Assembly: GCA_011605725.1 (NCBI GenBank)
Contig: JAAOZP010000003.1
Span: 26,876 to 90,875, forward strand
DNA length: 64,000 bases
From: Nitrososphaerota archaeon
Lineage (GTDB): Archaea > Thermoproteota > EX4484-205 > JAAOZP01
Reading direction: 5' to 3'
Shown here: positions 1-64,000 of the stretch, in pieces
Position numbering within the stretch: position 1 is the stretch's first letter
Layout: every line of letters begins with the position of its first letter
Position numbers and translations under genes: made by a program
Notes under the pieces: model-generated
The model's input: only the letters and a program-made list of their open reading frames with translations
Told to the model about the DNA's origin: nothing
The model's database searches: none

Positions 1-937
1 AAACAATAAGCAGAACAGTTGCGGAAAGCCCGCTTAAGTAAGCAAAGAAAAGGGAGGTTGATGAGAAAAGTAGGAAGGACGTTGCAAGAAGAGGCTCCCT
101 CCCGATTCTGTCGGAAAGAACTCCGGCAGGATAACCTACGAGGGTGTGAAACAGGTTAATCGCCATGTAGACTAGCGGCACAAGTTCAGGAGTGATTCCC
201 AGCTCGGTTGAACGGACAAGTATGAATGAAAAATCGTAATACCCGGCTCCAAACACGGCTAGTGCTGCTAAAAGAATGAGGAAATCTCCCTTCACGATTT
301 GAGACGCTCCCTTAAGGAGTTGCGATTTCCTGGGAGGAGTCTCCACATCCACTACGAAAAGCCATAGAATGAGCAGAGCAATCACACCGGGTATGAATGA
401 GACTATAAAGAGGAGTCTTGAACCAATTAAGGGTAAAAGAACTGCTGCAAGCAGGGGTCCGAGAATAGCACCAAGCTGGTCGAGCGTCCTATGGAGCCCA
501 AAAGCCCTACCGGTTACTTTCTCATCTACAGATTGGCTGAGAAGAGCGTCACGCGGAGAAGTTCTTATCCCCTTGCCTGTTCTGTCCATAACTCTGACTG
601 AAAAAGCCTCCGCTGGCGTTGTTGAAACCGCGAAAAGAGGTTTTGAAAGAGTTGAGAAAGCATAGCCCGTGAAAACTAAAGGCTTTCTTTTTCCAAGCCT
701 GTCTGAAAGAAAACCGCTTACCATTCTGAAGAAATTGTTAGCAAGCTCTCCAGCACCCTCAATAAGCCCGAGAATCATCCTCGTCCCGCCTAAATCCCTA
801 ACTATAAAGACAGGCAAGTAGCCCATGATCATTTCCGTCGAAACATCAGTAAAGAAGCTTACAAGCCCCATCGCGTAGACGTTTCTGAAACCAGGTTTCT
901 CCGGGTCCCCGTGGAAACCTTGATTTGTTTTCTCCAC
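1..937 (-). CDS. MFS transporter (3' end runs off the window)
   Basis: Manual minus-strand translation from GTG at 937: MGLVSFFTDVSTEMI...SGFLSDRLGKRKPLVF (MFS motif A)...RTGKGIRTSPRDALLS...GRAFGLHRTLDQLGAILGP; not in the ORF track because it is open at the window edge. Confidence 0.9.
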   Translation of the reverse strand, partial: MEKTNQGFHGDPEKPGFRNVYAMGLVSFFTDVSTEMIMGYLPVFIVRDLGGTRMILGLIEGAGELANNFFRMVSGFLSDRLGKRKPLVFTGYAFSTLSKPLFAVSTTPAEAFSVRVMDRTGKGIRTSPRDALLSQSVDEKVTGRAFGLHRTLDQLGAILGPLLAAVLLPLIGSRLLFIVSFIPGVIALLILWLFVVDVETPPRKSQLLKGASQIVKGDFLILLAALAVFGAGYYDFSFILVRSTELGITPELVPLVYMAINLFHTLVGYPAGVLSDRIGREPLLATSFLLFSSTSLFFAYLSGLSATVLLIV

Positions 938-1343
938 GCGTATACTGCTGCTACTAATAATATTAAACCTTTACTATGAAAGTATCTAATGCTCAGAGTA
1001 TTTCTTAGCGCAGCGCGCACCATCATGCGTCAGACTGGATAGTCGATGGGAAGACTGGGCACGGGCTACATTAACTGTGCATGCTGATGTCAAATACCTG
1101 GAGGAGCCTTACAGGCCTAAGCCTGTTCGGGCTACTGACAATGGAAAACGGCTTAGTATAGTGGGTCCGCAGGCTGATAAAAGTTGGCCATACCCGTCCT
1201 GATTAGAACCGAAAACCTCTGTAACCATAAATAATCATAAAGTTGTTTAATATCAAGCTTAAAGTATTCAATATTTATAAAATAATGCTGATAGCGAATA
1301 CAAAAAGCTATATAGGAAGCCTGCACAACTTAAAGCGATAGAG

Positions 1344-1742
1344 TTGGCGAAAAAAGAGGTTAAGATGATAACGGAGTCTGCGTTAAAGAGAGAGGTCGAG
1401 CGGCTGGAGAGGAGTCTGACACAGATATCGGGCTATCTTAAGGAGATCCGTAGCGAACTCAAATCAACCACTAAGAACATGGGGCAGATGGTCGATGCGC
1501 AGAAGCAGATGATTGAGATACAGAAGCAGCTTATCGCGTCTATGAAAACTATGAAGGCGGCAGCGCCAGGACAAGCCAGGAAACCACGTAAACTAACTGA
1601 GATGAACATCTTCGTTAGAGACCAGATAAGGTCTGGGAAAAGCTTTGCAGAGGCAATAAAGGCTTGGAAGGAGTATAAGGCATCGAAGGCTGCTCAGGAG
1701 AAGGCTGAAACCAAACCCGTAAGCGGGTCAGCAGAAACCTAG
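1344..1742 (+). CDS. Coiled-coil protein with C-terminal HMG-box/YABBY-like basic helical motif (putative DNA-binding)
   Basis: Heptad-like N-terminal half, then KPRKLTEMNIFVRDQIRSGKSFAEAIKAWK; TATA-like AAAAGCTATATA about 25-30 nt upstream. Confidence 0.55.
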   Translation: MAKKEVKMITESALKREVERLERSLTQISGYLKEIRSELKSTTKNMGQMVDAQKQMIEIQKQLIASMKTMKAAAPGQARKPRKLTEMNIFVRDQIRSGKSFAEAIKAWKEYKASKAAQEKAETKPVSGSAET

Positions 1743-1813
1743 CCCCAGCCTAAGCTGAGACAAAACAGACCGGAACGGCGTAAACGGGAACCTGAAAAAT
1801 ATAGGATGAATCT

Positions 1814-1825
1814 TAGCGCGCGCTA
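1814..1825. repeat. Perfect 12-bp palindrome TAGCGCGCGCTA (consensus copy of the boundary motif)
   Basis: Read directly; intergenic between convergent genes. Confidence 0.95.
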
Positions 1826-1899
1826 CCTCATTCCTTAGCTCGCTTTTTAAACGTCTAACAGGCTTAAGCGTCAACTGTGCCACGCTCTTTAAGAGTGAG

Positions 1900-2856
1900 T
1901 CAGACCTCCGCTGCCGCTAACAGGGTCCACCTTCCAATCTGCTCGTCTCCCTGGCGGTCAAGTGGTAGTTGAGGCTCGATGATCACCCATCTCCCCTTGG
2001 CCAATCCGAATCTCGTCAGGTCTGGGAAGCTCCAATACCTGTATCCGGGCAATTCCTCAAGATGGACAAGCACCATGTAGTGACGGGCTCCAGTCGCATT
2101 CTTGAACGATCCCACGGCTGAGTCGATTCCAACAGCCTCGAAAAGCGAGGCGACGAGAATCGTATAATCGTCGCAGTCGCCAGACCTCAACCCCAGGGTC
2201 TCAACAGGAGCCCGGAAAACATCGTTAACCTCATACTCGTAGTGAACATACTTGCGTGTGAAGTTCAGTATTTTTCCAATCTTGACAACCGGCGGGTCGG
2301 ACTCGCTTACGCCGATTATGAGAAGCACCTCGTTGATTTTACTTCTCGCAATATCATAGCTCCGCCTTCCAACGATTCTTTCAAACTCAGCCTCCACATC
2401 CGGCAAGTATGGGTTGCCAAGATCGTGCTGCGCAAGCCTCGCCGCGAAGACAACCTGATCCTTAGCCGGGTTTGCACTCTCCCTTGTACCGTCCAACCCT
2501 TTAATCAGCCTCACCGCATCATAATACGATTGAAGACTGTTTCCAATCCTTAAAACAGCCTCAACACCGAGTTCCCTCCTGAGAACACTGTAATTCCCCA
2601 TCAGAGACATGTAGGCTGAGCTTAGGTCGGAGAAGCTTGTGTAAAGCGACTGATAATTCTCCTCCATCTTCCGGTAGGAGGATGAGAGCTCAAAATAATT
2701 AGTCAGAAAGAGAGCGAACAGAATATTCTCCAAAACGATGAAAACAATCAAGCCTATTAGAACCAGTCTTCCAGCCTTATGCTCCGGAGGCGGCGGGGGG
2801 AATGTAAAAACAATGTTTCTACTCATCTTTCCAACACCCCGTTTCTCAACAGTCAT
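1900..2856 (-). CDS. Membrane-anchored transglutaminase-like cysteine protease
   Basis: N-terminal TM helix and coiled coil; P-ETL...GDCDDY catalytic Cys motif and HYMVLV His. Confidence 0.85.
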   Translation of the reverse strand: MTVEKRGVGKMSRNIVFTFPPPPPEHKAGRLVLIGLIVFIVLENILFALFLTNYFELSSSYRKMEENYQSLYTSFSDLSSAYMSLMGNYSVLRRELGVEAVLRIGNSLQSYYDAVRLIKGLDGTRESANPAKDQVVFAARLAQHDLGNPYLPDVEAEFERIVGRRSYDIARSKINEVLLIIGVSESDPPVVKIGKILNFTRKYVHYEYEVNDVFRAPVETLGLRSGDCDDYTILVASLFEAVGIDSAVGSFKNATGARHYMVLVHLEELPGYRYWSFPDLTRFGLAKGRWVIIEPQLPLDRQGDEQIGRWTLLAAAEV

Positions 2857-2958
2857 GCGTTAAAAAATCTTTCACACAGAACTGTGATTCCCCTCAGGCA
2901 GGAGACGCGCGTAAGCCTTTAAAACGTGTTGGACACGTTAAAACATTACTGCCGATCC

Positions 2959-3786
2959 TTAGAAAAACATTAGAAAAACCTGTGCAGCCCATAGTGGAAC
3001 AGCCACAGCAATCCAAGCAGTAATGCTCCACGACAGGATTTTCCTACCGTCTAAACCTCCCAACGGAATCATGTTGAATGCTGCAAGCCACAGGTTCACT
3101 TGGAAGCCCACGGTACCGATTAGGCCAGTCAGACCGTTTAATCCACTCAGGAAGAGGAAAAGAATAGCCCAGGCAACGTTAGACAAGGGGCCTGCTAAAG
3201 ACACTAGCCCAATCCTTCTTCTTTCAGACTTCTGGGGCAATTCGTAGACACTTACACGTGGAGCCACGTATGTCGCGCCCGGGGCGGCGAAGATAAAAGA
3301 CCCGGCTGTAAGCAGGGATGAGAATAAGGCAATGGCGAGCCCCATGGGCCATAGTCTGAATTCAGACCAGTAGCCGTATCTCTGGGCAGTAAACTTGTGC
3401 GCCAACTCGTGCGACACGAACCCTGTTCCGACAACGATCAGGTAGATGACGAGAATAAGCGGCAATATTGAGCTGGGTTTGAGAACATATTTAATGGAGA
3501 AACATGTTGTTAAAACAACCCACGCGGCCAGCAGATGCGTAACCTCAGTCCAACTGGTGATTCTCGATATTCTAAGCCTCCGACTAGGCGGCGGAGGAGT
3601 CTCACTGTATATGATAGGGGTCTCGCTGCATGTTTGCCTCTGCATCCTCACCAGGTTCAGCATTCGGCAATTATGCGATTCAGGAAGCCTATGGCGGGAG
3701 CAGAAAGTACCCTTACAGTAGGAACAGGTGAAAGGCAGAATTAGCTCCTCGCCGCAAACCTCGCACTTCACCATTTGAAACACCAC
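2959..3786 (-). CDS. AN1-type zinc finger fused to M50 (site-2) intramembrane metalloprotease
   Basis: CEVC..PFTCSYCKGTFCSRHRLPESHNC; HELAH; LAGPLSN; FNMIPLGGLDG. Confidence 0.9.
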   Translation of the reverse strand: MVFQMVKCEVCGEELILPFTCSYCKGTFCSRHRLPESHNCRMLNLVRMQRQTCSETPIIYSETPPPPSRRLRISRITSWTEVTHLLAAWVVLTTCFSIKYVLKPSSILPLILVIYLIVVGTGFVSHELAHKFTAQRYGYWSEFRLWPMGLAIALFSSLLTAGSFIFAAPGATYVAPRVSVYELPQKSERRRIGLVSLAGPLSNVAWAILFLFLSGLNGLTGLIGTVGFQVNLWLAAFNMIPLGGLDGRKILSWSITAWIAVAVPLWAAQVFLMFF

Positions 3787-4017
3787 CCTAATATGCTAAT
3801 TCTATGCTCCCTAAGCCGTAATGCTGGAGCGCAGCTGCCGAGACAATAGGCTGTTGCCTTCACACTGTTCAAGTTCCACCAACCATGGATAAAGCAGTAC
3901 TAAAAGCTTGCTGTTAACAGTAGGCGGCTTAAAAAACCGTTTAAGCAGAAGCATAGGGGTGTAGGCATACGGCGGAATATTGCTCTTTAACTATCATAAG
4001 GAATTATAAACAGGGTT

Positions 4018-4561
4018 GTGGGGAAACAGTTTAGAAACAGGATCCTGGTTCGAATCAGGCTGGAGAAAAACAGGGTTGAGAAAAAATCAGGGAAACAAGC
4101 GTGATAATCGTGCTCCTGGGCGCCGGCGGCCGGGGGCTGAGGCAGAGGAGAATGCTGAGGGACGAGTTGGCTTCTATGGGCATGATTGCACTAATACCTG
4201 AGGACGATTTCCCGGGGAAGTAGCACCGTCCCTGGTTGAGGAAGCGATGCTGTCCAAGGGGGATGTGGAGCTAGTGTTCATTAACGTTGAATCATGGGGA
4301 ACTGTCACGGAGTTCACCCAGTTTCACAGAAACAGGAGGATAACTCCGAAGCTGAGGGTTCTAGTTAGGCATGAGCATCATCCATTGTACGGAGGCTCCG
4401 GAAGCTACTTGACTGATGTTTATCTAACTCACCTCGCTGTCTTCGGACATGTTTACGCGATAGATGATTCGCGTAGAACCCTTTTTCCAACTGCGCGTGA
4501 AACCGTGGTTAAGCTGGCTGATAGATACAGGTTGTGTAAAGCATTAGGTTTTATCAGATAA
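4018..4561 (+). pseudogene. Frameshifted alpha/beta protein, nucleoside-deoxyribosyltransferase/TIR-like fold suspected
   Basis: Continuous protein recovered by correcting two homopolymer slips (A run 4081-4086, C/G run near 4211-4217): ...IIVLLGAGGRGLRQRRMLRDELASMGMIALIPEDDFPG/EVAPSLVEEAMLSKGDVELVFINVESWGTVTEF. Confidence 0.5.
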
Positions 4562-4598
4562 AGATTTTTATACCTGAAACAGTTAATAATGATGAGGA

Positions 4599-4919
4599 AT
4601 GAGCATTGAAGAAGTGCGACGCCGGCTCCAAGCCTATAGGGCTTTAGGTAACGGAGTAAGGCTGAACGCTTTCCTAGAGATCAGCAGGCGGCCCGGCGTT
4701 TCGTTCAACAGCCTCTCGAGAAAAATCGGGGTTGAAAGGGGGCTGCTGGCTTATCATCTGGCTGTTTTAAAGGCCGCGGGCATAGTTAAGGTCAGCTACG
4801 AGAGGAGGAGCAGGCAGACGTCAAAATATGAGTTGACACCTGAAGGAGAGAAGCTTGCTCAAGAACTATGCTCCGGCGGGAGGAGAACCAGTCGGCTGAA
4901 AAAGCGGGTTAATAAGTAG
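4599..4919 (+). CDS. ArsR-family winged-helix transcriptional regulator
   Basis: ALGNGVRL...SFNSLSRKIGVERGLLAYHLAVLKAAGIV...YELTPEG. Confidence 0.85.
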   Translation: MSIEEVRRRLQAYRALGNGVRLNAFLEISRRPGVSFNSLSRKIGVERGLLAYHLAVLKAAGIVKVSYERRSRQTSKYELTPEGEKLAQELCSGGRRTSRLKKRVNK

Positions 4920-5077
4920 AAAAACCTTATCCAAGTCTCACGCATCGTCATCACATCGTGTATAAGGAAATTGGTTTCCCTCTTTAAAGAACCATAGCGC
5001 CTAGTGAAACCAGTGGGTTCAACCAGAAAGCTATGTATCCAAAAAGATTAAAATAGGAATACTTTTTACATGTAAGT

Positions 5078-5330
5078 ATGGTGAAAAAAGCTTGAGTTAT
5101 ACTATTACTGAGAAGGGTACGGTAACAATCCCGGCTGAGGTTAAAAAAAATATGGGTTGAAAAAGGGCTCCCGTGTTAAGTTCGTGGAGACCGACGGAGG
5201 AATCCTGCTTGTCCCAGTAATCCCTTTTGAAGAGCTTTTCGGCGCGGATAAGAACGTTAAGGAAACAGTGTATCAAATGATTAAAGAGCTTCAGGAGGAA
5301 AGGAGGAGGGAAGCATCTGAAGAAGGATAG
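5078..5330 (+). pseudogene. AbrB/MazE-type antitoxin, frameshifted
   Basis: TITEKGTVTIPAEVKK/YGLKKGSRVKFVETDGGILLVP; an A8 run at 5143-5150 breaks the frame. Confidence 0.75.
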
Positions 5331-5722
5331 GCTTGTCTTCGACGTAGGCCCACTCCTCCTCTATTTCGCTGAAGATAATCGTGTCAAGGTTTTTTCGAAG
5401 AGGTCATGGCGAGTAAGGCAGAGGGCTATACGTGTGAAATCAACATTGCAGAACTCTATTGTAAAACGTGTGAGAAACTCGGTCGAGAAGCTGCTGAAGT
5501 TAGGAACGCATCCATCAGACACTCAAAATCACAATATTGCCGTTGGATGAAAGGCTTACGCACGTTGCAGGAGGCTTGAAGTGTATTCACAGGGGGAAGC
5601 TTTCTCTGGCAGACGCCTATATCTTGGCGGCTGCAAAAATGCTTGGAGGAACTCTGATAACAACAGATTCCCGGCTTGCAGAGCTTAAAACAGTACCAGC
5701 CAGATTGATTGAAATCCCTTAG
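5317..5722 (+). pseudogene. PIN-domain (VapC-like) toxin, frameshifted
   Basis: LVFDVGPLLLYF / EINIAELY / LSLADAYILAAAKMLGGTLITTD lie in different frames, with breaks at T and A runs. Confidence 0.8.
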
Positions 5723-5916
5723 CATATCGTACGCCACCTTGAGCGTTTTCAGAATCGCGTCTAAATATTCTAGCATGCCCACCAGTTTCATCTGAAGCAT
5801 TGTTTAAAGGCAGCTGGAGCGCCTGCTTTTAGGAAGACAAGGCGCGTTCTGGGCAATTCTGAGAAGAGTAGGATTAAAAAGGTTGATGTGCGGGTGCTCC
5901 CAGCATTACACGCCAT

Positions 5917-6606
5917 CTAGATCTTTGAAAGAATGTTTGAATATTTCTCCATCCTCATAACTTTCCCCTCGGGCTGTATAAGCCAGGTCATCCAGCAGAG
6001 CTCTATCGGCCTGTATCCGCATGCTAATGCAACCTTCTCGGCTTCCCTGATGAACTCCATGTCTTTCTCCACGGGTTTTAAGCCGGCTTTAACCAGAATC
6101 CTGTTAACCACTCTTTTAACAATCTTATCCGGCATGACTGTGTCAATGCCTCCCATCATTCTCAAGTATTGGAAGGTTATTAAGCCAACACCTTTAATTC
6201 TCCCGACCGGGTCCCTCCTCCAGTTTTCAAGACTAGCTTTCCCAGCCCAGGTTCTAAGAGCCTCCCTATCATTATTGCTCAATGTTGAAAGATAGGAGGC
6301 AATCTTCCTAGCAACACTCCAAGACCTTTTATTCCTCCATACTGTCCTCAGCCTCCTCACATCAGCCCCGGCAAGGTCTTTCAAACTCCTTATCTCACCG
6401 TTTTCAACAAACCTCTTGTTGAACTCCTCAACCTTAGGGACGACTGCAGTGAAATAGTTTAAGCCTATTGAGGTGAAGGCAGCGTCAACAATCATCAGGA
6501 CAACACTCCCACCCCACCTCTCAGTCTTAAGACACCTGTCGCAATGCTCCTTAAGACCCGGAACACTCCGCATATAACTGTCAACCACTTCCTTCAACGA
6601 AAGCAT
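5917..6606 (-). CDS. HhH-motif protein, DNA glycosylase superfamily-like
   Basis: GRIKGVGLITFQYLRMMGGIDTVMPD resembles HhH-GPD (HhH followed by Asp). Confidence 0.6.
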   Translation of the reverse strand: MLSLKEVVDSYMRSVPGLKEHCDRCLKTERWGGSVVLMIVDAAFTSIGLNYFTAVVPKVEEFNKRFVENGEIRSLKDLAGADVRRLRTVWRNKRSWSVARKIASYLSTLSNNDREALRTWAGKASLENWRRDPVGRIKGVGLITFQYLRMMGGIDTVMPDKIVKRVVNRILVKAGLKPVEKDMEFIREAEKVALACGYRPIELCWMTWLIQPEGKVMRMEKYSNILSKI

Positions 6607-6666
6607 ATTACCTCTGAGAAGGACGATAGTTTACTTATTTTTATTTATAATCCTGAACCTTAGCGT

Positions 6667-7212
6667 ATGGCAAAATTTTTAAACGAGGGTTTAAGCTTCG
6701 ACTCGATGGAAATACTTTTCGTCTGTGAAGGAAACATATTTAGGAGCACTATGGCAGAGGCTTTGTTCAACAGGATTATCGATGATGCAGGATATAGCAA
6801 GGAGATACGTGTCTCGTCCGCCGGAACCATAGCTGTTGACGGAAGCCCTGCCTCACCCTATGCGGTTTTCGTAATGGGGAAAAGAGGGATTAGCTTGGAG
6901 AGTTTCAGGGCTAGGCGGTTAACACCAGAGCTTGTTCAGAGGGCAGACCTAATATTGACGATGGAGGAGAAGCATAGGCGCTACGTGCTTGAGCTCGTCC
7001 CAGAGGCTGTGGGAAAGACACATACGTTGAAAACTTTCTGCGGGCAGGAGGGCGAGATATACGACCTCAGGGGAGGAGGGTTTGAAGGGGCGGAGAAGAT
7101 TGCTCAGAAGATTGAGGATTGCATCAAGGCGAGTCTTCCACGAATAATTGATAGGGTGGAAAAAGCAAAGGATGTTAACCGAATATTGAGAAAGGTCTCG
7201 TGTGTTCAGTAG
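6667..7212 (+). CDS. Low-molecular-weight protein tyrosine/arginine phosphatase (LMW-PTP/ArsC family); start may be 6706
   Basis: ILFVCEGNIFRS (CX5R), SSAGT, ADLILTMEEKH. Confidence 0.9.
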   Translation: MAKFLNEGLSFDSMEILFVCEGNIFRSTMAEALFNRIIDDAGYSKEIRVSSAGTIAVDGSPASPYAVFVMGKRGISLESFRARRLTPELVQRADLILTMEEKHRRYVLELVPEAVGKTHTLKTFCGQEGEIYDLRGGGFEGAEKIAQKIEDCIKASLPRIIDRVEKAKDVNRILRKVSCVQ

Positions 7213-7238
7213 AGCATTATCCGGAAGGATTTGATTGT

Positions 7239-7781
7239 TTAAACGGTATTTCCCTTTTCAACTTCTTCGAATTTTTTCATAGCGTATTCGACGATTTTCA
7301 TCGCTTCTTTCGCGTCCTTCCACTCTTTAAACCTAACCCACTTATGCGGTTCGAGACGCTTATAGGTTTCGAAAAACTCTTGAATCTCCCTAAGCTTGTG
7401 AGGGTGAACGTCGTTAATATCCCTGTAACCGTTGAACCTTGCATCGTCGACAAGCACTGACAGGATTTTCGGGTCTTCCCCCTTCTCGTCTTCGATTATA
7501 AGTGCACCTATGACTCTAACCCTGACTAAACATCCCACTTCAAGGGGCTCGTAGCTTAACGCCATTATGTCCAAAGGGTCTTCATCATCGAACCATGTTT
7601 GAGGAACAAAACCGTATTCAACTGGGAAAACCACGGACGAGGGTATTATGCGGTCTAGGACAAAAGTTTCCAGTTTAACGTTATACTCATACTTGTCTCT
7701 CGAGCCACTAATAACCTCGATAACCATGTTTAAAATTTCCGGAGGCTTATCTCCACACGGAATATCCCGCCAGAGATTCAT
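7239..7781 (-). CDS. ppa: Inorganic pyrophosphatase, family I
   Basis: KYEY, YGFVPQT, DEDPLD, DPKIL, FFETYKRLE. Confidence 0.97.
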   Translation of the reverse strand: MNLWRDIPCGDKPPEILNMVIEVISGSRDKYEYNVKLETFVLDRIIPSSVVFPVEYGFVPQTWFDDEDPLDIMALSYEPLEVGCLVRVRVIGALIIEDEKGEDPKILSVLVDDARFNGYRDINDVHPHKLREIQEFFETYKRLEPHKWVRFKEWKDAKEAMKIVEYAMKKFEEVEKGNTV

Positions 7782-7840
7782 GAGTAAAGCCGTTGGTGAA
7801 CTGCTGCTTAGTTATTTAAGCCTTTCAAAATTAACCACTA

Positions 7841-7907
7841 CAGCGCGCGCTATCCTATGCTCTAATAAGCATGCTCGCTAAGCTTTTTAAACAACCAGTG
7901 CACGCTA
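7841..7907. repeat. Cluster of boundary palindromes (CAGCGCGCGCTA, AGCATGCTCGCTA, CAGTGCACGCTA)
   Basis: Three copies of decreasing fidelity in one intergenic spacer. Confidence 0.8.
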
Positions 7908-7919
7908 AGCAGTAGCCAT

Positions 7920-9005
7920 TTGAAAACTCTACTCTATAAGGAGGATTGGGAAAGGGTTTCAGAGACATACGAGGCTTGGTGGGAGGGTGAGCTAAGCAGG
8001 CCGTTAATACATTTAACGTACATACCGCCCAATGTAGACGTTAACGATTACTATCTAACGTTAAGCTGGGCTTTCATGAGGTTTCCTCCTGAAAAGGCTT
8101 TAACAGCTATGTTCGAATGCTTCTCTAAAACATTATTCATGTGCGAAGCCTATCCGAACGTGTGGGTGAACATTGGGCCCGGCGCCCTGTCGGCTTTCCT
8201 AGGCTCTGAAGTAGATTTCAAACCTGAGTCAGGAACCTCATGGTTTAAAGGCTCATTCTCCCTAGACGAGCTTTTAAACGTCGAGCTGAACCCGGAGAAT
8301 AAATGGTGGCGTTACGTAAACGAATGCACCGAGAAGGCTTCAAAAATATGCAGGGACAAGGCGATAGTTGCCTTCACAGACCTTTTAGATGTAGCCACGA
8401 GCCTAGCCCACCTTAGGGGCGGTGCTTTAAAACTGGTTAAAGACGTTTTCCACGAGCCTTCTAAAGTCAAGATGGTTTTAAACCATCTGCATAAAATCTG
8501 GTTCAACTGCTTTGAAAAGTTCTCAAACATCATAGATACGGATTTTTACGGTTTTTCGAACTGGGCTACACTATGGAGCAGACGCAAATCATTCATACTT
8601 CAATGCGACTTCAGCGTATATCTTTCACCAAAACTATTCAGCGTATTCATACTCCCACTGGTGGAGGAGGAATGTAGATTCTTCGAAAGAAGCTTCTGGC
8701 ATTTAGACGGGCCTCTTGAACTCCCGCATCTTGACAAGCTTCTAAGCTTAAGCGGGCTCAACGGTATTCAATGGATCCCTGGAGCCGGGAACCCGGATCC
8801 GGGTGAAAGCTGCTGGGTTCCGCTGTACAGGAGAATACAGGAGGCTGGGAAGCTTCTTCAAATAACCGGAATCCCAATATCTAAAATAATACCTGTTTTA
8901 AGCCAAATATCGTCTAAAGGCGTTTTCATCCAAGCTTCAACCTCAAGCCTTGAAACAGCTGAAACCCTCCTTGGAAAAATGTCTGAGAAGTACGGTTTAG
9001 CTTGA
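7920..9005 (+). CDS. Uroporphyrinogen decarboxylase (URO-D/MtaA)-like TIM-barrel protein
   Basis: LQCDFSVYLSPKLF..FILP, FWHLDGP, IQWIPGAG. Confidence 0.7.
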   Translation: MKTLLYKEDWERVSETYEAWWEGELSRPLIHLTYIPPNVDVNDYYLTLSWAFMRFPPEKALTAMFECFSKTLFMCEAYPNVWVNIGPGALSAFLGSEVDFKPESGTSWFKGSFSLDELLNVELNPENKWWRYVNECTEKASKICRDKAIVAFTDLLDVATSLAHLRGGALKLVKDVFHEPSKVKMVLNHLHKIWFNCFEKFSNIIDTDFYGFSNWATLWSRRKSFILQCDFSVYLSPKLFSVFILPLVEEECRFFERSFWHLDGPLELPHLDKLLSLSGLNGIQWIPGAGNPDPGESCWVPLYRRIQEAGKLLQITGIPISKIIPVLSQISSKGVFIQASTSSLETAETLLGKMSEKYGLA

Positions 9006-9009
9006 AATG

Positions 9010-9019
9010 TAGCGCGCTA
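9010..9019. repeat. Perfect palindrome TAGCGCGCTA
   Basis: Starts 5 nt after the stop of 7920..9005; degenerate copy AAGCGCGTGCTT at 9132-9143. Confidence 0.9.
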
Positions 9020-9144
9020 TTCTTCAAGGTGAAGGTTTTTCGAAAAGGCTAACATTAGACTGTGGGGGAGAATGAAACATTAGCGGATAAGGGTGGGCAA
9101 GTATAGAATACTATTTGAACCGCTTCCGATGAAGCGCGTGCTTT

Positions 9145-10425
9145 TTATTCTCTGCGCGTAATCAACCACTTCCATAGTGGAGTGAATTTAATTTTTTCAT
9201 TTTCAATTTCTAATTCATCATCATAACCCCAAGTTATTACGAGTAAATCTTTGCATCTGAGTTCTACACAAGCCTTAAGCAACGCCCTTATCTTGCGTCT
9301 CTCGATTTCATCTCTACCATTAGCATAAGTAACCTGGATGAGTTGTTTAATTTTTGGGCCCTCCTTCAAGACGAAATCCACCTCATTTTGTTGACGATCC
9401 TTCCAGTAAAAGATTTCAAGCAAAGGATTATCATTTATCTTCCTCATCTCTTCTATGAATACGGTGTTCTCCATCAGCCTTCCAAAATCCTCTGAAAACC
9501 GGACTACCTTTGAAATCCCCGTATCGCATATGTAAACCTTCCTTGGCCAAGATTCCCTCAGGGAGATTTTTTCCGAGTATTTTTTAACAAAGAAAACGGC
9601 CAGCGTATCCTGCAATTTTTCAACGTAATCGTAGACGGTGTTTTTACCCATTCTTATACCGTTCGACTTAAGCAGGTTTACAAGCCTATTTACGCTAAAC
9701 TCGTGCGAGAAACTTTGAAGTACTTGAGAAAAAACGAACTTTGCCACTTCAACGCTTTTAAGTTCATGTCTTTCTACAAAGTCTTTAAAGAAAATCATGT
9801 CCTGATACTCCTTCAAAATCTTCTCCTTATCCTCCTTCAACACGATTTCCGGAAAGCTGCCGAATTCAAGGAATTCTCTCAACAAGTTCCTTATTTTTGC
9901 TTTCTCCAGCCCGCTTAGGACTTCCTCCAACTCAACTCCTTTGGCTTTTAGAAATTCTCTGAACGAAAAGCCGAACAAAAGATAGGTTAAAGACCTCCCC
10001 CTCAGTTGAGTAGCCACTTCCCTGCTTAAGAGCTTGGAGGAGGAACCAGTAGCAAAAATTCTATAACCCCCTCTATTCAAGAGGGTTCTTACCATGGTTT
10101 CCCATTTCTCTACCCTTTGAACCTCGTCTAGAAAGATATCCGTTGGAACCCTGCCAGTTGTTTCGGTGAAGAGGTTTATCACATCCAGCACCTCATCAAA
10201 CTTAACGTCTATCAAAGCGGAGTCTTCAAAATCTAGGTAGAGACAGCTTTCCTTATTCCCCCTCATCAGCTGGTAGAAATAGAAGGTTTTACCAGCCCTC
10301 CGAGGCCCTACTATTGAAATAACTTTGTCTTTTACCGGCTTTACGGAGAGCTCTCTTTCCACTAGGGGTGGGAGATTTTTCGTGTACCAGTCTTCGATGT
10401 AGCTTCTCACCCTTGCTTCTTTCAT
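9145..10425 (-). CDS. AAA+ ATPase, COG1373 type (AAA_14 plus DUF4143 REase-like C-terminus)
   Basis: GPRRAGKT Walker A, FLDEVQ Walker B, TGSSS, KVYICDTG, EVDFVL...IQV. Confidence 0.92.
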   Translation of the reverse strand: MKEARVRSYIEDWYTKNLPPLVERELSVKPVKDKVISIVGPRRAGKTFYFYQLMRGNKESCLYLDFEDSALIDVKFDEVLDVINLFTETTGRVPTDIFLDEVQRVEKWETMVRTLLNRGGYRIFATGSSSKLLSREVATQLRGRSLTYLLFGFSFREFLKAKGVELEEVLSGLEKAKIRNLLREFLEFGSFPEIVLKEDKEKILKEYQDMIFFKDFVERHELKSVEVAKFVFSQVLQSFSHEFSVNRLVNLLKSNGIRMGKNTVYDYVEKLQDTLAVFFVKKYSEKISLRESWPRKVYICDTGISKVVRFSEDFGRLMENTVFIEEMRKINDNPLLEIFYWKDRQQNEVDFVLKEGPKIKQLIQVTYANGRDEIERRKIRALLKACVELRCKDLLVITWGYDDELEIENEKIKFTPLWKWLITRRE

Positions 10426-10703
10426 AATGTAATAGTTGTTGAGACAATTGCTTATAAAATTTTCTCAGTCATAGAGAAATACGATATTAGCATCTGAAAG
10501 CCCGCAATATGGTTAAAAGGCCACTCTTAAACCAGAAATCGAATTTTGAGGAAAAGATAGGCAGAATCAGGGTAGCGCGCGATTTTCTCTTAAATCCGAG
10601 AGACATGATGTGGCAAATCGACTTAACCGAAAAGTTCTTTTTGTTCACCTGAAACTACTTGAACAGCTTGGAGTGTCGTCGTTACTTGCTTTAGCGCGCT
10701 CTA

Positions 10704-10890
10704 CGGATTATCCCTCGGAATATTGCTTCAGCAGAAGACGCATCTCAGATTACAGCCAACGCAGTCAGCCGTCGCTGTACCCCCGTACCATCTGCCTCCC
10801 TCTGAACCTGTAGTACTTCCCCACACCCTCTTTCTCCACCATTCTTCTCGTCGCCTCAGCGAGAGCAACCTGGTCGTAACCCCTCTCCAC
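10704..10890 (-). pseudogene. 5' remnant of an archaeal radical SAM gene (COG5014-like), truncated at a palindrome
   Basis: YDQVALAEATRRMVEKEGVGKYYRFR/GGRWYGGTATADCVGCNLRCVFC* with frameshift and nonsense codon; ends at TAGCGCGCTCTA 10692-10703. Confidence 0.8.
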
Positions 10891-10996
10891 AGGTAAACCT
10901 TGAGAATGGGCGCCATATAAACACCATGCTTGCAAACCCCCTGCCGGCTTATGATGCTTATTGCAACATTCATTGTAGAAGAGTAGAAATGCTATT

Positions 10997-11416
10997 CTAA
11001 ACCTTAACGCCCCACGTGTTTCTAACCCTGTTCAGCAGCTTCTCCACAGCATCCTGGCTCCTCAGACTGTTCAAGCCTGCTCTGACGCTAACGTTAAGAT
11101 CCTTGACAGGGATTTTACCTGTCTCCCACTTATCCTCGCTTAACACGAACAGTGGCTTGAACAGTATCCTGTAGGGGTATATGGCTCTTCCAACAACAGC
11201 CTCGTCGCGCCAGAGAATACTCTCCTCCATAGCTTTACCCTCGACGGATGCGAGGCCAACAATGCCGCGGACAGGGCTCGTAACGTAGAGGAAAAGCAGG
11301 TCTCCGCTAGCAACTTTTTCCCAAGTTTTCTTAAGCCTCTTGTTAACGCCCCACTTCCCTTTCTCCAGAGAAGTCTTCAGGTTGAGCGAAGACCCGGTTG
11401 CAACCCAAACATTCAT
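10997..11416 (-). CDS. Stand-alone EVE-domain (PUA-like, modified-base binding) protein
   Basis: W...KWGV...GDLLFLYVTSPVRGIVGLA...W....YPYRI. Confidence 0.8.
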   Translation of the reverse strand: MNVWVATGSSLNLKTSLEKGKWGVNKRLKKTWEKVASGDLLFLYVTSPVRGIVGLASVEGKAMEESILWRDEAVVGRAIYPYRILFKPLFVLSEDKWETGKIPVKDLNVSVRAGLNSLRSQDAVEKLLNRVRNTWGVKV

Positions 11417-11609
11417 AAGCCTATTTACAATGCTTCCAAGATATAAAAAGCTTGAGTCTTAAGAAGCTTGTGTACACTATAAGTGCTGGCGCTATTCGAA
11501 ACGGGTCCAGAATAATGGAGAAATGATTCTTGGCATCTCGCTGGCTGAAGGGTCGTTCGGAATACTGCTAGAAATGATCATCTTCACTACAAAACCAGAA
11601 AAACATGCT

Positions 11610-12517
11610 TCAAACATTGTTTGCTATTTCCCTTAGCTTTTCTCCAACAACTTTGAGGAAATCTTCAAAATCCCTTTGAGGAAGCTCTATTAATAGCCTT
11701 CTTTCGAAAGGGTCTTCAAGAAATCCCTCTACTATTTCCAATCCTTTTCTATTCCTCTCAAGGTTGCTTCTATACTTCCTGTAATAGAGCGATGCTCTTA
11801 CTTTCTCAAGAATTTCTTTAGCTAAGTCCTCTATTTTGTAACCGTGTTTTGAGAGCATGAATAAATCATAGAAGTCTCTGAGTTTTTGAGCTCTCCTCGT
11901 CAGTATAGCTCTTACTTTTTCACACAGGATTTCTCTTTCGTCGTAAGCCATTATTTGAAGAGGCTTATAGAAGTCTATGAATTCTTCGAAATATGCTTTT
12001 TCATCTGTTGATAATTTAGCCCCGTCCAACAAGGTTTTCACAGTGATTTTCTTTATCGGGAAAAGCAATTTCTCTATGAAGTTTACTTGAATCTTTATCA
12101 GCTCCGAGTTCTTCCAGAGCTTGAACGTCACCATTCTACCTCCACCACCAAACTCGATGAAATTCCTGTTTTTAAGCTCGGCTTCAAACCTAAGGCCTAA
12201 TTTCTCTGAAACTGTTTTCAAAAAAGAGGCGAAATCCTTTATCTCAGCTAAGAGCTTTCTCCTCAACTTTTTCTCCCCTAAACCGGCCCACATTTCCTGC
12301 TCTCTCCATGTAAAGTCTAGGTCAACGCTAAACCTGTAGTAGCCGAAGTAACATTTAGTTAAACAGCTACCTCCCTTGAAAAGGTATTTATTGAAGAGGG
12401 GTGAGGAGCAGAAATCTTTAAGCACTCTATGCAGTATTATGTCTGATTCTATTAAGCTCACATCCTTGATACCCGATTTTCAATTATGAATGAAACAAAC
12501 TCAGATAAGCCGGGCAT
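11610..12517 (-). CDS. AbiEii-family nucleotidyltransferase toxin (type IV TA); probable start 12517 with a slip near 12477-12480
   Basis: FKGGSCL, YRFSVDLDFT, EKVRAILTR, RDFYDL; upstream MPGLSEFVSFIIE/KSGIKDVSLIESD overlaps the antitoxin stop. Confidence 0.88.
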
Positions 12518-13130
12518 TCCTAATAACCCTTTCAACACTCTTTGGATACAGTTTAAGATACGCTTCGATTTTCCTTCTATCCAGGTTCCTTGCATATTCG
12601 CGTATTGTTGAAATTATTTTCTCCTCCGGTAAACCACGGTATCTGAAGACATAAGTAAAGTCTAGAAGAGTCTTCTCCGCGTCGGAGAACCTAATGCCGT
12701 CTCTATCTACCACCCCTAGGCTGAGAAGCCTGCTCTTAAGCTTAAGAAACTTCACCTTTTCACCGGCTATCTCTATTTCCTTAGGCCGATAGATCTCATT
12801 ATTCACCACGAAGATCGTCCTGAAAAACTCATGAGTAAGACCATTAAGCCTGAGCGCAGTGTAGAGCCCGAAGTACCAGTTAAGCCCAAGCCTGTTCAAC
12901 CCTAGAGAGATAACCCTATAAGGGTCTACGGATTTCTTGAGTTTAAACTCCTCGATAGTCTTCACATAATATAGGCCTCTCAGGATCCTGATGAAATACC
13001 CATAGGATATCATGAAATTAATCGTATTAACATGGTTCACCCGGAACCTTTTACAGTTTTTCTCCACCTCCTCTCTAGTAATAACGCTGCCTCCGAACCT
13101 CGATAAAAGGAACTTCGTTACAATTCTCAT
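12501..13130 (-). CDS. AbiEi-family antitoxin (type IV TA)
   Basis: wHTH RILRGLYY, YFGLYTAL, SDAEKTLLD; directly upstream of AbiEii. Confidence 0.8.
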   Translation of the reverse strand: MRIVTKFLLSRFGGSVITREEVEKNCKRFRVNHVNTINFMISYGYFIRILRGLYYVKTIEEFKLKKSVDPYRVISLGLNRLGLNWYFGLYTALRLNGLTHEFFRTIFVVNNEIYRPKEIEIAGEKVKFLKLKSRLLSLGVVDRDGIRFSDAEKTLLDFTYVFRYRGLPEEKIISTIREYARNLDRRKIEAYLKLYPKSVERVIRNARLI

Positions 13131-13340
13131 GATAGTTATTCATGTAACAACCTTTAAAAATCTTTCTGATTGTTACACAAGTCGTTAGGTCCGATGACAA
13201 AGGAAGTCTTCATCAAGCATCACAAGCTTCCCGATGCGCGCGTACGTCAGTTATATGGATTCCCCGATGAAAATTAAATATACGTATGTTATGCACCGCC
13301 CATGAAGCATAAGGCAATCGCGCGCTGTTCTCAAACCTCT

Positions 13341-13352
13341 TAGCTCGCGCTA
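13341..13352. repeat. Boundary palindrome TAGCTCGCGCTA (further copies near 13235 and 13318)
   Basis: One mismatch to consensus; intergenic. Confidence 0.8.
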
Positions 13353-13422
13353 AGGCACCAGGGAGAGCTGCCTTTAACCTGTCCAATAAGTTTATGAATA
13401 CTTTTACTACTTCCTTAAACAG

Positions 13423-14400
13423 ATGAATAAGACGCCAGAGTATTTTCTAGTCTCCGTGTCCACTCGAGAAAACCTTGAACTGTGCGAAAAGCATGCTTTA
13501 GCCGGTTTCACAAACAGCGTCAACGGGCTCTGGACGTTCTTAGACATTGACGAGGGGGATTTCATATCTTTCCTTTACGGCGCAAGAGTGTATAACCTTT
13601 ACAGGGTCTTAAGGAAAGAGGCTTTCAAGAATGCGGACAGGCTTCCCCCGTGGCCTCCTGTCACGTTCAAGATGTCGGGCAAAACCTATTACTTTCCCTT
13701 CAGGCTGCATCTTGAGCAGGAGAGGGTTTTAAACGAGCCTATGGTGAGGCCTGAATTCGCATATGTTGCTGAAAACCTGCTTTTAAGAGGAGGATATAGG
13801 AAGACGCATTTCCAGGCGGATACAGTAACCCTGTATAATGTTTCCAACATGGGTTCTCGTTTCGAAGGTGAAAACGAGCAGCTTCATCTAGGAAAGGAGG
13901 TTTTTCAGCCCAAGATCGTTTTTAGAAAAGGGAAGGAGGATTCAGAAAGGTTTCGCTTCCATGAACTTGTTTTACAGAGCTTGGTTAGAAAGAAGATTAG
14001 AGACGGGGCGCTGAGCATGATTCTGGAACACTTTGAAGTAAGCCACCCGCCCGGTGAGTTCGAGGTTCTGGGGGAAAAGGCGCTGCCAGAGGGGTTCGTA
14101 GATATTTTCATTAAAATGAAGCATCCGGAGGGAGGCAATTTATACCTTGTGATTGAAGTTAAAACAGGTGGAGCAAGCCCTCAGGAAGTGGCTCAACTCG
14201 AGTCATACATAAATGAGCTTGGAAGCGAATGTAAAGGGGGAGTCCTAGTGGCGAAAAGCTTTTCCAAGAGGACAATGGCTGATTGTAAATCTAAGAGGAT
14301 TCTGCCGGTTAAATACTATTTTAAAAACTTGGATGAGGAAAAAGAGTATGCTTATGAGGAATTATTGGGTGCCTTACGGTTGGAACCGATGAACCTCTAA
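13423..14400 (+). CDS. EVE-like domain fused to PD-(D/E)XK (NucS-like) nuclease; candidate modification-dependent restriction enzyme
   Basis: N-terminal GDFISFLYG...YPFR-like (YFPFR) motif; C-terminal FVDIFIK...VIEVKTG...QLESY. Confidence 0.65.
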
Positions 14401-14456
14401 GTTCCAAAAACGTTTTAAACATCAATCGTATAGGGGATCTTTAGGGGTGAAGGAAG

Positions 14457-14699
14457 ATGCCTGAAGTAGAATCCAGCATCATTTCCAAAATCATAAAATG
14501 CAAAGGGTATCATAAGCATGTACCGGAATACGGAGAAAGAGCTTGGATTGCTGAAGGGGAAACGGTGAATGTCATTTACTGGGATGCGGGAAACACTTGG
14601 TGCGACATAATGGACGTGGTTCCTAAAAAAGGAAGGGGACAGAAAGAGGTCGTAGAATTTTATAGAAAGCTCAGGAAGGCAGTAAGGAAATATTACTGA
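14457..14699 (+). CDS. Hypothetical protein (80 aa)
   Basis: RBS-like GGGGTGAAGGAAG before ATG; no recognised motif. Confidence 0.45.
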   Translation: MPEVESSIISKIIKCKGYHKHVPEYGERAWIAEGETVNVIYWDAGNTWCDIMDVVPKKGRGQKEVVEFYRKLRKAVRKYY

Positions 14700-14726
14700 A
14701 CGTTGATTTCGAACTCCTGTCTTTAT

Positions 14727-14804
14727 TAGCACGCGCTGTAGGCGCGCGCGGCTCTTCAGGGTCTTTCTATCGGTGAGGATGCTGATTTAACCTAGCGTGC
14801 GCTC
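14727..14804. repeat. Cluster of three boundary palindromes
   Basis: TAGCACGCGCTG 14727, TAGGCGCGCGCGGC 14739, TAGCGTGCGCTC 14793. Confidence 0.85.
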
Positions 14805-14825
14805 GAGAAAAGAAGTTGGATTGGT

Positions 14826-14838
14826 AAAACTTTAAATA
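14826..14838 (+). promoter_or_regulatory. Archaeal BRE/TATA promoter of the AbrB-PIN operon
   Basis: AAAACTTTAAATA ends 23 nt before GTG 14861 (leaderless geometry). Confidence 0.65.
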
Positions 14839-14860
14839 CTAGTAAAACTTTTCCAAAAAC

Positions 14861-15124
14861 GTGGAAGAAATAGAAGACGTTACAAAGGTTTCTTCAAAGG
14901 GTCAGGTCGTGATTCCGAAAGAGATAAGGGAGAGGCTTGGAATTCTTCCTGGAGAAAAAATCATAGTAATGACTAGGGATGATGAAATAGTTTTGAAGAA
15001 GGCGAGAAAGCTACGCTTAGAAGAGTTATCTGAAAAAATAGTCGGCGTCGCTGAAAGAAACAAGATAGATGCGGAAAAGCTTATAGACGAGGCCATAAAA
15101 TGGGCAAGATCAAAGCGGTCTTAG
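14861..15124 (+). CDS. AbrB/MazE/SpoVT-family antitoxin
   Basis: KVSSKGQVVIPKEIRERLGILPG. Confidence 0.92.
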   Translation: MEEIEDVTKVSSKGQVVIPKEIRERLGILPGEKIIVMTRDDEIVLKKARKLRLEELSEKIVGVAERNKIDAEKLIDEAIKWARSKRS

Positions 15125-15531
15125 ACACGAACATTCTCGTATCGCTTCTGTTTAAAAAAGGTTTGGCAAAGGAATTCTCCAAGCTAATGGAGAAGGGGAG
15201 CGTTGAATTCTACTCTTCAGAAGAAATACTGGGAGAGTTGGCCAGAGTACTGACTTACCTGAAAATCGAACAGGTGTTTAAAAAGGCGGGGATAAATAAA
15301 ACAACAGCATTAGAATCCATAGTAGAAATATTAAAGATAGTGAATCCCAAAGTTAAGGTTGACGCCGTAAAAAGTGACCCGTTAGATAATAAGGTTTTAG
15401 AGTGTGCGCTCGAAGCAGGAGCAAACTACGTAGTTAGTGGGGACAGGCATTTGCTCGAGTTGAGAAGATTCAGAAAAATAGAAATATTGACAGCAAGAGA
15501 ATTTTTGGAAGAAACAAGTTCATCCTCATAG
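15100..15531 (+). CDS. PIN-domain toxin (PIN_3 type)
   Basis: VLDTNILVS, EILGEL, DPLDNKVLECA, VSGDRHLL. Confidence 0.92.
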   Translation: MGKIKAVLDTNILVSLLFKKGLAKEFSKLMEKGSVEFYSSEEILGELARVLTYLKIEQVFKKAGINKTTALESIVEILKIVNPKVKVDAVKSDPLDNKVLECALEAGANYVVSGDRHLLELRRFRKIEILTAREFLEETSSSS

Positions 15532-15544
15532 AGTCGTTTCAAGA

Positions 15545-16138
15545 TCACGTGTTTAAAGCTCGCGCGCTTGAAACCAGTTTCTCAAGTTTCTTGAAATCTT
15601 CCTCCATCTTCCTCCTGATGCTTGGGAACCTCATTCCCGCAGCCGGGTGGAAAGTTGGAAAACAGGTTACTTGCCCCTTCCTCATAAGCTTCCCATGGCT
15701 TTTCGATATGGAGACTTTTTCGTTGGGAAACAATGCTTTAAGGGCAACATTTCCAAGAACCACGATTAACCTTGGCTTGATGATTTCGATTTGCTCGAGG
15801 AAAAACGGTTTGCAGGCTTCAACCTCGTCTTTCACAGGCGGCCTGTTTTTAGGCGTGTGACACTTAACTACTCCAGTTATAAAGACTTCACTCCTTTCTA
15901 GGCCTATTTGGCTCAGAAGCTTTTCAAAAAATTTCCCAGACATTCCTACGAATGGTTTTCCTTGAGCATCCTCGTTTCTCCCAGGATTCTGCCCAAGAAA
16001 CATTATCTTCGCGTTAGAAGGGCCTTCTCCAGGAACAGCGTTAACCCTTATCCTCCAAAGCCTGCATCTTCTACACTCCTTTATTCTTTTTTCAAGCTTA
16101 AGCAGTTTCCTATGCTTCTCCATTCTTAATCTTCCCAA
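15545..16138 (-). CDS. udg: Uracil-DNA glycosylase family 4 ([4Fe-4S])
   Basis: CRRCRL, VPGEG, GQNPG, PFVG, VKC, HPAA; last codons (ARA) run through a GCGCGC motif. Confidence 0.93.
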   Translation of the reverse strand: MGRLRMEKHRKLLKLEKRIKECRRCRLWRIRVNAVPGEGPSNAKIMFLGQNPGRNEDAQGKPFVGMSGKFFEKLLSQIGLERSEVFITGVVKCHTPKNRPPVKDEVEACKPFFLEQIEIIKPRLIVVLGNVALKALFPNEKVSISKSHGKLMRKGQVTCFPTFHPAAGMRFPSIRRKMEEDFKKLEKLVSSARALNT

Positions 16139-16333
16139 TGTTTTTCAAGCCTCCTCCGCCTCTTATTACTTTCGCATTTTTCAAGCTGAGAAGGGCTTTC
16201 ACCAGCGCTGCTTCATACAAATCCTTTTTCAAATCGAAAGCGATTCATCCTCGCGCTTGCCCGTAAGCCCTGTTGGCAGGTAATCTTTTTAAATCATGCG
16301 CGTAACCAAGGGGTTTCAGCCTGATGAGTAAGC

Positions 16334-17593
16334 ATGGATGCGAGCAGCGTGCAGCAGACCGAGCTTAAGCCTTCCCTAGGTCTGTTTGACGCCACTGCCA
16401 TCAGCATTGGCGCGATTATTGGAGCAGGCATTTTCATCGTTACAGGTATTGCTGCGGGCTTAGCCGGTTCAGCCCTAGTGGTTTCAATGCTCATAGCAGC
16501 AGTAATCGCGTTGTTAACTGCTTTAAGCATAGCGGAGCTCACGGCCTGGCAACCCTTAGAGGGAAGCATCTATGAATATGCTTACCGATTAATCTCGCCG
16601 TTCGCGGGTTTTCTAGCAGGATGGATATGGGTTTTGTCAAACACTTTTGCGGGAGCAGCTGTCTCACTGGGCTTCGCGTATTACCTTGCGGCGCTAGCTC
16701 CAGTTCTGCCTACTAATCTTATTGCAGCAATAGTCTGCCTGGGTTTCACGACGCTGAACTTCATCGGGATCCGTCAGTCAGCTTTCACCAACAATATTCT
16801 CGTCGCTGCAAAACTGCTCATACTGGTGTTCTTCATCGTAACCGGTTTCTGCTTCATAAGGGTGGAGAACTTCTCGCGGTTTGAGCCTTTTAAAGCCGGG
16901 GTACTCTATGGAGCATTCTACATTTTCTTCGCCTACGGCGGCTTCGCCAGAGTAGCCGTTGTAGCGGAGGAGGTTAGAAACGCTAGGAAAAATGTTCCAA
17001 GAGCAATACTTCTATCCCTAGTAATATCCACGCTGGTTTACATTCTCGTTGGAACCGTAGCCGTCGGGCTTGCAGGAGCCTCAGGTCTTTCAAGCTCGAA
17101 ATCGCCGTTGACGGATGCAATAAGCGTGACAGGCAGCACGGCCGCGGTCTACATAGTTTCCGCCGGAGGGCTTGTCGCAACCGCGAGTGTCCTGCTCACA
17201 TCAATCCTAGGCGTGTCTCGCATGGTTTATGCGATGGCGAGGAGAAGAGACCTGCCTCAAGCCATGAGCAAGCTGCACGCTAGATTCGGCACACCATATT
17301 ACTCCATCTGGATAATTGGTGTTTTAATGACGGTTCTCGCTCTATTCATAGACCTCAGCAGGATTATCGCCATAAGCACTTTCGCACTGCTTTTCTACTA
17401 TGCTCTGGCAAACATGTCTGCGTTAAGATTGAGAATTGAGAAACGGCTTTACCCCAGTGTTATCCCAGTCCTAGGCTTAGCCACCTGCCTAATCCTAATG
17501 GTTTTTATCCCGCTTGAAGCATGGATAATGGGTTCTGCAGGGTTAGCAGCAGGCGTAGCCTTCCACTGGATGAAAAGACGCTTCTCGACATAG
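16334..17593 (+). CDS. APC-family amino acid permease
   Basis: IGAIIGAGIF, FFAYGGF, AEEVRNARKNVPRAI; multiple TM helices. Confidence 0.95.
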   Translation: MDASSVQQTELKPSLGLFDATAISIGAIIGAGIFIVTGIAAGLAGSALVVSMLIAAVIALLTALSIAELTAWQPLEGSIYEYAYRLISPFAGFLAGWIWVLSNTFAGAAVSLGFAYYLAALAPVLPTNLIAAIVCLGFTTLNFIGIRQSAFTNNILVAAKLLILVFFIVTGFCFIRVENFSRFEPFKAGVLYGAFYIFFAYGGFARVAVVAEEVRNARKNVPRAILLSLVISTLVYILVGTVAVGLAGASGLSSSKSPLTDAISVTGSTAAVYIVSAGGLVATASVLLTSILGVSRMVYAMARRRDLPQAMSKLHARFGTPYYSIWIIGVLMTVLALFIDLSRIIAISTFALLFYYALANMSALRLRIEKRLYPSVIPVLGLATCLILMVFIPLEAWIMGSAGLAAGVAFHWMKRRFST

Positions 17594-17700
17594 TTGGGGA
17601 ATGCAGTCTTTCGCCGACACTAGCCCGTATTCATCACTGCCACTATGCTTTCCCTCTCAGGTTTAAAGACCGATGAAGCTAACCCTACAATCATAGTGGG

Positions 17701-17770
17701 TAGGCGCGCTAAAGGTTGTTGTCAAGTGAAGAAGTGTTATCGAGGAAAAGCAGCGCGTTAGCGCGCGCGT
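17701..17770. repeat. Cluster of boundary palindromes including fused copies
   Basis: TAGGCGCGCTA 17701; CAGCGCGTTAGCGCGCGCGT 17751-17770. Confidence 0.85.
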
Positions 17771-17863
17771 TGAGACTGTAAAGCCTAGGGAGAAACTGTT
17801 AATAGTAATGAGTGAAATCATCGAGGTCATAACCTAGAAGATTCTTCAAGCGTGCGAGGTTAG
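17768..17863 (+). repeat. About 95-bp direct repeat, copy 1
   Basis: CGTTGAGACTGTAAAGCCTAGGGAGAAACTGTTAATAGTAATGAGTGAAATCATCGAGGTCATAACCTA...TTCTTCAAGCG(T/C)GCGAGGTTAG, near-identical to 19641-19734. Confidence 0.95.
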
Positions 17864-18052
17864 GGAGAACAGGGTTATCTGACCCTATGGGTTCGAGTTC
17901 GATGTTACCTGCTGCCTGCCGAAGGAAGCATGGGAGAGTGGAGGCTATGCGTGCTAGAGTTGAATAATCTGCTTCAAAGAGCGCGCTCTTTATGATTGAG
18001 AGCAAATCTCAGCATAGTCAATGAATATTTCCATCTTTAAAACATAGTTGGA

Positions 18053-19348
18053 TCATGATTCGAGTAGCCATTTCCACAAGGGTAGGAACCTAATCCTCCT
18101 GCCATCATGCTTCTCCACTCCTTCATAGTCCCAAGTGATCACGGTTAGGTCGCTACAGTCCAGCTCCTTAGAAGCCTTCACTAGCGCGCTTATTTCCCTC
18201 TCCTTCGTATCGAAATCCTCTATATTGTAGCATACTTGTATTAATTGCTTAATCTTTCCACCGCTCTTTATAATGAAGTCCACCTCCTTATTATTGGAGC
18301 TGAAATAGAACAAGTTTTCGTTTGGAGTGAAACCTTTCTTCAAGAGTTCTGAGAAAACCAGGTTCTCCATAAGCCTGCTCGTGCTTTCAACTCCATTGAC
18401 GATGAGCAGGCCATTATCCACCAAGTATATCTTTGGAATAGTCTGCTCCACTTCCTTATAGGACCTAGAATACTTCCTTAAAGTGCATAAAACTAACGAG
18501 TCTGAAAAATACTCAACATAGTTGTAAAGAGTGTTCTTACTAACCTTCATCCCCAAGGATTTAATATAGTTATAAAACTTATGGATTGAAAAATACGTGG
18601 ACGACACTAAACTCTTAACCATTAATCTAAGGACTCTTATGTTCTTAACCTTGAACCTCTCTATTATGTCCCTATAGATAGTAACCTCAAATATTTCCTT
18701 CAAGATCTTTTCCCTTTCATTTTCGAATAGTACTACTTCAGGATAGCTTCCCCTCATGTATTTCTGAAGGAGATTCAGAAGCATAGCTTTCTTTAAAGAG
18801 GAAAGATATTTTTCCGCTTCGAAGCCCTTTGCTCTCAAGAACTCTTTGAAGTTAAAAGGATAAATGTAGTAGGGAAGAGTCCTTCCCCTTAGACTTGTCG
18901 CGACCTCCATGGATAGAAGCTTGGAGGAAGACCCGCTGACATACACTTGAATTCTCTCGCTATCTACAACGCTGCGCACAAACCTTTCCCAATAAGGGAC
19001 GTTCTGAACCTCGTCTAGGAAAAGGTAAACCTTTTGCCTCTTATTTTCGGGGTAAATCTCGTAAAAAATATTGAGCATGCTCCTTAAATCCTCTATGGTG
19101 CAGCCGATTAGCAAGTCGCTTTCAAGGTTAACGTAAAGTATTCTGCTTTTATCAATATTGTTACGCAGTAATTCCCCTATAACCTGAAACATGAAGAACG
19201 TTTTACCTGCTCTCCTCGGCCCAATTATAGATATGGCTCTTCTTATCGGAAGATCAGCTTCAATCCTAAGGTCTCTTTTCACAAGTTTAGGTAACTCGGA
19301 TTCTTGGAAATCTTTTATCATTCTTATCCAGGTCTCTCGCGTTACCAT
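18053..19348 (-). CDS. AAA+ ATPase, COG1373 type (AAA_14 plus DUF4143), paralog of 9145..10425
   Basis: GPRRAGKT, FLDEVQ, SGSSSKLLS, KIYLVDNG, EVDFII...IQV. Confidence 0.92.
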   Translation of the reverse strand: MVTRETWIRMIKDFQESELPKLVKRDLRIEADLPIRRAISIIGPRRAGKTFFMFQVIGELLRNNIDKSRILYVNLESDLLIGCTIEDLRSMLNIFYEIYPENKRQKVYLFLDEVQNVPYWERFVRSVVDSERIQVYVSGSSSKLLSMEVATSLRGRTLPYYIYPFNFKEFLRAKGFEAEKYLSSLKKAMLLNLLQKYMRGSYPEVVLFENEREKILKEIFEVTIYRDIIERFKVKNIRVLRLMVKSLVSSTYFSIHKFYNYIKSLGMKVSKNTLYNYVEYFSDSLVLCTLRKYSRSYKEVEQTIPKIYLVDNGLLIVNGVESTSRLMENLVFSELLKKGFTPNENLFYFSSNNKEVDFIIKSGGKIKQLIQVCYNIEDFDTKEREISALVKASKELDCSDLTVITWDYEGVEKHDGRRIRFLPLWKWLLES

Positions 19349-19502
19349 CGTATCATGTATAGGGAAACTAATTTAAAAAGTTTCCCTCTTTAGAGAACCA
19401 TCCCATCTATCTCGACGAATCATTCACATATGCCGTCTGAGTGCTTTATTAAATTAAGTCCTCTGTTTTATGCGTCTTAAGAATCCGTAATTGTTGTACT
19501 TC

Positions 19503-19602
19503 TAGCGCGCTAGTATCCTTCTGGGAGAATTTCCTTCACCCTATCTATGTTCCAGCCGTCTCTTTTCATCAACACAAAATCACAACCCCTTGTAGCGCGC
19601 TA
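19503..19602. repeat. Two perfect TAGCGCGCTA palindromes bracketing an 80-bp insert
   Basis: 19503-19512 and 19593-19602. Confidence 0.92.
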
Positions 19603-19640
19603 AGAATCTTTAGCTCAGAGCAAGAAACATAAAAAGAAGT

Positions 19641-19734
19641 CGTTGAGACTGTAAAGCCTAGGGAGAAACTGTTAATAGTAATGAGTGAAATCATCGAGGT
19701 CATAACCTAACATTCTTCAAGCGCGCGAGGTTAG
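19641..19734 (+). repeat. About 95-bp direct repeat, copy 2
   Basis: Near-identical to 17768-17863. Confidence 0.95.
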
Positions 19735-19827
19735 AATTATACTCTGCTCCGCGCTCGCTACAGGCTTTCTAGTAAATACTGCTGCATTAGGATTTCTAGC
19801 TATCATGTTCTGTTTCATATTCACCAC

Positions 19828-20085
19828 TCAATAAATTTTCTTCCTGTGCCCCACATCTATTAGTATAACTTGTTTATCTTTTTCATTAATCGAGTATATT
19901 ATCCTATAGTCTCCTACGCGTATTCTCCAGAGACCTGAAAGCTCGCCGCTAAGCTTAGTCCCTGCATGGGGTTTTTCCATCAGTTCTGATAGAATATCAA
20001 ATACTCTTTCTTGAACGCTTTTTTCAACATTTTTAAAACTTCTCCTAAACCTATTCGTAACTATCAGCGAGTATTTAGCTTTCAA
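19828..20085 (-). CDS. RelE/ParE-family toxin
   Basis: KLSGELSGLWRIRVGDYRIIY...VGHRKKIY. Confidence 0.92.
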   Translation of the reverse strand: MKAKYSLIVTNRFRRSFKNVEKSVQERVFDILSELMEKPHAGTKLSGELSGLWRIRVGDYRIIYSINEKDKQVILIDVGHRKKIY

Positions 20086-20308
20086 ACAGGGTTCTCCTCA
20101 ATTCTTCAACGTCCTTTGCAACCACATAGTTTTTCTCCTCGTAATCCTTCAACCCTTCTCTAATCCTCTTCAACCCTTCTTCATCTAGGAGTTCCTCGAG
20201 AGTAGATAAGACTGAGTTTACGCCATCCAGATGCTTTATCAAGTCTTCGAGCAGATGCCTAGGTAGAGTAATGGTTTCAACCATAATTCTGATAAAGTCA
20301 ACTCCCAA
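20075..20308 (-). CDS. Probable antitoxin of the RelE toxin
   Basis: Small acidic protein overlapping the relE start. Confidence 0.7.
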   Translation of the reverse strand: MGVDFIRIMVETITLPRHLLEDLIKHLDGVNSVLSTLEELLDEEGLKRIREGLKDYEEKNYVVAKDVEELRRTLFES

Positions 20309-20366
20309 TTTAAACCTTTACTCTCTACGCGTCAAAAGTAGAGTTGTAGTACAAGACGCTACCGCA

Positions 20367-20782
20367 TTATCGCGAAATCTTAGCGAGCGCGCGCTCTTTA
20401 AGTTTTAGCTCTCCAGACTCGTCTCTCAGATTTAGCAAATCCATGTCAAAAGTAATGATGCAACTTGCCTTAGCCTCATAGGCGACATTGAGGAACTTGT
20501 CATCATCAGGGTCTCTGCAAAGCTTAAATTCCTCTTTTGGTGCAGTCTTCAAAGCACTTCTATAGATCTTATCCAGAATAAGATAGACTCTGGAAAAATC
20601 GATTCTATCAGAAACCTTGTTGAATTGGATGGCTTTCAAATACTCCTTAAAAAATGCTGTCTGAAAATAGCCACTATTAGTTCGCCATTAAGCACCCTGA
20701 TGAGAATATCCTTCGACGCTCTGCTATCGATGAGTCCAGCTATTAATACAGAAGTATCTAAAACTATTTTATCCTCGCCCAC
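20367..20782 (-). pseudogene. PIN-domain toxin, frameshifted, with its 3' end running into a palindrome
   Basis: MGEDKIVLDTSVLIAG.../...CRDPDDDKFLNVA...ITFDMDLL; slips in T runs near 20649-20667; frame runs into TAGCGAGCGCGCGCTC 20381-20396. Confidence 0.8.
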
Positions 20783-20970
20783 TTTTTAGCCTCCAGGGCC
20801 ATTCTCTGCTTTTCTTCTTCAGACAGATCCTTAAACCTTCCACCCATCCTCTCTAAGATTCGAGCATAGTCAAGCTTCTCCACTATAAAAACATCGCCAA
20901 CCCTTATGAAAACCAGTTCGTCCTCAGGATCGAATAATTCCTTAACCTTAGCTACAATCACCTCGGTCAA
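20764..20970 (-). CDS. AbrB-like antitoxin of the PIN toxin
   Basis: Overlaps the PIN start; ends EAKKWAR, like EAIKWAR of 14861..15124. Confidence 0.65.
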   Translation of the reverse strand: MTEVIVAKVKELFDPEDELVFIRVGDVFIVEKLDYARILERMGGRFKDLSEEEKQRMALEAKKWARIK

Positions 20971-21323
20971 CTTCCCCTACCATTCTGAAGACCAATTCCC
21001 CTTATAAATCTATGGTTAAAAAGTAATAAAGATGTTGCTGGGGAACTTAGATAGAATCCGGAAGAATGTTAGAGAAAACACGTTGAATAAACTCTTACCC
21101 AAGAATACCAAGAAATTTAGATTACTCGCTTTCTAGGTCGAGCAGGTCCCAGTCGGGCGCACGCTAAAATCTTCAATAAAACTAAGCGCTTTAGAGGAGC
21201 AAAAAGATTGAATAATCTACTTAAAAACTGTAAACAAACCTTATTCTATAAAACCTGCATCTCCATTAGACATATTATTAGCCATCCAAAATAGGTCCAC
21301 GCGCGCTATCAAGTCTTATATAT

Positions 21324-22226
21324 TTGTGTCATGAGAAAACTCGTATGTTTCAAACCATTCATAAGATGTTCCTAGGAGATTCTAGGAGCATGGATAATGT
21401 TGACGACGAGTCTGTGCATCTCATCCTAACCTCCCCGCCCTATTGGAATATTAAGAAGTATCCTGAGAACCCATGTCAGCTTGGAAACATTTCTGATTAC
21501 CATCTGTTCCTGTCTGAGCTTAAGAGGGTTGTTGAAGAGTGCTTCAGGGTTCTTGTTAAAGGCGGGAGGCTGTGCATGGTTGTCGGCGACATCTGCGTGG
21601 CTAGGAAGCAGGGTCGCCACCGCGTCATACCCTTTCACTCCCACGTTACCCAGCTATGCTTGGACGCTGGTCTAGACTACTTGTCTCCAATAATCCTCTA
21701 CAAGATTGCTAACGTTACCACTGAGGCTAAGCGGGAAACATATGCTCTAGGAAGATACTTGGGCCCGAACTCGATAATAAAAAACGATATTGAGTACGTG
21801 CTCATCTTCAGGAAGCCCGGCGCCTATAGGAGGGTTAACAAGCGTCTCGCAGCTCTAAGCAGGCTTAGGAAAAACGAGTTTACAGAGTATTTCCGCCAAG
21901 TCTGGTGGGTTAACGGTTGCCGCGTAAGCAGCCACCCGGCTCCGTTTTCACTAGAGCTAGCCAAAAGGCTGGTCAGAATGTTCTCCTATGTTGGAGACAC
22001 TGTTTTAGACCCGTTCCTAGGCTCCGGGACAACCAGTCTGGCAGCCATCTGTACGCTTAGAAACTCGATAGGGTATGAGGTTGAGCCCTCATACGTCAAG
22101 TCGGCTAGGGATAGGGTTAGAAGAATGCTGGCGAGGAACAATATTCCGCACGCCATGGTTAATGAGGAGTATCCTGAGTCGGGGATAGTCTTCAAGGTTA
22201 ATGGGGTTCCGCTCAGGCCAGGCTAA
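21324..22226 (+). CDS. DNA amino-methyltransferase, beta class (m4C/m6A)
   Basis: TSPPY (motif IV), HPAPF, VLDPFLGSGTT (motif I). Confidence 0.92.
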   Translation: MCHEKTRMFQTIHKMFLGDSRSMDNVDDESVHLILTSPPYWNIKKYPENPCQLGNISDYHLFLSELKRVVEECFRVLVKGGRLCMVVGDICVARKQGRHRVIPFHSHVTQLCLDAGLDYLSPIILYKIANVTTEAKRETYALGRYLGPNSIIKNDIEYVLIFRKPGAYRRVNKRLAALSRLRKNEFTEYFRQVWWVNGCRVSSHPAPFSLELAKRLVRMFSYVGDTVLDPFLGSGTTSLAAICTLRNSIGYEVEPSYVKSARDRVRRMLARNNIPHAMVNEEYPESGIVFKVNGVPLRPG

Positions 22227-22265
22227 TCCAGTTTTCAAATTTAATTCAACCTAATATTTTTTAAT

Positions 22266-23813
22266 GTGAAAACGCTTAATACTGGTGTGAACGGTGAGGA
22301 GGATAAGGTTAAGTTATTGGAGAGCAGGCTGGGGGAGCTTGAGCTCGTCGGCTTAACTGGAAGCACAACCAAGGTTACAGAGGCCCCGCTGATCCTCCTG
22401 GAGAACATGGAGACAAGGGTTAGGGAGGAGGACATAGTGCTCATAGTCAACCGAAGCTCCTCCGATTATATTCTTGCTGTTTGCAGGAGCGGCATGGGTA
22501 TTAACGAGAACCTGAGGGTCGGGGGATACAGCCCGGGAATAGCCTACGTGCGCTCGAAAGGCCAGCCGCCGTCAACAGCCAAGGAGTCCTACCATTTCAC
22601 ACTATCCTTCATAGGATTGCTCACGAGCAGGGGTGTGAAGACTAACAACATAATTGTTGCACCAGGCTCGAAAGTATATCTTTTCAAGAAGGAGGCGTTG
22701 GAGATGAACCCGTTAACGTTCCTAGAACCTAAGGAGCATGTTGAAGGCGGGTACCTGGCGAATTCCGAGGGAAACTGGCTGATACCATTCGACAAGAAGT
22801 ATATTCCTTACCATATTGGTGTCTTCGGAGCCACCGGCTCTGGGAAATCGATGCTTGCAAGGTATCTCTTAATCCCGCTTCTCACGCAGGCTGGCTACGG
22901 AGTGCTGGTTTTCGACTGGGAGGGCGTTGACTATTCACCGTTTTTCAAAAACAATACCCTATCTATCTGCGATTTCAAAATGGATGTTAATATGGCGGTG
23001 GAGTTCCTCATGAGAAACACTGATCACTTTGGCTACGGAGACGAGAACAAACCCGTTCCCTCAGCAGTTGTAAAAGTAATGTCGAGAAAGCTGAACGACA
23101 AGACTTGGTGGGACGAGGTTCCAAAAACCCTGAACAGCGGTGAAGAGCTGCGTGAGAAACTGAGGGAGGATGCTTTAAGCGAGCTGCGTGAAAGAAGCGG
23201 CTGGGAGAGTTACGGCCCCTCTTGGGAGCTTAAACTCAACTATGGTCTCGACCGGGTTTCGAAGGAAAACTGGGAGCTGCTCTACAGGTCTAGCAAAGGA
23301 GTCTCCATCGAGGAGTTCAGGTTTCCAAGCCCAGGGGAGCTTATCGTAATAGATATGAGCGAGGTGAGTGGAGAGAGGAAGCTGTCTTTCTTCTCAGAGC
23401 TCTGCAGCAGGCTGATATCAATGATGCAGGAGAGAGGCGTGAAGCTTAACCTGGCGGTGGTGATAGATGAGGCGCCGCAGTACTGTCCATCCGAGCCCAA
23501 GGGATTGCAGGGGAAGACGACGGAGCAGTTGAAAGACCTGTGCGCCCTAGGCAGGAAGCGAAACATGTGCGTAGTGCTCCTCTCCCAGGGAATGGCTGGT
23601 GAAATAGGGATTAACGCTGCCGTCAGGAGGAATCTTAACACGCTCTTCATAGGGCAGATTCATCCTTTGGATATTGAGGAGGCTGGGAAGAGGCTGATGC
23701 CCTACGGCGTTAGGCCTGAGGAACTGCTCTTCCTCGAGCCCGGGAAATTCTATCTCACGGGCAAGATGAACCCTTCGCCAACACCCCTGCTGATATCGTT
23801 CAAAATAGAATAG
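22266..23813 (+). CDS. HerA/FtsK-family ATPase (DUF87)
   Basis: HIGVFGATGSGKS, VFDWEG, VIDEAPQY, GRKRN...LSQ. Confidence 0.88.
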   Translation: MKTLNTGVNGEEDKVKLLESRLGELELVGLTGSTTKVTEAPLILLENMETRVREEDIVLIVNRSSSDYILAVCRSGMGINENLRVGGYSPGIAYVRSKGQPPSTAKESYHFTLSFIGLLTSRGVKTNNIIVAPGSKVYLFKKEALEMNPLTFLEPKEHVEGGYLANSEGNWLIPFDKKYIPYHIGVFGATGSGKSMLARYLLIPLLTQAGYGVLVFDWEGVDYSPFFKNNTLSICDFKMDVNMAVEFLMRNTDHFGYGDENKPVPSAVVKVMSRKLNDKTWWDEVPKTLNSGEELREKLREDALSELRERSGWESYGPSWELKLNYGLDRVSKENWELLYRSSKGVSIEEFRFPSPGELIVIDMSEVSGERKLSFFSELCSRLISMMQERGVKLNLAVVIDEAPQYCPSEPKGLQGKTTEQLKDLCALGRKRNMCVVLLSQGMAGEIGINAAVRRNLNTLFIGQIHPLDIEEAGKRLMPYGVRPEELLFLEPGKFYLTGKMNPSPTPLLISFKIE

Positions 23814-23823
23814 GTGTTTAGGA

Positions 23824-25014
23824 ATGTCTTCAGAGGAGAACCCGCTTCTCACTCTTCCAAGACCCATAGTGGACGCGCTTTTCTCAAGCGCTGAGAAAGA
23901 GGCTGGGAACGTGAAGGAAAGAATCCTAATGCTTGAGAAGATGGCTAGAAAGGTTTCAGAAGGCTTCAGGTTTAACAGGATTGCTGGAAGCAGAAAAGGC
24001 TGTATTGCTGTTGCAGACGGCTCCATGTCTGTCGCGCCCAGCAACCGTATAGGCTCGCTGTTCGCAATATACTCGGCTGGATACATGGTTTTCGACGACG
24101 GTAGGCTTATGGATGAGAACTATTACGCCGGATCCCTAAGCTGGCCCTACGGGGGAGCCAGAGATTTCAAGACGCTGCTCAAGCTCCTGATGGCTTACGC
24201 TGAGAGGAAAGCCGCGTTAGAAGCCTACTGGAAGCATAATCCTGACCTAATCCTGCTGGACGGCCCGTTCTTCTTCTTCAGGGGATACTGCAGGTATATT
24301 CATGCTGTCCAGGTTGAAACGCCTGAGCTTAAAACAGGCCTAGACCTCGTAAGGGAGGTTAGGGACAAGACCCTGACGCTGATGGAGACGGGTAGAGCAG
24401 TATGCGTAATAAGGCGGAGCGGCATCAGAGCTGTAGACGGCTGGCTGATCTACAATCAGGGCGAGGAAGCCTGCCTGAGGATTAACGATAAGCATCTTCT
24501 CACAATGGTCATGCCGCCGATGACAACATGGTCGTACAGGGACCTATGCGAGGACCCGCTTCTATACGCTACCTTCTACCGGTTCTACAGGAGGTGGAGG
24601 CAAGCCGGAAGGAGGCCTGAAGAACTTGACAAGGAGAAAATCCTTTCACAGTGCCTGGAGGACTGGAGGAGAAAGTTCCTGAGCGATTTAGACATTGAGT
24701 TTGAAAAAGTGCCGAGGTTAGAGAGGCATTACGTAAGGTATACGGGTGCGGCGCCGCCTTTCGAGATAGAGACACTAGCAAACATGAAGCCGGAGGGCTT
24801 CGCCGAGTACTTCGTCGAATTCCACAATCCCGCTACCGGGCTCCCGTACCCGATAGACATGGTTGACGAGGCTGTTACACTGCCCAGGGGCTCGACAACA
24901 GCCTTCACCGAGGAGGTTGAGGCAAGGCTCATCAAAGACCAGGACATAGAGAATAAGACGGCAATATCAGACTACTTCACGGTCCTAAACCCACAGAAGA
25001 AAGAATACATATAG
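23824..25014 (+). CDS. NurA-family nuclease
   Basis: AVADGS, ERKAA, LILLDGP, GLPYP. Confidence 0.85.
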   Translation: MSSEENPLLTLPRPIVDALFSSAEKEAGNVKERILMLEKMARKVSEGFRFNRIAGSRKGCIAVADGSMSVAPSNRIGSLFAIYSAGYMVFDDGRLMDENYYAGSLSWPYGGARDFKTLLKLLMAYAERKAALEAYWKHNPDLILLDGPFFFFRGYCRYIHAVQVETPELKTGLDLVREVRDKTLTLMETGRAVCVIRRSGIRAVDGWLIYNQGEEACLRINDKHLLTMVMPPMTTWSYRDLCEDPLLYATFYRFYRRWRQAGRRPEELDKEKILSQCLEDWRRKFLSDLDIEFEKVPRLERHYVRYTGAAPPFEIETLANMKPEGFAEYFVEFHNPATGLPYPIDMVDEAVTLPRGSTTAFTEEVEARLIKDQDIENKTAISDYFTVLNPQKKEYI

Positions 25015-25168
25015 CGTGCCATTATGCGCTACCACTTCGAGAATCCAGCGCTACGTGTGAGCTGAAGATTTCTAACATGCGCTTTCAGAAAAAAAGTTAA
25101 ATAGATTGCTTACTACATTTTCACCGGTTAAACTATTAAAGTGACAATTGAAAGAGGGGTGAGTTCGC

Positions 25169-25843
25169 ATGAGATATGCGGAACTAGTTAAGGGCATTAT
25201 AAATTTTGAGAGTTCTTTCTGGTTCGGTGAATATGTATATTTTAAGGCTCTTGAAAATCTAGAGAACGTTAGGGCTGACTTAAGTAAGTTAGAAACAAAG
25301 GAGCATGTAGAAAGAATAATTAAGATGTTTCTCATTCAATGGGGTAGAATGGGAAGAACTGTGGATAGGAGAGATTTAAATTGGGAACAACTTACTAAAC
25401 AATTACGTAGCTCTAAAGAAGCTTTCCAAAAACTACAGGGTAAAAGTATACTAGATATTAATCTTGACGATGAGGAAGTAAGAGATGCTATTAAAAGAAC
25501 TTATGAGGCAGCAAGCATTAAATACATTGGGGCAACTGCAATCTCAAAGATTTTACATCTGCTAAATCCTGAAATCTACGTAATGTGGGATGAAGATATT
25601 AGGATGAAATATAAGGTTGCAAAAAGTGTGAAAGGTTATCTAGATTTTCTAAAGCAAATGAAGGTGGAAGTAAAAGAGGCATTAGGAGAAGGGGTTAAAG
25701 AGAAAGGATGTAGCGAAAAGGAAATCGTGGAAGAAATTTGTAGAGAGCTTCCAAGTAAAAAGCTTGGCCAAGAATATAGTAGAAAAACTTTGGCTAAACT
25801 TATTGATGAATACAACTGGTGGTTGGTCCATTACGGATTTTGA
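25169..25843 (+). CDS. Hypothetical HhH/glycosylase-like helical protein
   Basis: IGATAISKILHLLNPEIYVMWD; C-terminal KLIDEYNW. Confidence 0.55.
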   Translation: MRYAELVKGIINFESSFWFGEYVYFKALENLENVRADLSKLETKEHVERIIKMFLIQWGRMGRTVDRRDLNWEQLTKQLRSSKEAFQKLQGKSILDINLDDEEVRDAIKRTYEAASIKYIGATAISKILHLLNPEIYVMWDEDIRMKYKVAKSVKGYLDFLKQMKVEVKEALGEGVKEKGCSEKEIVEEICRELPSKKLGQEYSRKTLAKLIDEYNWWLVHYGF

Positions 25844-25950
25844 TAAATTATCGATTCATGTTAAGGAGACGGTGAAGAATGGAGTCTAAAAGCAAGTAAC
25901 GATAACAGTGCTTTTAAAATAATTTTAAGATGCAGTCGTTTTCGTGTTTT

Positions 25951-26880
25951 CTAGGTTCCTACTGCTAATTTTTCTTGGCCTCCGCTAAGCCTCCGTATAA
26001 TGTTCTCTAAGTCCTCGGGCTTGATGGCTTCAATCTTCTCCTTTGTTTCTTCAATGGCGGAAACCCAGCGTTGAGAACCACTAGTCTTCCTAACAGCTAC
26101 TATCATATAATAGTAGAATCTATAGGGTGATTTTACCTTAATAGGTATCGTAACCTCTCTATGCTCTCTGATCTTCTCTAAGTAAAGCTCGAATAGAGCA
26201 TCTTCATTCTCGCATGCTTTCCACTCATCTGTTCCAAAGAAACGTTGCAGCGTTTCTATTTCCGCAGAAGTCTTATTTTCTTTTAGAGCACTTCTAGAAA
26301 CCCCGGTAGATTGATAGTTTATAATAAGATCCCCGGTAAGATTGAAGAGATGTTGCAGAGTTTCCCACTCTATTTCTAATCCCTCAGGATCTACAAAAGC
26401 AAGAAAATGAACGGAGCCAGCTTCTAAACGAGCTTTAGTCATGGCTTTAAATTCTGGGCCGTTGACATCTTCTTTCCTCACTTTTGCATTCGGAAGTAAA
26501 TGTCTTAATGCTTCTGCATATTTTTCTTTCTTCTCAAACAGAATCAGCTCGTCGAATTTCTTCCTTGGAACCCGGTCTGTGATGAGAGGCGAGCCAAACA
26601 CGATGAGATTGTTCAAATCGCTTATTCTATCTAAGCCTGGCCCAGCGAAAAGGTCGATATAATACGCCTTATCAAAATGGGCTTTAATTATGGCCGTATA
26701 TATGTCGGCGTAATATGCTAGAATGGCGAGCTTTAAAATAGCCCAGCTTTTACATGAATAAGCCTCCTTAGTTTTTTGAAATAATTGACTGGCCTCCTGA
26801 CTCTGACCCCTTAAGGTTTCTATTCTGCGAACCCACCATTCGGAAGGTGTAATTTTTCTTCTCCGACCAGACGGATTCAT
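25951..26880 (-). CDS. TcmP-like (three-Cys-motif partner) SAM-dependent methyltransferase-fold protein
   Basis: W..KL..L..Y N-terminus, YIDLFAGPG motif I, FVDPEG...W. Confidence 0.8.
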   Translation of the reverse strand: MNPSGRRRKITPSEWWVRRIETLRGQSQEASQLFQKTKEAYSCKSWAILKLAILAYYADIYTAIIKAHFDKAYYIDLFAGPGLDRISDLNNLIVFGSPLITDRVPRKKFDELILFEKKEKYAEALRHLLPNAKVRKEDVNGPEFKAMTKARLEAGSVHFLAFVDPEGLEIEWETLQHLFNLTGDLIINYQSTGVSRSALKENKTSAEIETLQRFFGTDEWKACENEDALFELYLEKIREHREVTIPIKVKSPYRFYYYMIVAVRKTSGSQRWVSAIEETKEKIEAIKPEDLENIIRRLSGGQEKLAVGT

Positions 26881-26886
26881 TTGGAT

Positions 26887-27996
26887 TCACTTAGAGTAGC
26901 AATTACAAGTGCCTCGCCTATATGGGATGCCTAGTTTTTCAAGCATCGATACCGTCTCCTTACAAATACTTACTTTATCATCACCGTAGCCAAAAGCAGA
27001 GAGCTTATCCAGCATATACTCATATATCCTTCTCCTTAGTTCAGACGGTAATTTCTTTCCCCAACCAGTATCTTCTTTAAAGAACTTAGCCCAGCCCATA
27101 TCTACCCCTGCTTTTTTAGCGTAGTATATTGTTTTCTTTAACCCCCTTGGCGTCCCAAGTATTATCTTAGCAGGTTCCACCTCAGACATGATTCTGTATA
27201 AAATATCTTCATAATGCGTTTCCCAGTCTTCTATAGGGAATATTGGGTCGATCCTTATCCTCACCTCATACCCTGTTTCGTAAACCATTTTCGCAGCCTG
27301 TATCCTTTGTTCCGGCGGAGCTGCTTTTTTCTCCCAGATTTTTGCAACCTCTACGGCGTTAATACTCCAAGCGCATACAACCTGTTTCTTAACATGATCA
27401 GGCTTATTTAGCAAAAATTTAATACTGTTTGCCCCCGCTTTACTTAGCAGAACGATCCTGTGCTTATGCTGCTCTCCAAACTTGTCAACTATTTCACTCA
27501 TTAAGGGAGGGTTCATCAGGGAATCAGATAATTCGCCGCTGTTGAATAAAGCAGGCTTGCCACCGTTAAAATGAGGATCGTTAAATGCCTCGTCCAACGC
27601 ATTGAATACGTAATGTAGTTTCACGTAGCTGGGTTTCATGTTCCCTTTCTTTGTTCCTCTCAAATAGCAATAAGAGCAATCGAAAGGACAGCCGAAAGCC
27701 CATCTCAACTCCCAGAAGGGGCCGCATGCTATGTCTGGAGGAGTTTTCGCGAATAATTTCACTATGCCTTGACCGTATTCGGTTCGAAACGGCTTACGAA
27801 CAGGCTCTTTCACTACGGCTTCAGGATGAGTGATCGACGCAATAATCTTCGGGGGGAAGAAATCAGGAATCCTCCTGCTCGACTTAGCGATTATTTCCGC
27901 CTCTTTCTTCCTTATTGTTCGCCAAGCCTTTAAAGCTGCTTCTCTATGTTTCTCCTTCTCTGTAAGCATCTTCCCCCTTCCTTTACTGTCTGCCAC
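26887..27996 (-). CDS. Spore photoproduct lyase-like radical SAM protein
   Basis: GCPFDCSYCYL (CxxxCxxC), FNSGELSDSL, AWSIN, RIDPI. Confidence 0.85.
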   Translation of the reverse strand: MADSKGRGKMLTEKEKHREAALKAWRTIRKKEAEIIAKSSRRIPDFFPPKIIASITHPEAVVKEPVRKPFRTEYGQGIVKLFAKTPPDIACGPFWELRWAFGCPFDCSYCYLRGTKKGNMKPSYVKLHYVFNALDEAFNDPHFNGGKPALFNSGELSDSLMNPPLMSEIVDKFGEQHKHRIVLLSKAGANSIKFLLNKPDHVKKQVVCAWSINAVEVAKIWEKKAAPPEQRIQAAKMVYETGYEVRIRIDPIFPIEDWETHYEDILYRIMSEVEPAKIILGTPRGLKKTIYYAKKAGVDMGWAKFFKEDTGWGKKLPSELRRRIYEYMLDKLSAFGYGDDKVSICKETVSMLEKLGIPYRRGTCNCYSK

Positions 27997-28081
27997 TGTC
28001 CTTATAAGAACCTACACGGGAAGTTTTTAATCTTTGATTTTTCATTGGAACTTTTAAATAGCATGAGTTGGTGACTTATGT

Positions 28082-29071
28082 GTGGCTGAACTAGTTGAAA
28101 AGAGGGAATCGCCAGAAAAATCCTTATCCATCGGGATATACGTGGGTTTCAAGGCTGTTAAGACAGGCAACTTATGTTATGATACCCGGGTTTTCGCTCC
28201 TCCTGAAGTAAGGGTGGATAGCTATAGAATATCGTATCCGCTCATTAAACCGTCGAAGCTGACATCAAAAAGCCGTGGAGGCGTCGGTAAGGAGCTGTCG
28301 AACGGCTGGGCTTTGAACTTCGCAGTAGGCTGCACCCATGGATGCATCTTCTGTTACGTCGACTCGATTCATAAGAGATTTGGAAGACACAGGTATGGGG
28401 CGGAGGTGGATGAGAAATGGGGGAACTATTTTCTGATTCCGAATAATATTGAGGAGGCGGTTGAAAAAACTCCTTGGCACAGGTGGAGGAACCGAGAGGT
28501 TCTTTTAAGCTCCACGCATGACCCCTATCTTCCTCAATTAGCGCCTGTTACGAGAAGAATTCTGGAAAGAGCACTGCCTGCTGGAGTGAAATTCTGCATT
28601 CAAACAAGGTCTCCGCTAGTAATGAAGGACTTCGACTTGTTAGCGAAATATGCGAAAAGCATAAGACTACAGGTGTCGATAGCTACGATGAACGAGGATT
28701 TCTCCAGACTGATTGAGCCCAGAGTATCTCCTCCGATGGCTAGGCTAAGCGTGATAAGAAATGCTAAGGAAGTTGGATTAGAAACCGGAGTCATTTTAGC
28801 GCCGATATTCCCACCGACAAGAATGAGGCCAAATGTAGGAGAGGACCTGGATGAAATCATGAGGCAACTCGCCTTGATAAAACCAGACCACATATACGGC
28901 GAATCCCTGCATATAAGAGGAGGAAACATAAGGCTCATAAAACAAATCCTTGGAGAAGATTTCAACGATTTAAAGCCATTCGAATCTGAAATAAGGCGCT
29001 TGTTCAAATCAAAACTAAAGGAGTACGGTTTGAAGGGAACATGGTGGCTAGAACACAGATATTTCAAATAG
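28082..29071 (+). CDS. Radical SAM protein, SplB/COG1533-like
   Basis: GCTHGCIFCY, SSTHDPY, IQTRS, IEP...P..RL. Confidence 0.85.
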   Translation: MAELVEKRESPEKSLSIGIYVGFKAVKTGNLCYDTRVFAPPEVRVDSYRISYPLIKPSKLTSKSRGGVGKELSNGWALNFAVGCTHGCIFCYVDSIHKRFGRHRYGAEVDEKWGNYFLIPNNIEEAVEKTPWHRWRNREVLLSSTHDPYLPQLAPVTRRILERALPAGVKFCIQTRSPLVMKDFDLLAKYAKSIRLQVSIATMNEDFSRLIEPRVSPPMARLSVIRNAKEVGLETGVILAPIFPPTRMRPNVGEDLDEIMRQLALIKPDHIYGESLHIRGGNIRLIKQILGEDFNDLKPFESEIRRLFKSKLKEYGLKGTWWLEHRYFK

Positions 29072-29267
29072 TTAACAGCTAGATCTCCTTTGTTTCTGGA
29101 TTTTTCCTCAAATTCAAAAAGTACAATAATGATAAATTAACTTAACCGGGAAATGAGTTCTTCTCTAGGTGTAGCGTGTGCTCTGAGGATGGTTATTGCA
29201 TGCAACTCATTATTGTGCAGAGATATTAACGAATTCTGACACTAATTCCTCTATAACATTCGGCGCG

Positions 29268-29720
29268 CTAGTGTAGTCCTAGCTTACTTTCAAAGCTCCT
29301 AAATTCCTTCTTTTTCTCATAAAGAGCGTTAATCTCTTCCAAAGTTATTATTTTAAGCTCATCAATTATTTCTTGAATCACTCCAGAAGCAATGTTATAA
29401 GCAACACTAGTTTGATCTCTTGTTGTTTCTAAAATTGGTTTTGCATTCCACATATCCCTGGCATGCTTAAGTTTTGTTAAAGCTTCTTCAAGGTTCCCGC
29501 GAATATGCACTTCAAAGACAATGTAAGGATCTGCTCTTTGAAGCCTTTTCCATGCAACGTCAATCTTGTAGCCATCAAGCTCTATTTCTTTTATGCTAAT
29601 CTTTTCTTGAAGTAACCCTATCTGGTGAATTAAGTCTTTAACTGTTTCATGATCCAGTTCCGTTTTATATGGTATCTTTTTATTCCTTGCTTCATAATTC
29701 TCTTCAATTCTCTTGAACAT
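29268..29720 (-). pseudogene. N-terminally truncated PD-(D/E)XK nuclease-like fragment bracketed by palindromes
   Basis: KIDVAW...VFEVH...ALTKL; begins 3 nt from CAGCGCGCGCGCTA and its TAG stop is part of the second motif. Confidence 0.65.
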
Positions 29721-29722
29721 TT

Positions 29723-29736
29723 CAGCGCGCGCGCTA
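29723..29736. repeat. Boundary palindrome with (GC)5 core, CAGCGCGCGCGCTA
   Basis: Read directly. Confidence 0.9.
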
Positions 29737-29792
29737 CTCCGTTGCTTTAAATAAATGGCTACTTAAAATATTTAAATGTCGGCTAAAGATAT

Positions 29793-31529
29793 ATGAGTAT
29801 TATGAGCATCCAAGATCAATTGGGTGAACCCGAGAGTAAGTCTTTTAACATCAGGAAAATTCTGAACCTTATTAATGAACATGAGTGGAGCCTTTATTTA
29901 CCTTCTTTTCAAAGATCTTTTCTTTGGGATGAAGAAGATATTAAAAAGTTTCTTGAATCAATGCTAAACGGGTATCCTGCTGGATCTATTCTTTTATGGC
30001 ATCCTAGCAACAAAGGTATTGATCCATTTGCCAGAAAGTTTATAGATACTCGTCCAGAGCCTGATCACTCTGAAGTTTATTATATTCTGGACGGTCAACA
30101 AAGATTAACGGCACTCATGCTTCTCGCAAATGGCTGGAAGCTGGAAAGAGGCAGAAAAACAATTTCAAGATCTCCGATATCCTACAATCCATCTAAGCAA
30201 GGAGGAGAACTTATTAAAGGAATGAAAAGAGGAATCGATCTCTCTAGAGGGATTAAAGACCGATTAGGTGATGTTAAGGAAAGTCTCAGGCTAAAAAGGG
30301 AACTAGGGAGTAATTATAATGATTTCATACGCGCGATAGATAAAATTCTTAATTACGAAATGCCTATTTATGTTGTTAAAACTTTTAACGAAACACCAAA
30401 TATTCTTGGGAAAATGGCAAATATCTTTATAATGGTTAATAGAGCTGGACAGAGAATTACCAACGTAGAATTACTCTTATCTTATGCTGCTGGAGTTTTT
30501 GATCAAGAAATCGTTAATAATCTAAGAAATTATTATGATGAGATTCAAGAAAAATATGGTGAAGAAATCAGTATACAACCTTTCCTAAGATTTGCATTTT
30601 CTACTCCTCTAGTTGGGCTTAAGCAACAGGACATAGAAAATGTAGAAAGATTCAAGGCTTCTGTGAATAAAATAAAAGGGCAATTAACTCTTGATCGTAA
30701 AAAGATGTTGAATGAGAAGATTCAAAATGCATCTAAGTCGTTTGGCATAGCCTTAGACCTCGTTTTAGAGATTTTCGGGAAGGCAGCCATCGAGCTCTTA
30801 CCATCGCACATATCGTTAATTCCCATAGCTTGCTATCTTCATATAAATGACATAAGTAGCGTAAAGGAGCTTAATGAAAATGAGAAAGCATTGATTAAAA
30901 AATGGCTTTTGTTGGTGAATTTTAATGGATATTATTCGACAAGACCCTCTGTTAAGCTTCAGAAAGATATTGAGACTTTAGATCAATCTGGAAGATTTCC
31001 ATTTCGAGAGTTTCTTGAAAACATTAAAGGAAATAAGCCCTCGGCAATCCGGATATCCAAGGATAGCATTGTGGAAGGCTGTAACAAAGACATTCTAAGG
31101 AAGCCGAATCTCTCGTATCTTTTCCTACTTTATGTAGCACTAGTAGATAATGAGGCAAACGATTTGACTGGAAGATTAATAAGGAATCTTAATTTTGAAG
31201 AACTTGCTAGGCATCATATATTTCCAAGAGATAAACTCAAAAAAGAATTCAATATTCCGGAGGAGATATCTGAAGAAGATTATCCTATAAAGGGCATAAA
31301 TGGGCTCGGAAATATCACTTTAGTACATACAGATGCAAATAGCGAAATATCTGACGAAGAACCGAAAGAGTATTTTAATAGGTATCGGCGCGAAGACCTT
31401 ACTAAGCATTTTATTCCCATTAATGACGATAAGCTATGGGATCTTAAAAAGTTTGATGATTTTGTTGAAAAAAGAATAGAGAAGATTTATGACTTCCTTA
31501 AAGAACGATATCAGGACATAATTGAATAA
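29793..31529 (+). CDS. GmrSD/SspE-like DUF262 plus DUF1524 (HNH) restriction protein
   Basis: PSFQRSFLW, ILDGQQRLT, F..VN..G; HHIFPR...GNITLV...N. Confidence 0.88.
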   Translation: MSIMSIQDQLGEPESKSFNIRKILNLINEHEWSLYLPSFQRSFLWDEEDIKKFLESMLNGYPAGSILLWHPSNKGIDPFARKFIDTRPEPDHSEVYYILDGQQRLTALMLLANGWKLERGRKTISRSPISYNPSKQGGELIKGMKRGIDLSRGIKDRLGDVKESLRLKRELGSNYNDFIRAIDKILNYEMPIYVVKTFNETPNILGKMANIFIMVNRAGQRITNVELLLSYAAGVFDQEIVNNLRNYYDEIQEKYGEEISIQPFLRFAFSTPLVGLKQQDIENVERFKASVNKIKGQLTLDRKKMLNEKIQNASKSFGIALDLVLEIFGKAAIELLPSHISLIPIACYLHINDISSVKELNENEKALIKKWLLLVNFNGYYSTRPSVKLQKDIETLDQSGRFPFREFLENIKGNKPSAIRISKDSIVEGCNKDILRKPNLSYLFLLYVALVDNEANDLTGRLIRNLNFEELARHHIFPRDKLKKEFNIPEEISEEDYPIKGINGLGNITLVHTDANSEISDEEPKEYFNRYRREDLTKHFIPINDDKLWDLKKFDDFVEKRIEKIYDFLKERYQDIIE

Positions 31530-31581
31530 TAGATTATTACATACTGGCTAAGGCTATATGGCTCTTTCGCGCGCCAACGTA

Positions 31582-32061
31582 CTATTCGCGATGTTCAGTA
31601 GGGGGTGTGGCTCCACCAATAACGCATAGGGCGTTGATCACCCTTAACCCACTGGTTTCCTTGCTGACTAACCCTAGAAACTTGCTCGTCCAGAACCATA
31701 CTTCCTCAGGCGTGCACGACATTAGGTATCTCATGGTTTTCTCCGCCGTTTCATCCGTCTCGGCGTAAGCTAATGTTGCTGTCGCTAAACCTATTCTATA
31801 CGCGTCCACCATGGCCTCCATGCTCTTCGGTGGAAAGTCTATGCGGAAACCTGTACGTGTCCTTCTGCTCCCATATTTAGCCACCAGCTCTTTTATATGA
31901 GGGCGAATCATTATTACGCGGCTGCCCTTCAATGAACCGATGATGAAGCTTGGACGCCTGAGCTCGTGTGGTAGGGCCAGCTCCCTTGATTTCGGCCAAG
32001 CCTCTACAGACACCTTTTCATTTTTTCCCTTCGAATATTTCAACACGTATTTGTAGGTCAA
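31582..32061 (-). CDS. DUF3780-like partner of the DUF499 ATPase
   Basis: PEEVWFW motif; 2 nt downstream of the DUF499 gene. Confidence 0.55.
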   Translation of the reverse strand: MTYKYVLKYSKGKNEKVSVEAWPKSRELALPHELRRPSFIIGSLKGSRVIMIRPHIKELVAKYGSRRTRTGFRIDFPPKSMEAMVDAYRIGLATATLAYAETDETAEKTMRYLMSCTPEEVWFWTSKFLGLVSKETSGLRVINALCVIGGATPPTEHRE

Positions 32062-32063
32062 GC

Positions 32064-35012
32064 CTATGCACCTACATTTGCCTCGAGGCCTGCCACTATA
32101 TCCTTACCAAGGCTTCTAAGCACCCCTGCAGCATCCTCTGGCTTAACCGGCTCACCCCATTTAAGCTCAAGCCGCACCTGTAGCGAATCTATTCCCTTAA
32201 GCCTCCAGAGGAGATCCAGCATGCTCTTACCCTCCTCTTTCTGCAAATCCTCCTTATTAATTTCGAAAGAGATCGTGTAACTAGGAGACCTAGGCCTAGT
32301 AATCGACCCCGATAACCTTATGTTGCAATTTCTCTCCGGGCCTAGGCGGGTGAGAAGGTTTTTAATCTCAAGAAGCTGTCCAGCATCATTAGAGGAAATC
32401 TTTAAAATCACACTATTAACTTTAGTAAAACGGTCCCGAATAGCTCTCTTCTCTATGTCGTTCGCCAAAGTTTCAACAGAGGATTCTGCAAGCACTATTA
32501 AGGTTGGACGCACCTTTTCCTCGGTGGGTTCAATTCCCCTCTTTTCCCCAGTATCTTTAGACACCTTTTCTTTTCCTCGGAGAAGCTTGTCGGCTTCTTC
32601 TGGCGTTAGTAACTCGGTGCGCTCATCCATTAAAATAGACTTCGGAGGATTATCCTTAGTATATATCATGTCTCCACACTTCAGAACCCATACCCCGTTT
32701 TCAACACCTCTTCTAACAGTTTCCAGAAACTTATCCTTAGACGACGAAATTATCATACCGGGTTTCCTGTAGAATTGCTCAAACAGCATCCTTATGCTTA
32801 CGCTTTCTGCCCCCGCTGGCCAAACATTGGAGAACACGTATACAGGGTCAAGAGGCTCGTCCTTTACCCTGCCAAGCACGTTAACCAGTATATGCTTAAG
32901 CATATCGTAGCCACTGGCACCGGAAGCATAGCCGCTTCCATCTCTTACAGGTATTACTTTAACTCCCTCCGCATCATAATATACGAAGTTAGAAAAGGCT
33001 CCTCTGATGTAGTCGTGAAGATTCTTTTCCTGTCTTGCCAAATACTCTTCAACATCGTTTTTTCTATCCTCACTTATACCATACTTCTTTAGGTCTCCCT
33101 TCACCATCCTCGCCGCCACTACCTTCCTAGCCACTTGCTTCATGGGTTCAATCCTGTCTTGAGCAGCAACCAGCAGAAACGTGGAGTTGGTGAACATCCT
33201 TGCATGTTGACCATGATCATCCCTATGTTCTAGAAACCTTCTAACTCGCTCTGGAACAGTTCTGTCTGATATTACGTATTCATTGGGGTTAAGTATTGCG
33301 ACTTGAATTACGGGCTCGTCGTCAAAGACTTTGCTTGGAGATGATGGGAAGAGCTCTACATCTATCCAGTCGGGCGATGAAGGAGTTCGTTTGAAAAGCT
33401 CATTCCGCAGCTTCTCCTTGATAACCTCTAGAGTTTCGCTCTCAGTTATGTCCCTCGACAGAAGGTCGATAACCCTTATTGGCGTCGGCTCTCTAACGAA
33501 GACAAATCTCTCGCCTTGCCTGTCGACAAAATGGAAGTTTTCTGAAAGATAATCCAGCACGATGTCACGTACCCTCATAAAGTGTTCCCTCCTGGCCGGC
33601 GTGACTAGTAGCGAAACCAGAAGCTCCGACCTAATGCCTTTATCCCCCTCCTTTCCAGCAGTTAAGCTATAAAGGTAAATCGTATTACAAGCTCTCCTAA
33701 CGAGCGGTACTCCCCAGTTTTCCTTAGCCTGCTCATCCAGTTTTTCAGCAACAGCAGTACCGTCACCCTTCCAAACATCGGCTTCCACAGCATTTCTGAG
33801 CTTCTGCTCTCCGATATGCGTGGATAATTCGGCAAGCACATCTCGGTCAGCTAGGTCCACATGGAAAGGATGGATTAAGGTAGCGTCTTCCTCTTTTTCC
33901 GACCACATCTTGCGAACAACCTTAACGAGGAGCCGTAAAGCCCCCCTTGTTCTCTGAAACCTGTCGAGGGTAGCAACCCTCTCGTACAGGACTCTTATTA
34001 GATGAGGGTGAAAAGGATAATAATCCCTTATCATATCTCTGTAAGACTTGCTCTTAAACTCGTCTGGAACCGTTAGACTCTGGTAGAGCTCGTGATAAGC
34101 ATCAGCCACATCCTCCGCCACCTTACTGTTAATCTTCTTAAACAGGCGTCTCTTCAAAATGTGGACGGCATCCTCCTCTTCTATCGGGACTAAGACAAGT
34201 TCTTTTCTCGCTACATGGGCCCTCGTCTCAGCCATCGCATTCCTAACAGCATCTGAAACCGCTTGCCTAGCCTTCTCAGCCTCAGACCTGTAAACGTCCT
34301 CAGCAATCGCCATCACTAGGACAGCGTCATCCTTCTCGGACACGGCTAGCACAAGCCTCTGAATCCACATTATAGTCTTATCAAGCATATCCTTCTCGAG
34401 GGCTACGAGCTTCAAGTAGGACGGCAACTCGTCGAGAAGAATCAGGACAGGTCCTCCCTCAAGAACCTTCTTAATGTCGTCGATACCGGGGACCTTTGCT
34501 TCCCGGTCAATACCAGCATAGTCATCATATTTGCCCAACTGCCAGAAGAGGTCGCCCCATATCGTTCTGATTCTGGTGCCGTCCCTAGTTATGCCATCAC
34601 TCTTATAGTCCTCACCACTGATAGTCACAACCTTCACGTTCCGAGGAAACCTTAGGTTCCCCAAGAATTCCGAAACCTCGCTTCTGCCACTGTATTTGGC
34701 TGCATAATAGAGAGTGGCAAGAGTATGAGTCTTACCGCCGCCGAAGCCAACGTCGAGGACGATAACCGGGTTTACACCCTTCTTAGTGCCCGACAGCCTC
34801 CCGGCTACACTCTCCAATATCAGCCTCATGTTGCTAGTTAAGTGCGTCGCGGATAGAAATGAAACAGGGTTATCGTAAGGTGGCTTAGCAGTTCCTGAGA
34901 CAATCGTGGAGAGCCTGAGAGCCAGGTCGGCATCTGTTAACGAGCCTGATAAAACCTCTTCCCTGGGAATACAAGCCTCCTCATCCCAGACCCGGGGAAC
35001 ATGTTCCGACAT
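32064..35012 (-). CDS. DUF499 AAA+ ATPase (BrxC/PglY-related)
   Basis: FGGGKTHTL, TIWG, ILLDEL, YPFHP, FQRTRGALRL. Confidence 0.9.
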   Translation of the reverse strand: MSEHVPRVWDEEACIPREEVLSGSLTDADLALRLSTIVSGTAKPPYDNPVSFLSATHLTSNMRLILESVAGRLSGTKKGVNPVIVLDVGFGGGKTHTLATLYYAAKYSGRSEVSEFLGNLRFPRNVKVVTISGEDYKSDGITRDGTRIRTIWGDLFWQLGKYDDYAGIDREAKVPGIDDIKKVLEGGPVLILLDELPSYLKLVALEKDMLDKTIMWIQRLVLAVSEKDDAVLVMAIAEDVYRSEAEKARQAVSDAVRNAMAETRAHVARKELVLVPIEEEDAVHILKRRLFKKINSKVAEDVADAYHELYQSLTVPDEFKSKSYRDMIRDYYPFHPHLIRVLYERVATLDRFQRTRGALRLLVKVVRKMWSEKEEDATLIHPFHVDLADRDVLAELSTHIGEQKLRNAVEADVWKGDGTAVAEKLDEQAKENWGVPLVRRACNTIYLYSLTAGKEGDKGIRSELLVSLLVTPARREHFMRVRDIVLDYLSENFHFVDRQGERFVFVREPTPIRVIDLLSRDITESETLEVIKEKLRNELFKRTPSSPDWIDVELFPSSPSKVFDDEPVIQVAILNPNEYVISDRTVPERVRRFLEHRDDHGQHARMFTNSTFLLVAAQDRIEPMKQVARKVVAARMVKGDLKKYGISEDRKNDVEEYLARQEKNLHDYIRGAFSNFVYYDAEGVKVIPVRDGSGYASGASGYDMLKHILVNVLGRVKDEPLDPVYVFSNVWPAGAESVSIRMLFEQFYRKPGMIISSSKDKFLETVRRGVENGVWVLKCGDMIYTKDNPPKSILMDERTELLTPEEADKLLRGKEKVSKDTGEKRGIEPTEEKVRPTLIVLAESSVETLANDIEKRAIRDRFTKVNSVILKISSNDAGQLLEIKNLLTRLGPERNCNIRLSGSITRPRSPSYTISFEINKEDLQKEEGKSMLDLLWRLKGIDSLQVRLELKWGEPVKPEDAAGVLRSLGKDIVAGLEANVGA

Positions 35013-35035
35013 ACGATAATAAGAACCCAGGCAAG

Positions 35036-35047
35036 CTATTTAAATAG
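35036..35047. promoter_or_regulatory. Palindromic, probably bidirectional TATA box CTATTTAAATAG
   Basis: Perfect palindrome about 24 nt from ATG 35012 (-) and about 26 nt from in-frame ATG 35073 (+). Confidence 0.6.
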
Positions 35048-35063
35048 TTAGCCTCAGTACATT

Positions 35064-37874
35064 ATGCTGAAAATGCCGGAGAAAATCGGCGCACCGGCTG
35101 AAAGAAGGGTTCTGATAGACGACTGGTTCCCAGCCGGAGAGGCTAGCGTCGAAAGCGTGAGAGAGAGGAGTGTAGGTCAGAATCCGCCAATAAACAGAAT
35201 GCATGTCTGGTTTGCACGCCGACCGTTAGTTGCATCCAGGGCCGCGGTCCTAGCCTCCATCCTCCCGCCTGATACGACGAGAGAGTCTTTCCTGAGGCTT
35301 CTAGGAATCCCGCCGGATAAGGATGTTGTCGGGGCAAGCGAACAGCTGGAGAGGGCGAAGGCTATGGGAACAAGGCTTGAGCAAAATCCGCTCAGCTGGC
35401 CCCGGGCCTTCAAATACACTCCTACTAGGCAACAGCTGGCTGAGCTTAAACAGAGCATCTCAAAGTTTTGGGGCAAGAGTGAAGTAACTGTCTTAGACCC
35501 AATGGCGGGCGGAGGCAGCATACCCTACGAGGCTCTTCGCCTAGGTCTGAACGTTGTGGCGATGGACCTGAATCCCGTGGCATTCCTATGCCTAAAGACG
35601 ACGCTAGAATACCCTACGAGGTTCAGGGGCAAGCTCATACCTGCTGTTAGAGATTTTTGCGAGAAAATACATGAAAAAGCAAAACTAGAATTGGAAAAAT
35701 ACTTTCCAAAAGGAAAGTCAGAGAACGTATATGCCTACCTCTGGGCAAGAACCATAAAGTGTCCTTCATGCGGCCTGGTAATTCCGCTCTCTCCCAACTG
35801 GTGGATTGTCAGGCAGGGTGACAAGAACGATAAGGCCGTAAAGCTAACCGTCAGTAACTCTTCAAATACCTGTTCCTTCGAAATAGTTGAAAACCCGCGC
35901 AAGCATGGAATTAATCCGGACGAGGGAACTGACATCGGTAAGGCTGCGAGGTGCCCGAGGTGCAAGACGACCATCAGCTCAACCGAGGTCAAGAGACAGG
36001 CTCAAGAGGGCTCCATGGGTCATCAGCTCTACGCAGTATCAACAAAGACTTTTTTGAATTTCAAGGAAGTCGAATGGGTCTTCAGGCCTCCTACTCCAGG
36101 GGAGATCGAGGCGGTTAGGGAAGCAGAGGAAAGGCTGAGGGAGAAACTGCCAGACTGGGAATCAAAAGGCCTTGTTCCCGTGGAAGTTATACCTGAAGGG
36201 CTAAAGACAAGAGAACCACTGAATTTCGGTCTACGCCGATGGTGCGACCTCTTTAATCCTCGCCAACTCCTTACGCACCTGACCTATCTTGAGAAGTTCC
36301 TTGAGGCCAAGAAGGAGCTCTTGGAGAAGGCTACAAACGAGGAAGAAAGAGAATTTGCAAAGGCCGTAGTAACATACGGTGCTCTAGTCTTTGATACTAG
36401 TGTTGACTATAATTCGGTTCTTACTAGGTGGGGACCCACAAGACAGGGTATACGGGGTTCAATGGCTGTCCAGGCATTTCCGTTCAAGACGAGCTACGCT
36501 GAGTGGAATCAGCTGGTTCCTAAGGGTGGTTACGAGTGGGCCTTGGAGAAGGTGCTTGATGCCCTTGAGGAGATCGTGAAGCTTCTCCCCGAAGAGGCTG
36601 GCGATGTTAAGGTCTTCTGCGGGGACGCTGCTTCCATCCCGCTGCCTGATGGGAGTGTGGACTGCATTGTCGTTGACCCTCCCTACTACGAGAACGTTAT
36701 GTATGGCGAGGTCAGCGACTTCTTCTACGTGTGGTTGAAGAGGCTCGTCGGGGATCTTTACCCTGAGGAGTTTTCAGGCGAGCTGTCGAACAAGGAGGAT
36801 GAGGCTGTTGCCAACCCGGCGATGTTCAGAGGCATGGGGGGAAGAGCGAAGAGGTTAGCGAGCCAGCATTACGAGTCGAAGATGGAGGCCTGCTTCAGAG
36901 AGATGAGGAGGGTTCTCAGGGATGATGGGGTTATGGTTGTGATGTTCACGCATAGGAAGGCGGAGGCCTGGGCCAGCTTGGCAACGGCTTTGATGAACGC
37001 AGGCTTCACGTTCAGGGCCTCCTGGCCGGTTGCAACCGAGCCCGGCCAGAAGTTCGGCAAGGCGGAGAAGGGCGTTCTCAGGATCACCGTTCTCCTGAGG
37101 TGTCAGAAGCGCGCCGCCGAGAAGAGGGGACTGTGGGAGGAGGTTAGGAGGGAGCTTCTGGAGGAGGCGGAGAGGAAGGTTAGGGAGCATGACTCTAAGG
37201 GGATAAGGGGCCCGGACCTCTTGGTCAGCGTCTACGGTCCTGTCTTAGGCAGGTTCGCCGACTACTCTATGGTTAAGGATGCTGCTGGTAACATTAAGAC
37301 TCCTAGCGACGCCTTGGAAGTGGTGGCTGAAGCTGTTAACAGGTTCCTGACGGAGGATATACAGAGTGCGGATGTGGAGACGCTTGCCTACCTCAACCTT
37401 CTCAGGAACTTTCCCAATCTGACTGTTGAGTATGACTTGGCTAGGATAACGACGGTCTTCGGGGGCAACGTCAGCCTGGACCTCCTAGACGTTAAGGGGG
37501 GAAGTGGGCTGGTTTGGAAGGAGAAGGGGAAGGTCAGTATTCTGCTCTCTAAGGATAGGCTTGCCAACGGTATAATTAATCCTGCGAAGCCTGAGAGGCT
37601 CAAGACGCTTATAGACGTGGTTCACGCTGCGCTCATACAGTATGAGAGAGTAGGAATGCTGGCGGTGAAAAACCTGTTGAAGGAGAAGGGGAGGGACTAC
37701 AGGGATTCAGGCTTCATCTCAGCCTTAAGGGCTATCGCGCAACTAGGCTATGATGAAAACGGGTCTAAGAAGCTTCGTGAAGAAGCGAGGACGGCCAGCA
37801 CGCTTTTGGAGGCGCTTGGATACAGGCCTGAATCCTTCCTGAGGAAGGGGGAAAAGATAACTCATTTCACTTGA
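35064..37874 (+). CDS. DUF1156 adenine-specific DNA methyltransferase with Zn ribbons (start may be 35073)
   Basis: HVWFARRPL, LDPMAGGGSIP, CPSC/CPRC, DPPYY. Confidence 0.92.
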   Translation: MLKMPEKIGAPAERRVLIDDWFPAGEASVESVRERSVGQNPPINRMHVWFARRPLVASRAAVLASILPPDTTRESFLRLLGIPPDKDVVGASEQLERAKAMGTRLEQNPLSWPRAFKYTPTRQQLAELKQSISKFWGKSEVTVLDPMAGGGSIPYEALRLGLNVVAMDLNPVAFLCLKTTLEYPTRFRGKLIPAVRDFCEKIHEKAKLELEKYFPKGKSENVYAYLWARTIKCPSCGLVIPLSPNWWIVRQGDKNDKAVKLTVSNSSNTCSFEIVENPRKHGINPDEGTDIGKAARCPRCKTTISSTEVKRQAQEGSMGHQLYAVSTKTFLNFKEVEWVFRPPTPGEIEAVREAEERLREKLPDWESKGLVPVEVIPEGLKTREPLNFGLRRWCDLFNPRQLLTHLTYLEKFLEAKKELLEKATNEEEREFAKAVVTYGALVFDTSVDYNSVLTRWGPTRQGIRGSMAVQAFPFKTSYAEWNQLVPKGGYEWALEKVLDALEEIVKLLPEEAGDVKVFCGDAASIPLPDGSVDCIVVDPPYYENVMYGEVSDFFYVWLKRLVGDLYPEEFSGELSNKEDEAVANPAMFRGMGGRAKRLASQHYESKMEACFREMRRVLRDDGVMVVMFTHRKAEAWASLATALMNAGFTFRASWPVATEPGQKFGKAEKGVLRITVLLRCQKRAAEKRGLWEEVRRELLEEAERKVREHDSKGIRGPDLLVSVYGPVLGRFADYSMVKDAAGNIKTPSDALEVVAEAVNRFLTEDIQSADVETLAYLNLLRNFPNLTVEYDLARITTVFGGNVSLDLLDVKGGSGLVWKEKGKVSILLSKDRLANGIINPAKPERLKTLIDVVHAALIQYERVGMLAVKNLLKEKGRDYRDSGFISALRAIAQLGYDENGSKKLREEARTASTLLEALGYRPESFLRKGEKITHFT

Positions 37875-37908
37875 GGCATGGAACATAGATGTATAAGCTT
37901 GATTAGCA

Positions 37909-38433
37909 TTAGGAATGGATGTCGGAAATTTCCACGGCTTCTATTCTAGACTCTCCCAGGATGCCCTGTCTCCAAGAGGCTAGGTATTGCTCCAGCTTCT
38001 CAAGCCTTACAAGGATCTTCTCAGCCTGCTCCATCTCCCTGCGGCCGTTTCCCTCTAAGAGCCCTACAGCCTTGGATCCGTGTCTCAAGATGCCTCTGAG
38101 CAGCCTGTCATGGTCAACTGATTCACGTTGCCTCTCCACCAGGTGCATGTTTTCTTGAACGAATTTTCTGAGCGGGGCGTTCATGCTCGTAAGCCTTTTT
38201 TCAAGCGCCATCCTTACTTGATTTGTTGAAGGCCTTCTTTCTAAATCATGGTCTAGTGAGGCGAAATATACGCCAGCCTTATAGATGTGCCTAGCGATAA
38301 GCTCATGAGCGCCTTCAACCATGTTTCTCCTGAAGGATTCAAGTCTTCTTTCCTGCTCGGCGTCAATAATCCTTCCCCTGCTTCTGGCTGAGACCAGTGC
38401 TTGCTCAATGCTCTTCCTACAGCTGCACGTCAT
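37909..38433 (-). CDS. Hypothetical helical protein coupled to the SNF2 helicase
   Basis: ATGA start/stop overlap with 38430..41756. Confidence 0.6.
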   Translation of the reverse strand: MTCSCRKSIEQALVSARSRGRIIDAEQERRLESFRRNMVEGAHELIARHIYKAGVYFASLDHDLERRPSTNQVRMALEKRLTSMNAPLRKFVQENMHLVERQRESVDHDRLLRGILRHGSKAVGLLEGNGRREMEQAEKILVRLEKLEQYLASWRQGILGESRIEAVEISDIHS

Positions 38434-41400
38434 GCTGATTCCTCCATGCTTAACAGTTCATCCACTAATTGGATTACCTTTTCTCTGTCGCTTAAAACTT
38501 CGGGAACAGCGTCTCCTTCCCTTATTACTCGGAGAGACCCTAATCCATCATGCTCCTTTATTAGATAGATGCTTTTCGAGGCTTTTAAACCCTTGTTCCC
38601 CGTCTTGGAGATTATATTGTCGCAGAGCCATTGAACTATGGGGTGTGCAGGAGTCAACACGTTAGGCCTCCCAACTTCGAGACTGGCATTGTTCCATCTT
38701 CTCAATTCCTCGGGCAGCTGCTTTTCATCGATCTCCAAACCATTGTCTTTAACGCACGCCTTTAATCCCAGTGCTTTCGCTGCTTTTAGTGTGAAGTCTG
38801 CTATTCTGTTTATAACGTCTTCATCCGCGGTCTTAGCGCCCTCCCATGACGCTCCGGTAATAGTTCCCGCGATCCTGGCTGCGCGTTCTTTAACCTCGTC
38901 GACTTTCTGTAATGTTTCTGAGACTATCATCCTTATTTTCTCAGTTGTCTCTCCCTCATCCAGCGCTTTACGCAAACCCTCGCTGATTATTTCTTGAGCC
39001 GGACCCACTACTAACCCGTAGATCTCTCTCCTCTGGAAGAGAACACGGTACATCTCTGCCTCTATGCTTTCAGGGTACCAGATATTCTTCACGAGCACAA
39101 CGCTGGCTTTCTGCCCCAGCCTATCTGCCCTACCGATCCTCTGCTCAACCTTAGCCGGGTTCCACGGCATATCAACGTTAATTACCACGTTTGCTGCTTG
39201 AAGGTTAAGGCCTTCGCGCGCAGCGTCGCTGCAAACCAGAACCCTTACATTTCCATCGGTGAGTTCCCGACTGACCTCGTCCTTGTCTACTGGAACATAA
39301 GTGTCTTTCTCCCTATCGTAGACCATGCCGCCTGCACCAGTATAGATGGCGATCTCCGATTTTGAAAGATACTTGCTTTCTCTTGCAAGGAATCTTGAAA
39401 CGGCATCAACAGTATCAGTATACTTGCTGAAAATCAGAATCTTATGGCCTTTAGAAAGCAGGTCGTCTACTACTGAAACCACCTTGCGGAGTTTCGGGTC
39501 ACCTCTGGAGAGGATGTCCGGAGAATAGTCTCCAAGCTCATTCTCCAACTCTCTTAGCTTCTGAATCTCTCGCCGTATTAGTTCACCAGCCCCGCTGGCA
39601 AGAAGCTCCTGCATGGCCTCTATAATATCCTCCTCATCCCCCTCCCACTCCGGTTCTTCTATAAACCTGGAGGCTGCAGCGAGGAGCGCGTCTCTATCAC
39701 CTTTCAAGAGGGCTTCTAAAAATTCCCTCCTATTCTTTACGGTCAGGTATGCTGCCGTGAAACTGCTTACAAACCTCTGATGGTAGATGCATTTAACAAA
39801 CCCTATTATCGACTTACTTTCTCCTTTCAGTATTCTCTCATATTGCCCATATTCGTTTCTAAGATAACTGTCCAGTTTCCTTAGCAACTCCATGTGTTTA
39901 GCATCTAGTTCAACCGGCTCCTCCGCAATATGTCTCTCGGGAAAAGAGTATCCTAACTCCTTCAGTTTGCTCCTCGTGTTCCGAACCATGAACCATTGCA
40001 CGGGGTTAAGGGCGAGAAGCAGCTTCCTCAACCGTTCGATCCCATGGTGTTGTACTACGTCCACGATTTTTTCCAAACCCTCTCCGGACAGTATGCGTTC
40101 AGTTATTGTTTCAGCCGTGTGCTGATCGCCGAAAATCTTTTCAAGAATCTCTTGAAGCTCTTTCCTGTCAACATATTGACCAGCTATCCACGATGCTAAT
40201 CTTAGGCAGAATTCCCATTCCGACTTGGTGATGGTAGCCGGGTCGGAGGACAGTGCTCTGAAATATCTTTGAAAATCCTCCTCGTGAACCCAGGGTCCGC
40301 TTAGCCCAAGTATCTGAAGCAGATCCATGGCTTCAGCCTCGTAGAGCTGAACCGGCGTCGCAGTGACGAGCAGTATGTGAGGAGCTGTAACACTGAGCTC
40401 CGCAAGCAGGTCGTTAAGCAGGGTTGGCTCTATCTTCCCAGGGCTCCTCTTCTTCCTCGCATGGTGGGCTTCGTCAACCACTATTAGGTCGAAGAACTTC
40501 CCGGTGTTAAGAAGCTCTGGAGGCCTGTTTCTAGATCCTCGAGCATAATGCCAGGAGGCTATCATTAAATCAATACCCTGCTTGTCAAAAGGGTTTTCAC
40601 CGTGCCCTATGGGTATCAACCTGCCTTCAACATCAACGAATTCTTTCCTAAAGGTGTCGAGCAACCAGAAGCGGAGGCCGAAGTGGCTCCACATCTCCTC
40701 CATCCATTGTCTCGCAACATTCTTAGGGGACAGTATTAGGATTCTTTGTGCCCGACCCAGCGACACTAGCCTCTTGATTATGGCTCCCGCCTCAATCGTT
40801 TTCCCCAGTCCAACCTCGTCGGCAAGCAACACTCTGTGAGGATACCTGGACAGGGCGAAGTCGACGGCGTAAGCCTGATACGGGTGGAGAGCCACGGGCC
40901 CGAGACCCAGGTGGGCGAATTGCCTTATGTTCCCGATTTCTCTAACGAGTCTAGCAGCCGGGACCAATAATTGGCAGGCAGCAAAATTAGGTATACCCAC
41001 CCCTTCTATAACCGTTTCGTCTTCCAAAGGGTCTGTTTCAGGAGGCTTTGCACCATAATATTTTTCCCTAAGCTTTTTCTCAACCACCTCAGGCAGGGGA
41101 AACACGAAATAATCGGGATGCTTATCCTCCCAGAGAACATCAAACCTCTCTGTATACCTCTTAATATACTCCTCGTGCCCAGGTTTCCAAGACATGTGAA
41201 CAGTCAGGTTTTCACCGTTTATCTCGTATGCAGCCCGGGTTTCATTCGCGCTTCCAGCGGCGGCGATAGTGCAGCCATCAAAATCCCTGAATATCATCAG
41301 TTTTTCATGAAAAATGCCATTGCCCAGCCCAAGGAAAGTCTTCTTCGGCAGCGCTACCCTGACTTCAAGCGTGCCGTTCACCAGCATCCAGGCTAAGGCT

Positions 41401-41756
41401 TCAATCCTTCTCCGAGCTATTATATCCTCAGCCTTTTCAAGTCCAGCAGCTATTCTCTCCCCGATCTCGCGGATCAGTTCCTCAGCCCTTTCCCTACTCA
41501 TCCTGTATGCCTCTACGAGATCCGGCTCCACATCGTGAAGCCCAACTATCAGCTTCATCCGCCCATTGTTCCTCAGGAGACCAGCTATGCCGGCGGCCAC
41601 AACAATAAGGGAGTCTGCGCTGAAAAAGCCCGACAGCCTCTCGTAATAGCAACATCTTTTAAGAACAGGAATGTAAAAGCGCTGGGCTATAATATTTCCA
41701 TCACCCTCATACATTATCTCGAGACTGGAGCCGAGTTCCTCATAGAGGCATCCCAT
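38430..41756 (-). CDS. PLD (HKD) nuclease-SNF2 helicase fusion
   Basis: FHEKLMIFRD...GSANET; LLADEVGLGKT; DEAHH; TATP; EGLNLQ; PWNP..EQRIGRADR. Confidence 0.92.
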   Translation of the reverse strand: MGCLYEELGSSLEIMYEGDGNIIAQRFYIPVLKRCCYYERLSGFFSADSLIVVAAGIAGLLRNNGRMKLIVGLHDVEPDLVEAYRMSRERAEELIREIGERIAAGLEKAEDIIARRRIEALAWMLVNGTLEVRVALPKKTFLGLGNGIFHEKLMIFRDFDGCTIAAAGSANETRAAYEINGENLTVHMSWKPGHEEYIKRYTERFDVLWEDKHPDYFVFPLPEVVEKKLREKYYGAKPPETDPLEDETVIEGVGIPNFAACQLLVPAARLVREIGNIRQFAHLGLGPVALHPYQAYAVDFALSRYPHRVLLADEVGLGKTIEAGAIIKRLVSLGRAQRILILSPKNVARQWMEEMWSHFGLRFWLLDTFRKEFVDVEGRLIPIGHGENPFDKQGIDLMIASWHYARGSRNRPPELLNTGKFFDLIVVDEAHHARKKRSPGKIEPTLLNDLLAELSVTAPHILLVTATPVQLYEAEAMDLLQILGLSGPWVHEEDFQRYFRALSSDPATITKSEWEFCLRLASWIAGQYVDRKELQEILEKIFGDQHTAETITERILSGEGLEKIVDVVQHHGIERLRKLLLALNPVQWFMVRNTRSKLKELGYSFPERHIAEEPVELDAKHMELLRKLDSYLRNEYGQYERILKGESKSIIGFVKCIYHQRFVSSFTAAYLTVKNRREFLEALLKGDRDALLAAASRFIEEPEWEGDEEDIIEAMQELLASGAGELIRREIQKLRELENELGDYSPDILSRGDPKLRKVVSVVDDLLSKGHKILIFSKYTDTVDAVSRFLARESKYLSKSEIAIYTGAGGMVYDREKDTYVPVDKDEVSRELTDGNVRVLVCSDAAREGLNLQAANVVINVDMPWNPAKVEQRIGRADRLGQKASVVLVKNIWYPESIEAEMYRVLFQRREIYGLVVGPAQEIISEGLRKALDEGETTEKIRMIVSETLQKVDEVKERAARIAGTITGASWEGAKTADEDVINRIADFTLKAAKALGLKACVKDNGLEIDEKQLPEELRRWNNASLEVGRPNVLTPAHPIVQWLCDNIISKTGNKGLKASKSIYLIKEHDGLGSLRVIREGDAVPEVLSDREKVIQLVDELLSMEESA

Positions 41757-42022
41757 TAGTTATCTTAGAAACCATGCAGCGGTATTTAAAAATTGATTCG
41801 TATTTTCATCCACATTAAAACTGTAGGCATGCTGCTTAAATAGCTCTTTATTCGCACTTGACGAAAAATAACAATGAGTGAAAAGCTTGCCGAGCTCAGC
41901 ATGGTACGTGGTTAAACAAGTTCTTACGCGCGTAGGGATGAAGGAATCAGAGGTATTGCAAAATATGTGAAGAACTTTATGTTCTCCAAAAGGAATTTGA
42001 GTGTAAAGATTATTCTTTCAGG

Positions 42023-42034
42023 TAGCGTGCGCTA
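42023..42034. repeat. Boundary palindrome TAGCGTGCGCTA
   Basis: One transition from consensus; further copies near 41925 and 42110. Confidence 0.85.
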
Positions 42035-42153
42035 AAAACTGGTTTAAACTTTTTAAATACGGCTAATTCTTATATATTGCAACTGGAAAGTGTTTTATTA
42101 ATAAGCGTGGCACGCGCTAAACTTATATTGCCTGATTGGTTTAAAATATTGGA

Positions 42154-43077
42154 ATGAGGGAAGAACGGCTGTATGATCCGGTGGGGGAATGGCTTATCAG
42201 GGAGAAGGGTTGTCAGCGGGATAAATATTCTCAAGGTTATTTGAAGGACGCGCAGATCGGAAATTTTAGATTCGACGTACTTGGTATAAGGTATGAGGTA
42301 GTACATGAATGCATAAATCATCTGGATTTTCACGGCTATATCGTCGAGGTGAAGGGTGATGAAACCGGTCTGGATGAACTCATCGGTAAAGTAATGATGG
42401 TTAAGGAAGGTATTAAAGGTCACTCTATAATAGAGCACTTTAGTGGATTGGATACCGTTGAATTATACATAGCCTACCCGACAGAACAGGTGAAAACCGA
42501 AATACTCAGAATATGTGAAAGAGAGGGAATCGGCATCCTAAGGCTTCAAATCGTTGACGAGAAAACCGTGCACGTATATAACGTAGGCGTAAAACCTGAA
42601 CTGATTTATATCTGTGGAATATCGCATGAAGCTCAAAAATCCCCTGGAAACTTTGAAAGTGCTATGAATGAATTCGGTTATCTGAGGCAGATGTTTCAGA
42701 GGCCCTCGGACATGTTTGAAGACCTCATTAGGCCAAGTAAAGAAGAATACAACGCTCAACTGAAACTAAAAGAACTTCAAGGCTATGTTAGGAACAAGGA
42801 GAGCGAAGAGGCGCTGGATTTCCTCATCGAAAAAATCCAAGAGAAACTTCCACAAGTCAATATCACAAGTGCTGGAGGAAAGATAGCGTTCATACTACAT
42901 GGAACCGAGTTGCTTAACATCGTCCCTACTACTAAGTATTTTTACGTGCAGTTAGGCGAAGGAGAAAGATATAGAATTCTATCTAGAAATGAGATAATAG
43001 GATTCGAAGGTAGTGTTGATAATCTGATAGACTCTGTAATAATACCATACATAAATGATAAGATTAAAAAGAGATAA
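42154..43077 (+). CDS. PD-(D/E)XK restriction-endonuclease-fold protein
   Basis: EERLY...RFDVLG...IVEVKG...LYIAYP...GIGIL. Confidence 0.7.
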   Translation: MREERLYDPVGEWLIREKGCQRDKYSQGYLKDAQIGNFRFDVLGIRYEVVHECINHLDFHGYIVEVKGDETGLDELIGKVMMVKEGIKGHSIIEHFSGLDTVELYIAYPTEQVKTEILRICEREGIGILRLQIVDEKTVHVYNVGVKPELIYICGISHEAQKSPGNFESAMNEFGYLRQMFQRPSDMFEDLIRPSKEEYNAQLKLKELQGYVRNKESEEALDFLIEKIQEKLPQVNITSAGGKIAFILHGTELLNIVPTTKYFYVQLGEGERYRILSRNEIIGFEGSVDNLIDSVIIPYINDKIKKR

Positions 43078-43189
43078 AAATTAGGACTCATAGTAGTGTG
43101 CACTAATAGAATAAGCAAGAGGAAAATTTACCCTAAAAATGGAAGGCCTAGTAGTTTAGGAACCAACATGACTATAAAGTGTTCGAAGT

Positions 43190-43816
43190 TCAGATAGGAC
43201 TAAGCTTCATGAATAACTCTCTGTGCGATTTTATGACATTTTTAATTTCGTTTGCCAGCTTCTTTTCTTTTCCCTCTTTAAAGCATAACCACTGCCCATA
43301 TAGCCAAAGGTACTCATCCATCTGTTTGTAGGTTATTGACAAACCAGATTCTGATATTAACCTATCTATGCCGGATTTGAATTCACGATATCCCACTAGT
43401 TTTTCTCCTAACAGCTTGCTTAACGCATACTTTGCAAAAGAGTCATATATAGGGAATTTATGTGGTTGGTGAAAGTGGCAATATTTGCTCGTAAAGACTA
43501 ACCCCAGTCTTTTCCCTCCTTGGACGTAAAGCTTAGAGATGTCCTCAACTATATCAACCGGGTCCTCTTTTTCCAACCTGTCATCTATGTTAGCGTGAAC
43601 AAGCACCTCAGCAACCTTCTGCACATCCATTTTAAGGTTGCAATTGTACAACTTATCCAAAAGAACAACTTTATACGCTACATCCCGCACATTATCATTT
43701 TTATTGTACGTTTTAAATTCACGGTAAAGCAATTCATCTATCCGTCCCCAAGTTAGTACCTTATCAAGTATCTGCTTTGCCACGCTAAAAATTTCGCTCG
43801 TGAGCATCTTTATCAT
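43190..43816 (-). CDS. Hypothetical HhH/glycosylase-like helical protein (related to 25169..25843)
   Basis: VFTSKYCHFHQPHKFPIYDS; YKQMDEYLW. Confidence 0.55.
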   Translation of the reverse strand: MIKMLTSEIFSVAKQILDKVLTWGRIDELLYREFKTYNKNDNVRDVAYKVVLLDKLYNCNLKMDVQKVAEVLVHANIDDRLEKEDPVDIVEDISKLYVQGGKRLGLVFTSKYCHFHQPHKFPIYDSFAKYALSKLLGEKLVGYREFKSGIDRLISESGLSITYKQMDEYLWLYGQWLCFKEGKEKKLANEIKNVIKSHRELFMKLSPI

Positions 43817-43889
43817 TACAACTTCGCCAATCCTAATAAGTTTTTCGCTGGTAGGGCACGCTAAAGACGTTTATGTTAGAGTATTGTTT

Positions 43890-44165
43890 CTACTCTTCAA
43901 CTATGAATCCTTCTTCAATCAGGATTCTTCTGCAATCCTTGCAGAGCGACTTCAACCATTTGGCAAGTAGTCTTCTCTCCTGTTCCGCAGACTTTATTTT
44001 AACGCTGAAGATCCTGTCGAACCTCCTCTGCACTCTTTGCACACGAGGTCATACTCTGAGGAGCGCATTCCTTGAGATAGAAGGTAGGGATAATTTAAGC
44101 GTTTGTTGTCAAAAACAACAACATGTTGCACCCAGCGTCATAAGCCTTTTTAACACGGTTTGAAT
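43890..44165 (-). pseudogene. Degraded 3' gene remnant between two palindromes
   Basis: ...FDRIFSVKIKSAEQERRLLAKWLKSLCKDCRRILIEEGFIVEE*; flanked by TAGGGCACGCTA 43852 and TAGCACGCGCTT 44166. Confidence 0.35.
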
Positions 44166-44535
44166 TAGCACGCGCTTCTCCTCCTAGCTTAAGGAAGGTT
44201 AGCGTAGCTAAACTTAAGAGTGTGACAAAAGGTTCAAAATTTTGGTAGACGTGGTTAAAGATAAGAATACATTGCGTTTATGCAGATTTGCTTAATTTCA
44301 AAAATGAAAAAGAAGCTTGAAACAGTGTTTAAGGAAGCGCGCGCGCTCTGACGCTCTAAAATAGCAATGAGTGGTAAATGGATGTAATCGCAGCGTGCTT
44401 TCGCTGACTTTAAAAATCAGGCTGTTCACGACCCTTTTTCAGAGACCTCTGATAGGCTTGAATTGGATAACGGAAGTACGGTATGATTTATTCTTAAGGC
44501 AAAGCTTAAAAGTAGTATGTAAGGCTTATAGTTGG

Positions 44536-44763
44536 ATGAGAAAAATTATTCAGGTGAGGGTTTACAAGGGGGAGAAATACTACGTTGCTGAGTGTGTTGA
44601 CCTGCCTGTTGTCAGCCAGGGGAAAACGCTGGACGAGGCTGTGGAGAACATAAGGGAAGCGATAAGCCTCCATCTTGAAGGAGAGGATTTAAGCGAATGG
44701 GACATACTTCCAGATTTTTCCATACTGATTAGCATGGAAGTCCCTCCTCATGTCGAGGCTTAA
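44536..44763 (+). CDS. hicB: HicB-family antitoxin
   Basis: YYVAECVDLPVVSQGKTLDEAVENIREAISLHLE. Confidence 0.9.
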   Translation: MRKIIQVRVYKGEKYYVAECVDLPVVSQGKTLDEAVENIREAISLHLEGEDLSEWDILPDFSILISMEVPPHVEA

Positions 44764-44992
44764 AGTATTAAGCGGGAAAGACGTAGTTAAAATACTTTCA
44801 AGGTTTGGATTCATACCAGTGTCTCAAAAAGGAAGCCATGTGAAGCTAAGGAGAACCCTGCCTAGCGGGACGATACAGTCTTTAACAATTCCTCTACACG
44901 AAGAGTTAGACAAGGGAACTTTAAAGGCAATCTATAGGCAAGCCTTAAGATTCATCCCTGAAGAGGAGTTGAAGCCTTATTTTTACGATTAA
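44750..44992 (+). CDS. hicA: HicA-family toxin
   Basis: SGKDVVKIL..FGF...QKGSHVKL...TIPLH...GTLKAI. Confidence 0.92.
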   Translation: MSRLKVLSGKDVVKILSRFGFIPVSQKGSHVKLRRTLPSGTIQSLTIPLHEELDKGTLKAIYRQALRFIPEEELKPYFYD

Positions 44993-45144
44993 TTATGAAG
45001 CGTTGAAATAGGTCTTCGCTTAAATCAACAAAAAAGGAGAGCTTCAAAACACGATTCTAGAATCGGGCTACGAGTTACGAGCCTCAGAAAACTATTCCTA
45101 AGGAGGAAGCTTAGCGACTAAGGTTCTCAGCTGCAGCAACCATG

Positions 45145-45156
45145 TAGTGCGCGCTA
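45145..45156. repeat. Boundary palindrome TAGTGCGCGCTA
   Basis: Between the HicAB module and the toxin locus. Confidence 0.85.
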
Positions 45157-45350
45157 GTATAGTTGTTGTGTGAAGAATAACTCGTGGAATGCCTTTAGCG
45201 CACGTGAAGTTTTTAAACGGGTTTTCTAAGACTGCTGCATTCTTTTGCATGCTTACTTTCACTCAACCCTCTCCCTCAAGCGTTTACTTTCCTAAGATTC
45301 CTGCATGGTTGGAAAACCTTTATCTTAAGCCTATGCACACTATATATGGA

Positions 45351-46829
45351 ATGGTTGGGCGCGCCTTTCTGAGAGGCCTGTTCTACACCATATTCTCCTC
45401 CTCAATCCTCATGCCCCTCCTCTTCTCCAGCCTAATTCCTCAATCAAGTAGGCCAACGGCCTCGGCAACCCCATCATCCTACTCCTGGAGCAGCCTTAGG
45501 GTAGACTCAGTAAGCATAGCTTACTCTGTGGATGAAAGAGCCTGGTACGGCGGTACAGGATACCTCCACATCAAAACCAATGGCCAAGGAGTCTACAGCG
45601 ACACGAAGACTGCCACGGCAGTAGTGACTATACCTGAAGGCCTCTCCGCAAGCGTTTACGTCTGCGGTGACGATAGGTTTCCGCCTCCGGACGGATGGAC
45701 TGTTTTAGAGAAATATCTGAGGCTCTACGTTGACGGGGCTAAGGTTTACGAGCTTGGCAAGGAGTACTGGTGGGCCAAATGCTACAGGAGGGCTGCCACC
45801 ATCGGTCAAGGAACGCATGAGGTCAGGCTGACTGTGGGCATCACGATTAACGTTTCTTCAAACGCCTACTTGGAGTGCGACCTAGCTTACGCAAGCATGG
45901 ACATTAGGCTTGAGGGAAGCGGAACAATAATGGCTGAATCTCATGCTGCTGAAGCAGCCCTAGACGGGGAAACAAACCATGTCTTCACTTTCAGGCTTCC
46001 CCAAGTTAGCGGCGTTAGAAACATGAGCTGGAGGGCAGTATGGAGAGGCGTTGAGAAAACCGGTTATGGAACACCGGGAAGTGTTCAGAAAGCGGTTTTT
46101 CAAGATGTAAACAGAGACTGCTGGTCGTTCACCAGTCCGGTTGTGATCAGAGTTGGAGGCAGCGTCCCATCAGCTAGCGCTGGCGAAGGCTATACTATTG
46201 ACGCTGTTTACGACGAGGGCTCCGGTGAAGTTGGTGTACATAAGGTTGCTGTTGCGATAAATAATGGTGATGAGGTTGGCTTCACATCCGGGAAATACCT
46301 TGTCACAGAGATTAAGAGGGAAACCAGGGTTGTCGGAGGGACGCTGATAGGCTCTGAGATATGGACGAATAGTGGCTCAACAATCAGCTTCAACCAGACG
46401 ATAAGCTACTATTCATCGAGTGGATGGGTCACGGAGAGGATTAGGAGTGGTGTTGAAACAGGCTCGGCTGTGGTGAAGGTTTTCCAGGAGCTGAACGTTT
46501 CAAGAAGGGTGGGCTTCTCCTCGAAGAACAGGAGTGACGAGCTTGAGCTAACGGTAAGGGTTCCCAGGATAACTCTTGTCTTCACCCATATTGTTGTCTC
46601 GGCTGAGAGGAATGGTGGAAGCGTTAACGTTAGGGTTTCTTGGGCTCACGACGGCAGTCCAGTGGCAGGCCTCAGAGTGAAGTGTTTTGAAACTGATCAG
46701 AGCGGCGTGACGGACCTTAATGGAAGAGTTTCCTTCACCATATTGGGCTCAGGCTTCGAGGCAACCATCTATCCTGTTGAGGGCAGGAACGGGATAACCG
46801 CGTTTGAGAAGGCTAGGGTGGGATTATGA
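45351..46829 (+). CDS. Secreted beta-rich protein with C-terminal carboxypeptidase-regulatory/Ig-like domain
   Basis: Signal-like MVGRAFLRGLFYTIFSSSILMPLLFSSLI; DGSPVAGLRV...GVTDLNGRVSF; overlaps the next gene. Confidence 0.7.
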   Translation: MVGRAFLRGLFYTIFSSSILMPLLFSSLIPQSSRPTASATPSSYSWSSLRVDSVSIAYSVDERAWYGGTGYLHIKTNGQGVYSDTKTATAVVTIPEGLSASVYVCGDDRFPPPDGWTVLEKYLRLYVDGAKVYELGKEYWWAKCYRRAATIGQGTHEVRLTVGITINVSSNAYLECDLAYASMDIRLEGSGTIMAESHAAEAALDGETNHVFTFRLPQVSGVRNMSWRAVWRGVEKTGYGTPGSVQKAVFQDVNRDCWSFTSPVVIRVGGSVPSASAGEGYTIDAVYDEGSGEVGVHKVAVAINNGDEVGFTSGKYLVTEIKRETRVVGGTLIGSEIWTNSGSTISFNQTISYYSSSGWVTERIRSGVETGSAVVKVFQELNVSRRVGFSSKNRSDELELTVRVPRITLVFTHIVVSAERNGGSVNVRVSWAHDGSPVAGLRVKCFETDQSGVTDLNGRVSFTILGSGFEATIYPVEGRNGITAFEKARVGL

Positions 46830-49800
46830 GCAAGCGTAGCAGGCTCAGGATTCTCATAGATTTCGCTAGGGCCTGGCCATTATGCTTAGCCAGCGCGGCA
46901 ATAGCATACTTGACAGTAACCAGCCTGCTTCTCCATCTGGCTCCGGATATTGCTGAGCTAATCGTAAACGGCGTTCCAACAGTTAGGCTGATTCTAACCA
47001 TGGTTGCCGTCTTCCTCTTCCTCAACCTGCTTCTCACGCTAACCTGCGCTGCATCCCTCTTCATAATCAGACGCGAAAGCGTTGTGGAGAGCTTTAGGAG
47101 AAACATCAGGATGCTGGCAAAGGGGTTTTTGCTCCTCTTGCTCTCCAGCCTCGCCTGCCTAACCCTAATCTTTTTCGCGGGCTACTCTACTGTTTCCTCA
47201 ACCGGCTTCCAGGATGTGTTAAGACTCGTAGCGGTGAACTACGGAGCCGGGGTTATGGCGGCAATCCTCTTAGCGCTTGCGATCACCAGGATGGTGACAA
47301 TGCTAGCCGGGGTAAGGTTCCAGATAGGCTTAGGAAGGTTCCTCTCCGTAACCGCCATGGTCTTCCTCATGCTGACTGTTCTCTCAGCATACGGTTTCAC
47401 GGGCCTGTTCACCTGTTTCATGCTAATCCCAACGATAGTAAGTCTCGTCTCTCGAGTCGATAAGGAGATGACGAGGGCCGGGGAAACATGGTTCTCCTGG
47501 CTCAAGGGTAGAAGCTTGAAGAGGATTATGGTTGCTATCACCCTCACTGTTCTCGTCTTAAGCGCTGAGGCTCCTTTCAGCAGCGTTCTGCTCAGCCTTG
47601 GTGAGGAGGCGAGGTTCAGCGAGGACAGGCTTAGAAGCCTTGTCTCCACAGCTATTGCCGAGGGATGGAGCAGTGAAGAGCTTGCTTCAGAGATAAGGAG
47701 AAACCCTGAGCTGAGCATGCTTTCAACCTACGACCTCAGCAGCATAACTATTGAGAGGGATGACGCTGGAAACGTTGTTGTGACGATACCTCTCAACGCT
47801 GCCGGCTACGCGATATATAGGAGGACAAGCAATAAGACCACTGTTTACGATGTTTACTCTCAAGGCGGCTCGAACGATGTGGAAATCGGGGATAAAAGAT
47901 ACGTTTTAACAGGCTACAGGAGCAGGGAGGAAACCTACGGCCCGTTTGAAAGCCTCGAGGAAGCCTTGGCCAAGGAGAATGAGGTTAAGAAGAATGCTAA
48001 CGCCACGAGGATTAATTCCAACACTGTCCTAAAGACTGAGACAAAGGAAGTTACTAGGGTTGAGACGAAATACGCCATAGTCCCAACAGTCAGGGTAGTG
48101 AAGTATATTGTGAAGGCGGAGTTTGAAAACTACTGGGATGCTGAGAACTATCTCTACTGCTACCCAGGAATGCTTGGAGTAGCTGAGATTAGGGAGGTTA
48201 AGAAACAGGTCTGGGTATACTCGTATGAGCTTGAGTTCGTAAAGGAGACAACTAATCGCTACGAGGCTGTGATGATGAGCAGAGACGGCTACGTCACAGA
48301 GGAGGTTAGAGAAAAAATAACTGTCTACATCTTCGACAAGACAGCCCCAGTATCAAGACTATGCATCCTTGGAACGGTTGAGATTAAGAAGGCTGACTTC
48401 GAGAAGATGCTTCAAACAGGAGAGCTTGTGAAAAGCATCGATGAAAATGGGGAGGAATACTATTATTACTCCTCGCAGGGACCGTACTCAGCCAGGCTCT
48501 ATAAAACGGGAGAGAAGCAAGCGGATGACGACGTCGCAGCGTGGAGAATATACCTTAGAATCGACACCTCTCACTATGAAACCAGGAAGACATACCAGGT
48601 TGTCATCCCATCCGGCTACGAGGAGAAGAAGATTAGTATAGCTGATTTACCGGTTTACGCGAGAGGCTTTCCGTCGAGAAGCGACGCTGAGAACTCTAAG
48701 CAGGCTGTTGAGCAAAGCCTCAGGAACTGGGTTAACAGCCAAGGCATGGTCTACAAGTCCTCCGGGGTAGAATCATACGAGGAGAATATAACTAGGTTTG
48801 AAACAGTCGCCAGGGAGGTTAAACAGTACTACGTTGCCGCAACACTCTTGAAGCCTGTTTACGATGTTTACGAGCTTAGGCCATACTATAAGGCTTGGAA
48901 CGAAACGTATTACGAGGAGAAATGGGGCTGGGTCTTCAAGGGCTACGTCGACGAGAAGCCTGAAACATACGACATGTCAACATGGATTTATTCACCCGAG
49001 GTTGTCAACTGGACTTCTAAAACATACTTAGGCATAGTGACTGAGCTGGAGGCTCAGCTCTTAACCAGCATGGATCCACGCTACGTTGCTGAGAAGCATA
49101 ATACGACGACTATGGTAAAGGAAACATCCTACTACGATGTTTACAACGCGACATGGAAACTCCTCTATCACTACTACAAGTATGTAACCCAACCGTTCCA
49201 CGAGTATGTTTCCAACGGGAATGTTTCATCCAGCGGGGGCTGGAGCTTCGAAAGCCTCGGCGACGCTAGCGGGGAAATGTGTTCCTCAACATACAGGAGC
49301 AGCCCGAGCAGCCTCAGAATAGCAACTAGAAATGGAAGGGGAGCTTGGAGGCAAACCTTCTATTTTGACGCGGGAGGCTCAAGCCCAGTCTTAGACTTCT
49401 GGTATATTCTGAGGGGAAGCGGGGCAGTAGCGATAAAGAAGCCCGACGGCTCCGCATGCTTATTCGCCTTAAGCGGGAGCAGTAGTTGGAGCAGGTTTCT
49501 AAGGAACTCCGGCGACGTTTTCAGCCAAGCAGGCTATTACACTATCTCTTTCGTAGCGTCTGAGAACAGCGAGCTCTATGTCGACGATGTCAGTGTCCAC
49601 GTAGGCGGCTACGGCGAGTGGGTTTACCAGGGTGATGTTGAGAATAAGCCTGATAATGTTCTTCCAAACGAGAAGTATGAGGCTTTCTACAGGATTGAGA
49701 ACAAGAAATTCATAGGTACCTTCGAGGAGAATGTTGCAAACCAGTATCCTACCCCGCCCTACATAAAGGAGTTTAACAGAAAAGAGAGGGTAAGCTACGT

Positions 49801-52800
49801 CGTAGACCTCTACAAGCTGTACTATCTTGAAGGAGGCTTCGTAAGGTACAGGGTTTTCCACTGGGAGAAATACCAAGCGCCGATTATCGTTAGGAAGGAG
49901 GAGTCCGGGGAGAAGTGGGAGCTTGCTGAAAGCAACGTTGAGACTGATACTGGTGGGCGAATCCTGGTTGAAGCTAACGTTCCGGAGAGCATCGTCAGAG
50001 AGAAGTATAATGATCCGACAAAATACTACCTTGCTCCTAAGATTGTTGAGGATGGTGAGGCTCTTGAAATAGTCTGCGAAACACTCGACGAGAGCCTTGC
50101 GAAGAAGTATGAGAGAGAAGGATACGTTGTTAAAAGCGTAAGCGTTTCCCAAGGAAGCCCGATAAGGTTCAGCATAAGGGTCCTCCAAGCCTCGATTGAG
50201 AGGAACGAGCTCAACATGCTGGGGAAACAGAACCTTCTGAGGGTCGCTATAGCGAACCCGACTGGAGACACGTTGACATACCAGGTTATTATTGAGGCTG
50301 GGAACCAGGAGAAGATTGAAGAGACAAGCCAGGCTTTCTACTCGCCTGAAGCCGTTAAAAGGATAGTCTCTATCCCTGTTGCTGAGCCTAATAACTGGCT
50401 TCTAGCAACCCCGCCTGGCGGAGCCTCATACCAGCTGGCTTTCACAACATGGGTGGAGAGGACTGTTGAAGGAGAATACGGGAGCTATGTTGAGAACACT
50501 GCGTACTGGCCCGACGGAATCCTCGATTGCAGCTTCACCGTCAAGGTGCTTAGAAACGGGAGGCTCATTGCGAAGCAAAAGCTGCTTGAAACCTTCGAGA
50601 GCTTCAACGTTGGAAAGACTATCGCCAGGTACCCGTTTGAATTCGCAGAGGGCTTCCTTGCAGCTATGGGCATCAGTGTTCTCACGATGCTCATCCCGGA
50701 AATAGGCCTCCCCCTCTTCATCACGGGGATGACTGCGAGCAGCCTGGTTAGCGGCTTCGTCGCGTTGAAAACCGGGGACCCAACATACTTCTTCACATAC
50801 GGCCCAACAGGCATAGTTGTGCTCCCCGTAAGGGCTTTAGTAGACCCGACTCTGGACGATGAGGCCAGGTGCAGAACAATAGGTGCCCTCGTCGGAGCGC
50901 TCGGCACCGCTCTAGCCAAGGAGATCAGCAACCAGCTCTACATCAAGTATGCTCCCGAAGAGTATCAGCTTCTGCTCAGAGACATTGAAAGCCAGTACGG
51001 CACCATCACGGCAGCAAGGGTTGCGAAGGGCCTCATTCAGCTCTACTACTACTGCTCCGAATCTAGCCCCATGACGGCTCTGAAGGAGGCTCTTGCCCTG
51101 AGCTACGAGAAGGGAAGCATCAGAGAAATCTCACTCCTCCTCGACAGGATTTCCAGCCTGAGCCCAGATTTCCTGAGCAGGCATGCCGACGAGCTCGCCA
51201 TGAACCTAGCCCTCCCAGACCCGAGCAATAAGCTTGCCCTGCTTCTCAGCCTAAGCCAGGGCGAGATAGACTCGTTGGCCGAGACTTACCGCGACGACCT
51301 TGAGGCGATGATGAGCGGAGCATTCTTGAAGAAGCTTGGGGCAGAGGGCTCCATCATCCTTCGCACCCTCACGGGCGACAGGCTTGAAATAATGGTTGAG
51401 AAAAGCATCGGAGACAAGCTCTTCAAAGACATCAAAGAAGGGCAGTACGCCTGGTTCCGCCTCGTCGGCGAGAATGGCGAGGTCAGCGTTAGCCTACCGT
51501 TTAAGGAGATTGTGCTCAACCACGGAGACTTGAGGCACTACTACCTCTTCTCCCTTATCGACGACCGTCTAGGTGAGACGATGGGGAGGCTCCTCGGGGA
51601 GGTTAAGGTGGCCCTGGACTTTGCACCACCGCTGAGGGACATGGACCTCTCCTTCTACGGCCTCTCCGGGTGGAGCGATGGAAGCGTAGGCCCAGGCGGA
51701 ATAAAGATCGGCGGCAGAACATATTATTCTCAAGGCTTAACGCAGGAGCTCGTCTGGAGCAGCGACATCGGCTACAGCGGCGTTGAGCTTAATAAAATGG
51801 TTCTTAGCGCAAGCATCGGGGGGCAGAGGGTTCTCTTCGTCGAAGGCACGGCTCCCCTCGCAGCGTACGGGGGAAGCTATCTCCCAGCAGTAATCCTGGA
51901 GGAGAAGTCTTGGCTCAGAGTCGGCGAATTAGCATTGCCAAGCGGGGACAGCCTGCTCCTTTCAGAGACCAGCATGGCCAGGACAGGGGTTCAGGAGGGC
52001 CTCGTGGAAATCATCTATCCGAACAAGGAGGCCTACTTAGGGATCTACACGGGCGGAAGCCTACAGGCACCATTATTCTCATACTCATCGGGCGCGTTCG
52101 TAGGAATAAAAGCGGTTGAAACGAGAATAGTCTGGACAAGCATAGGTCGGAGAGAGTTCTACACTCAGGTGGCGAGCGTAAGCGAGCTCCTCGGAAGCAT
52201 GTTTGGAGTAGGCTTCAAGCAGGAGCTTGTCGAAACAGTTCTGCTCAACGGCTTAACCGACACCCAGGCTCTAGACGTTGTCAACACTCTTGCGAAGAAC
52301 GTTGAGTGGCTCAAGACGTTAAGCAGTAAAGGTAGGACGGAGCTGGTAAGGAGGATTACAGACTACGTGGCGAAAGGGGAGACGGCGGAGGAAGCGATAG
52401 AGAGGGCTAAGAAGGAAAGCGAGGAATACGTAAAGAGCCTTGAGCTCGAGACAATTTTGTTCTACAACTCGATATCAGACACCGGGCTCGCGAACGAAGT
52501 GCTGAGCCTTATAAGACACATTCAGGAGAGGCTTGGACCAGAAGCCGCCAGATGGCTCCTGACAGTTCTGCAGAGAGTCTACGCCGAGGCCCTTAAATCA
52601 ACCATGGGGAGCAGGGATTATGCCAATTCTAGGCTTAGAAGCGTCGTAGAAAACGCTTTCAGATATCCTGAAAGCGTGACGCAGGGCTGCGCACTCTCCT
52701 CCGCAGTAGTCGTTGAGCTGAAGACTATGGAAGACCAGGAAGCATGGGAGACGCTCAGCAGGCTGGTCGACTACCCGGAGGGTACTGTTCTCATCGCCAC

Positions 52801-53890
52801 CATTGAGGAGGGTAATAAGCCTGAGAATCGATACCTGTTCTTTGCAACTAAACCTCTGAGGGCTGCACTCGGCGATAAGGAAGGCTTTTTCATCATTAAG
52901 GTAAAAGAACGGATTATCATCAGAAAATATAGTCCAACGCGTCAGCGCTATCAGTACTTAGTTCCCAGTTGGGTTGGCGAGCCCGGACAGAAAATAGAGG
53001 TTGAGGTTAAAAATATATCGGATTGGGAAATACTAGAAATCGCGAGGCAAACCCTTCCTTTCGAGTTAATCCTCACGGAAGACGGATGGTTTATGAGATT
53101 CTCTGGCATTGAGTTCCCAGTTTCTGTAGAGAAGTTCGAGTGGGATGAGCGCCACAATGCACCGGTCCTCAACGTCAGGTTTAATGCAATGGATTTGAGG
53201 GACGGAATAATAAAGGAGCATACCGTAAGGATTGCGTGTAGGGGTTATGAAACCTACTTGGTCCTCCAATTCAGGGACACGAAGGGCACGGTCAACTATA
53301 TGAGAGCAGGTTCCCTCACAGGGGAAATCGTGATAAATTACATTGACTCCAGATCAAAATCCTTTGACCACAAGATAATACCTGAAAGCATCTGGAAATC
53401 AGAGTACAAACTCCCCACTGAGATAGGCCCTCTAGAGAAGGAATGGACTCTTAGCAACGAGGAGTACGAAAAAATAGAGGAGGGTAATGAGGAAGCTTAT
53501 GGAAACAATGCAAGAAACAGGGTAGCAGAAAAAATATTAAAGGCAGGTGCGGTCTTCGGGAGGAAAGTAAAAGATTTTCGACTAGAAGCACAAATTGCTG
53601 GTAGGGGGGAGAGCGTAGACTTAGTACTTATAACTGATGATGATAAGCTTATAGTAATCGAAGTAAAATCGACAATTCGAGATGACAAGATATGGGAGCA
53701 ATATCTCGCAGCTATAAAGTCTCTGAAGGTAGATCCAGGGTATATGAGGCTAATTAGGGAGTATGGCCTTGATATGAAGGGGATAGACATCAGAAAGGAC
53801 GTAGATCTTTATGTAGCATGTGCAGTGTACCTTGATAAAATTAACAAGGTAGGAAGGATCGTGGAATTCGAGGTAATACCAGAGGATTGA
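46826..53890 (+). CDS. Giant (2354 aa) multi-pass membrane-anchored protein with C-terminal PD-(D/E)XK nuclease domain; candidate polymorphic toxin
   Basis: Several N-terminal TM helices; long Tyr/Glu/Val-rich region; internal hydrophobic segment (GFLAAMGISVLTMLIPEIGLPLFITGM); C-terminal E...ESVDLVLITDDDKLIVIEVKS. Confidence 0.75.
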   Translation: MSKRSRLRILIDFARAWPLCLASAAIAYLTVTSLLLHLAPDIAELIVNGVPTVRLILTMVAVFLFLNLLLTLTCAASLFIIRRESVVESFRRNIRMLAKGFLLLLLSSLACLTLIFFAGYSTVSSTGFQDVLRLVAVNYGAGVMAAILLALAITRMVTMLAGVRFQIGLGRFLSVTAMVFLMLTVLSAYGFTGLFTCFMLIPTIVSLVSRVDKEMTRAGETWFSWLKGRSLKRIMVAITLTVLVLSAEAPFSSVLLSLGEEARFSEDRLRSLVSTAIAEGWSSEELASEIRRNPELSMLSTYDLSSITIERDDAGNVVVTIPLNAAGYAIYRRTSNKTTVYDVYSQGGSNDVEIGDKRYVLTGYRSREETYGPFESLEEALAKENEVKKNANATRINSNTVLKTETKEVTRVETKYAIVPTVRVVKYIVKAEFENYWDAENYLYCYPGMLGVAEIREVKKQVWVYSYELEFVKETTNRYEAVMMSRDGYVTEEVREKITVYIFDKTAPVSRLCILGTVEIKKADFEKMLQTGELVKSIDENGEEYYYYSSQGPYSARLYKTGEKQADDDVAAWRIYLRIDTSHYETRKTYQVVIPSGYEEKKISIADLPVYARGFPSRSDAENSKQAVEQSLRNWVNSQGMVYKSSGVESYEENITRFETVAREVKQYYVAATLLKPVYDVYELRPYYKAWNETYYEEKWGWVFKGYVDEKPETYDMSTWIYSPEVVNWTSKTYLGIVTELEAQLLTSMDPRYVAEKHNTTTMVKETSYYDVYNATWKLLYHYYKYVTQPFHEYVSNGNVSSSGGWSFESLGDASGEMCSSTYRSSPSSLRIATRNGRGAWRQTFYFDAGGSSPVLDFWYILRGSGAVAIKKPDGSACLFALSGSSSWSRFLRNSGDVFSQAGYYTISFVASENSELYVDDVSVHVGGYGEWVYQGDVENKPDNVLPNEKYEAFYRIENKKFIGTFEENVANQYPTPPYIKEFNRKERVSYVVDLYKLYYLEGGFVRYRVFHWEKYQAPIIVRKEESGEKWELAESNVETDTGGRILVEANVPESIVREKYNDPTKYYLAPKIVEDGEALEIVCETLDESLAKKYEREGYVVKSVSVSQGSPIRFSIRVLQASIERNELNMLGKQNLLRVAIANPTGDTLTYQVIIEAGNQEKIEETSQAFYSPEAVKRIVSIPVAEPNNWLLATPPGGASYQLAFTTWVERTVEGEYGSYVENTAYWPDGILDCSFTVKVLRNGRLIAKQKLLETFESFNVGKTIARYPFEFAEGFLAAMGISVLTMLIPEIGLPLFITGMTASSLVSGFVALKTGDPTYFFTYGPTGIVVLPVRALVDPTLDDEARCRTIGALVGALGTALAKEISNQLYIKYAPEEYQLLLRDIESQYGTITAARVAKGLIQLYYYCSESSPMTALKEALALSYEKGSIREISLLLDRISSLSPDFLSRHADELAMNLALPDPSNKLALLLSLSQGEIDSLAETYRDDLEAMMSGAFLKKLGAEGSIILRTLTGDRLEIMVEKSIGDKLFKDIKEGQYAWFRLVGENGEVSVSLPFKEIVLNHGDLRHYYLFSLIDDRLGETMGRLLGEVKVALDFAPPLRDMDLSFYGLSGWSDGSVGPGGIKIGGRTYYSQGLTQELVWSSDIGYSGVELNKMVLSASIGGQRVLFVEGTAPLAAYGGSYLPAVILEEKSWLRVGELALPSGDSLLLSETSMARTGVQEGLVEIIYPNKEAYLGIYTGGSLQAPLFSYSSGAFVGIKAVETRIVWTSIGRREFYTQVASVSELLGSMFGVGFKQELVETVLLNGLTDTQALDVVNTLAKNVEWLKTLSSKGRTELVRRITDYVAKGETAEEAIERAKKESEEYVKSLELETILFYNSISDTGLANEVLSLIRHIQERLGPEAARWLLTVLQRVYAEALKSTMGSRDYANSRLRSVVENAFRYPESVTQGCALSSAVVVELKTMEDQEAWETLSRLVDYPEGTVLIATIEEGNKPENRYLFFATKPLRAALGDKEGFFIIKVKERIIIRKYSPTRQRYQYLVPSWVGEPGQKIEVEVKNISDWEILEIARQTLPFELILTEDGWFMRFSGIEFPVSVEKFEWDERHNAPVLNVRFNAMDLRDGIIKEHTVRIACRGYETYLVLQFRDTKGTVNYMRAGSLTGEIVINYIDSRSKSFDHKIIPESIWKSEYKLPTEIGPLEKEWTLSNEEYEKIEEGNEEAYGNNARNRVAEKILKAGAVFGRKVKDFRLEAQIAGRGESVDLVLITDDDKLIVIEVKSTIRDDKIWEQYLAAIKSLKVDPGYMRLIREYGLDMKGIDIRKDVDLYVACAVYLDKINKVGRIVEFEVIPED

Positions 53891-54011
53891 GGAGCGAAAG
53901 GAATACTTGGTTATCCATTATGAATGAAACCTCGCTTATAGTGGAGTATTTCCACGCAAGAAATACCGCAACAAGATAAGAGACAGGGTCTGCGTGCTAA
54001 AAAGCCCAAAG

Positions 54012-54023
54012 AAGCGCGCGCTA
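54012..54023. repeat. Boundary palindrome AAGCGCGCGCTA
   Basis: Between the giant gene and the 473-aa gene. Confidence 0.85.
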
Positions 54024-54062
54024 TATATCGGGTCAACGAAGGCTATGGAAATGAGGTCATTG

Positions 54063-55484
54063 TCAGAATTCTTGGAAGATTTTACTAACTTGCTCATAAG
54101 TTTCCAAGCATTGTAGAATCCATTGAGGGCATTCTTTTATGATTCTGTAATCTTTAGGTCTGTGAAATTTCAATCTCAGCGAAAAGTCGATCGTTGCTAT
54201 GGTATGTACGTATTTATTGCAAGTATATTTTTCAGGGTTAATGGTCCAAACTGATAACGGCGAGTCAGCGTGGTCTATTGGATAGAGTACTACTTCTCCG
54301 AACTTCTCTCTGCTTTCCTCAAGAAACCTTATTAGCTCCTCCATCTTGCGAGCGAGGAGAGGACTGATGGTCTCTATTTCCCTCAGCCTCTTCCTATCGG
54401 TGAGGTATTCCAAAGGATTTGCATTCAACTCTTTCATCCTTTTCAAAAGCTCATAGCTAGCTTCAGACGCGCCTGGAACCTCTTCTAAAGATTGGCTTTT
54501 TTCACCGCCTTTGTCTATTATAATGATTTCCTCCATAAAGCAACCCAGACCAGTAGGTGGGCTATAGACATAAACTGGTTTTTCAGGAGAGGCTTCGTCA
54601 AACTCTACTTGAAGCCAGGGAACAAGTGGATTCCAGATTAAGCCTGGACTCAATTCATACGGCGCTTTCCTCCGGGATTCGAGGAAACCCGGGTCTATAA
54701 AGACTTCTGCACCCCTCTTACCAGGCCTGACGTTGACTGTCCAAAGAGGAAGATTGAAAGCATTTTCAATAACATCTCTAACGGCAAAAATCTCGTCACT
54801 CATACCGAGCTCTTCACATAAACGATCTCTTGTTTCAAGCCATTTCATCCAAACCTGCTTCACCGCCTTCACCATCCTCATTATTTCATTAGCAGTCTCC
54901 TCGGCTGAATAAGGTAGGTCGCATGAAGCGACAAAAAACATGGGTAAAACCGTATCATCAATCCCTAAAATATCCTTGACTAAAGCGAGATCAACTCTAG
55001 TTTCGTCAGCCACTTTTTCAGCCAAATCTGCCGCAGCCTTTAGAAATCGTATTGAGGGCTCTCCCTCTTTCTCTAATTTTTCTGTCCAAAGCCTAAAAGA
55101 GGGGCTGGTTGATGGGAAAGAATGATAGTCGTATGTTTCATCTCTCTTTTTCCAGAGCATGTGAGATATACCCCTATGCCTCCTGTAGAGGATCAGTTCT
55201 GATTCTACGTACATCGTACCAACTTTTCCATCTTCTCTCCTATCCATGTTGAAAGATATGCTCTCGATGAATCTTGAAACATCGTCTTCATACCACACTT
55301 TTTTTAATTTCGGAATAGGTTTCTCCTCCGATTTGAGAATAGCGGCTACTCTATCCCTATATAGGGAGTCTCTTTCGTTTGGGGCAAGTTTCGGTCTAAT
55401 CGCATAATCTTTATACTCAAATTCCATTTTGAGAACATGCTTAAGTTCTTCACCCAATCTCTGCAACACCTCTGATTCCCTCAT
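54063..55484 (-). CDS. Hypothetical soluble protein (473 aa), candidate immunity protein
   Basis: Long ORF with AGGAGG upstream; the function guess is positional only. Confidence 0.5.
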   Translation of the reverse strand: MRESEVLQRLGEELKHVLKMEFEYKDYAIRPKLAPNERDSLYRDRVAAILKSEEKPIPKLKKVWYEDDVSRFIESISFNMDRREDGKVGTMYVESELILYRRHRGISHMLWKKRDETYDYHSFPSTSPSFRLWTEKLEKEGEPSIRFLKAAADLAEKVADETRVDLALVKDILGIDDTVLPMFFVASCDLPYSAEETANEIMRMVKAVKQVWMKWLETRDRLCEELGMSDEIFAVRDVIENAFNLPLWTVNVRPGKRGAEVFIDPGFLESRRKAPYELSPGLIWNPLVPWLQVEFDEASPEKPVYVYSPPTGLGCFMEEIIIIDKGGEKSQSLEEVPGASEASYELLKRMKELNANPLEYLTDRKRLREIETISPLLARKMEELIRFLEESREKFGEVVLYPIDHADSPLSVWTINPEKYTCNKYVHTIATIDFSLRLKFHRPKDYRIIKECPQWILQCLETYEQVSKIFQEF

Positions 55485-55619
55485 CCCTTAGGAGCCTCCT
55501 TAAGTTCATGAACACCCGCCCTATTTATCCCTATCCAGATACGTCGCACAAGCTATATAAAGCGCGTGGCGCTACGTAGCGCTTATAAGCCGCCTTACAC
55601 GTGAAGTCGGATAGTACAG

Positions 55620-56261
55620 TTGGGCAGTTCAACTGCCGGTGGGCAAATCCTTGCGGCCGTGGTTGAGAAGGGCCATAAGCCGGAGTACAGGCAGCTCTAC
55701 TTTAAGACTAGCGAGATAAGGAGCATGCTGGGGGATAAGGAGTGTTTCTTCGAAATCAGGGTGAGGGGTAAAGCCATCGTGAAGAAGTATAATCCTGAGC
55801 GTCAACGCCACCAGTACATGGTTCCGAGCTGGGTTGGAGAGCCGGGGAGGGAGGTTGAGGTCGAGTTGAAAAGGCTTAGCGATGAGGAGGTTGTTAAAAG
55901 CATGCTGAACAGCCTTCCAGACTACCTTAGGCTCGAGTTGAAGCCCGATTTCAAGGGAGCGATGCATATACATGGCGTGGCTTTCCCCGTCGAAGCCTCT
56001 AAGCCAGAGTGGAACGAGAGGCACAACGCGGTCTGCATGGACATCAGGTTCAAAGCATTATCTTTAAGGGGCAGGAAGGTTAAGAGCCACCTTCTCAGAA
56101 TAGCCTTCAAAGGGTATGAGACGAGCATGGCTATAAACTTCGGAGAGACGAAGGGCACCGTCAAGGAGATCAGCGAGGAGCCCCAGGGAGTGGTGGCGAT
56201 AAGCTACGTCGACACCGAGGACAGGGTTTTCGAACACAGGATAATGCCGCTGGATGCTTAG
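55620..56261 (+). CDS. Orphan module paralogous to the pre-nuclease region of the 2354-aa protein
   Basis: YNPERQRHQYMVPSWVGEPGREVEVELK vs YSPTRQRYQYLVPSWVGEPGQKIEVEVK; EWNERHNA vs EWDERHNA; KGYET vs RGYET; TKGTV shared. Confidence 0.85.
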   Translation: MGSSTAGGQILAAVVEKGHKPEYRQLYFKTSEIRSMLGDKECFFEIRVRGKAIVKKYNPERQRHQYMVPSWVGEPGREVEVELKRLSDEEVVKSMLNSLPDYLRLELKPDFKGAMHIHGVAFPVEASKPEWNERHNAVCMDIRFKALSLRGRKVKSHLLRIAFKGYETSMAINFGETKGTVKEISEEPQGVVAISYVDTEDRVFEHRIMPLDA

Positions 56262-56325
56262 CACTAGGCTTTAATAGGAAGGCAGTCATATTTACAGTAT
56301 TCAAGGGTTGCACGAGGAGAGTCTG

Positions 56326-56487
56326 ATGGATGAGGAGCGATTTTTAAGCGAGTTAGCCGATTATATGAATAAGCGGTATGAGGTTAAGCTGAGAACAGCT
56401 TCTAAAGAGGAATTCACTTTCTACAGATACACGGGGAATCTAGCGCGCGCTAAGCCTAAAATGGAGAAGAGAACAAGGAAAGTATGA
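56326..56487 (+). pseudogene. 5' gene fragment cut by a perfect palindrome
   Basis: RBS GAGGAG then MDEERFLSELADYMNKRYEVKL...; frame enters TAGCGCGCGCTA at 56441. Confidence 0.5.
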
Positions 56488-56757
56488 ACTTACAGGTGTG
56501 GAATAAGAATAGTGCGCGCTAGCGCGCGTAACCGATGTCTAACGCTAAAACCGGCATCCCTATAGCCATATACCTTAAGGACTTTGAGACGTATAGCGGA
56601 ACATCAATGCGCGCGCTAAACAATGATTGAAGATAAAAAACATTGTGTTTACGTAATTGCTTAATGACGTGGAGACCTGCACTAAGTATTACGAAAAATA
56701 TAAGAAATATCGTGAGGAGGATAGGGTTAGGATTAGGCTGTGGTTCAAGCGCGCGCC
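56441..56757. repeat. Stack of four to five boundary palindromes with unique spacers
   Basis: TAGCGCGCGCTA 56441; TAGTGCGCGCTAGCGCGCGTA 56510-56530; TGCGCGCGCTA 56608; AAGCGCGCGCC 56747. Confidence 0.9.
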
Positions 56758-56790
56758 CAAAAACTTATATTATTGTAAGAAAAAAGGAAA

Positions 56791-57738
56791 GTGAAGATGG
56801 AAGAGTCTTTGCTTCAGAAGATTACTGCCTTCAAGGAAGAGGTTCATAAGGCAGTTGTTGGATATGACGAAATTATTGAAGGTCTTCTCATCGCCCTTAT
56901 ATCCGGTGGACACGTTCTGATTGAAGGAGTCCCCGGCATAGCGAAGACTTTATTAGCGAAGAGTTTTGCTCAGGCTCTCTCCCTAAGCTTTTCAAGGGTC
57001 CAGTTTACACCAGACTTGGTTCCTTCCGACATAACCGGTACCAGCATATTTGACTCCAAGACTGGGAGGTTCAGCTTTAAAGAGGGACCGGTCTTCACAA
57101 ACGTTCTTTTAGCTGATGAGATAAACAGGGCGCCGCCTAAAGTTCAGAGCGCACTACTGGAGTGCATGCAGGAGAAGCGGGTTACGGTTGATGGGAACTC
57201 CCATCCATTGCCCGAGCCCTTCTTCGTAATAGCCACTGAGAACCCGATAGAGATGGAGGGTGTTTATCCCCTGCCTGAGGCTCAGGTCGACAGGTTCATG
57301 TTCAAGCTGATAATGAAGTATCCAAGCAGGGACGAGGAGAAGATTATGCTATCTAAGTATGTTTCAAGAGACATACCTGTGGTAAGCCCGGTTCTTAGCT
57401 CAGAGGATTTAATGAGAATAAAGGAGCTTGTTGGAATGGTAACAATGGTTCCGAAGGTTTTCGACTACATACTCGACATAGTTGACGCAACAAGGAAGGA
57501 TGAGAGAGTGATGCTTGGGGCCAGTCCAAGAGCGTCGCTCCAGATAGCCCTTGCCTCCAAGGCGAGGGCCATGATAAAGGGAAGAAATTACGTTTCGCCT
57601 AGCGATGTGAAGGCAATTGTTCCCCATGTTTTGAGGCATAGGATTATGCTTAAGCCGGAAGCTGAGCTTGAAGGAGTTAAGGTGGACAACCTTGTTTTGG
57701 AGTTGCTTGATAAGACTCCTATTCCTAAGCTGGTTTAA
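56791..57738 (+). CDS. moxR: MoxR-family AAA+ ATPase
   Basis: HVLIEGVPGIAKT, RVQFTPDLVPSDITG, LADEINRAPPKVQSALLE, YPLPEAQVDRF. Confidence 0.96.
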   Translation: MKMEESLLQKITAFKEEVHKAVVGYDEIIEGLLIALISGGHVLIEGVPGIAKTLLAKSFAQALSLSFSRVQFTPDLVPSDITGTSIFDSKTGRFSFKEGPVFTNVLLADEINRAPPKVQSALLECMQEKRVTVDGNSHPLPEPFFVIATENPIEMEGVYPLPEAQVDRFMFKLIMKYPSRDEEKIMLSKYVSRDIPVVSPVLSSEDLMRIKELVGMVTMVPKVFDYILDIVDATRKDERVMLGASPRASLQIALASKARAMIKGRNYVSPSDVKAIVPHVLRHRIMLKPEAELEGVKVDNLVLELLDKTPIPKLV

Positions 57739-58626
57739 ATGTCCTTAGACTTAGGCAAGATAAGGGCTCTCGAGAAAATCGTGCGACTGAAAATAATCGA
57801 CATAAGCAGAAAGTCCACGGGCATTAAAGGCATAAGCACCGAGCTTGCGGATTTAAGAGAATATGTTCAGGGGGATGATGTCCGCTTCATAGACTGGAAG
57901 GCTACGGCTAGAAAAGGAAGGCTGATGCTGCGGGAGAGGGTTGAAGAGAGGGAGCAGAGCATCCTCATAATGCTGGATGTGAGTGGATCCATGGGGCTGG
58001 GATCAGGTGCAAGCAAGCTTAGGCACGGGGTCTTCGCATCTGCAGCCATAGCTTACTTAGCGATTAAGGATAAGAATAGGGTAGCGTTGGCAACTTTCTC
58101 AAACTTCGTTAAAGATTTCATCGGATTTGGAAAAACTACTAGACACCTCTACGCTATATTCGACGTTTTGGTTAACGTAAAGCCTTATGGAAATACGGAT
58201 ATAGAGTATTCTGTGTTGCGTGTTCTGCCCCACATTAAATCCAGGTCTCTCGTGATGATGATGACAGACATGTCCGACAAACCTGAATCGATGAGAAGGG
58301 CTTTCGAGCTTCTGACTTTAAACGGTCATAAAGTCATAGTTTTCCACATATATGATCCTGAAATGTACAAGCTTCCTGAGGGGGTAGACGTAATCATCTT
58401 TAAGGATCCATCGACCGGAAAAGAGATGAAACTCAATGTTAAGGACCCAATGTTCAAGGCTACGTATGAAGCACTCGTCCACGCTGAGGAAAGAAAAAGA
58501 ATGGATTTCATCAAGAAATGCCGTGGAGCAGGCATAGACATTATGCCGATCAAGACAACGGAGCTTGTTGAGCATGCCCTCATTAGATACCTCACAGTGA
58601 AGAAGAGAGGCTTCCTCCTCAAATAG
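57739..58626 (+). CDS. DUF58 / von Willebrand factor A protein
   Basis: LREYVQGDDVRFIDWKATAR; MIDAS-like DVSGSM. Confidence 0.93.
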   Translation: MSLDLGKIRALEKIVRLKIIDISRKSTGIKGISTELADLREYVQGDDVRFIDWKATARKGRLMLRERVEEREQSILIMLDVSGSMGLGSGASKLRHGVFASAAIAYLAIKDKNRVALATFSNFVKDFIGFGKTTRHLYAIFDVLVNVKPYGNTDIEYSVLRVLPHIKSRSLVMMMTDMSDKPESMRRAFELLTLNGHKVIVFHIYDPEMYKLPEGVDVIIFKDPSTGKEMKLNVKDPMFKATYEALVHAEERKRMDFIKKCRGAGIDIMPIKTTELVEHALIRYLTVKKRGFLLK

Positions 58627-58661
58627 CAGAGTTTGTTTCAGCTCAATGTGTGTAGGCTAAT

Positions 58662-59471
58662 TCAAAGTTTCGAAACAACCTCATTCGTATTTTTCAATAC
58701 TTTTTCAGCCTCCTCTATACTTGGTTTGTATCCGGCGTAGGCACATTTCTCGCCTAGTTCAAACACGTATTCAACAGCCTCCACATCAACTCTTTGCACG
58801 AGTACCTGTAGCCTTTCAATAATTTCTTCGTTAGCCAATGATCTTTGAAGACCAAGTTTACTTATCAACTTGTCTTTCAATAGTTCCGCTGAATACCGGA
58901 CCACTAAATCATATCTTCCCTCGTTAATCCATCGAACAGCCTCCTTTAATTCCTCCACGACATGCTCTCCACCAGCTTTCTGCGTCTCGCCTGTACCCAT
59001 TTCGGAAAGAGTTTCAACTGGTTGCTCAATAATCCTCTTCTTGATCACAGGAAATATCGTTTCGGTTCCGAAATACTCATTAAGACTTTCTGAGGCGAAG
59101 AAATAGAATAGGCCTGTGGAACCGAAAACAAGAGGAAGGATATAGGAGATAACCGTCAGAGCTTGGGGCATGCTTAGTAGGGGAGGTAAGAATCCGAAGA
59201 TGAAGAAAATTAATCCAAGCATTATGTGAACCATAAACACGATGATGGAGAGCAACCAGCTTAGAAACCCTTTTGCTTTCTCCAAAATCACCACTAGGAG
59301 AATTGTAAGGACTCCAAGTGAAAGCTGTTCCATTTTTCCAGCCTGCTTAAGCAGGGCCATCTGTATAAGCGAGATGATAATGAGGGAAAAACCTGTTATT
59401 AAAGCACCCCATACAACACGTCTAAGCTCTGCCGGTTTTCTTGTAGACATCGGCCATGTTTTCACTGGCAA
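58662..59471 (-). CDS. Four-TM membrane protein with C-terminal DUF4129/HEPN-like helical domain
   Basis: Hydrophobic N-terminal half; C-terminal domain paralogous to that of 59558..63496. Confidence 0.7.
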   Translation of the reverse strand: MPVKTWPMSTRKPAELRRVVWGALITGFSLIIISLIQMALLKQAGKMEQLSLGVLTILLVVILEKAKGFLSWLLSIIVFMVHIMLGLIFFIFGFLPPLLSMPQALTVISYILPLVFGSTGLFYFFASESLNEYFGTETIFPVIKKRIIEQPVETLSEMGTGETQKAGGEHVVEELKEAVRWINEGRYDLVVRYSAELLKDKLISKLGLQRSLANEEIIERLQVLVQRVDVEAVEYVFELGEKCAYAGYKPSIEEAEKVLKNTNEVVSKL

Positions 59472-59557
59472 GGGATTTTAAAATATTTGTCCCAATATTG
59501 ATTCAGTATTGCAAGCTGTAGACTAAAGCAGATAAAAGAGGAGAAAAAATGAAGGAG

Positions 59558-62500
59558 TTATAGCTTACTAAGCAATTCCTCGGAATACTTTAGAACCTTC
59601 TCAGCCTCCTCTTTGCTCGGTTTATACCTGGCGTAAGTACATTCCTCCCCCTTCCTAAGCACGTACTTCAGCTTCTCTAAGTCAATGTCTTTTCTGAGCG
59701 CAGCCACGCTTTTTATTAGGTCTTCGTTTTCTGTAGATCTGCTCAGGCCAAGTTTCTCCAGCATCTTGCTTCTCAATGTTTCAGCAGAATACCTCACTGC
59801 TTCTGCATAGTCGCCTTTGTTCAAGTGATTGTTAGCATCATTCAAAACTTTTAGAAGATCCTCGGAGCCTATTATTATCTTCTCCTCCTTTCTCCTCGAT
59901 CTATGAACCACGTAGCCAACCATTGAAATAATGACTACAGATGCAATGACTATAGCATAGGGCAAGTAGGGCCACCACCAAGGTCTTATTATTAGTGGTA
60001 ATTCATATTCTGCAGGTAAATACGATGGATTTGAGGCCCTAGCTTTTATTACGTAGCTACCTTCAAGCCCTCTTGTATCACTTATTACTGCGATATATTG
60101 CTCTCCGCCTGAGTAACGTGCAGAATATACCCTACCGGCAAGCGAGACATTAACATTTGCAAATTTAACAGGATTTCCATACTGATCTGTTAAAGCTAAA
60201 GTTACAGTCAAGCCTTCACCACTTATAACTTCAGATCTAGAAGCCTTCCCATTAAGCACAAGCTTACCCAAGATTTGAAGATTATAAACATGTGATGAAA
60301 CGAATTTTTCACGATCTATGATAAATATATGTGTTTTACAATTGCCTATTGGGAAGCCTTGAGTATCGAATTCTGCCCAATAAACCCCACTGTCATAGTT
60401 CGCCGTCTTATTGTGCCAATTATTGATTGAATCAAGAAGTGCTATGTTAATCTGATCTATGCCTTCAGGGTCAGTTGCGTTAATGGAGATTAGTAGCTTC
60501 TCCCCAATAATCATGCTAAGTGGGAATGCAGGTTTGACTGAATATAGGATTGGTGCGAAGTTAGTTGAGAAATTTTCCTGTTGAGATATCTTCGCATTTA
60601 GACCAAACTCTTTCTTTTCTCCAACATGAATTATATCCGAGTATGTTTTATTGGATGAAATAAGTCCTCCTTCAACTGTCAAAACTTGTAGACTAAAATC
60701 ACCGCTTTCCCTGCCCACTACAAATATCTTATATTCTCCTTCTAGTGGATTAGGTATTACGATTATTTGAGGATGGGAACTCATACCATTATAGATAGCT
60801 CCAGGAATTTTGACAGTACTCTTCTCCTCTAGAGGAGCCCCTGCAATGCGCCCCCTTGGGTCAATTACAGTTATAGTAATATTACATGCTCCTTGTATTC
60901 CAAGAACACTCTTCGCCTTTTGTAGCGCAGACATTAATGCCAAAAATATTCCACTAGTGAACCTATTTGATAAACTGCCCAAAGATTCGGTTATCGATGG
61001 TTGCAACTTATTCGTAAGGAACCCTATAACAGGTCCGCCAACTCCGCATGCTATTACTACTGGAATTGCCCCGGCTCCACCAGCCGGTATCGTAGCAACT
61101 CCAGCCATACCCGTGACAAGTAGACAACCGATAGTAGTTATTCCAGAGATAATACTAGAACCTGCAAATCTATTTATATCTTCAATTGCTTTTTCGCGCG
61201 TGTTTTCTCCTGCTTCTGCGCATATTGCGGCTATTTGTTCAATTTTGAATGCTAACTTAACAGGAAATCCTAGTTCTCCAATAAGTCCAGCTGGGATATC
61301 TATAATAATAGGGTACTCGTTTATGCCTTCCCTTATCATATTAGCGATTTTAAGGTATGTTTCTGGAGTCGTAAATTCTCTAACAATTTTTCCCCTGATT
61401 TCCTCCACTAATAGTAATAGAGTTTTTTCGTTAAAATATACTATGAATATTTTTAACGGTCCATCAATAACTATTTCTTTAGTATCGTCTACCAACCGTA
61501 AATCTATACCTCGTAATTGCAAAGCAAGTTTAATATATCCTTCCATTTCTGGGGCATTTAATCTTATTTTATGAGTAGTCCCCTCTTCAAATTTAAGGCT
61601 CGTGGAACCAACTCCGCAAGATCCTTTAAATGAACCGTCAACATATAAATCGACTCCTGTAGTAGGTGGCCCTTTAACAATAATATCCACCGTATACGTT
61701 ATGATTGGTTTATAGACACCGGTAACGGTAGTAATTTGGCCTTTCGTTACACTGACCGTTTGGCTAGATGGAGTAGTATAACCGCTGACTGAACCGAAAG
61801 AAACTATATAGGTTCCAACATTTACTGTTCTGCTTTGCGGAGCAATTCCCCAAGACTGACCATTCACGAAGACTTCCCCCTTAACGGGAGTAGTATCAAT
61901 CGAAAGGATGCCCATGTCTTGCTGAGGAGGAGAGATTGTTACTGCTATGTCGACGGTACGGGTTAGGCTGCCGCTTGTGCCTGTTACGCGCAGCGTGAAG
62001 CTCCCCGTGCTCGCGGAGGAGGATGCTGTTATTGTTAGGATGCTTGAATCCTGACCGTTAGAAGGCGGGGTAACAGTATTCTTGCTGAATGTACATGTTA
62101 CCCCGGAGGGAGTTGTGCCAATCCATGAGGCGCTGAGCGAAACCTGCGAGCTGAAACCGTTAATAGAAGTAACTCTGACGGTTGAAGTTGCGGACGTTAA
62201 GCCTGAAGACGGAAGAGTGAGGGAAAGAGAATTGGGAGACGCAGAGATGCTGAAGTCGGGCTGAGGTGTGCTGGTCGGCGTAGCACTCGCCTCATTAGAC
62301 TTAGGGCCTTCACCCACGCTGTTAACGGCACTAACCTGGTAGTAGTAGGTCACCCCATTGGTTACACTCGTATCCGTGTAGGATAGGACGTTACCAACCG
62401 TAGCGATTAGGCTCTGGCTCGTCGAGCTTGTCCGCCTATAAATCCTGTAGTTGGTTATCGCAGACCCTCCGTCAGAACGGGGAGCAGACCATGAAAGCGT

Positions 62501-63496
62501 CACACGCCCATCTCCGGCTGTAGCCACTAGGTTCTGTGGTTCGGTTGGTATTGTAGGTGAGGATTGAACTATCAGGGTAACTTGCTGTTGCCTCGTTATC
62601 CCACCACCTGTTCCAGTTACCGTCAACGTGTAGGTTTGAGCCGGCGTTGAACTTGTTGTGGATACGGTCAGGGTTGAAGTGAAGGTTGGCGAGCCTGAGG
62701 AGGGGTTAAAACTGTAGCTCATGGTGCTGTGCTGCCCGGAAAGGCTCAGCGATACTGTCTGCGCAGTGCCGCTGACTAATGAAACAGTAACAGAGTATGT
62801 TGTGGACTGTCCAGCCGTAACTGTCCTAGAAGATGGTGAAACAGAGATGCTGAAGTCGAAAGATTGTATAGCTCGGAAATTCGCTGTTACGGTTCCCGGT
62901 CCAACAGTCCAATAAGTTGGATTACCTGTTGGAGAATCTACACTTACGGAACCGGTTGTTGACCAGCTAACGAACTCGTATCCGGCCGCAGGATTTGCAC
63001 GCAATCTGGAGGAAACCTTGTTAATTGTGCCGCTTTGCCCATTTGAGTATGTTACTGTATAAGGAGGATTTGCACCATAATATTCTACTGAAATTGTGCC
63101 ACCGGCAGGGGGAGAGGTATAAAACGTCACTATAGGACCGAACGAAGCTCCTACATAGCCTTTCCCATTGACTGTCAAAGTTGTAGAAGAACTGTAAGTA
63201 TCAGAAACAGGCGTATACGATGTAGTATACCATCTTAAGAATCCATAGCCTGATGGCGCAATAGCCTGGATGGAATGAGTTCCTGCCGAAAGTGTAATGT
63301 TTATATCATTAAAATTTGGAAAGTAATAGCTTACACCATCTACAACTATTCTTGCCCCAACAGTATCCGTGCCTAGTGTGACGCTATAGCTAGTAGCATA
63401 AACGCGTAAATTTGGATAGAAAACTTGGTTAAGCAATAATAACATGAAAAGTAATGGAGCGATTCTTTTCAGAGAATTATTTCCATACACTTTCAT
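59558..63496 (-). CDS. Large cell-surface protein: signal peptide, Ig-like repeats, fibronectin type III, PEGA-like, central hydrophobic hairpin, C-terminal TM anchor and cytoplasmic DUF4129-like domain
   Basis: PTEPQNLVATAGDGRVTLSWSAP..DGGSAITNYRIYR..YYQVSAVNSVGEG (FN3); two DFSIS(V/A)SP repeats; PWWWPYLPYAIVIASVVIISMVGYVV. Confidence 0.88.
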   Translation of the reverse strand: MKVYGNNSLKRIAPLLFMLLLLNQVFYPNLRVYATSYSVTLGTDTVGARIVVDGVSYYFPNFNDINITLSAGTHSIQAIAPSGYGFLRWYTTSYTPVSDTYSSSTTLTVNGKGYVGASFGPIVTFYTSPPAGGTISVEYYGANPPYTVTYSNGQSGTINKVSSRLRANPAAGYEFVSWSTTGSVSVDSPTGNPTYWTVGPGTVTANFRAIQSFDFSISVSPSSRTVTAGQSTTYSVTVSLVSGTAQTVSLSLSGQHSTMSYSFNPSSGSPTFTSTLTVSTTSSTPAQTYTLTVTGTGGGITRQQQVTLIVQSSPTIPTEPQNLVATAGDGRVTLSWSAPRSDGGSAITNYRIYRRTSSTSQSLIATVGNVLSYTDTSVTNGVTYYYQVSAVNSVGEGPKSNEASATPTSTPQPDFSISASPNSLSLTLPSSGLTSATSTVRVTSINGFSSQVSLSASWIGTTPSGVTCTFSKNTVTPPSNGQDSSILTITASSSASTGSFTLRVTGTSGSLTRTVDIAVTISPPQQDMGILSIDTTPVKGEVFVNGQSWGIAPQSRTVNVGTYIVSFGSVSGYTTPSSQTVSVTKGQITTVTGVYKPIITYTVDIIVKGPPTTGVDLYVDGSFKGSCGVGSTSLKFEEGTTHKIRLNAPEMEGYIKLALQLRGIDLRLVDDTKEIVIDGPLKIFIVYFNEKTLLLLVEEIRGKIVREFTTPETYLKIANMIREGINEYPIIIDIPAGLIGELGFPVKLAFKIEQIAAICAEAGENTREKAIEDINRFAGSSIISGITTIGCLLVTGMAGVATIPAGGAGAIPVVIACGVGGPVIGFLTNKLQPSITESLGSLSNRFTSGIFLALMSALQKAKSVLGIQGACNITITVIDPRGRIAGAPLEEKSTVKIPGAIYNGMSSHPQIIVIPNPLEGEYKIFVVGRESGDFSLQVLTVEGGLISSNKTYSDIIHVGEKKEFGLNAKISQQENFSTNFAPILYSVKPAFPLSMIIGEKLLISINATDPEGIDQINIALLDSINNWHNKTANYDSGVYWAEFDTQGFPIGNCKTHIFIIDREKFVSSHVYNLQILGKLVLNGKASRSEVISGEGLTVTLALTDQYGNPVKFANVNVSLAGRVYSARYSGGEQYIAVISDTRGLEGSYVIKARASNPSYLPAEYELPLIIRPWWWPYLPYAIVIASVVIISMVGYVVHRSRRKEEKIIIGSEDLLKVLNDANNHLNKGDYAEAVRYSAETLRSKMLEKLGLSRSTENEDLIKSVAALRKDIDLEKLKYVLRKGEECTYARYKPSKEEAEKVLKYSEELLSKL

Positions 63497-63590
63497 TTTT
63501 TCCCGTTTTCCAGATATTATCCTACGTACTATTTAAATTTTGCTTAAAAATTAGTTTTAGAAAAAAGCCTATGTAAGCTTCATAATTAAT

Positions 63591-63612
63591 GAGCGCGCGC
63601 GCTAGCGCGCTA
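63591..63612. repeat. Fused double palindrome GAGCGCGCGCGCTAGCGCGCTA
   Basis: Its last A is the A of ATG 63612. Confidence 0.9.
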
Positions 63613-63887
63613 TGGATGAACCGGAGTGGCAATATATGAGGGGGTTTCTCGAGAAATACGGTTTTGGAAGGTTTTCGGTTTTAATGGTCTCGGCTGGTTT
63701 GAATGATTACCAGTTGAAGGGTAGGGCTGAAAAAGTTTACTGGCCGAGGATCAAGGAACTGCTGGAGGGTAAGAAGGCTCCAAACTCCCTGGAAGAGATG
63801 GAGAGCATGCATGCTGAATTCTATAGGAATGAAAGGCTAGCGGAGCAGATGCAAGCTGTGATGAAAATTTTCCAGGCACATACTTAG
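63612..63887 (+). pseudogene. Internal fragment of an archaeal N-glycosylase/DNA lyase (AGOG-like)
   Basis: EPEW...FSVLMVSAGLNDYQLKGRAEKVYW resembles the AGOG N-terminal NxxxxYQL...E..W region; only 91 aa. Confidence 0.6.
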
Positions 63888-64000
63888 ACACGAATGGTGA
63901 TACTTATGGCGATTTGTACTGTGATTCTTCTTGTCTTGCCAACCCTTGCAACAGCAATAATGAGTGTAAAAAAGTGAGCGGGAATTACCAATATTGTATA

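Follow-up and report, generated by a model that had tools for sequence, protein, structure and literature searches.

The closest described systems

Telomerase copies a short template within its RNA, next to a fold of the pseudoknot type, and aligns the DNA 3' end by a few bases, and interstitial telomeric sequences are repeats at repaired breaks, as shown against empty orthologous loci (PMC8537989). In the defence reverse transcriptase (RT) DRT10, a prokaryotic polymerase is accompanied by an adjacent ncRNA whose variable template loop sets a tandem-repeat product, and realignment by 2-3 nt suffices; this RT is protein-primed, makes free cDNA and acts in antiphage defence with a SLATT effector (10.1101/2025.10.16.682844). 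The AEP fold acts at double-strand breaks, with microhomology and indels, in Saccharolobus PriSL end joining (PMC12019639) and PADT (PMC3333859); PriSL is a replicative heterodimer, and the accessible text of these two sources reports neither a dedicated RNA nor a fixed filler word. The N-terminal AEP domain of the plasmid primase PolpTN2, without its PriL-like part, reverse-transcribes RNA in vitro; RT activity was seen only in this truncation, and there is no cognate RNA (PMC3973330). Ku-LigD non-homologous end joining likewise places an AEP polymerase at broken ends. LigD is not known to add a defined word. Cyanobacterial HIP1 is a short over-represented palindrome, fixed and genome-wide, with up to >1 copy per gene (PMC5861425, PMC4390886), and integron attC arrays consist of mixed modules whose cargo includes toxin-antitoxin and defence genes.

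In the Brockarchaeota genome analysed here (G000), the predicted catalyst is an AEP instead of a TERT-type RT, the chromosome is circular and the scars are 8-16 bp long. Telomeric tails cap ends, whereas the template here encodes a self-complementary word, so that the tails would join ends. Unlike that of DRT10, the product resides in the chromosome; neither an RT nor an effector was found linked to the AEP gene. RVT_1 had no match in the 17 genomes of the genus, and, in contrast to Ku-LigD joining, no Ku was found in them and the AEP falls outside the LigD-Pol clade. In contrast to HIP1, the word is of variable length, is scarce in coding DNA and originates at deletion joints; in contrast to integron arrays, there is no 60-140-nt hairpin site and the parental alleles lack the site. 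Because the PolpTN2 domain reverse-transcribes RNA, the chemistry proposed below has a precedent. In a literature search mostly confined to papers available without subscription, the nearest systems to an AEP with a template RNA were telomerase, DRT10 and PolpTN2, and no description of such a telomerase-like repair route was found; no paper containing the 12-mer was found.

Abundance and placement of the motif

The initial annotation of the window, which is the whole stretch of 64,000 nucleotides analysed, listed 31 positions of the palindrome TA(GC)nTA, and a (GC)n-type word indeed lies at or within a few nucleotides of each. The palindrome is perfect in only six copies (1814, 9010, 19503, 19593, 56441 and 63603); the remaining copies are mostly one-sided or carry one mismatch, and approximately four (25012, 31568, 43094 and 55561) are weak. 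The genome-wide count proposed in the annotation gave a strong excess over a third-order Markov background: 28 copies of TA(GC)4TA versus 0.02 expected, 88 of A(GC)4T versus 0.9, 20 of A(GC)5T versus 0.04 and 17 of TA(GC)3TA versus 0.5. The n=2 form is not enriched (12 versus 12.9).

The proposed association with module boundaries was borne out, and several genes are truncated at the motif, as had been claimed. In the window, 24 of the 27 motif clusters are intergenic or at a gene edge, and two of the other three clusters lie in short doubtful ORFs. Split with our own simple gene caller, the genome contains 42 copies per 100 kb in variable-intergenic, 11 in core-intergenic, 1.6 in variable-coding and 0.09 in core-coding DNA. 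This contrast between coding and intergenic DNA, together with the variable length (n 3-6), rules out an iterated palindrome of the HIP1 type. A transcription-factor site or terminator is ruled out as well, because distances to gene starts and stops scatter from 0 to over 1 kb and gene orientation around the motif shows no preference over background. No sequence information extends beyond the 12 bp of the motif. Copies are present at orthologous places in a second genome, common substitutions included, and in contigs of four other runs, which excludes an assembly artefact.

The palindrome is written into rearrangement joints

The palindrome is new sequence that is written into joints and marks rearrangements; it is not a pre-existing recombination site. 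Between G000 and its relative G002, 136 of 703 alignment ends fall within 5 bp of the motif, versus 10.5+-3 under the null, so that the breakpoint association suggested by the annotation is strong. The motif is present in both genomes at only 8 of these 136 breakpoints. In approximately 30 cases it replaces 17 bp to 5.6 kb of the relative's DNA, the ends of which are motif-free; these replacements support the annotation's option of a junction scar made by filler synthesis during end joining. Contigs of near-identical strains contain fresh deletions, and (GC)n fills four of their six filled joints. Breakpoints fall mid-gene. Existing scars are sometimes reused as later deletion endpoints, as at window position 10573; this reuse, comprising two scar-to-scar and approximately three one-sided deletions, is a secondary effect. 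The scars and deleted segments of the window are listed in Table 1.

Table 1. Scars and deleted segments in the window, and AEP and RNA loci elsewhere in G000
Feature	Coordinates	Remarks
TA(GC)4TA scar	1814..1825	Replaces 5,297 bp present in G002, with the motif at neither end; this segment contains the radA-AEP operon of G002
Strain-deleted segment	5466..7188	11-nt (GC)n filler instead in run X4 strain; segment ends motif-free in the window
One-sided scar	7839..7852	G002 synteny resumes 21 bp to the right
Perfect n=3 scar	9010..9019	Collinear with G002, similar length; older, probably common to G000 and G002
Scar from scar-to-scar deletion	10573..10584	Two copies, 203 bp from each other, in G002; joined to the copy at 14744 in a run X1 strain
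Scar	10692..10703	At a synteny break with G002
Strain-deleted segment	11561..12448	Intact here; 6-nt (CG)3 filler instead in strains from three studies; covers the greater part of an AbiEii-family gene (11610-12461, minus strand); segment ends motif-free in the window
Aged scar	13341..13352	Collinear, equal length in G002
Three-scar cluster (14727, 14742, 14793)	14727..14804	Breaks between modules on different G002 contigs
Strain-deleted segment	15657..19194	A(GC)4T instead in run X3 strain
One-sided scar	17759..17770	Intergenic
Two perfect n=3 scars	19503..19602	In run X2 and X3 strains, the scar at 19503 has n=4
n=5 scar	29723..29736	Intergenic
Scar run (42023, 42108, 43852, 44166, 44335, 45145)	42023..45156	Separates small modules
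One-sided n=4 scar	54012..54023	After 2,354-aa ORF
Scar cluster including fused pair at 56510	56441..56756	
Fused double scar (n=5 + n=3)	63591..63612	Directly before OGG/AGOG gene fragment
dinB-radA2-AEP	C7:376,692-379,796	G000, outside window; decayed RNA
Intact RNA	C12:18,838-18,930	G000, outside window; behind broken AEP

The filler is usually primed by one to three matching bases. In joins reading TAGCG, the T is native in 26 of 35 (p about 8e-8), and fillers starting AGCGC follow a native T in all 20 cases. Pairing deeper into the A-run beside the template found no support (p 0.055); the extended-microhomology shuffle is a lenient null and was given no weight. The word has a polarity: TA lies on the outer sides, and the inverse word was counted 5 times, as would be expected if the sense transcript serves as template. 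Some scars exceed the length of two single template copies; repeat addition by realignment or slippage during fill-in could lengthen them.

A primase-like polymerase gene with an RNA element

The candidate source of the filler is a gene for a stand-alone PriS-like polymerase (AEP) of approximately 270 aa. The gene and the template RNA lie on other contigs, beyond the window to which the annotation was confined. The DxD and SGxxGxH motifs and a third Asp are invariant, and the fold is that of PriS and LigD-Pol, placing the protein in the AEP superfamily. It forms a branch apart from PriS and LigD-Pol (support 85/73). Identity with the replicative PriS was rejected on this separate branch and on scores of 37-56 bits against a cut-off of 143.5; the true PriS of G000 is encoded on contig C11. 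PADLOC gave no match.

A conserved, covarying and pseudoknotted element of 90-135 nt, predicted to act as RNA, extends over the 3' end of the AEP gene, overlaps its stop codon region and holds the complement of the filler. In the alignment, 95% of cells are paired (99% in that of Brockarchaeota) and 11 of 22 pairs show double-sided change; the covariation score is 0.43 versus 0.15 when shuffled and collapses when slid. The loop-to-5' helix is maintained by different sequences in six further loci. The template slot (5'-GCGCUA-3' in the G000 type) is fixed between a conserved GAUGA word and a 3' hairpin in all intact copies and is usually a half-palindrome in one polarity. As in telomerase and DRT10, a putative structured RNA thus carries a short template beside a pseudoknot or boundary helix, seen here as a conserved DNA element. 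The element follows the AEP family in approximately 25 loci of two classes, in which the neighbours change, and Rfam contained no match to it.

The AEP was matched in seven and the RNA in eight of the nine motif-bearing genomes of the genus, and all nine have at least one of the two, versus none of the eight motif-free genomes. Because the sampled motif-bearing genomes form one clade, this pattern amounts to approximately one event. In G000, the AEP, with Lys at a near-invariant Arg, and the intact RNA are unlinked.

Scar words largely follow the candidate template

Where the template differs, the scar words differ as predicted, and TACGCG, (GATC)n, (AGCT)n and TCGCG words were found. For the slot GCGAUCA of G062, TGATCGATC occurs 105 times versus 4-25 elsewhere, and two separate element copies in this genome carry the same slot variant; for GCGCGUA of G061, TTACGCGCGC occurs 32 times versus 2-6. 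At locus L236, the slot UAGCUAGCUA is accompanied by 11 local (AGCT)n words versus 0-1, and the L239 and L241 slots end in GCGA, with TCGCGCG as the top local word. Only 1 of 34 GC-scar-free controls is RNA-positive, and that genome contains 192 (ATGC)n words versus 0-3. At L178 and L184 the top local word differs from the prediction, and a pattern search for further templates returned mostly chance matches. The product appears to follow the template, as in telomerase and DRT10, except for two orphan RNA copies in G009 and G010, both of which lack the AEP and the predicted scar words.

Proposed mechanism and alternatives

The palindrome is likely the footprint of an RNA-templated end-joining pathway, and the most likely writer of the filler is a primase-like enzyme that uses its small RNA as the template for a few nucleotides added to broken ends. 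A double-strand break would first be trimmed. [quoted passage not shown] Copying of the slot would yield TAGCGC, and realignment would often add more GC, given that scars are longer than two single copies could make them. The self-complementary tails would anneal in variable register and be filled and ligated, a presumed route to the observed product, TA(GC)3-6TA in place of lost DNA. Since each tailed end could be joined to any other, this route could produce deletions, inversions, translocations and fragment capture. Joins destroying needed genes would be purged, which would account for the observed pattern of scars at module borders in accessory regions.

Another catalyst might use the same template element: PriSL, DinB or another host polymerase would copy the RNA with the AEP as an accessory, or the element would act as single-stranded DNA or, in cis, as the 3' end of the mRNA. 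Scar-rich MAGs with only a housekeeping PriS detected, the dinB gene upstream in G000, the overlap of the element with the AEP stop codon region, and the microhomology end joining and terminal transfer carried out by Saccharolobus PriSL (PMC12019639, PMC3333859) would agree with this. However, the element tracks the AEP family through changing neighbours, PriS is present in every genome and scars are not, and orphan RNAs without an AEP show no matching scars; we consider this alternative unlikely. Rather than extending each end, the AEP could synthesise a small self-complementary oligonucleotide, either on the RNA slot or de novo, and this preformed patch would be captured between the broken ends. 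AEPs do prime de novo, and a patch would yield an equally symmetric product with end matches of 1 nt, but the variable n, the fused copies and the one-sided joins located at internal positions of the template favour end extension with variable annealing and make such a patch quite improbable. That the slot word is itself a scar, left by unrelated non-templated or protein-templated addition, would be compatible with RNA copies cut by scars, with the full (ATGC)n run in the G142 match and with the full palindrome in the L236 slot. The fixed slot position, its single polarity as a half-palindrome and the variant shared by the two G062 copies speak against this reversal of cause, which we regard as very improbable.

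The annotation itself favoured a recombination site for cassette insertion and shuffling, served by a recombinase encoded elsewhere. A symmetric site of a recombinase or transposase, integron-like or left as a transposon footprint, would account for the strong breakpoint association and for the deletions that end at existing scars. As the origin of the motif, this model is contradicted by its absence from both parental segment ends in the approximately 30 clean cases, and from the window at the strain deletions, by its rarity in both genomes at breakpoints, and by mid-gene breakpoints, varying length, no flanking conservation and, as a rule, no target duplication; its probability is minimal. 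Cut-and-ligate at GCGC and hairpin-opening footprints, also suggested there, are excluded because the parental flanks lack the word. A footprint with TA duplication (IS630/Tc1) was rejected on parental ends without TA on both sides and losses of up to 5.6 kb, a target-duplicating integrase (Cas1/casposon-like) because the word does not flank the segments that the relative has, and an attC-type site because there is neither information past 12 bp nor an extended or hairpin site.

With RNA-templated joining as the preferred reading, the AEP and its RNA likely represent a new RNP class, in which the AEP, by nature an RNA-dependent DNA polymerase served by a dedicated template RNA, would add a programmed, self-complementary telomerase-like tail to broken ends, and Ku-independent joining would delete, invert and capture DNA in Brockarchaeota and Bathyarchaeia; the tail would be reprogrammable via 6-10 nt of the RNA. 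If so, telomerase-like chemistry would have been invented a second time, independently and on a fold other than that of RTs; reverse transcription by AEPs would gain a biological role, and for these lineages there would be an answer to how Ku-less archaea repair double-strand breaks. Each event would leave a readable tag, so that genomes would allow the history of deletion and capture to be counted and polarised. An enzyme of 270 aa with a 90-nt RNA that writes a sticky tail of choice onto DNA ends might also serve as a tool.

Occurrence in Bathyarchaeia

The AEP gene or the RNA is also present in Bathyarchaeia, where the ends of AEP remnants coincide exactly with GC runs at four loci and Ku-linked LigD-Pol forms a separate clade. 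Neither AEP nor RNA was detected in the scar-rich Bathyarchaeia MAGs G126, G143, G263, G266, G276 and G300, and scar-rich G146 has only a weak RNA match. Among ten strong AEP carriers, five contain 0-3 of the tested 11-mers, a count that covers those 11-mers only. RNA model R1 had no match at the loci of a longer, 440-aa AEP subfamily, which is present in 4 of 9 TCGCG-type-rich genomes and also in two genomes without such enrichment.

Distribution of the palindrome

The source genome (G000) is a 2.23-Mb archaeal genome, 93% complete, a stretch of which was found in hot-spring metagenomes. The copies of the palindrome TA(GC)nTA that the initial annotation had listed are present in the window, and the genome-wide count far exceeds the background (28 copies of TA(GC)4TA found, 0.02 expected). 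Words of this type are enriched genome-wide at n = 3, 4 and 5, and not at n = 2. The boundary location proposed earlier also holds, the copies being concentrated in variable intergenic DNA and avoiding coding DNA. They follow no rule of orientation or of distance relative to genes, and no conservation was found beyond the motif's 12 bp, of which the outermost base is the most variable. The exact 12-mer occurs in 9 of the 17 genomes of the genus; the 44 other genomes sampled from the phylum contain it once. Scar-rich genomes of the genus measure 2.0–2.3 Mb and motif-free ones 0.6–1.8 Mb, a size difference confounded by clade and completeness.

Scars at rearrangement joints

The rebuilt sequence of a relative, G002 (2.05 Mb, ~85% identity to G000), was used for alignment. 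A motif of one genome or the other is found no more than 5 bp from 136 of the 703 alignment ends, against 10.5 ± 3 under a local-shift null. The motif had been read as either a recombination site or a junction scar of a cassette-shuffling system. The former reading is rejected: both genomes carry the motif at only 8 of the 136 motif-adjacent ends, and ~30 copies with collinear flanks stand in place of segments of 17 bp to 5.6 kb whose two ends lack the motif in the other genome. At thirteen copies, the sequences on the two sides are unlinked or inverted in the relative. Minor classes of joint comprise a few short pure insertions, approximately three cases in which one parental end has the motif, and two deletions between older copies.

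In contigs from four other studies, many of them 99% identical to the window, new deletions filled with (GC)n are seen at positions that lack the motif in the window (table). The deletion found in three studies takes out the greater part of a gene of which the window has an intact copy; the filled deletion is therefore the derived state. The motif is thus almost certainly junction filler formed de novo.

Deletions marked by the motif or by (GC)n filler (window coordinates)
Feature	Position	Remark
Window scar	1814	replaces 5,297 bp of G002
Strain deletion with (GC)n filler	5465-7189	
Strain deletion with (GC)n filler	9508-10388	
Strain deletion with (GC)n filler	11560-12449	three studies
Strain deletion with (GC)n filler	15656-19195	

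The segment lost at the window's first scar, 1814 (G002 C43:30,786-36,080) holds the G002 radA2-AEP-HEPN-MNT operon, where AEP denotes a stand-alone archaeo-eukaryotic primase; the system therefore appears to have removed one copy of itself. Another scar, at G000 C10:30,931, was inserted together with a direct duplication of 5–6 bp into a gene that resembles a tRNA gene and contains an intron; the isotype call is unreliable, and the G002 gene has no scar.

At 52 of 64 resolved junctions, the native end is the base that precedes the filler in the motif. A native T stands before all 20 fillers starting AGCGC, and at TAGCG joins in 26 of 35 cases versus ~30% by chance (p about 8e-8). These matches point to a 3′ end that would be paired to a fixed template and extended. 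The symmetric product and variable n suggest that two such tails may anneal through their GC repeats.

A candidate primase and a putative RNA element

The searches run in the genus found neither reverse transcriptase (RT) nor Ku. Besides PriS, motif-bearing genomes encode a second AEP of ~270 aa, whose gene follows a second radA and in G000 also has dinB upstream; this AEP is present, whole or as a remnant, in seven motif-bearing and none of eight motif-free genomes of the genus. Its catalytic motifs are invariant, its predicted structure (pLDDT 84.5) matches PriS and LigD-Pol structures, and its family forms a branch separate from both. Remnants are common and many are cut at scars. Tyrosine integrase genes are found close to AEP loci or remnants at L156 (G008 C1), L233, L239 and L241, a hint that mobile elements carry the locus.

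Homologues without adjoining radA occur in soil and peat Bathyarchaeia, where five such genomes contain 11–106 copies of A(GC)4T versus 1–5 of a control word. Most of 251 Bathyarchaeia genomes lack long GC runs; such runs are plentiful in 5 of the 10 strong AEP carriers versus 19 of the 241 others, kin not being independent. Canonical LigD-Pol, Ku and ligase operons are also found in Bathyarchaeia (L206-L209). A 440-aa AEP subfamily (P0086; L203-L205 in G242, G181 and G218) has an extra C-terminal domain, and its linker, unusually conserved at the DNA level and apparently self-complementary, is possibly another embedded RNA element.

Alignment of AEP gene 3′ ends revealed a conserved element spanning the stop codon and the DNA behind it. 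Its parts are a 5′ strand, the conserved word GAUGA, a short slot and a hairpin on the 3′ side, the loop of which pairs with the 5′ strand. Bathyarchaeia show strong covariation and Brockarchaeota consistent covariation, and the long-range helix is kept with other letters in six more loci; together with strand polarity, this suggests that the element acts as RNA. Rfam has no match for it. The slot reads GCGCUA, which is exactly complementary to TAGCGC, the sequence of the tail. The element model matches eight motif-bearing genomes of the genus and no motif-free one. A second form, with a different 5′ half and the slot GCACGCU inside a hairpin, occurs at L222, L225, L227 and L230 (G007, G002, G009, G016); no AEP was detected in their fetched flanks.

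Correspondence between slots and scars

Variant slots were read first and matching words counted afterwards. G062, with slot GCGAUCA, has 105 TGATCGATC words versus 4–25 in four others, a run of this kind next to an RNA copy having been noticed before the count; G061, with slot GCGCGUA, has 32 TTACGCGCGC words versus 2–6, its local flavour likewise seen beforehand. At L236 (slot UAGCUAGCUA), 11 (AGCT)n words occur in 13 kb versus 0–1 elsewhere. The top word at L239 and L241, whose slots end in GCGA, is TCGCGCG, and L240 (slot CGCGUA) gave TACGCGC on small counts. Of 34 controls without GC scars, G142 alone is RNA-positive; it contains 192 (ATGC)n words versus 0–3, although its slot allowed no independent reading. 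Scar words predicted from the RNA copies of G009 and G010 failed, and no AEP was detected in either. The (GATC)n scars at L177 (G062) and L192 resemble the HIP1 core.

The slot GCACGCU, found in some Brockarchaeota copies, would explain the common TAGCGTGC variant, for which deamination is an alternative source. Several scar-rich metagenome-assembled genomes have no detected AEP/RNA locus and some carriers have few GC scars; loss, unbinned contigs or other slot words may account for these mismatches. In G000 itself, the element is decayed where the AEP is whole, and the AEP is broken where the element is intact; recent filler events are visible in strain contigs. On these sequence comparisons, break ends are probably tailed by the AEP with the RNA as template.

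Such a pathway would work like telomerase (PMC8537989), but at a break, and like DRT10 (10.1101/2025.10.16.682844); it would belong to neither, because its catalyst is not an RT. AEPs have precedents for reverse transcription in vitro (PMC3973330) and for end joining in vivo (PMC12019639). The literature searched describes neither an AEP with a template RNA of its own nor such scars.

Other features of the window

The window (G000:C5:26,876-90,875) covers accessory DNA, which contains toxin-antitoxin pairs and AbiEii, HerA-type, radical SAM, GmrSD, DUF499-DUF1156-SNF2 and MoxR-DUF58 genes. A pair encoding 546 and 2,354 aa (45189-53890) has a second copy, 77% identical, at G000 C20:21,534-26,954 and several copies in relatives; Pfam has no match for the 546-aa protein and none is on record for the 2,354-aa protein. 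A ~33-bp element occurs at window 45250-45292 and at G000 C7:377,984-378,014 and C20:26,920-26,954. It is common to the 5′ region of the ORF at 45189 and the region upstream of radA2, is repeated in several relatives and is possibly a shared regulatory box.
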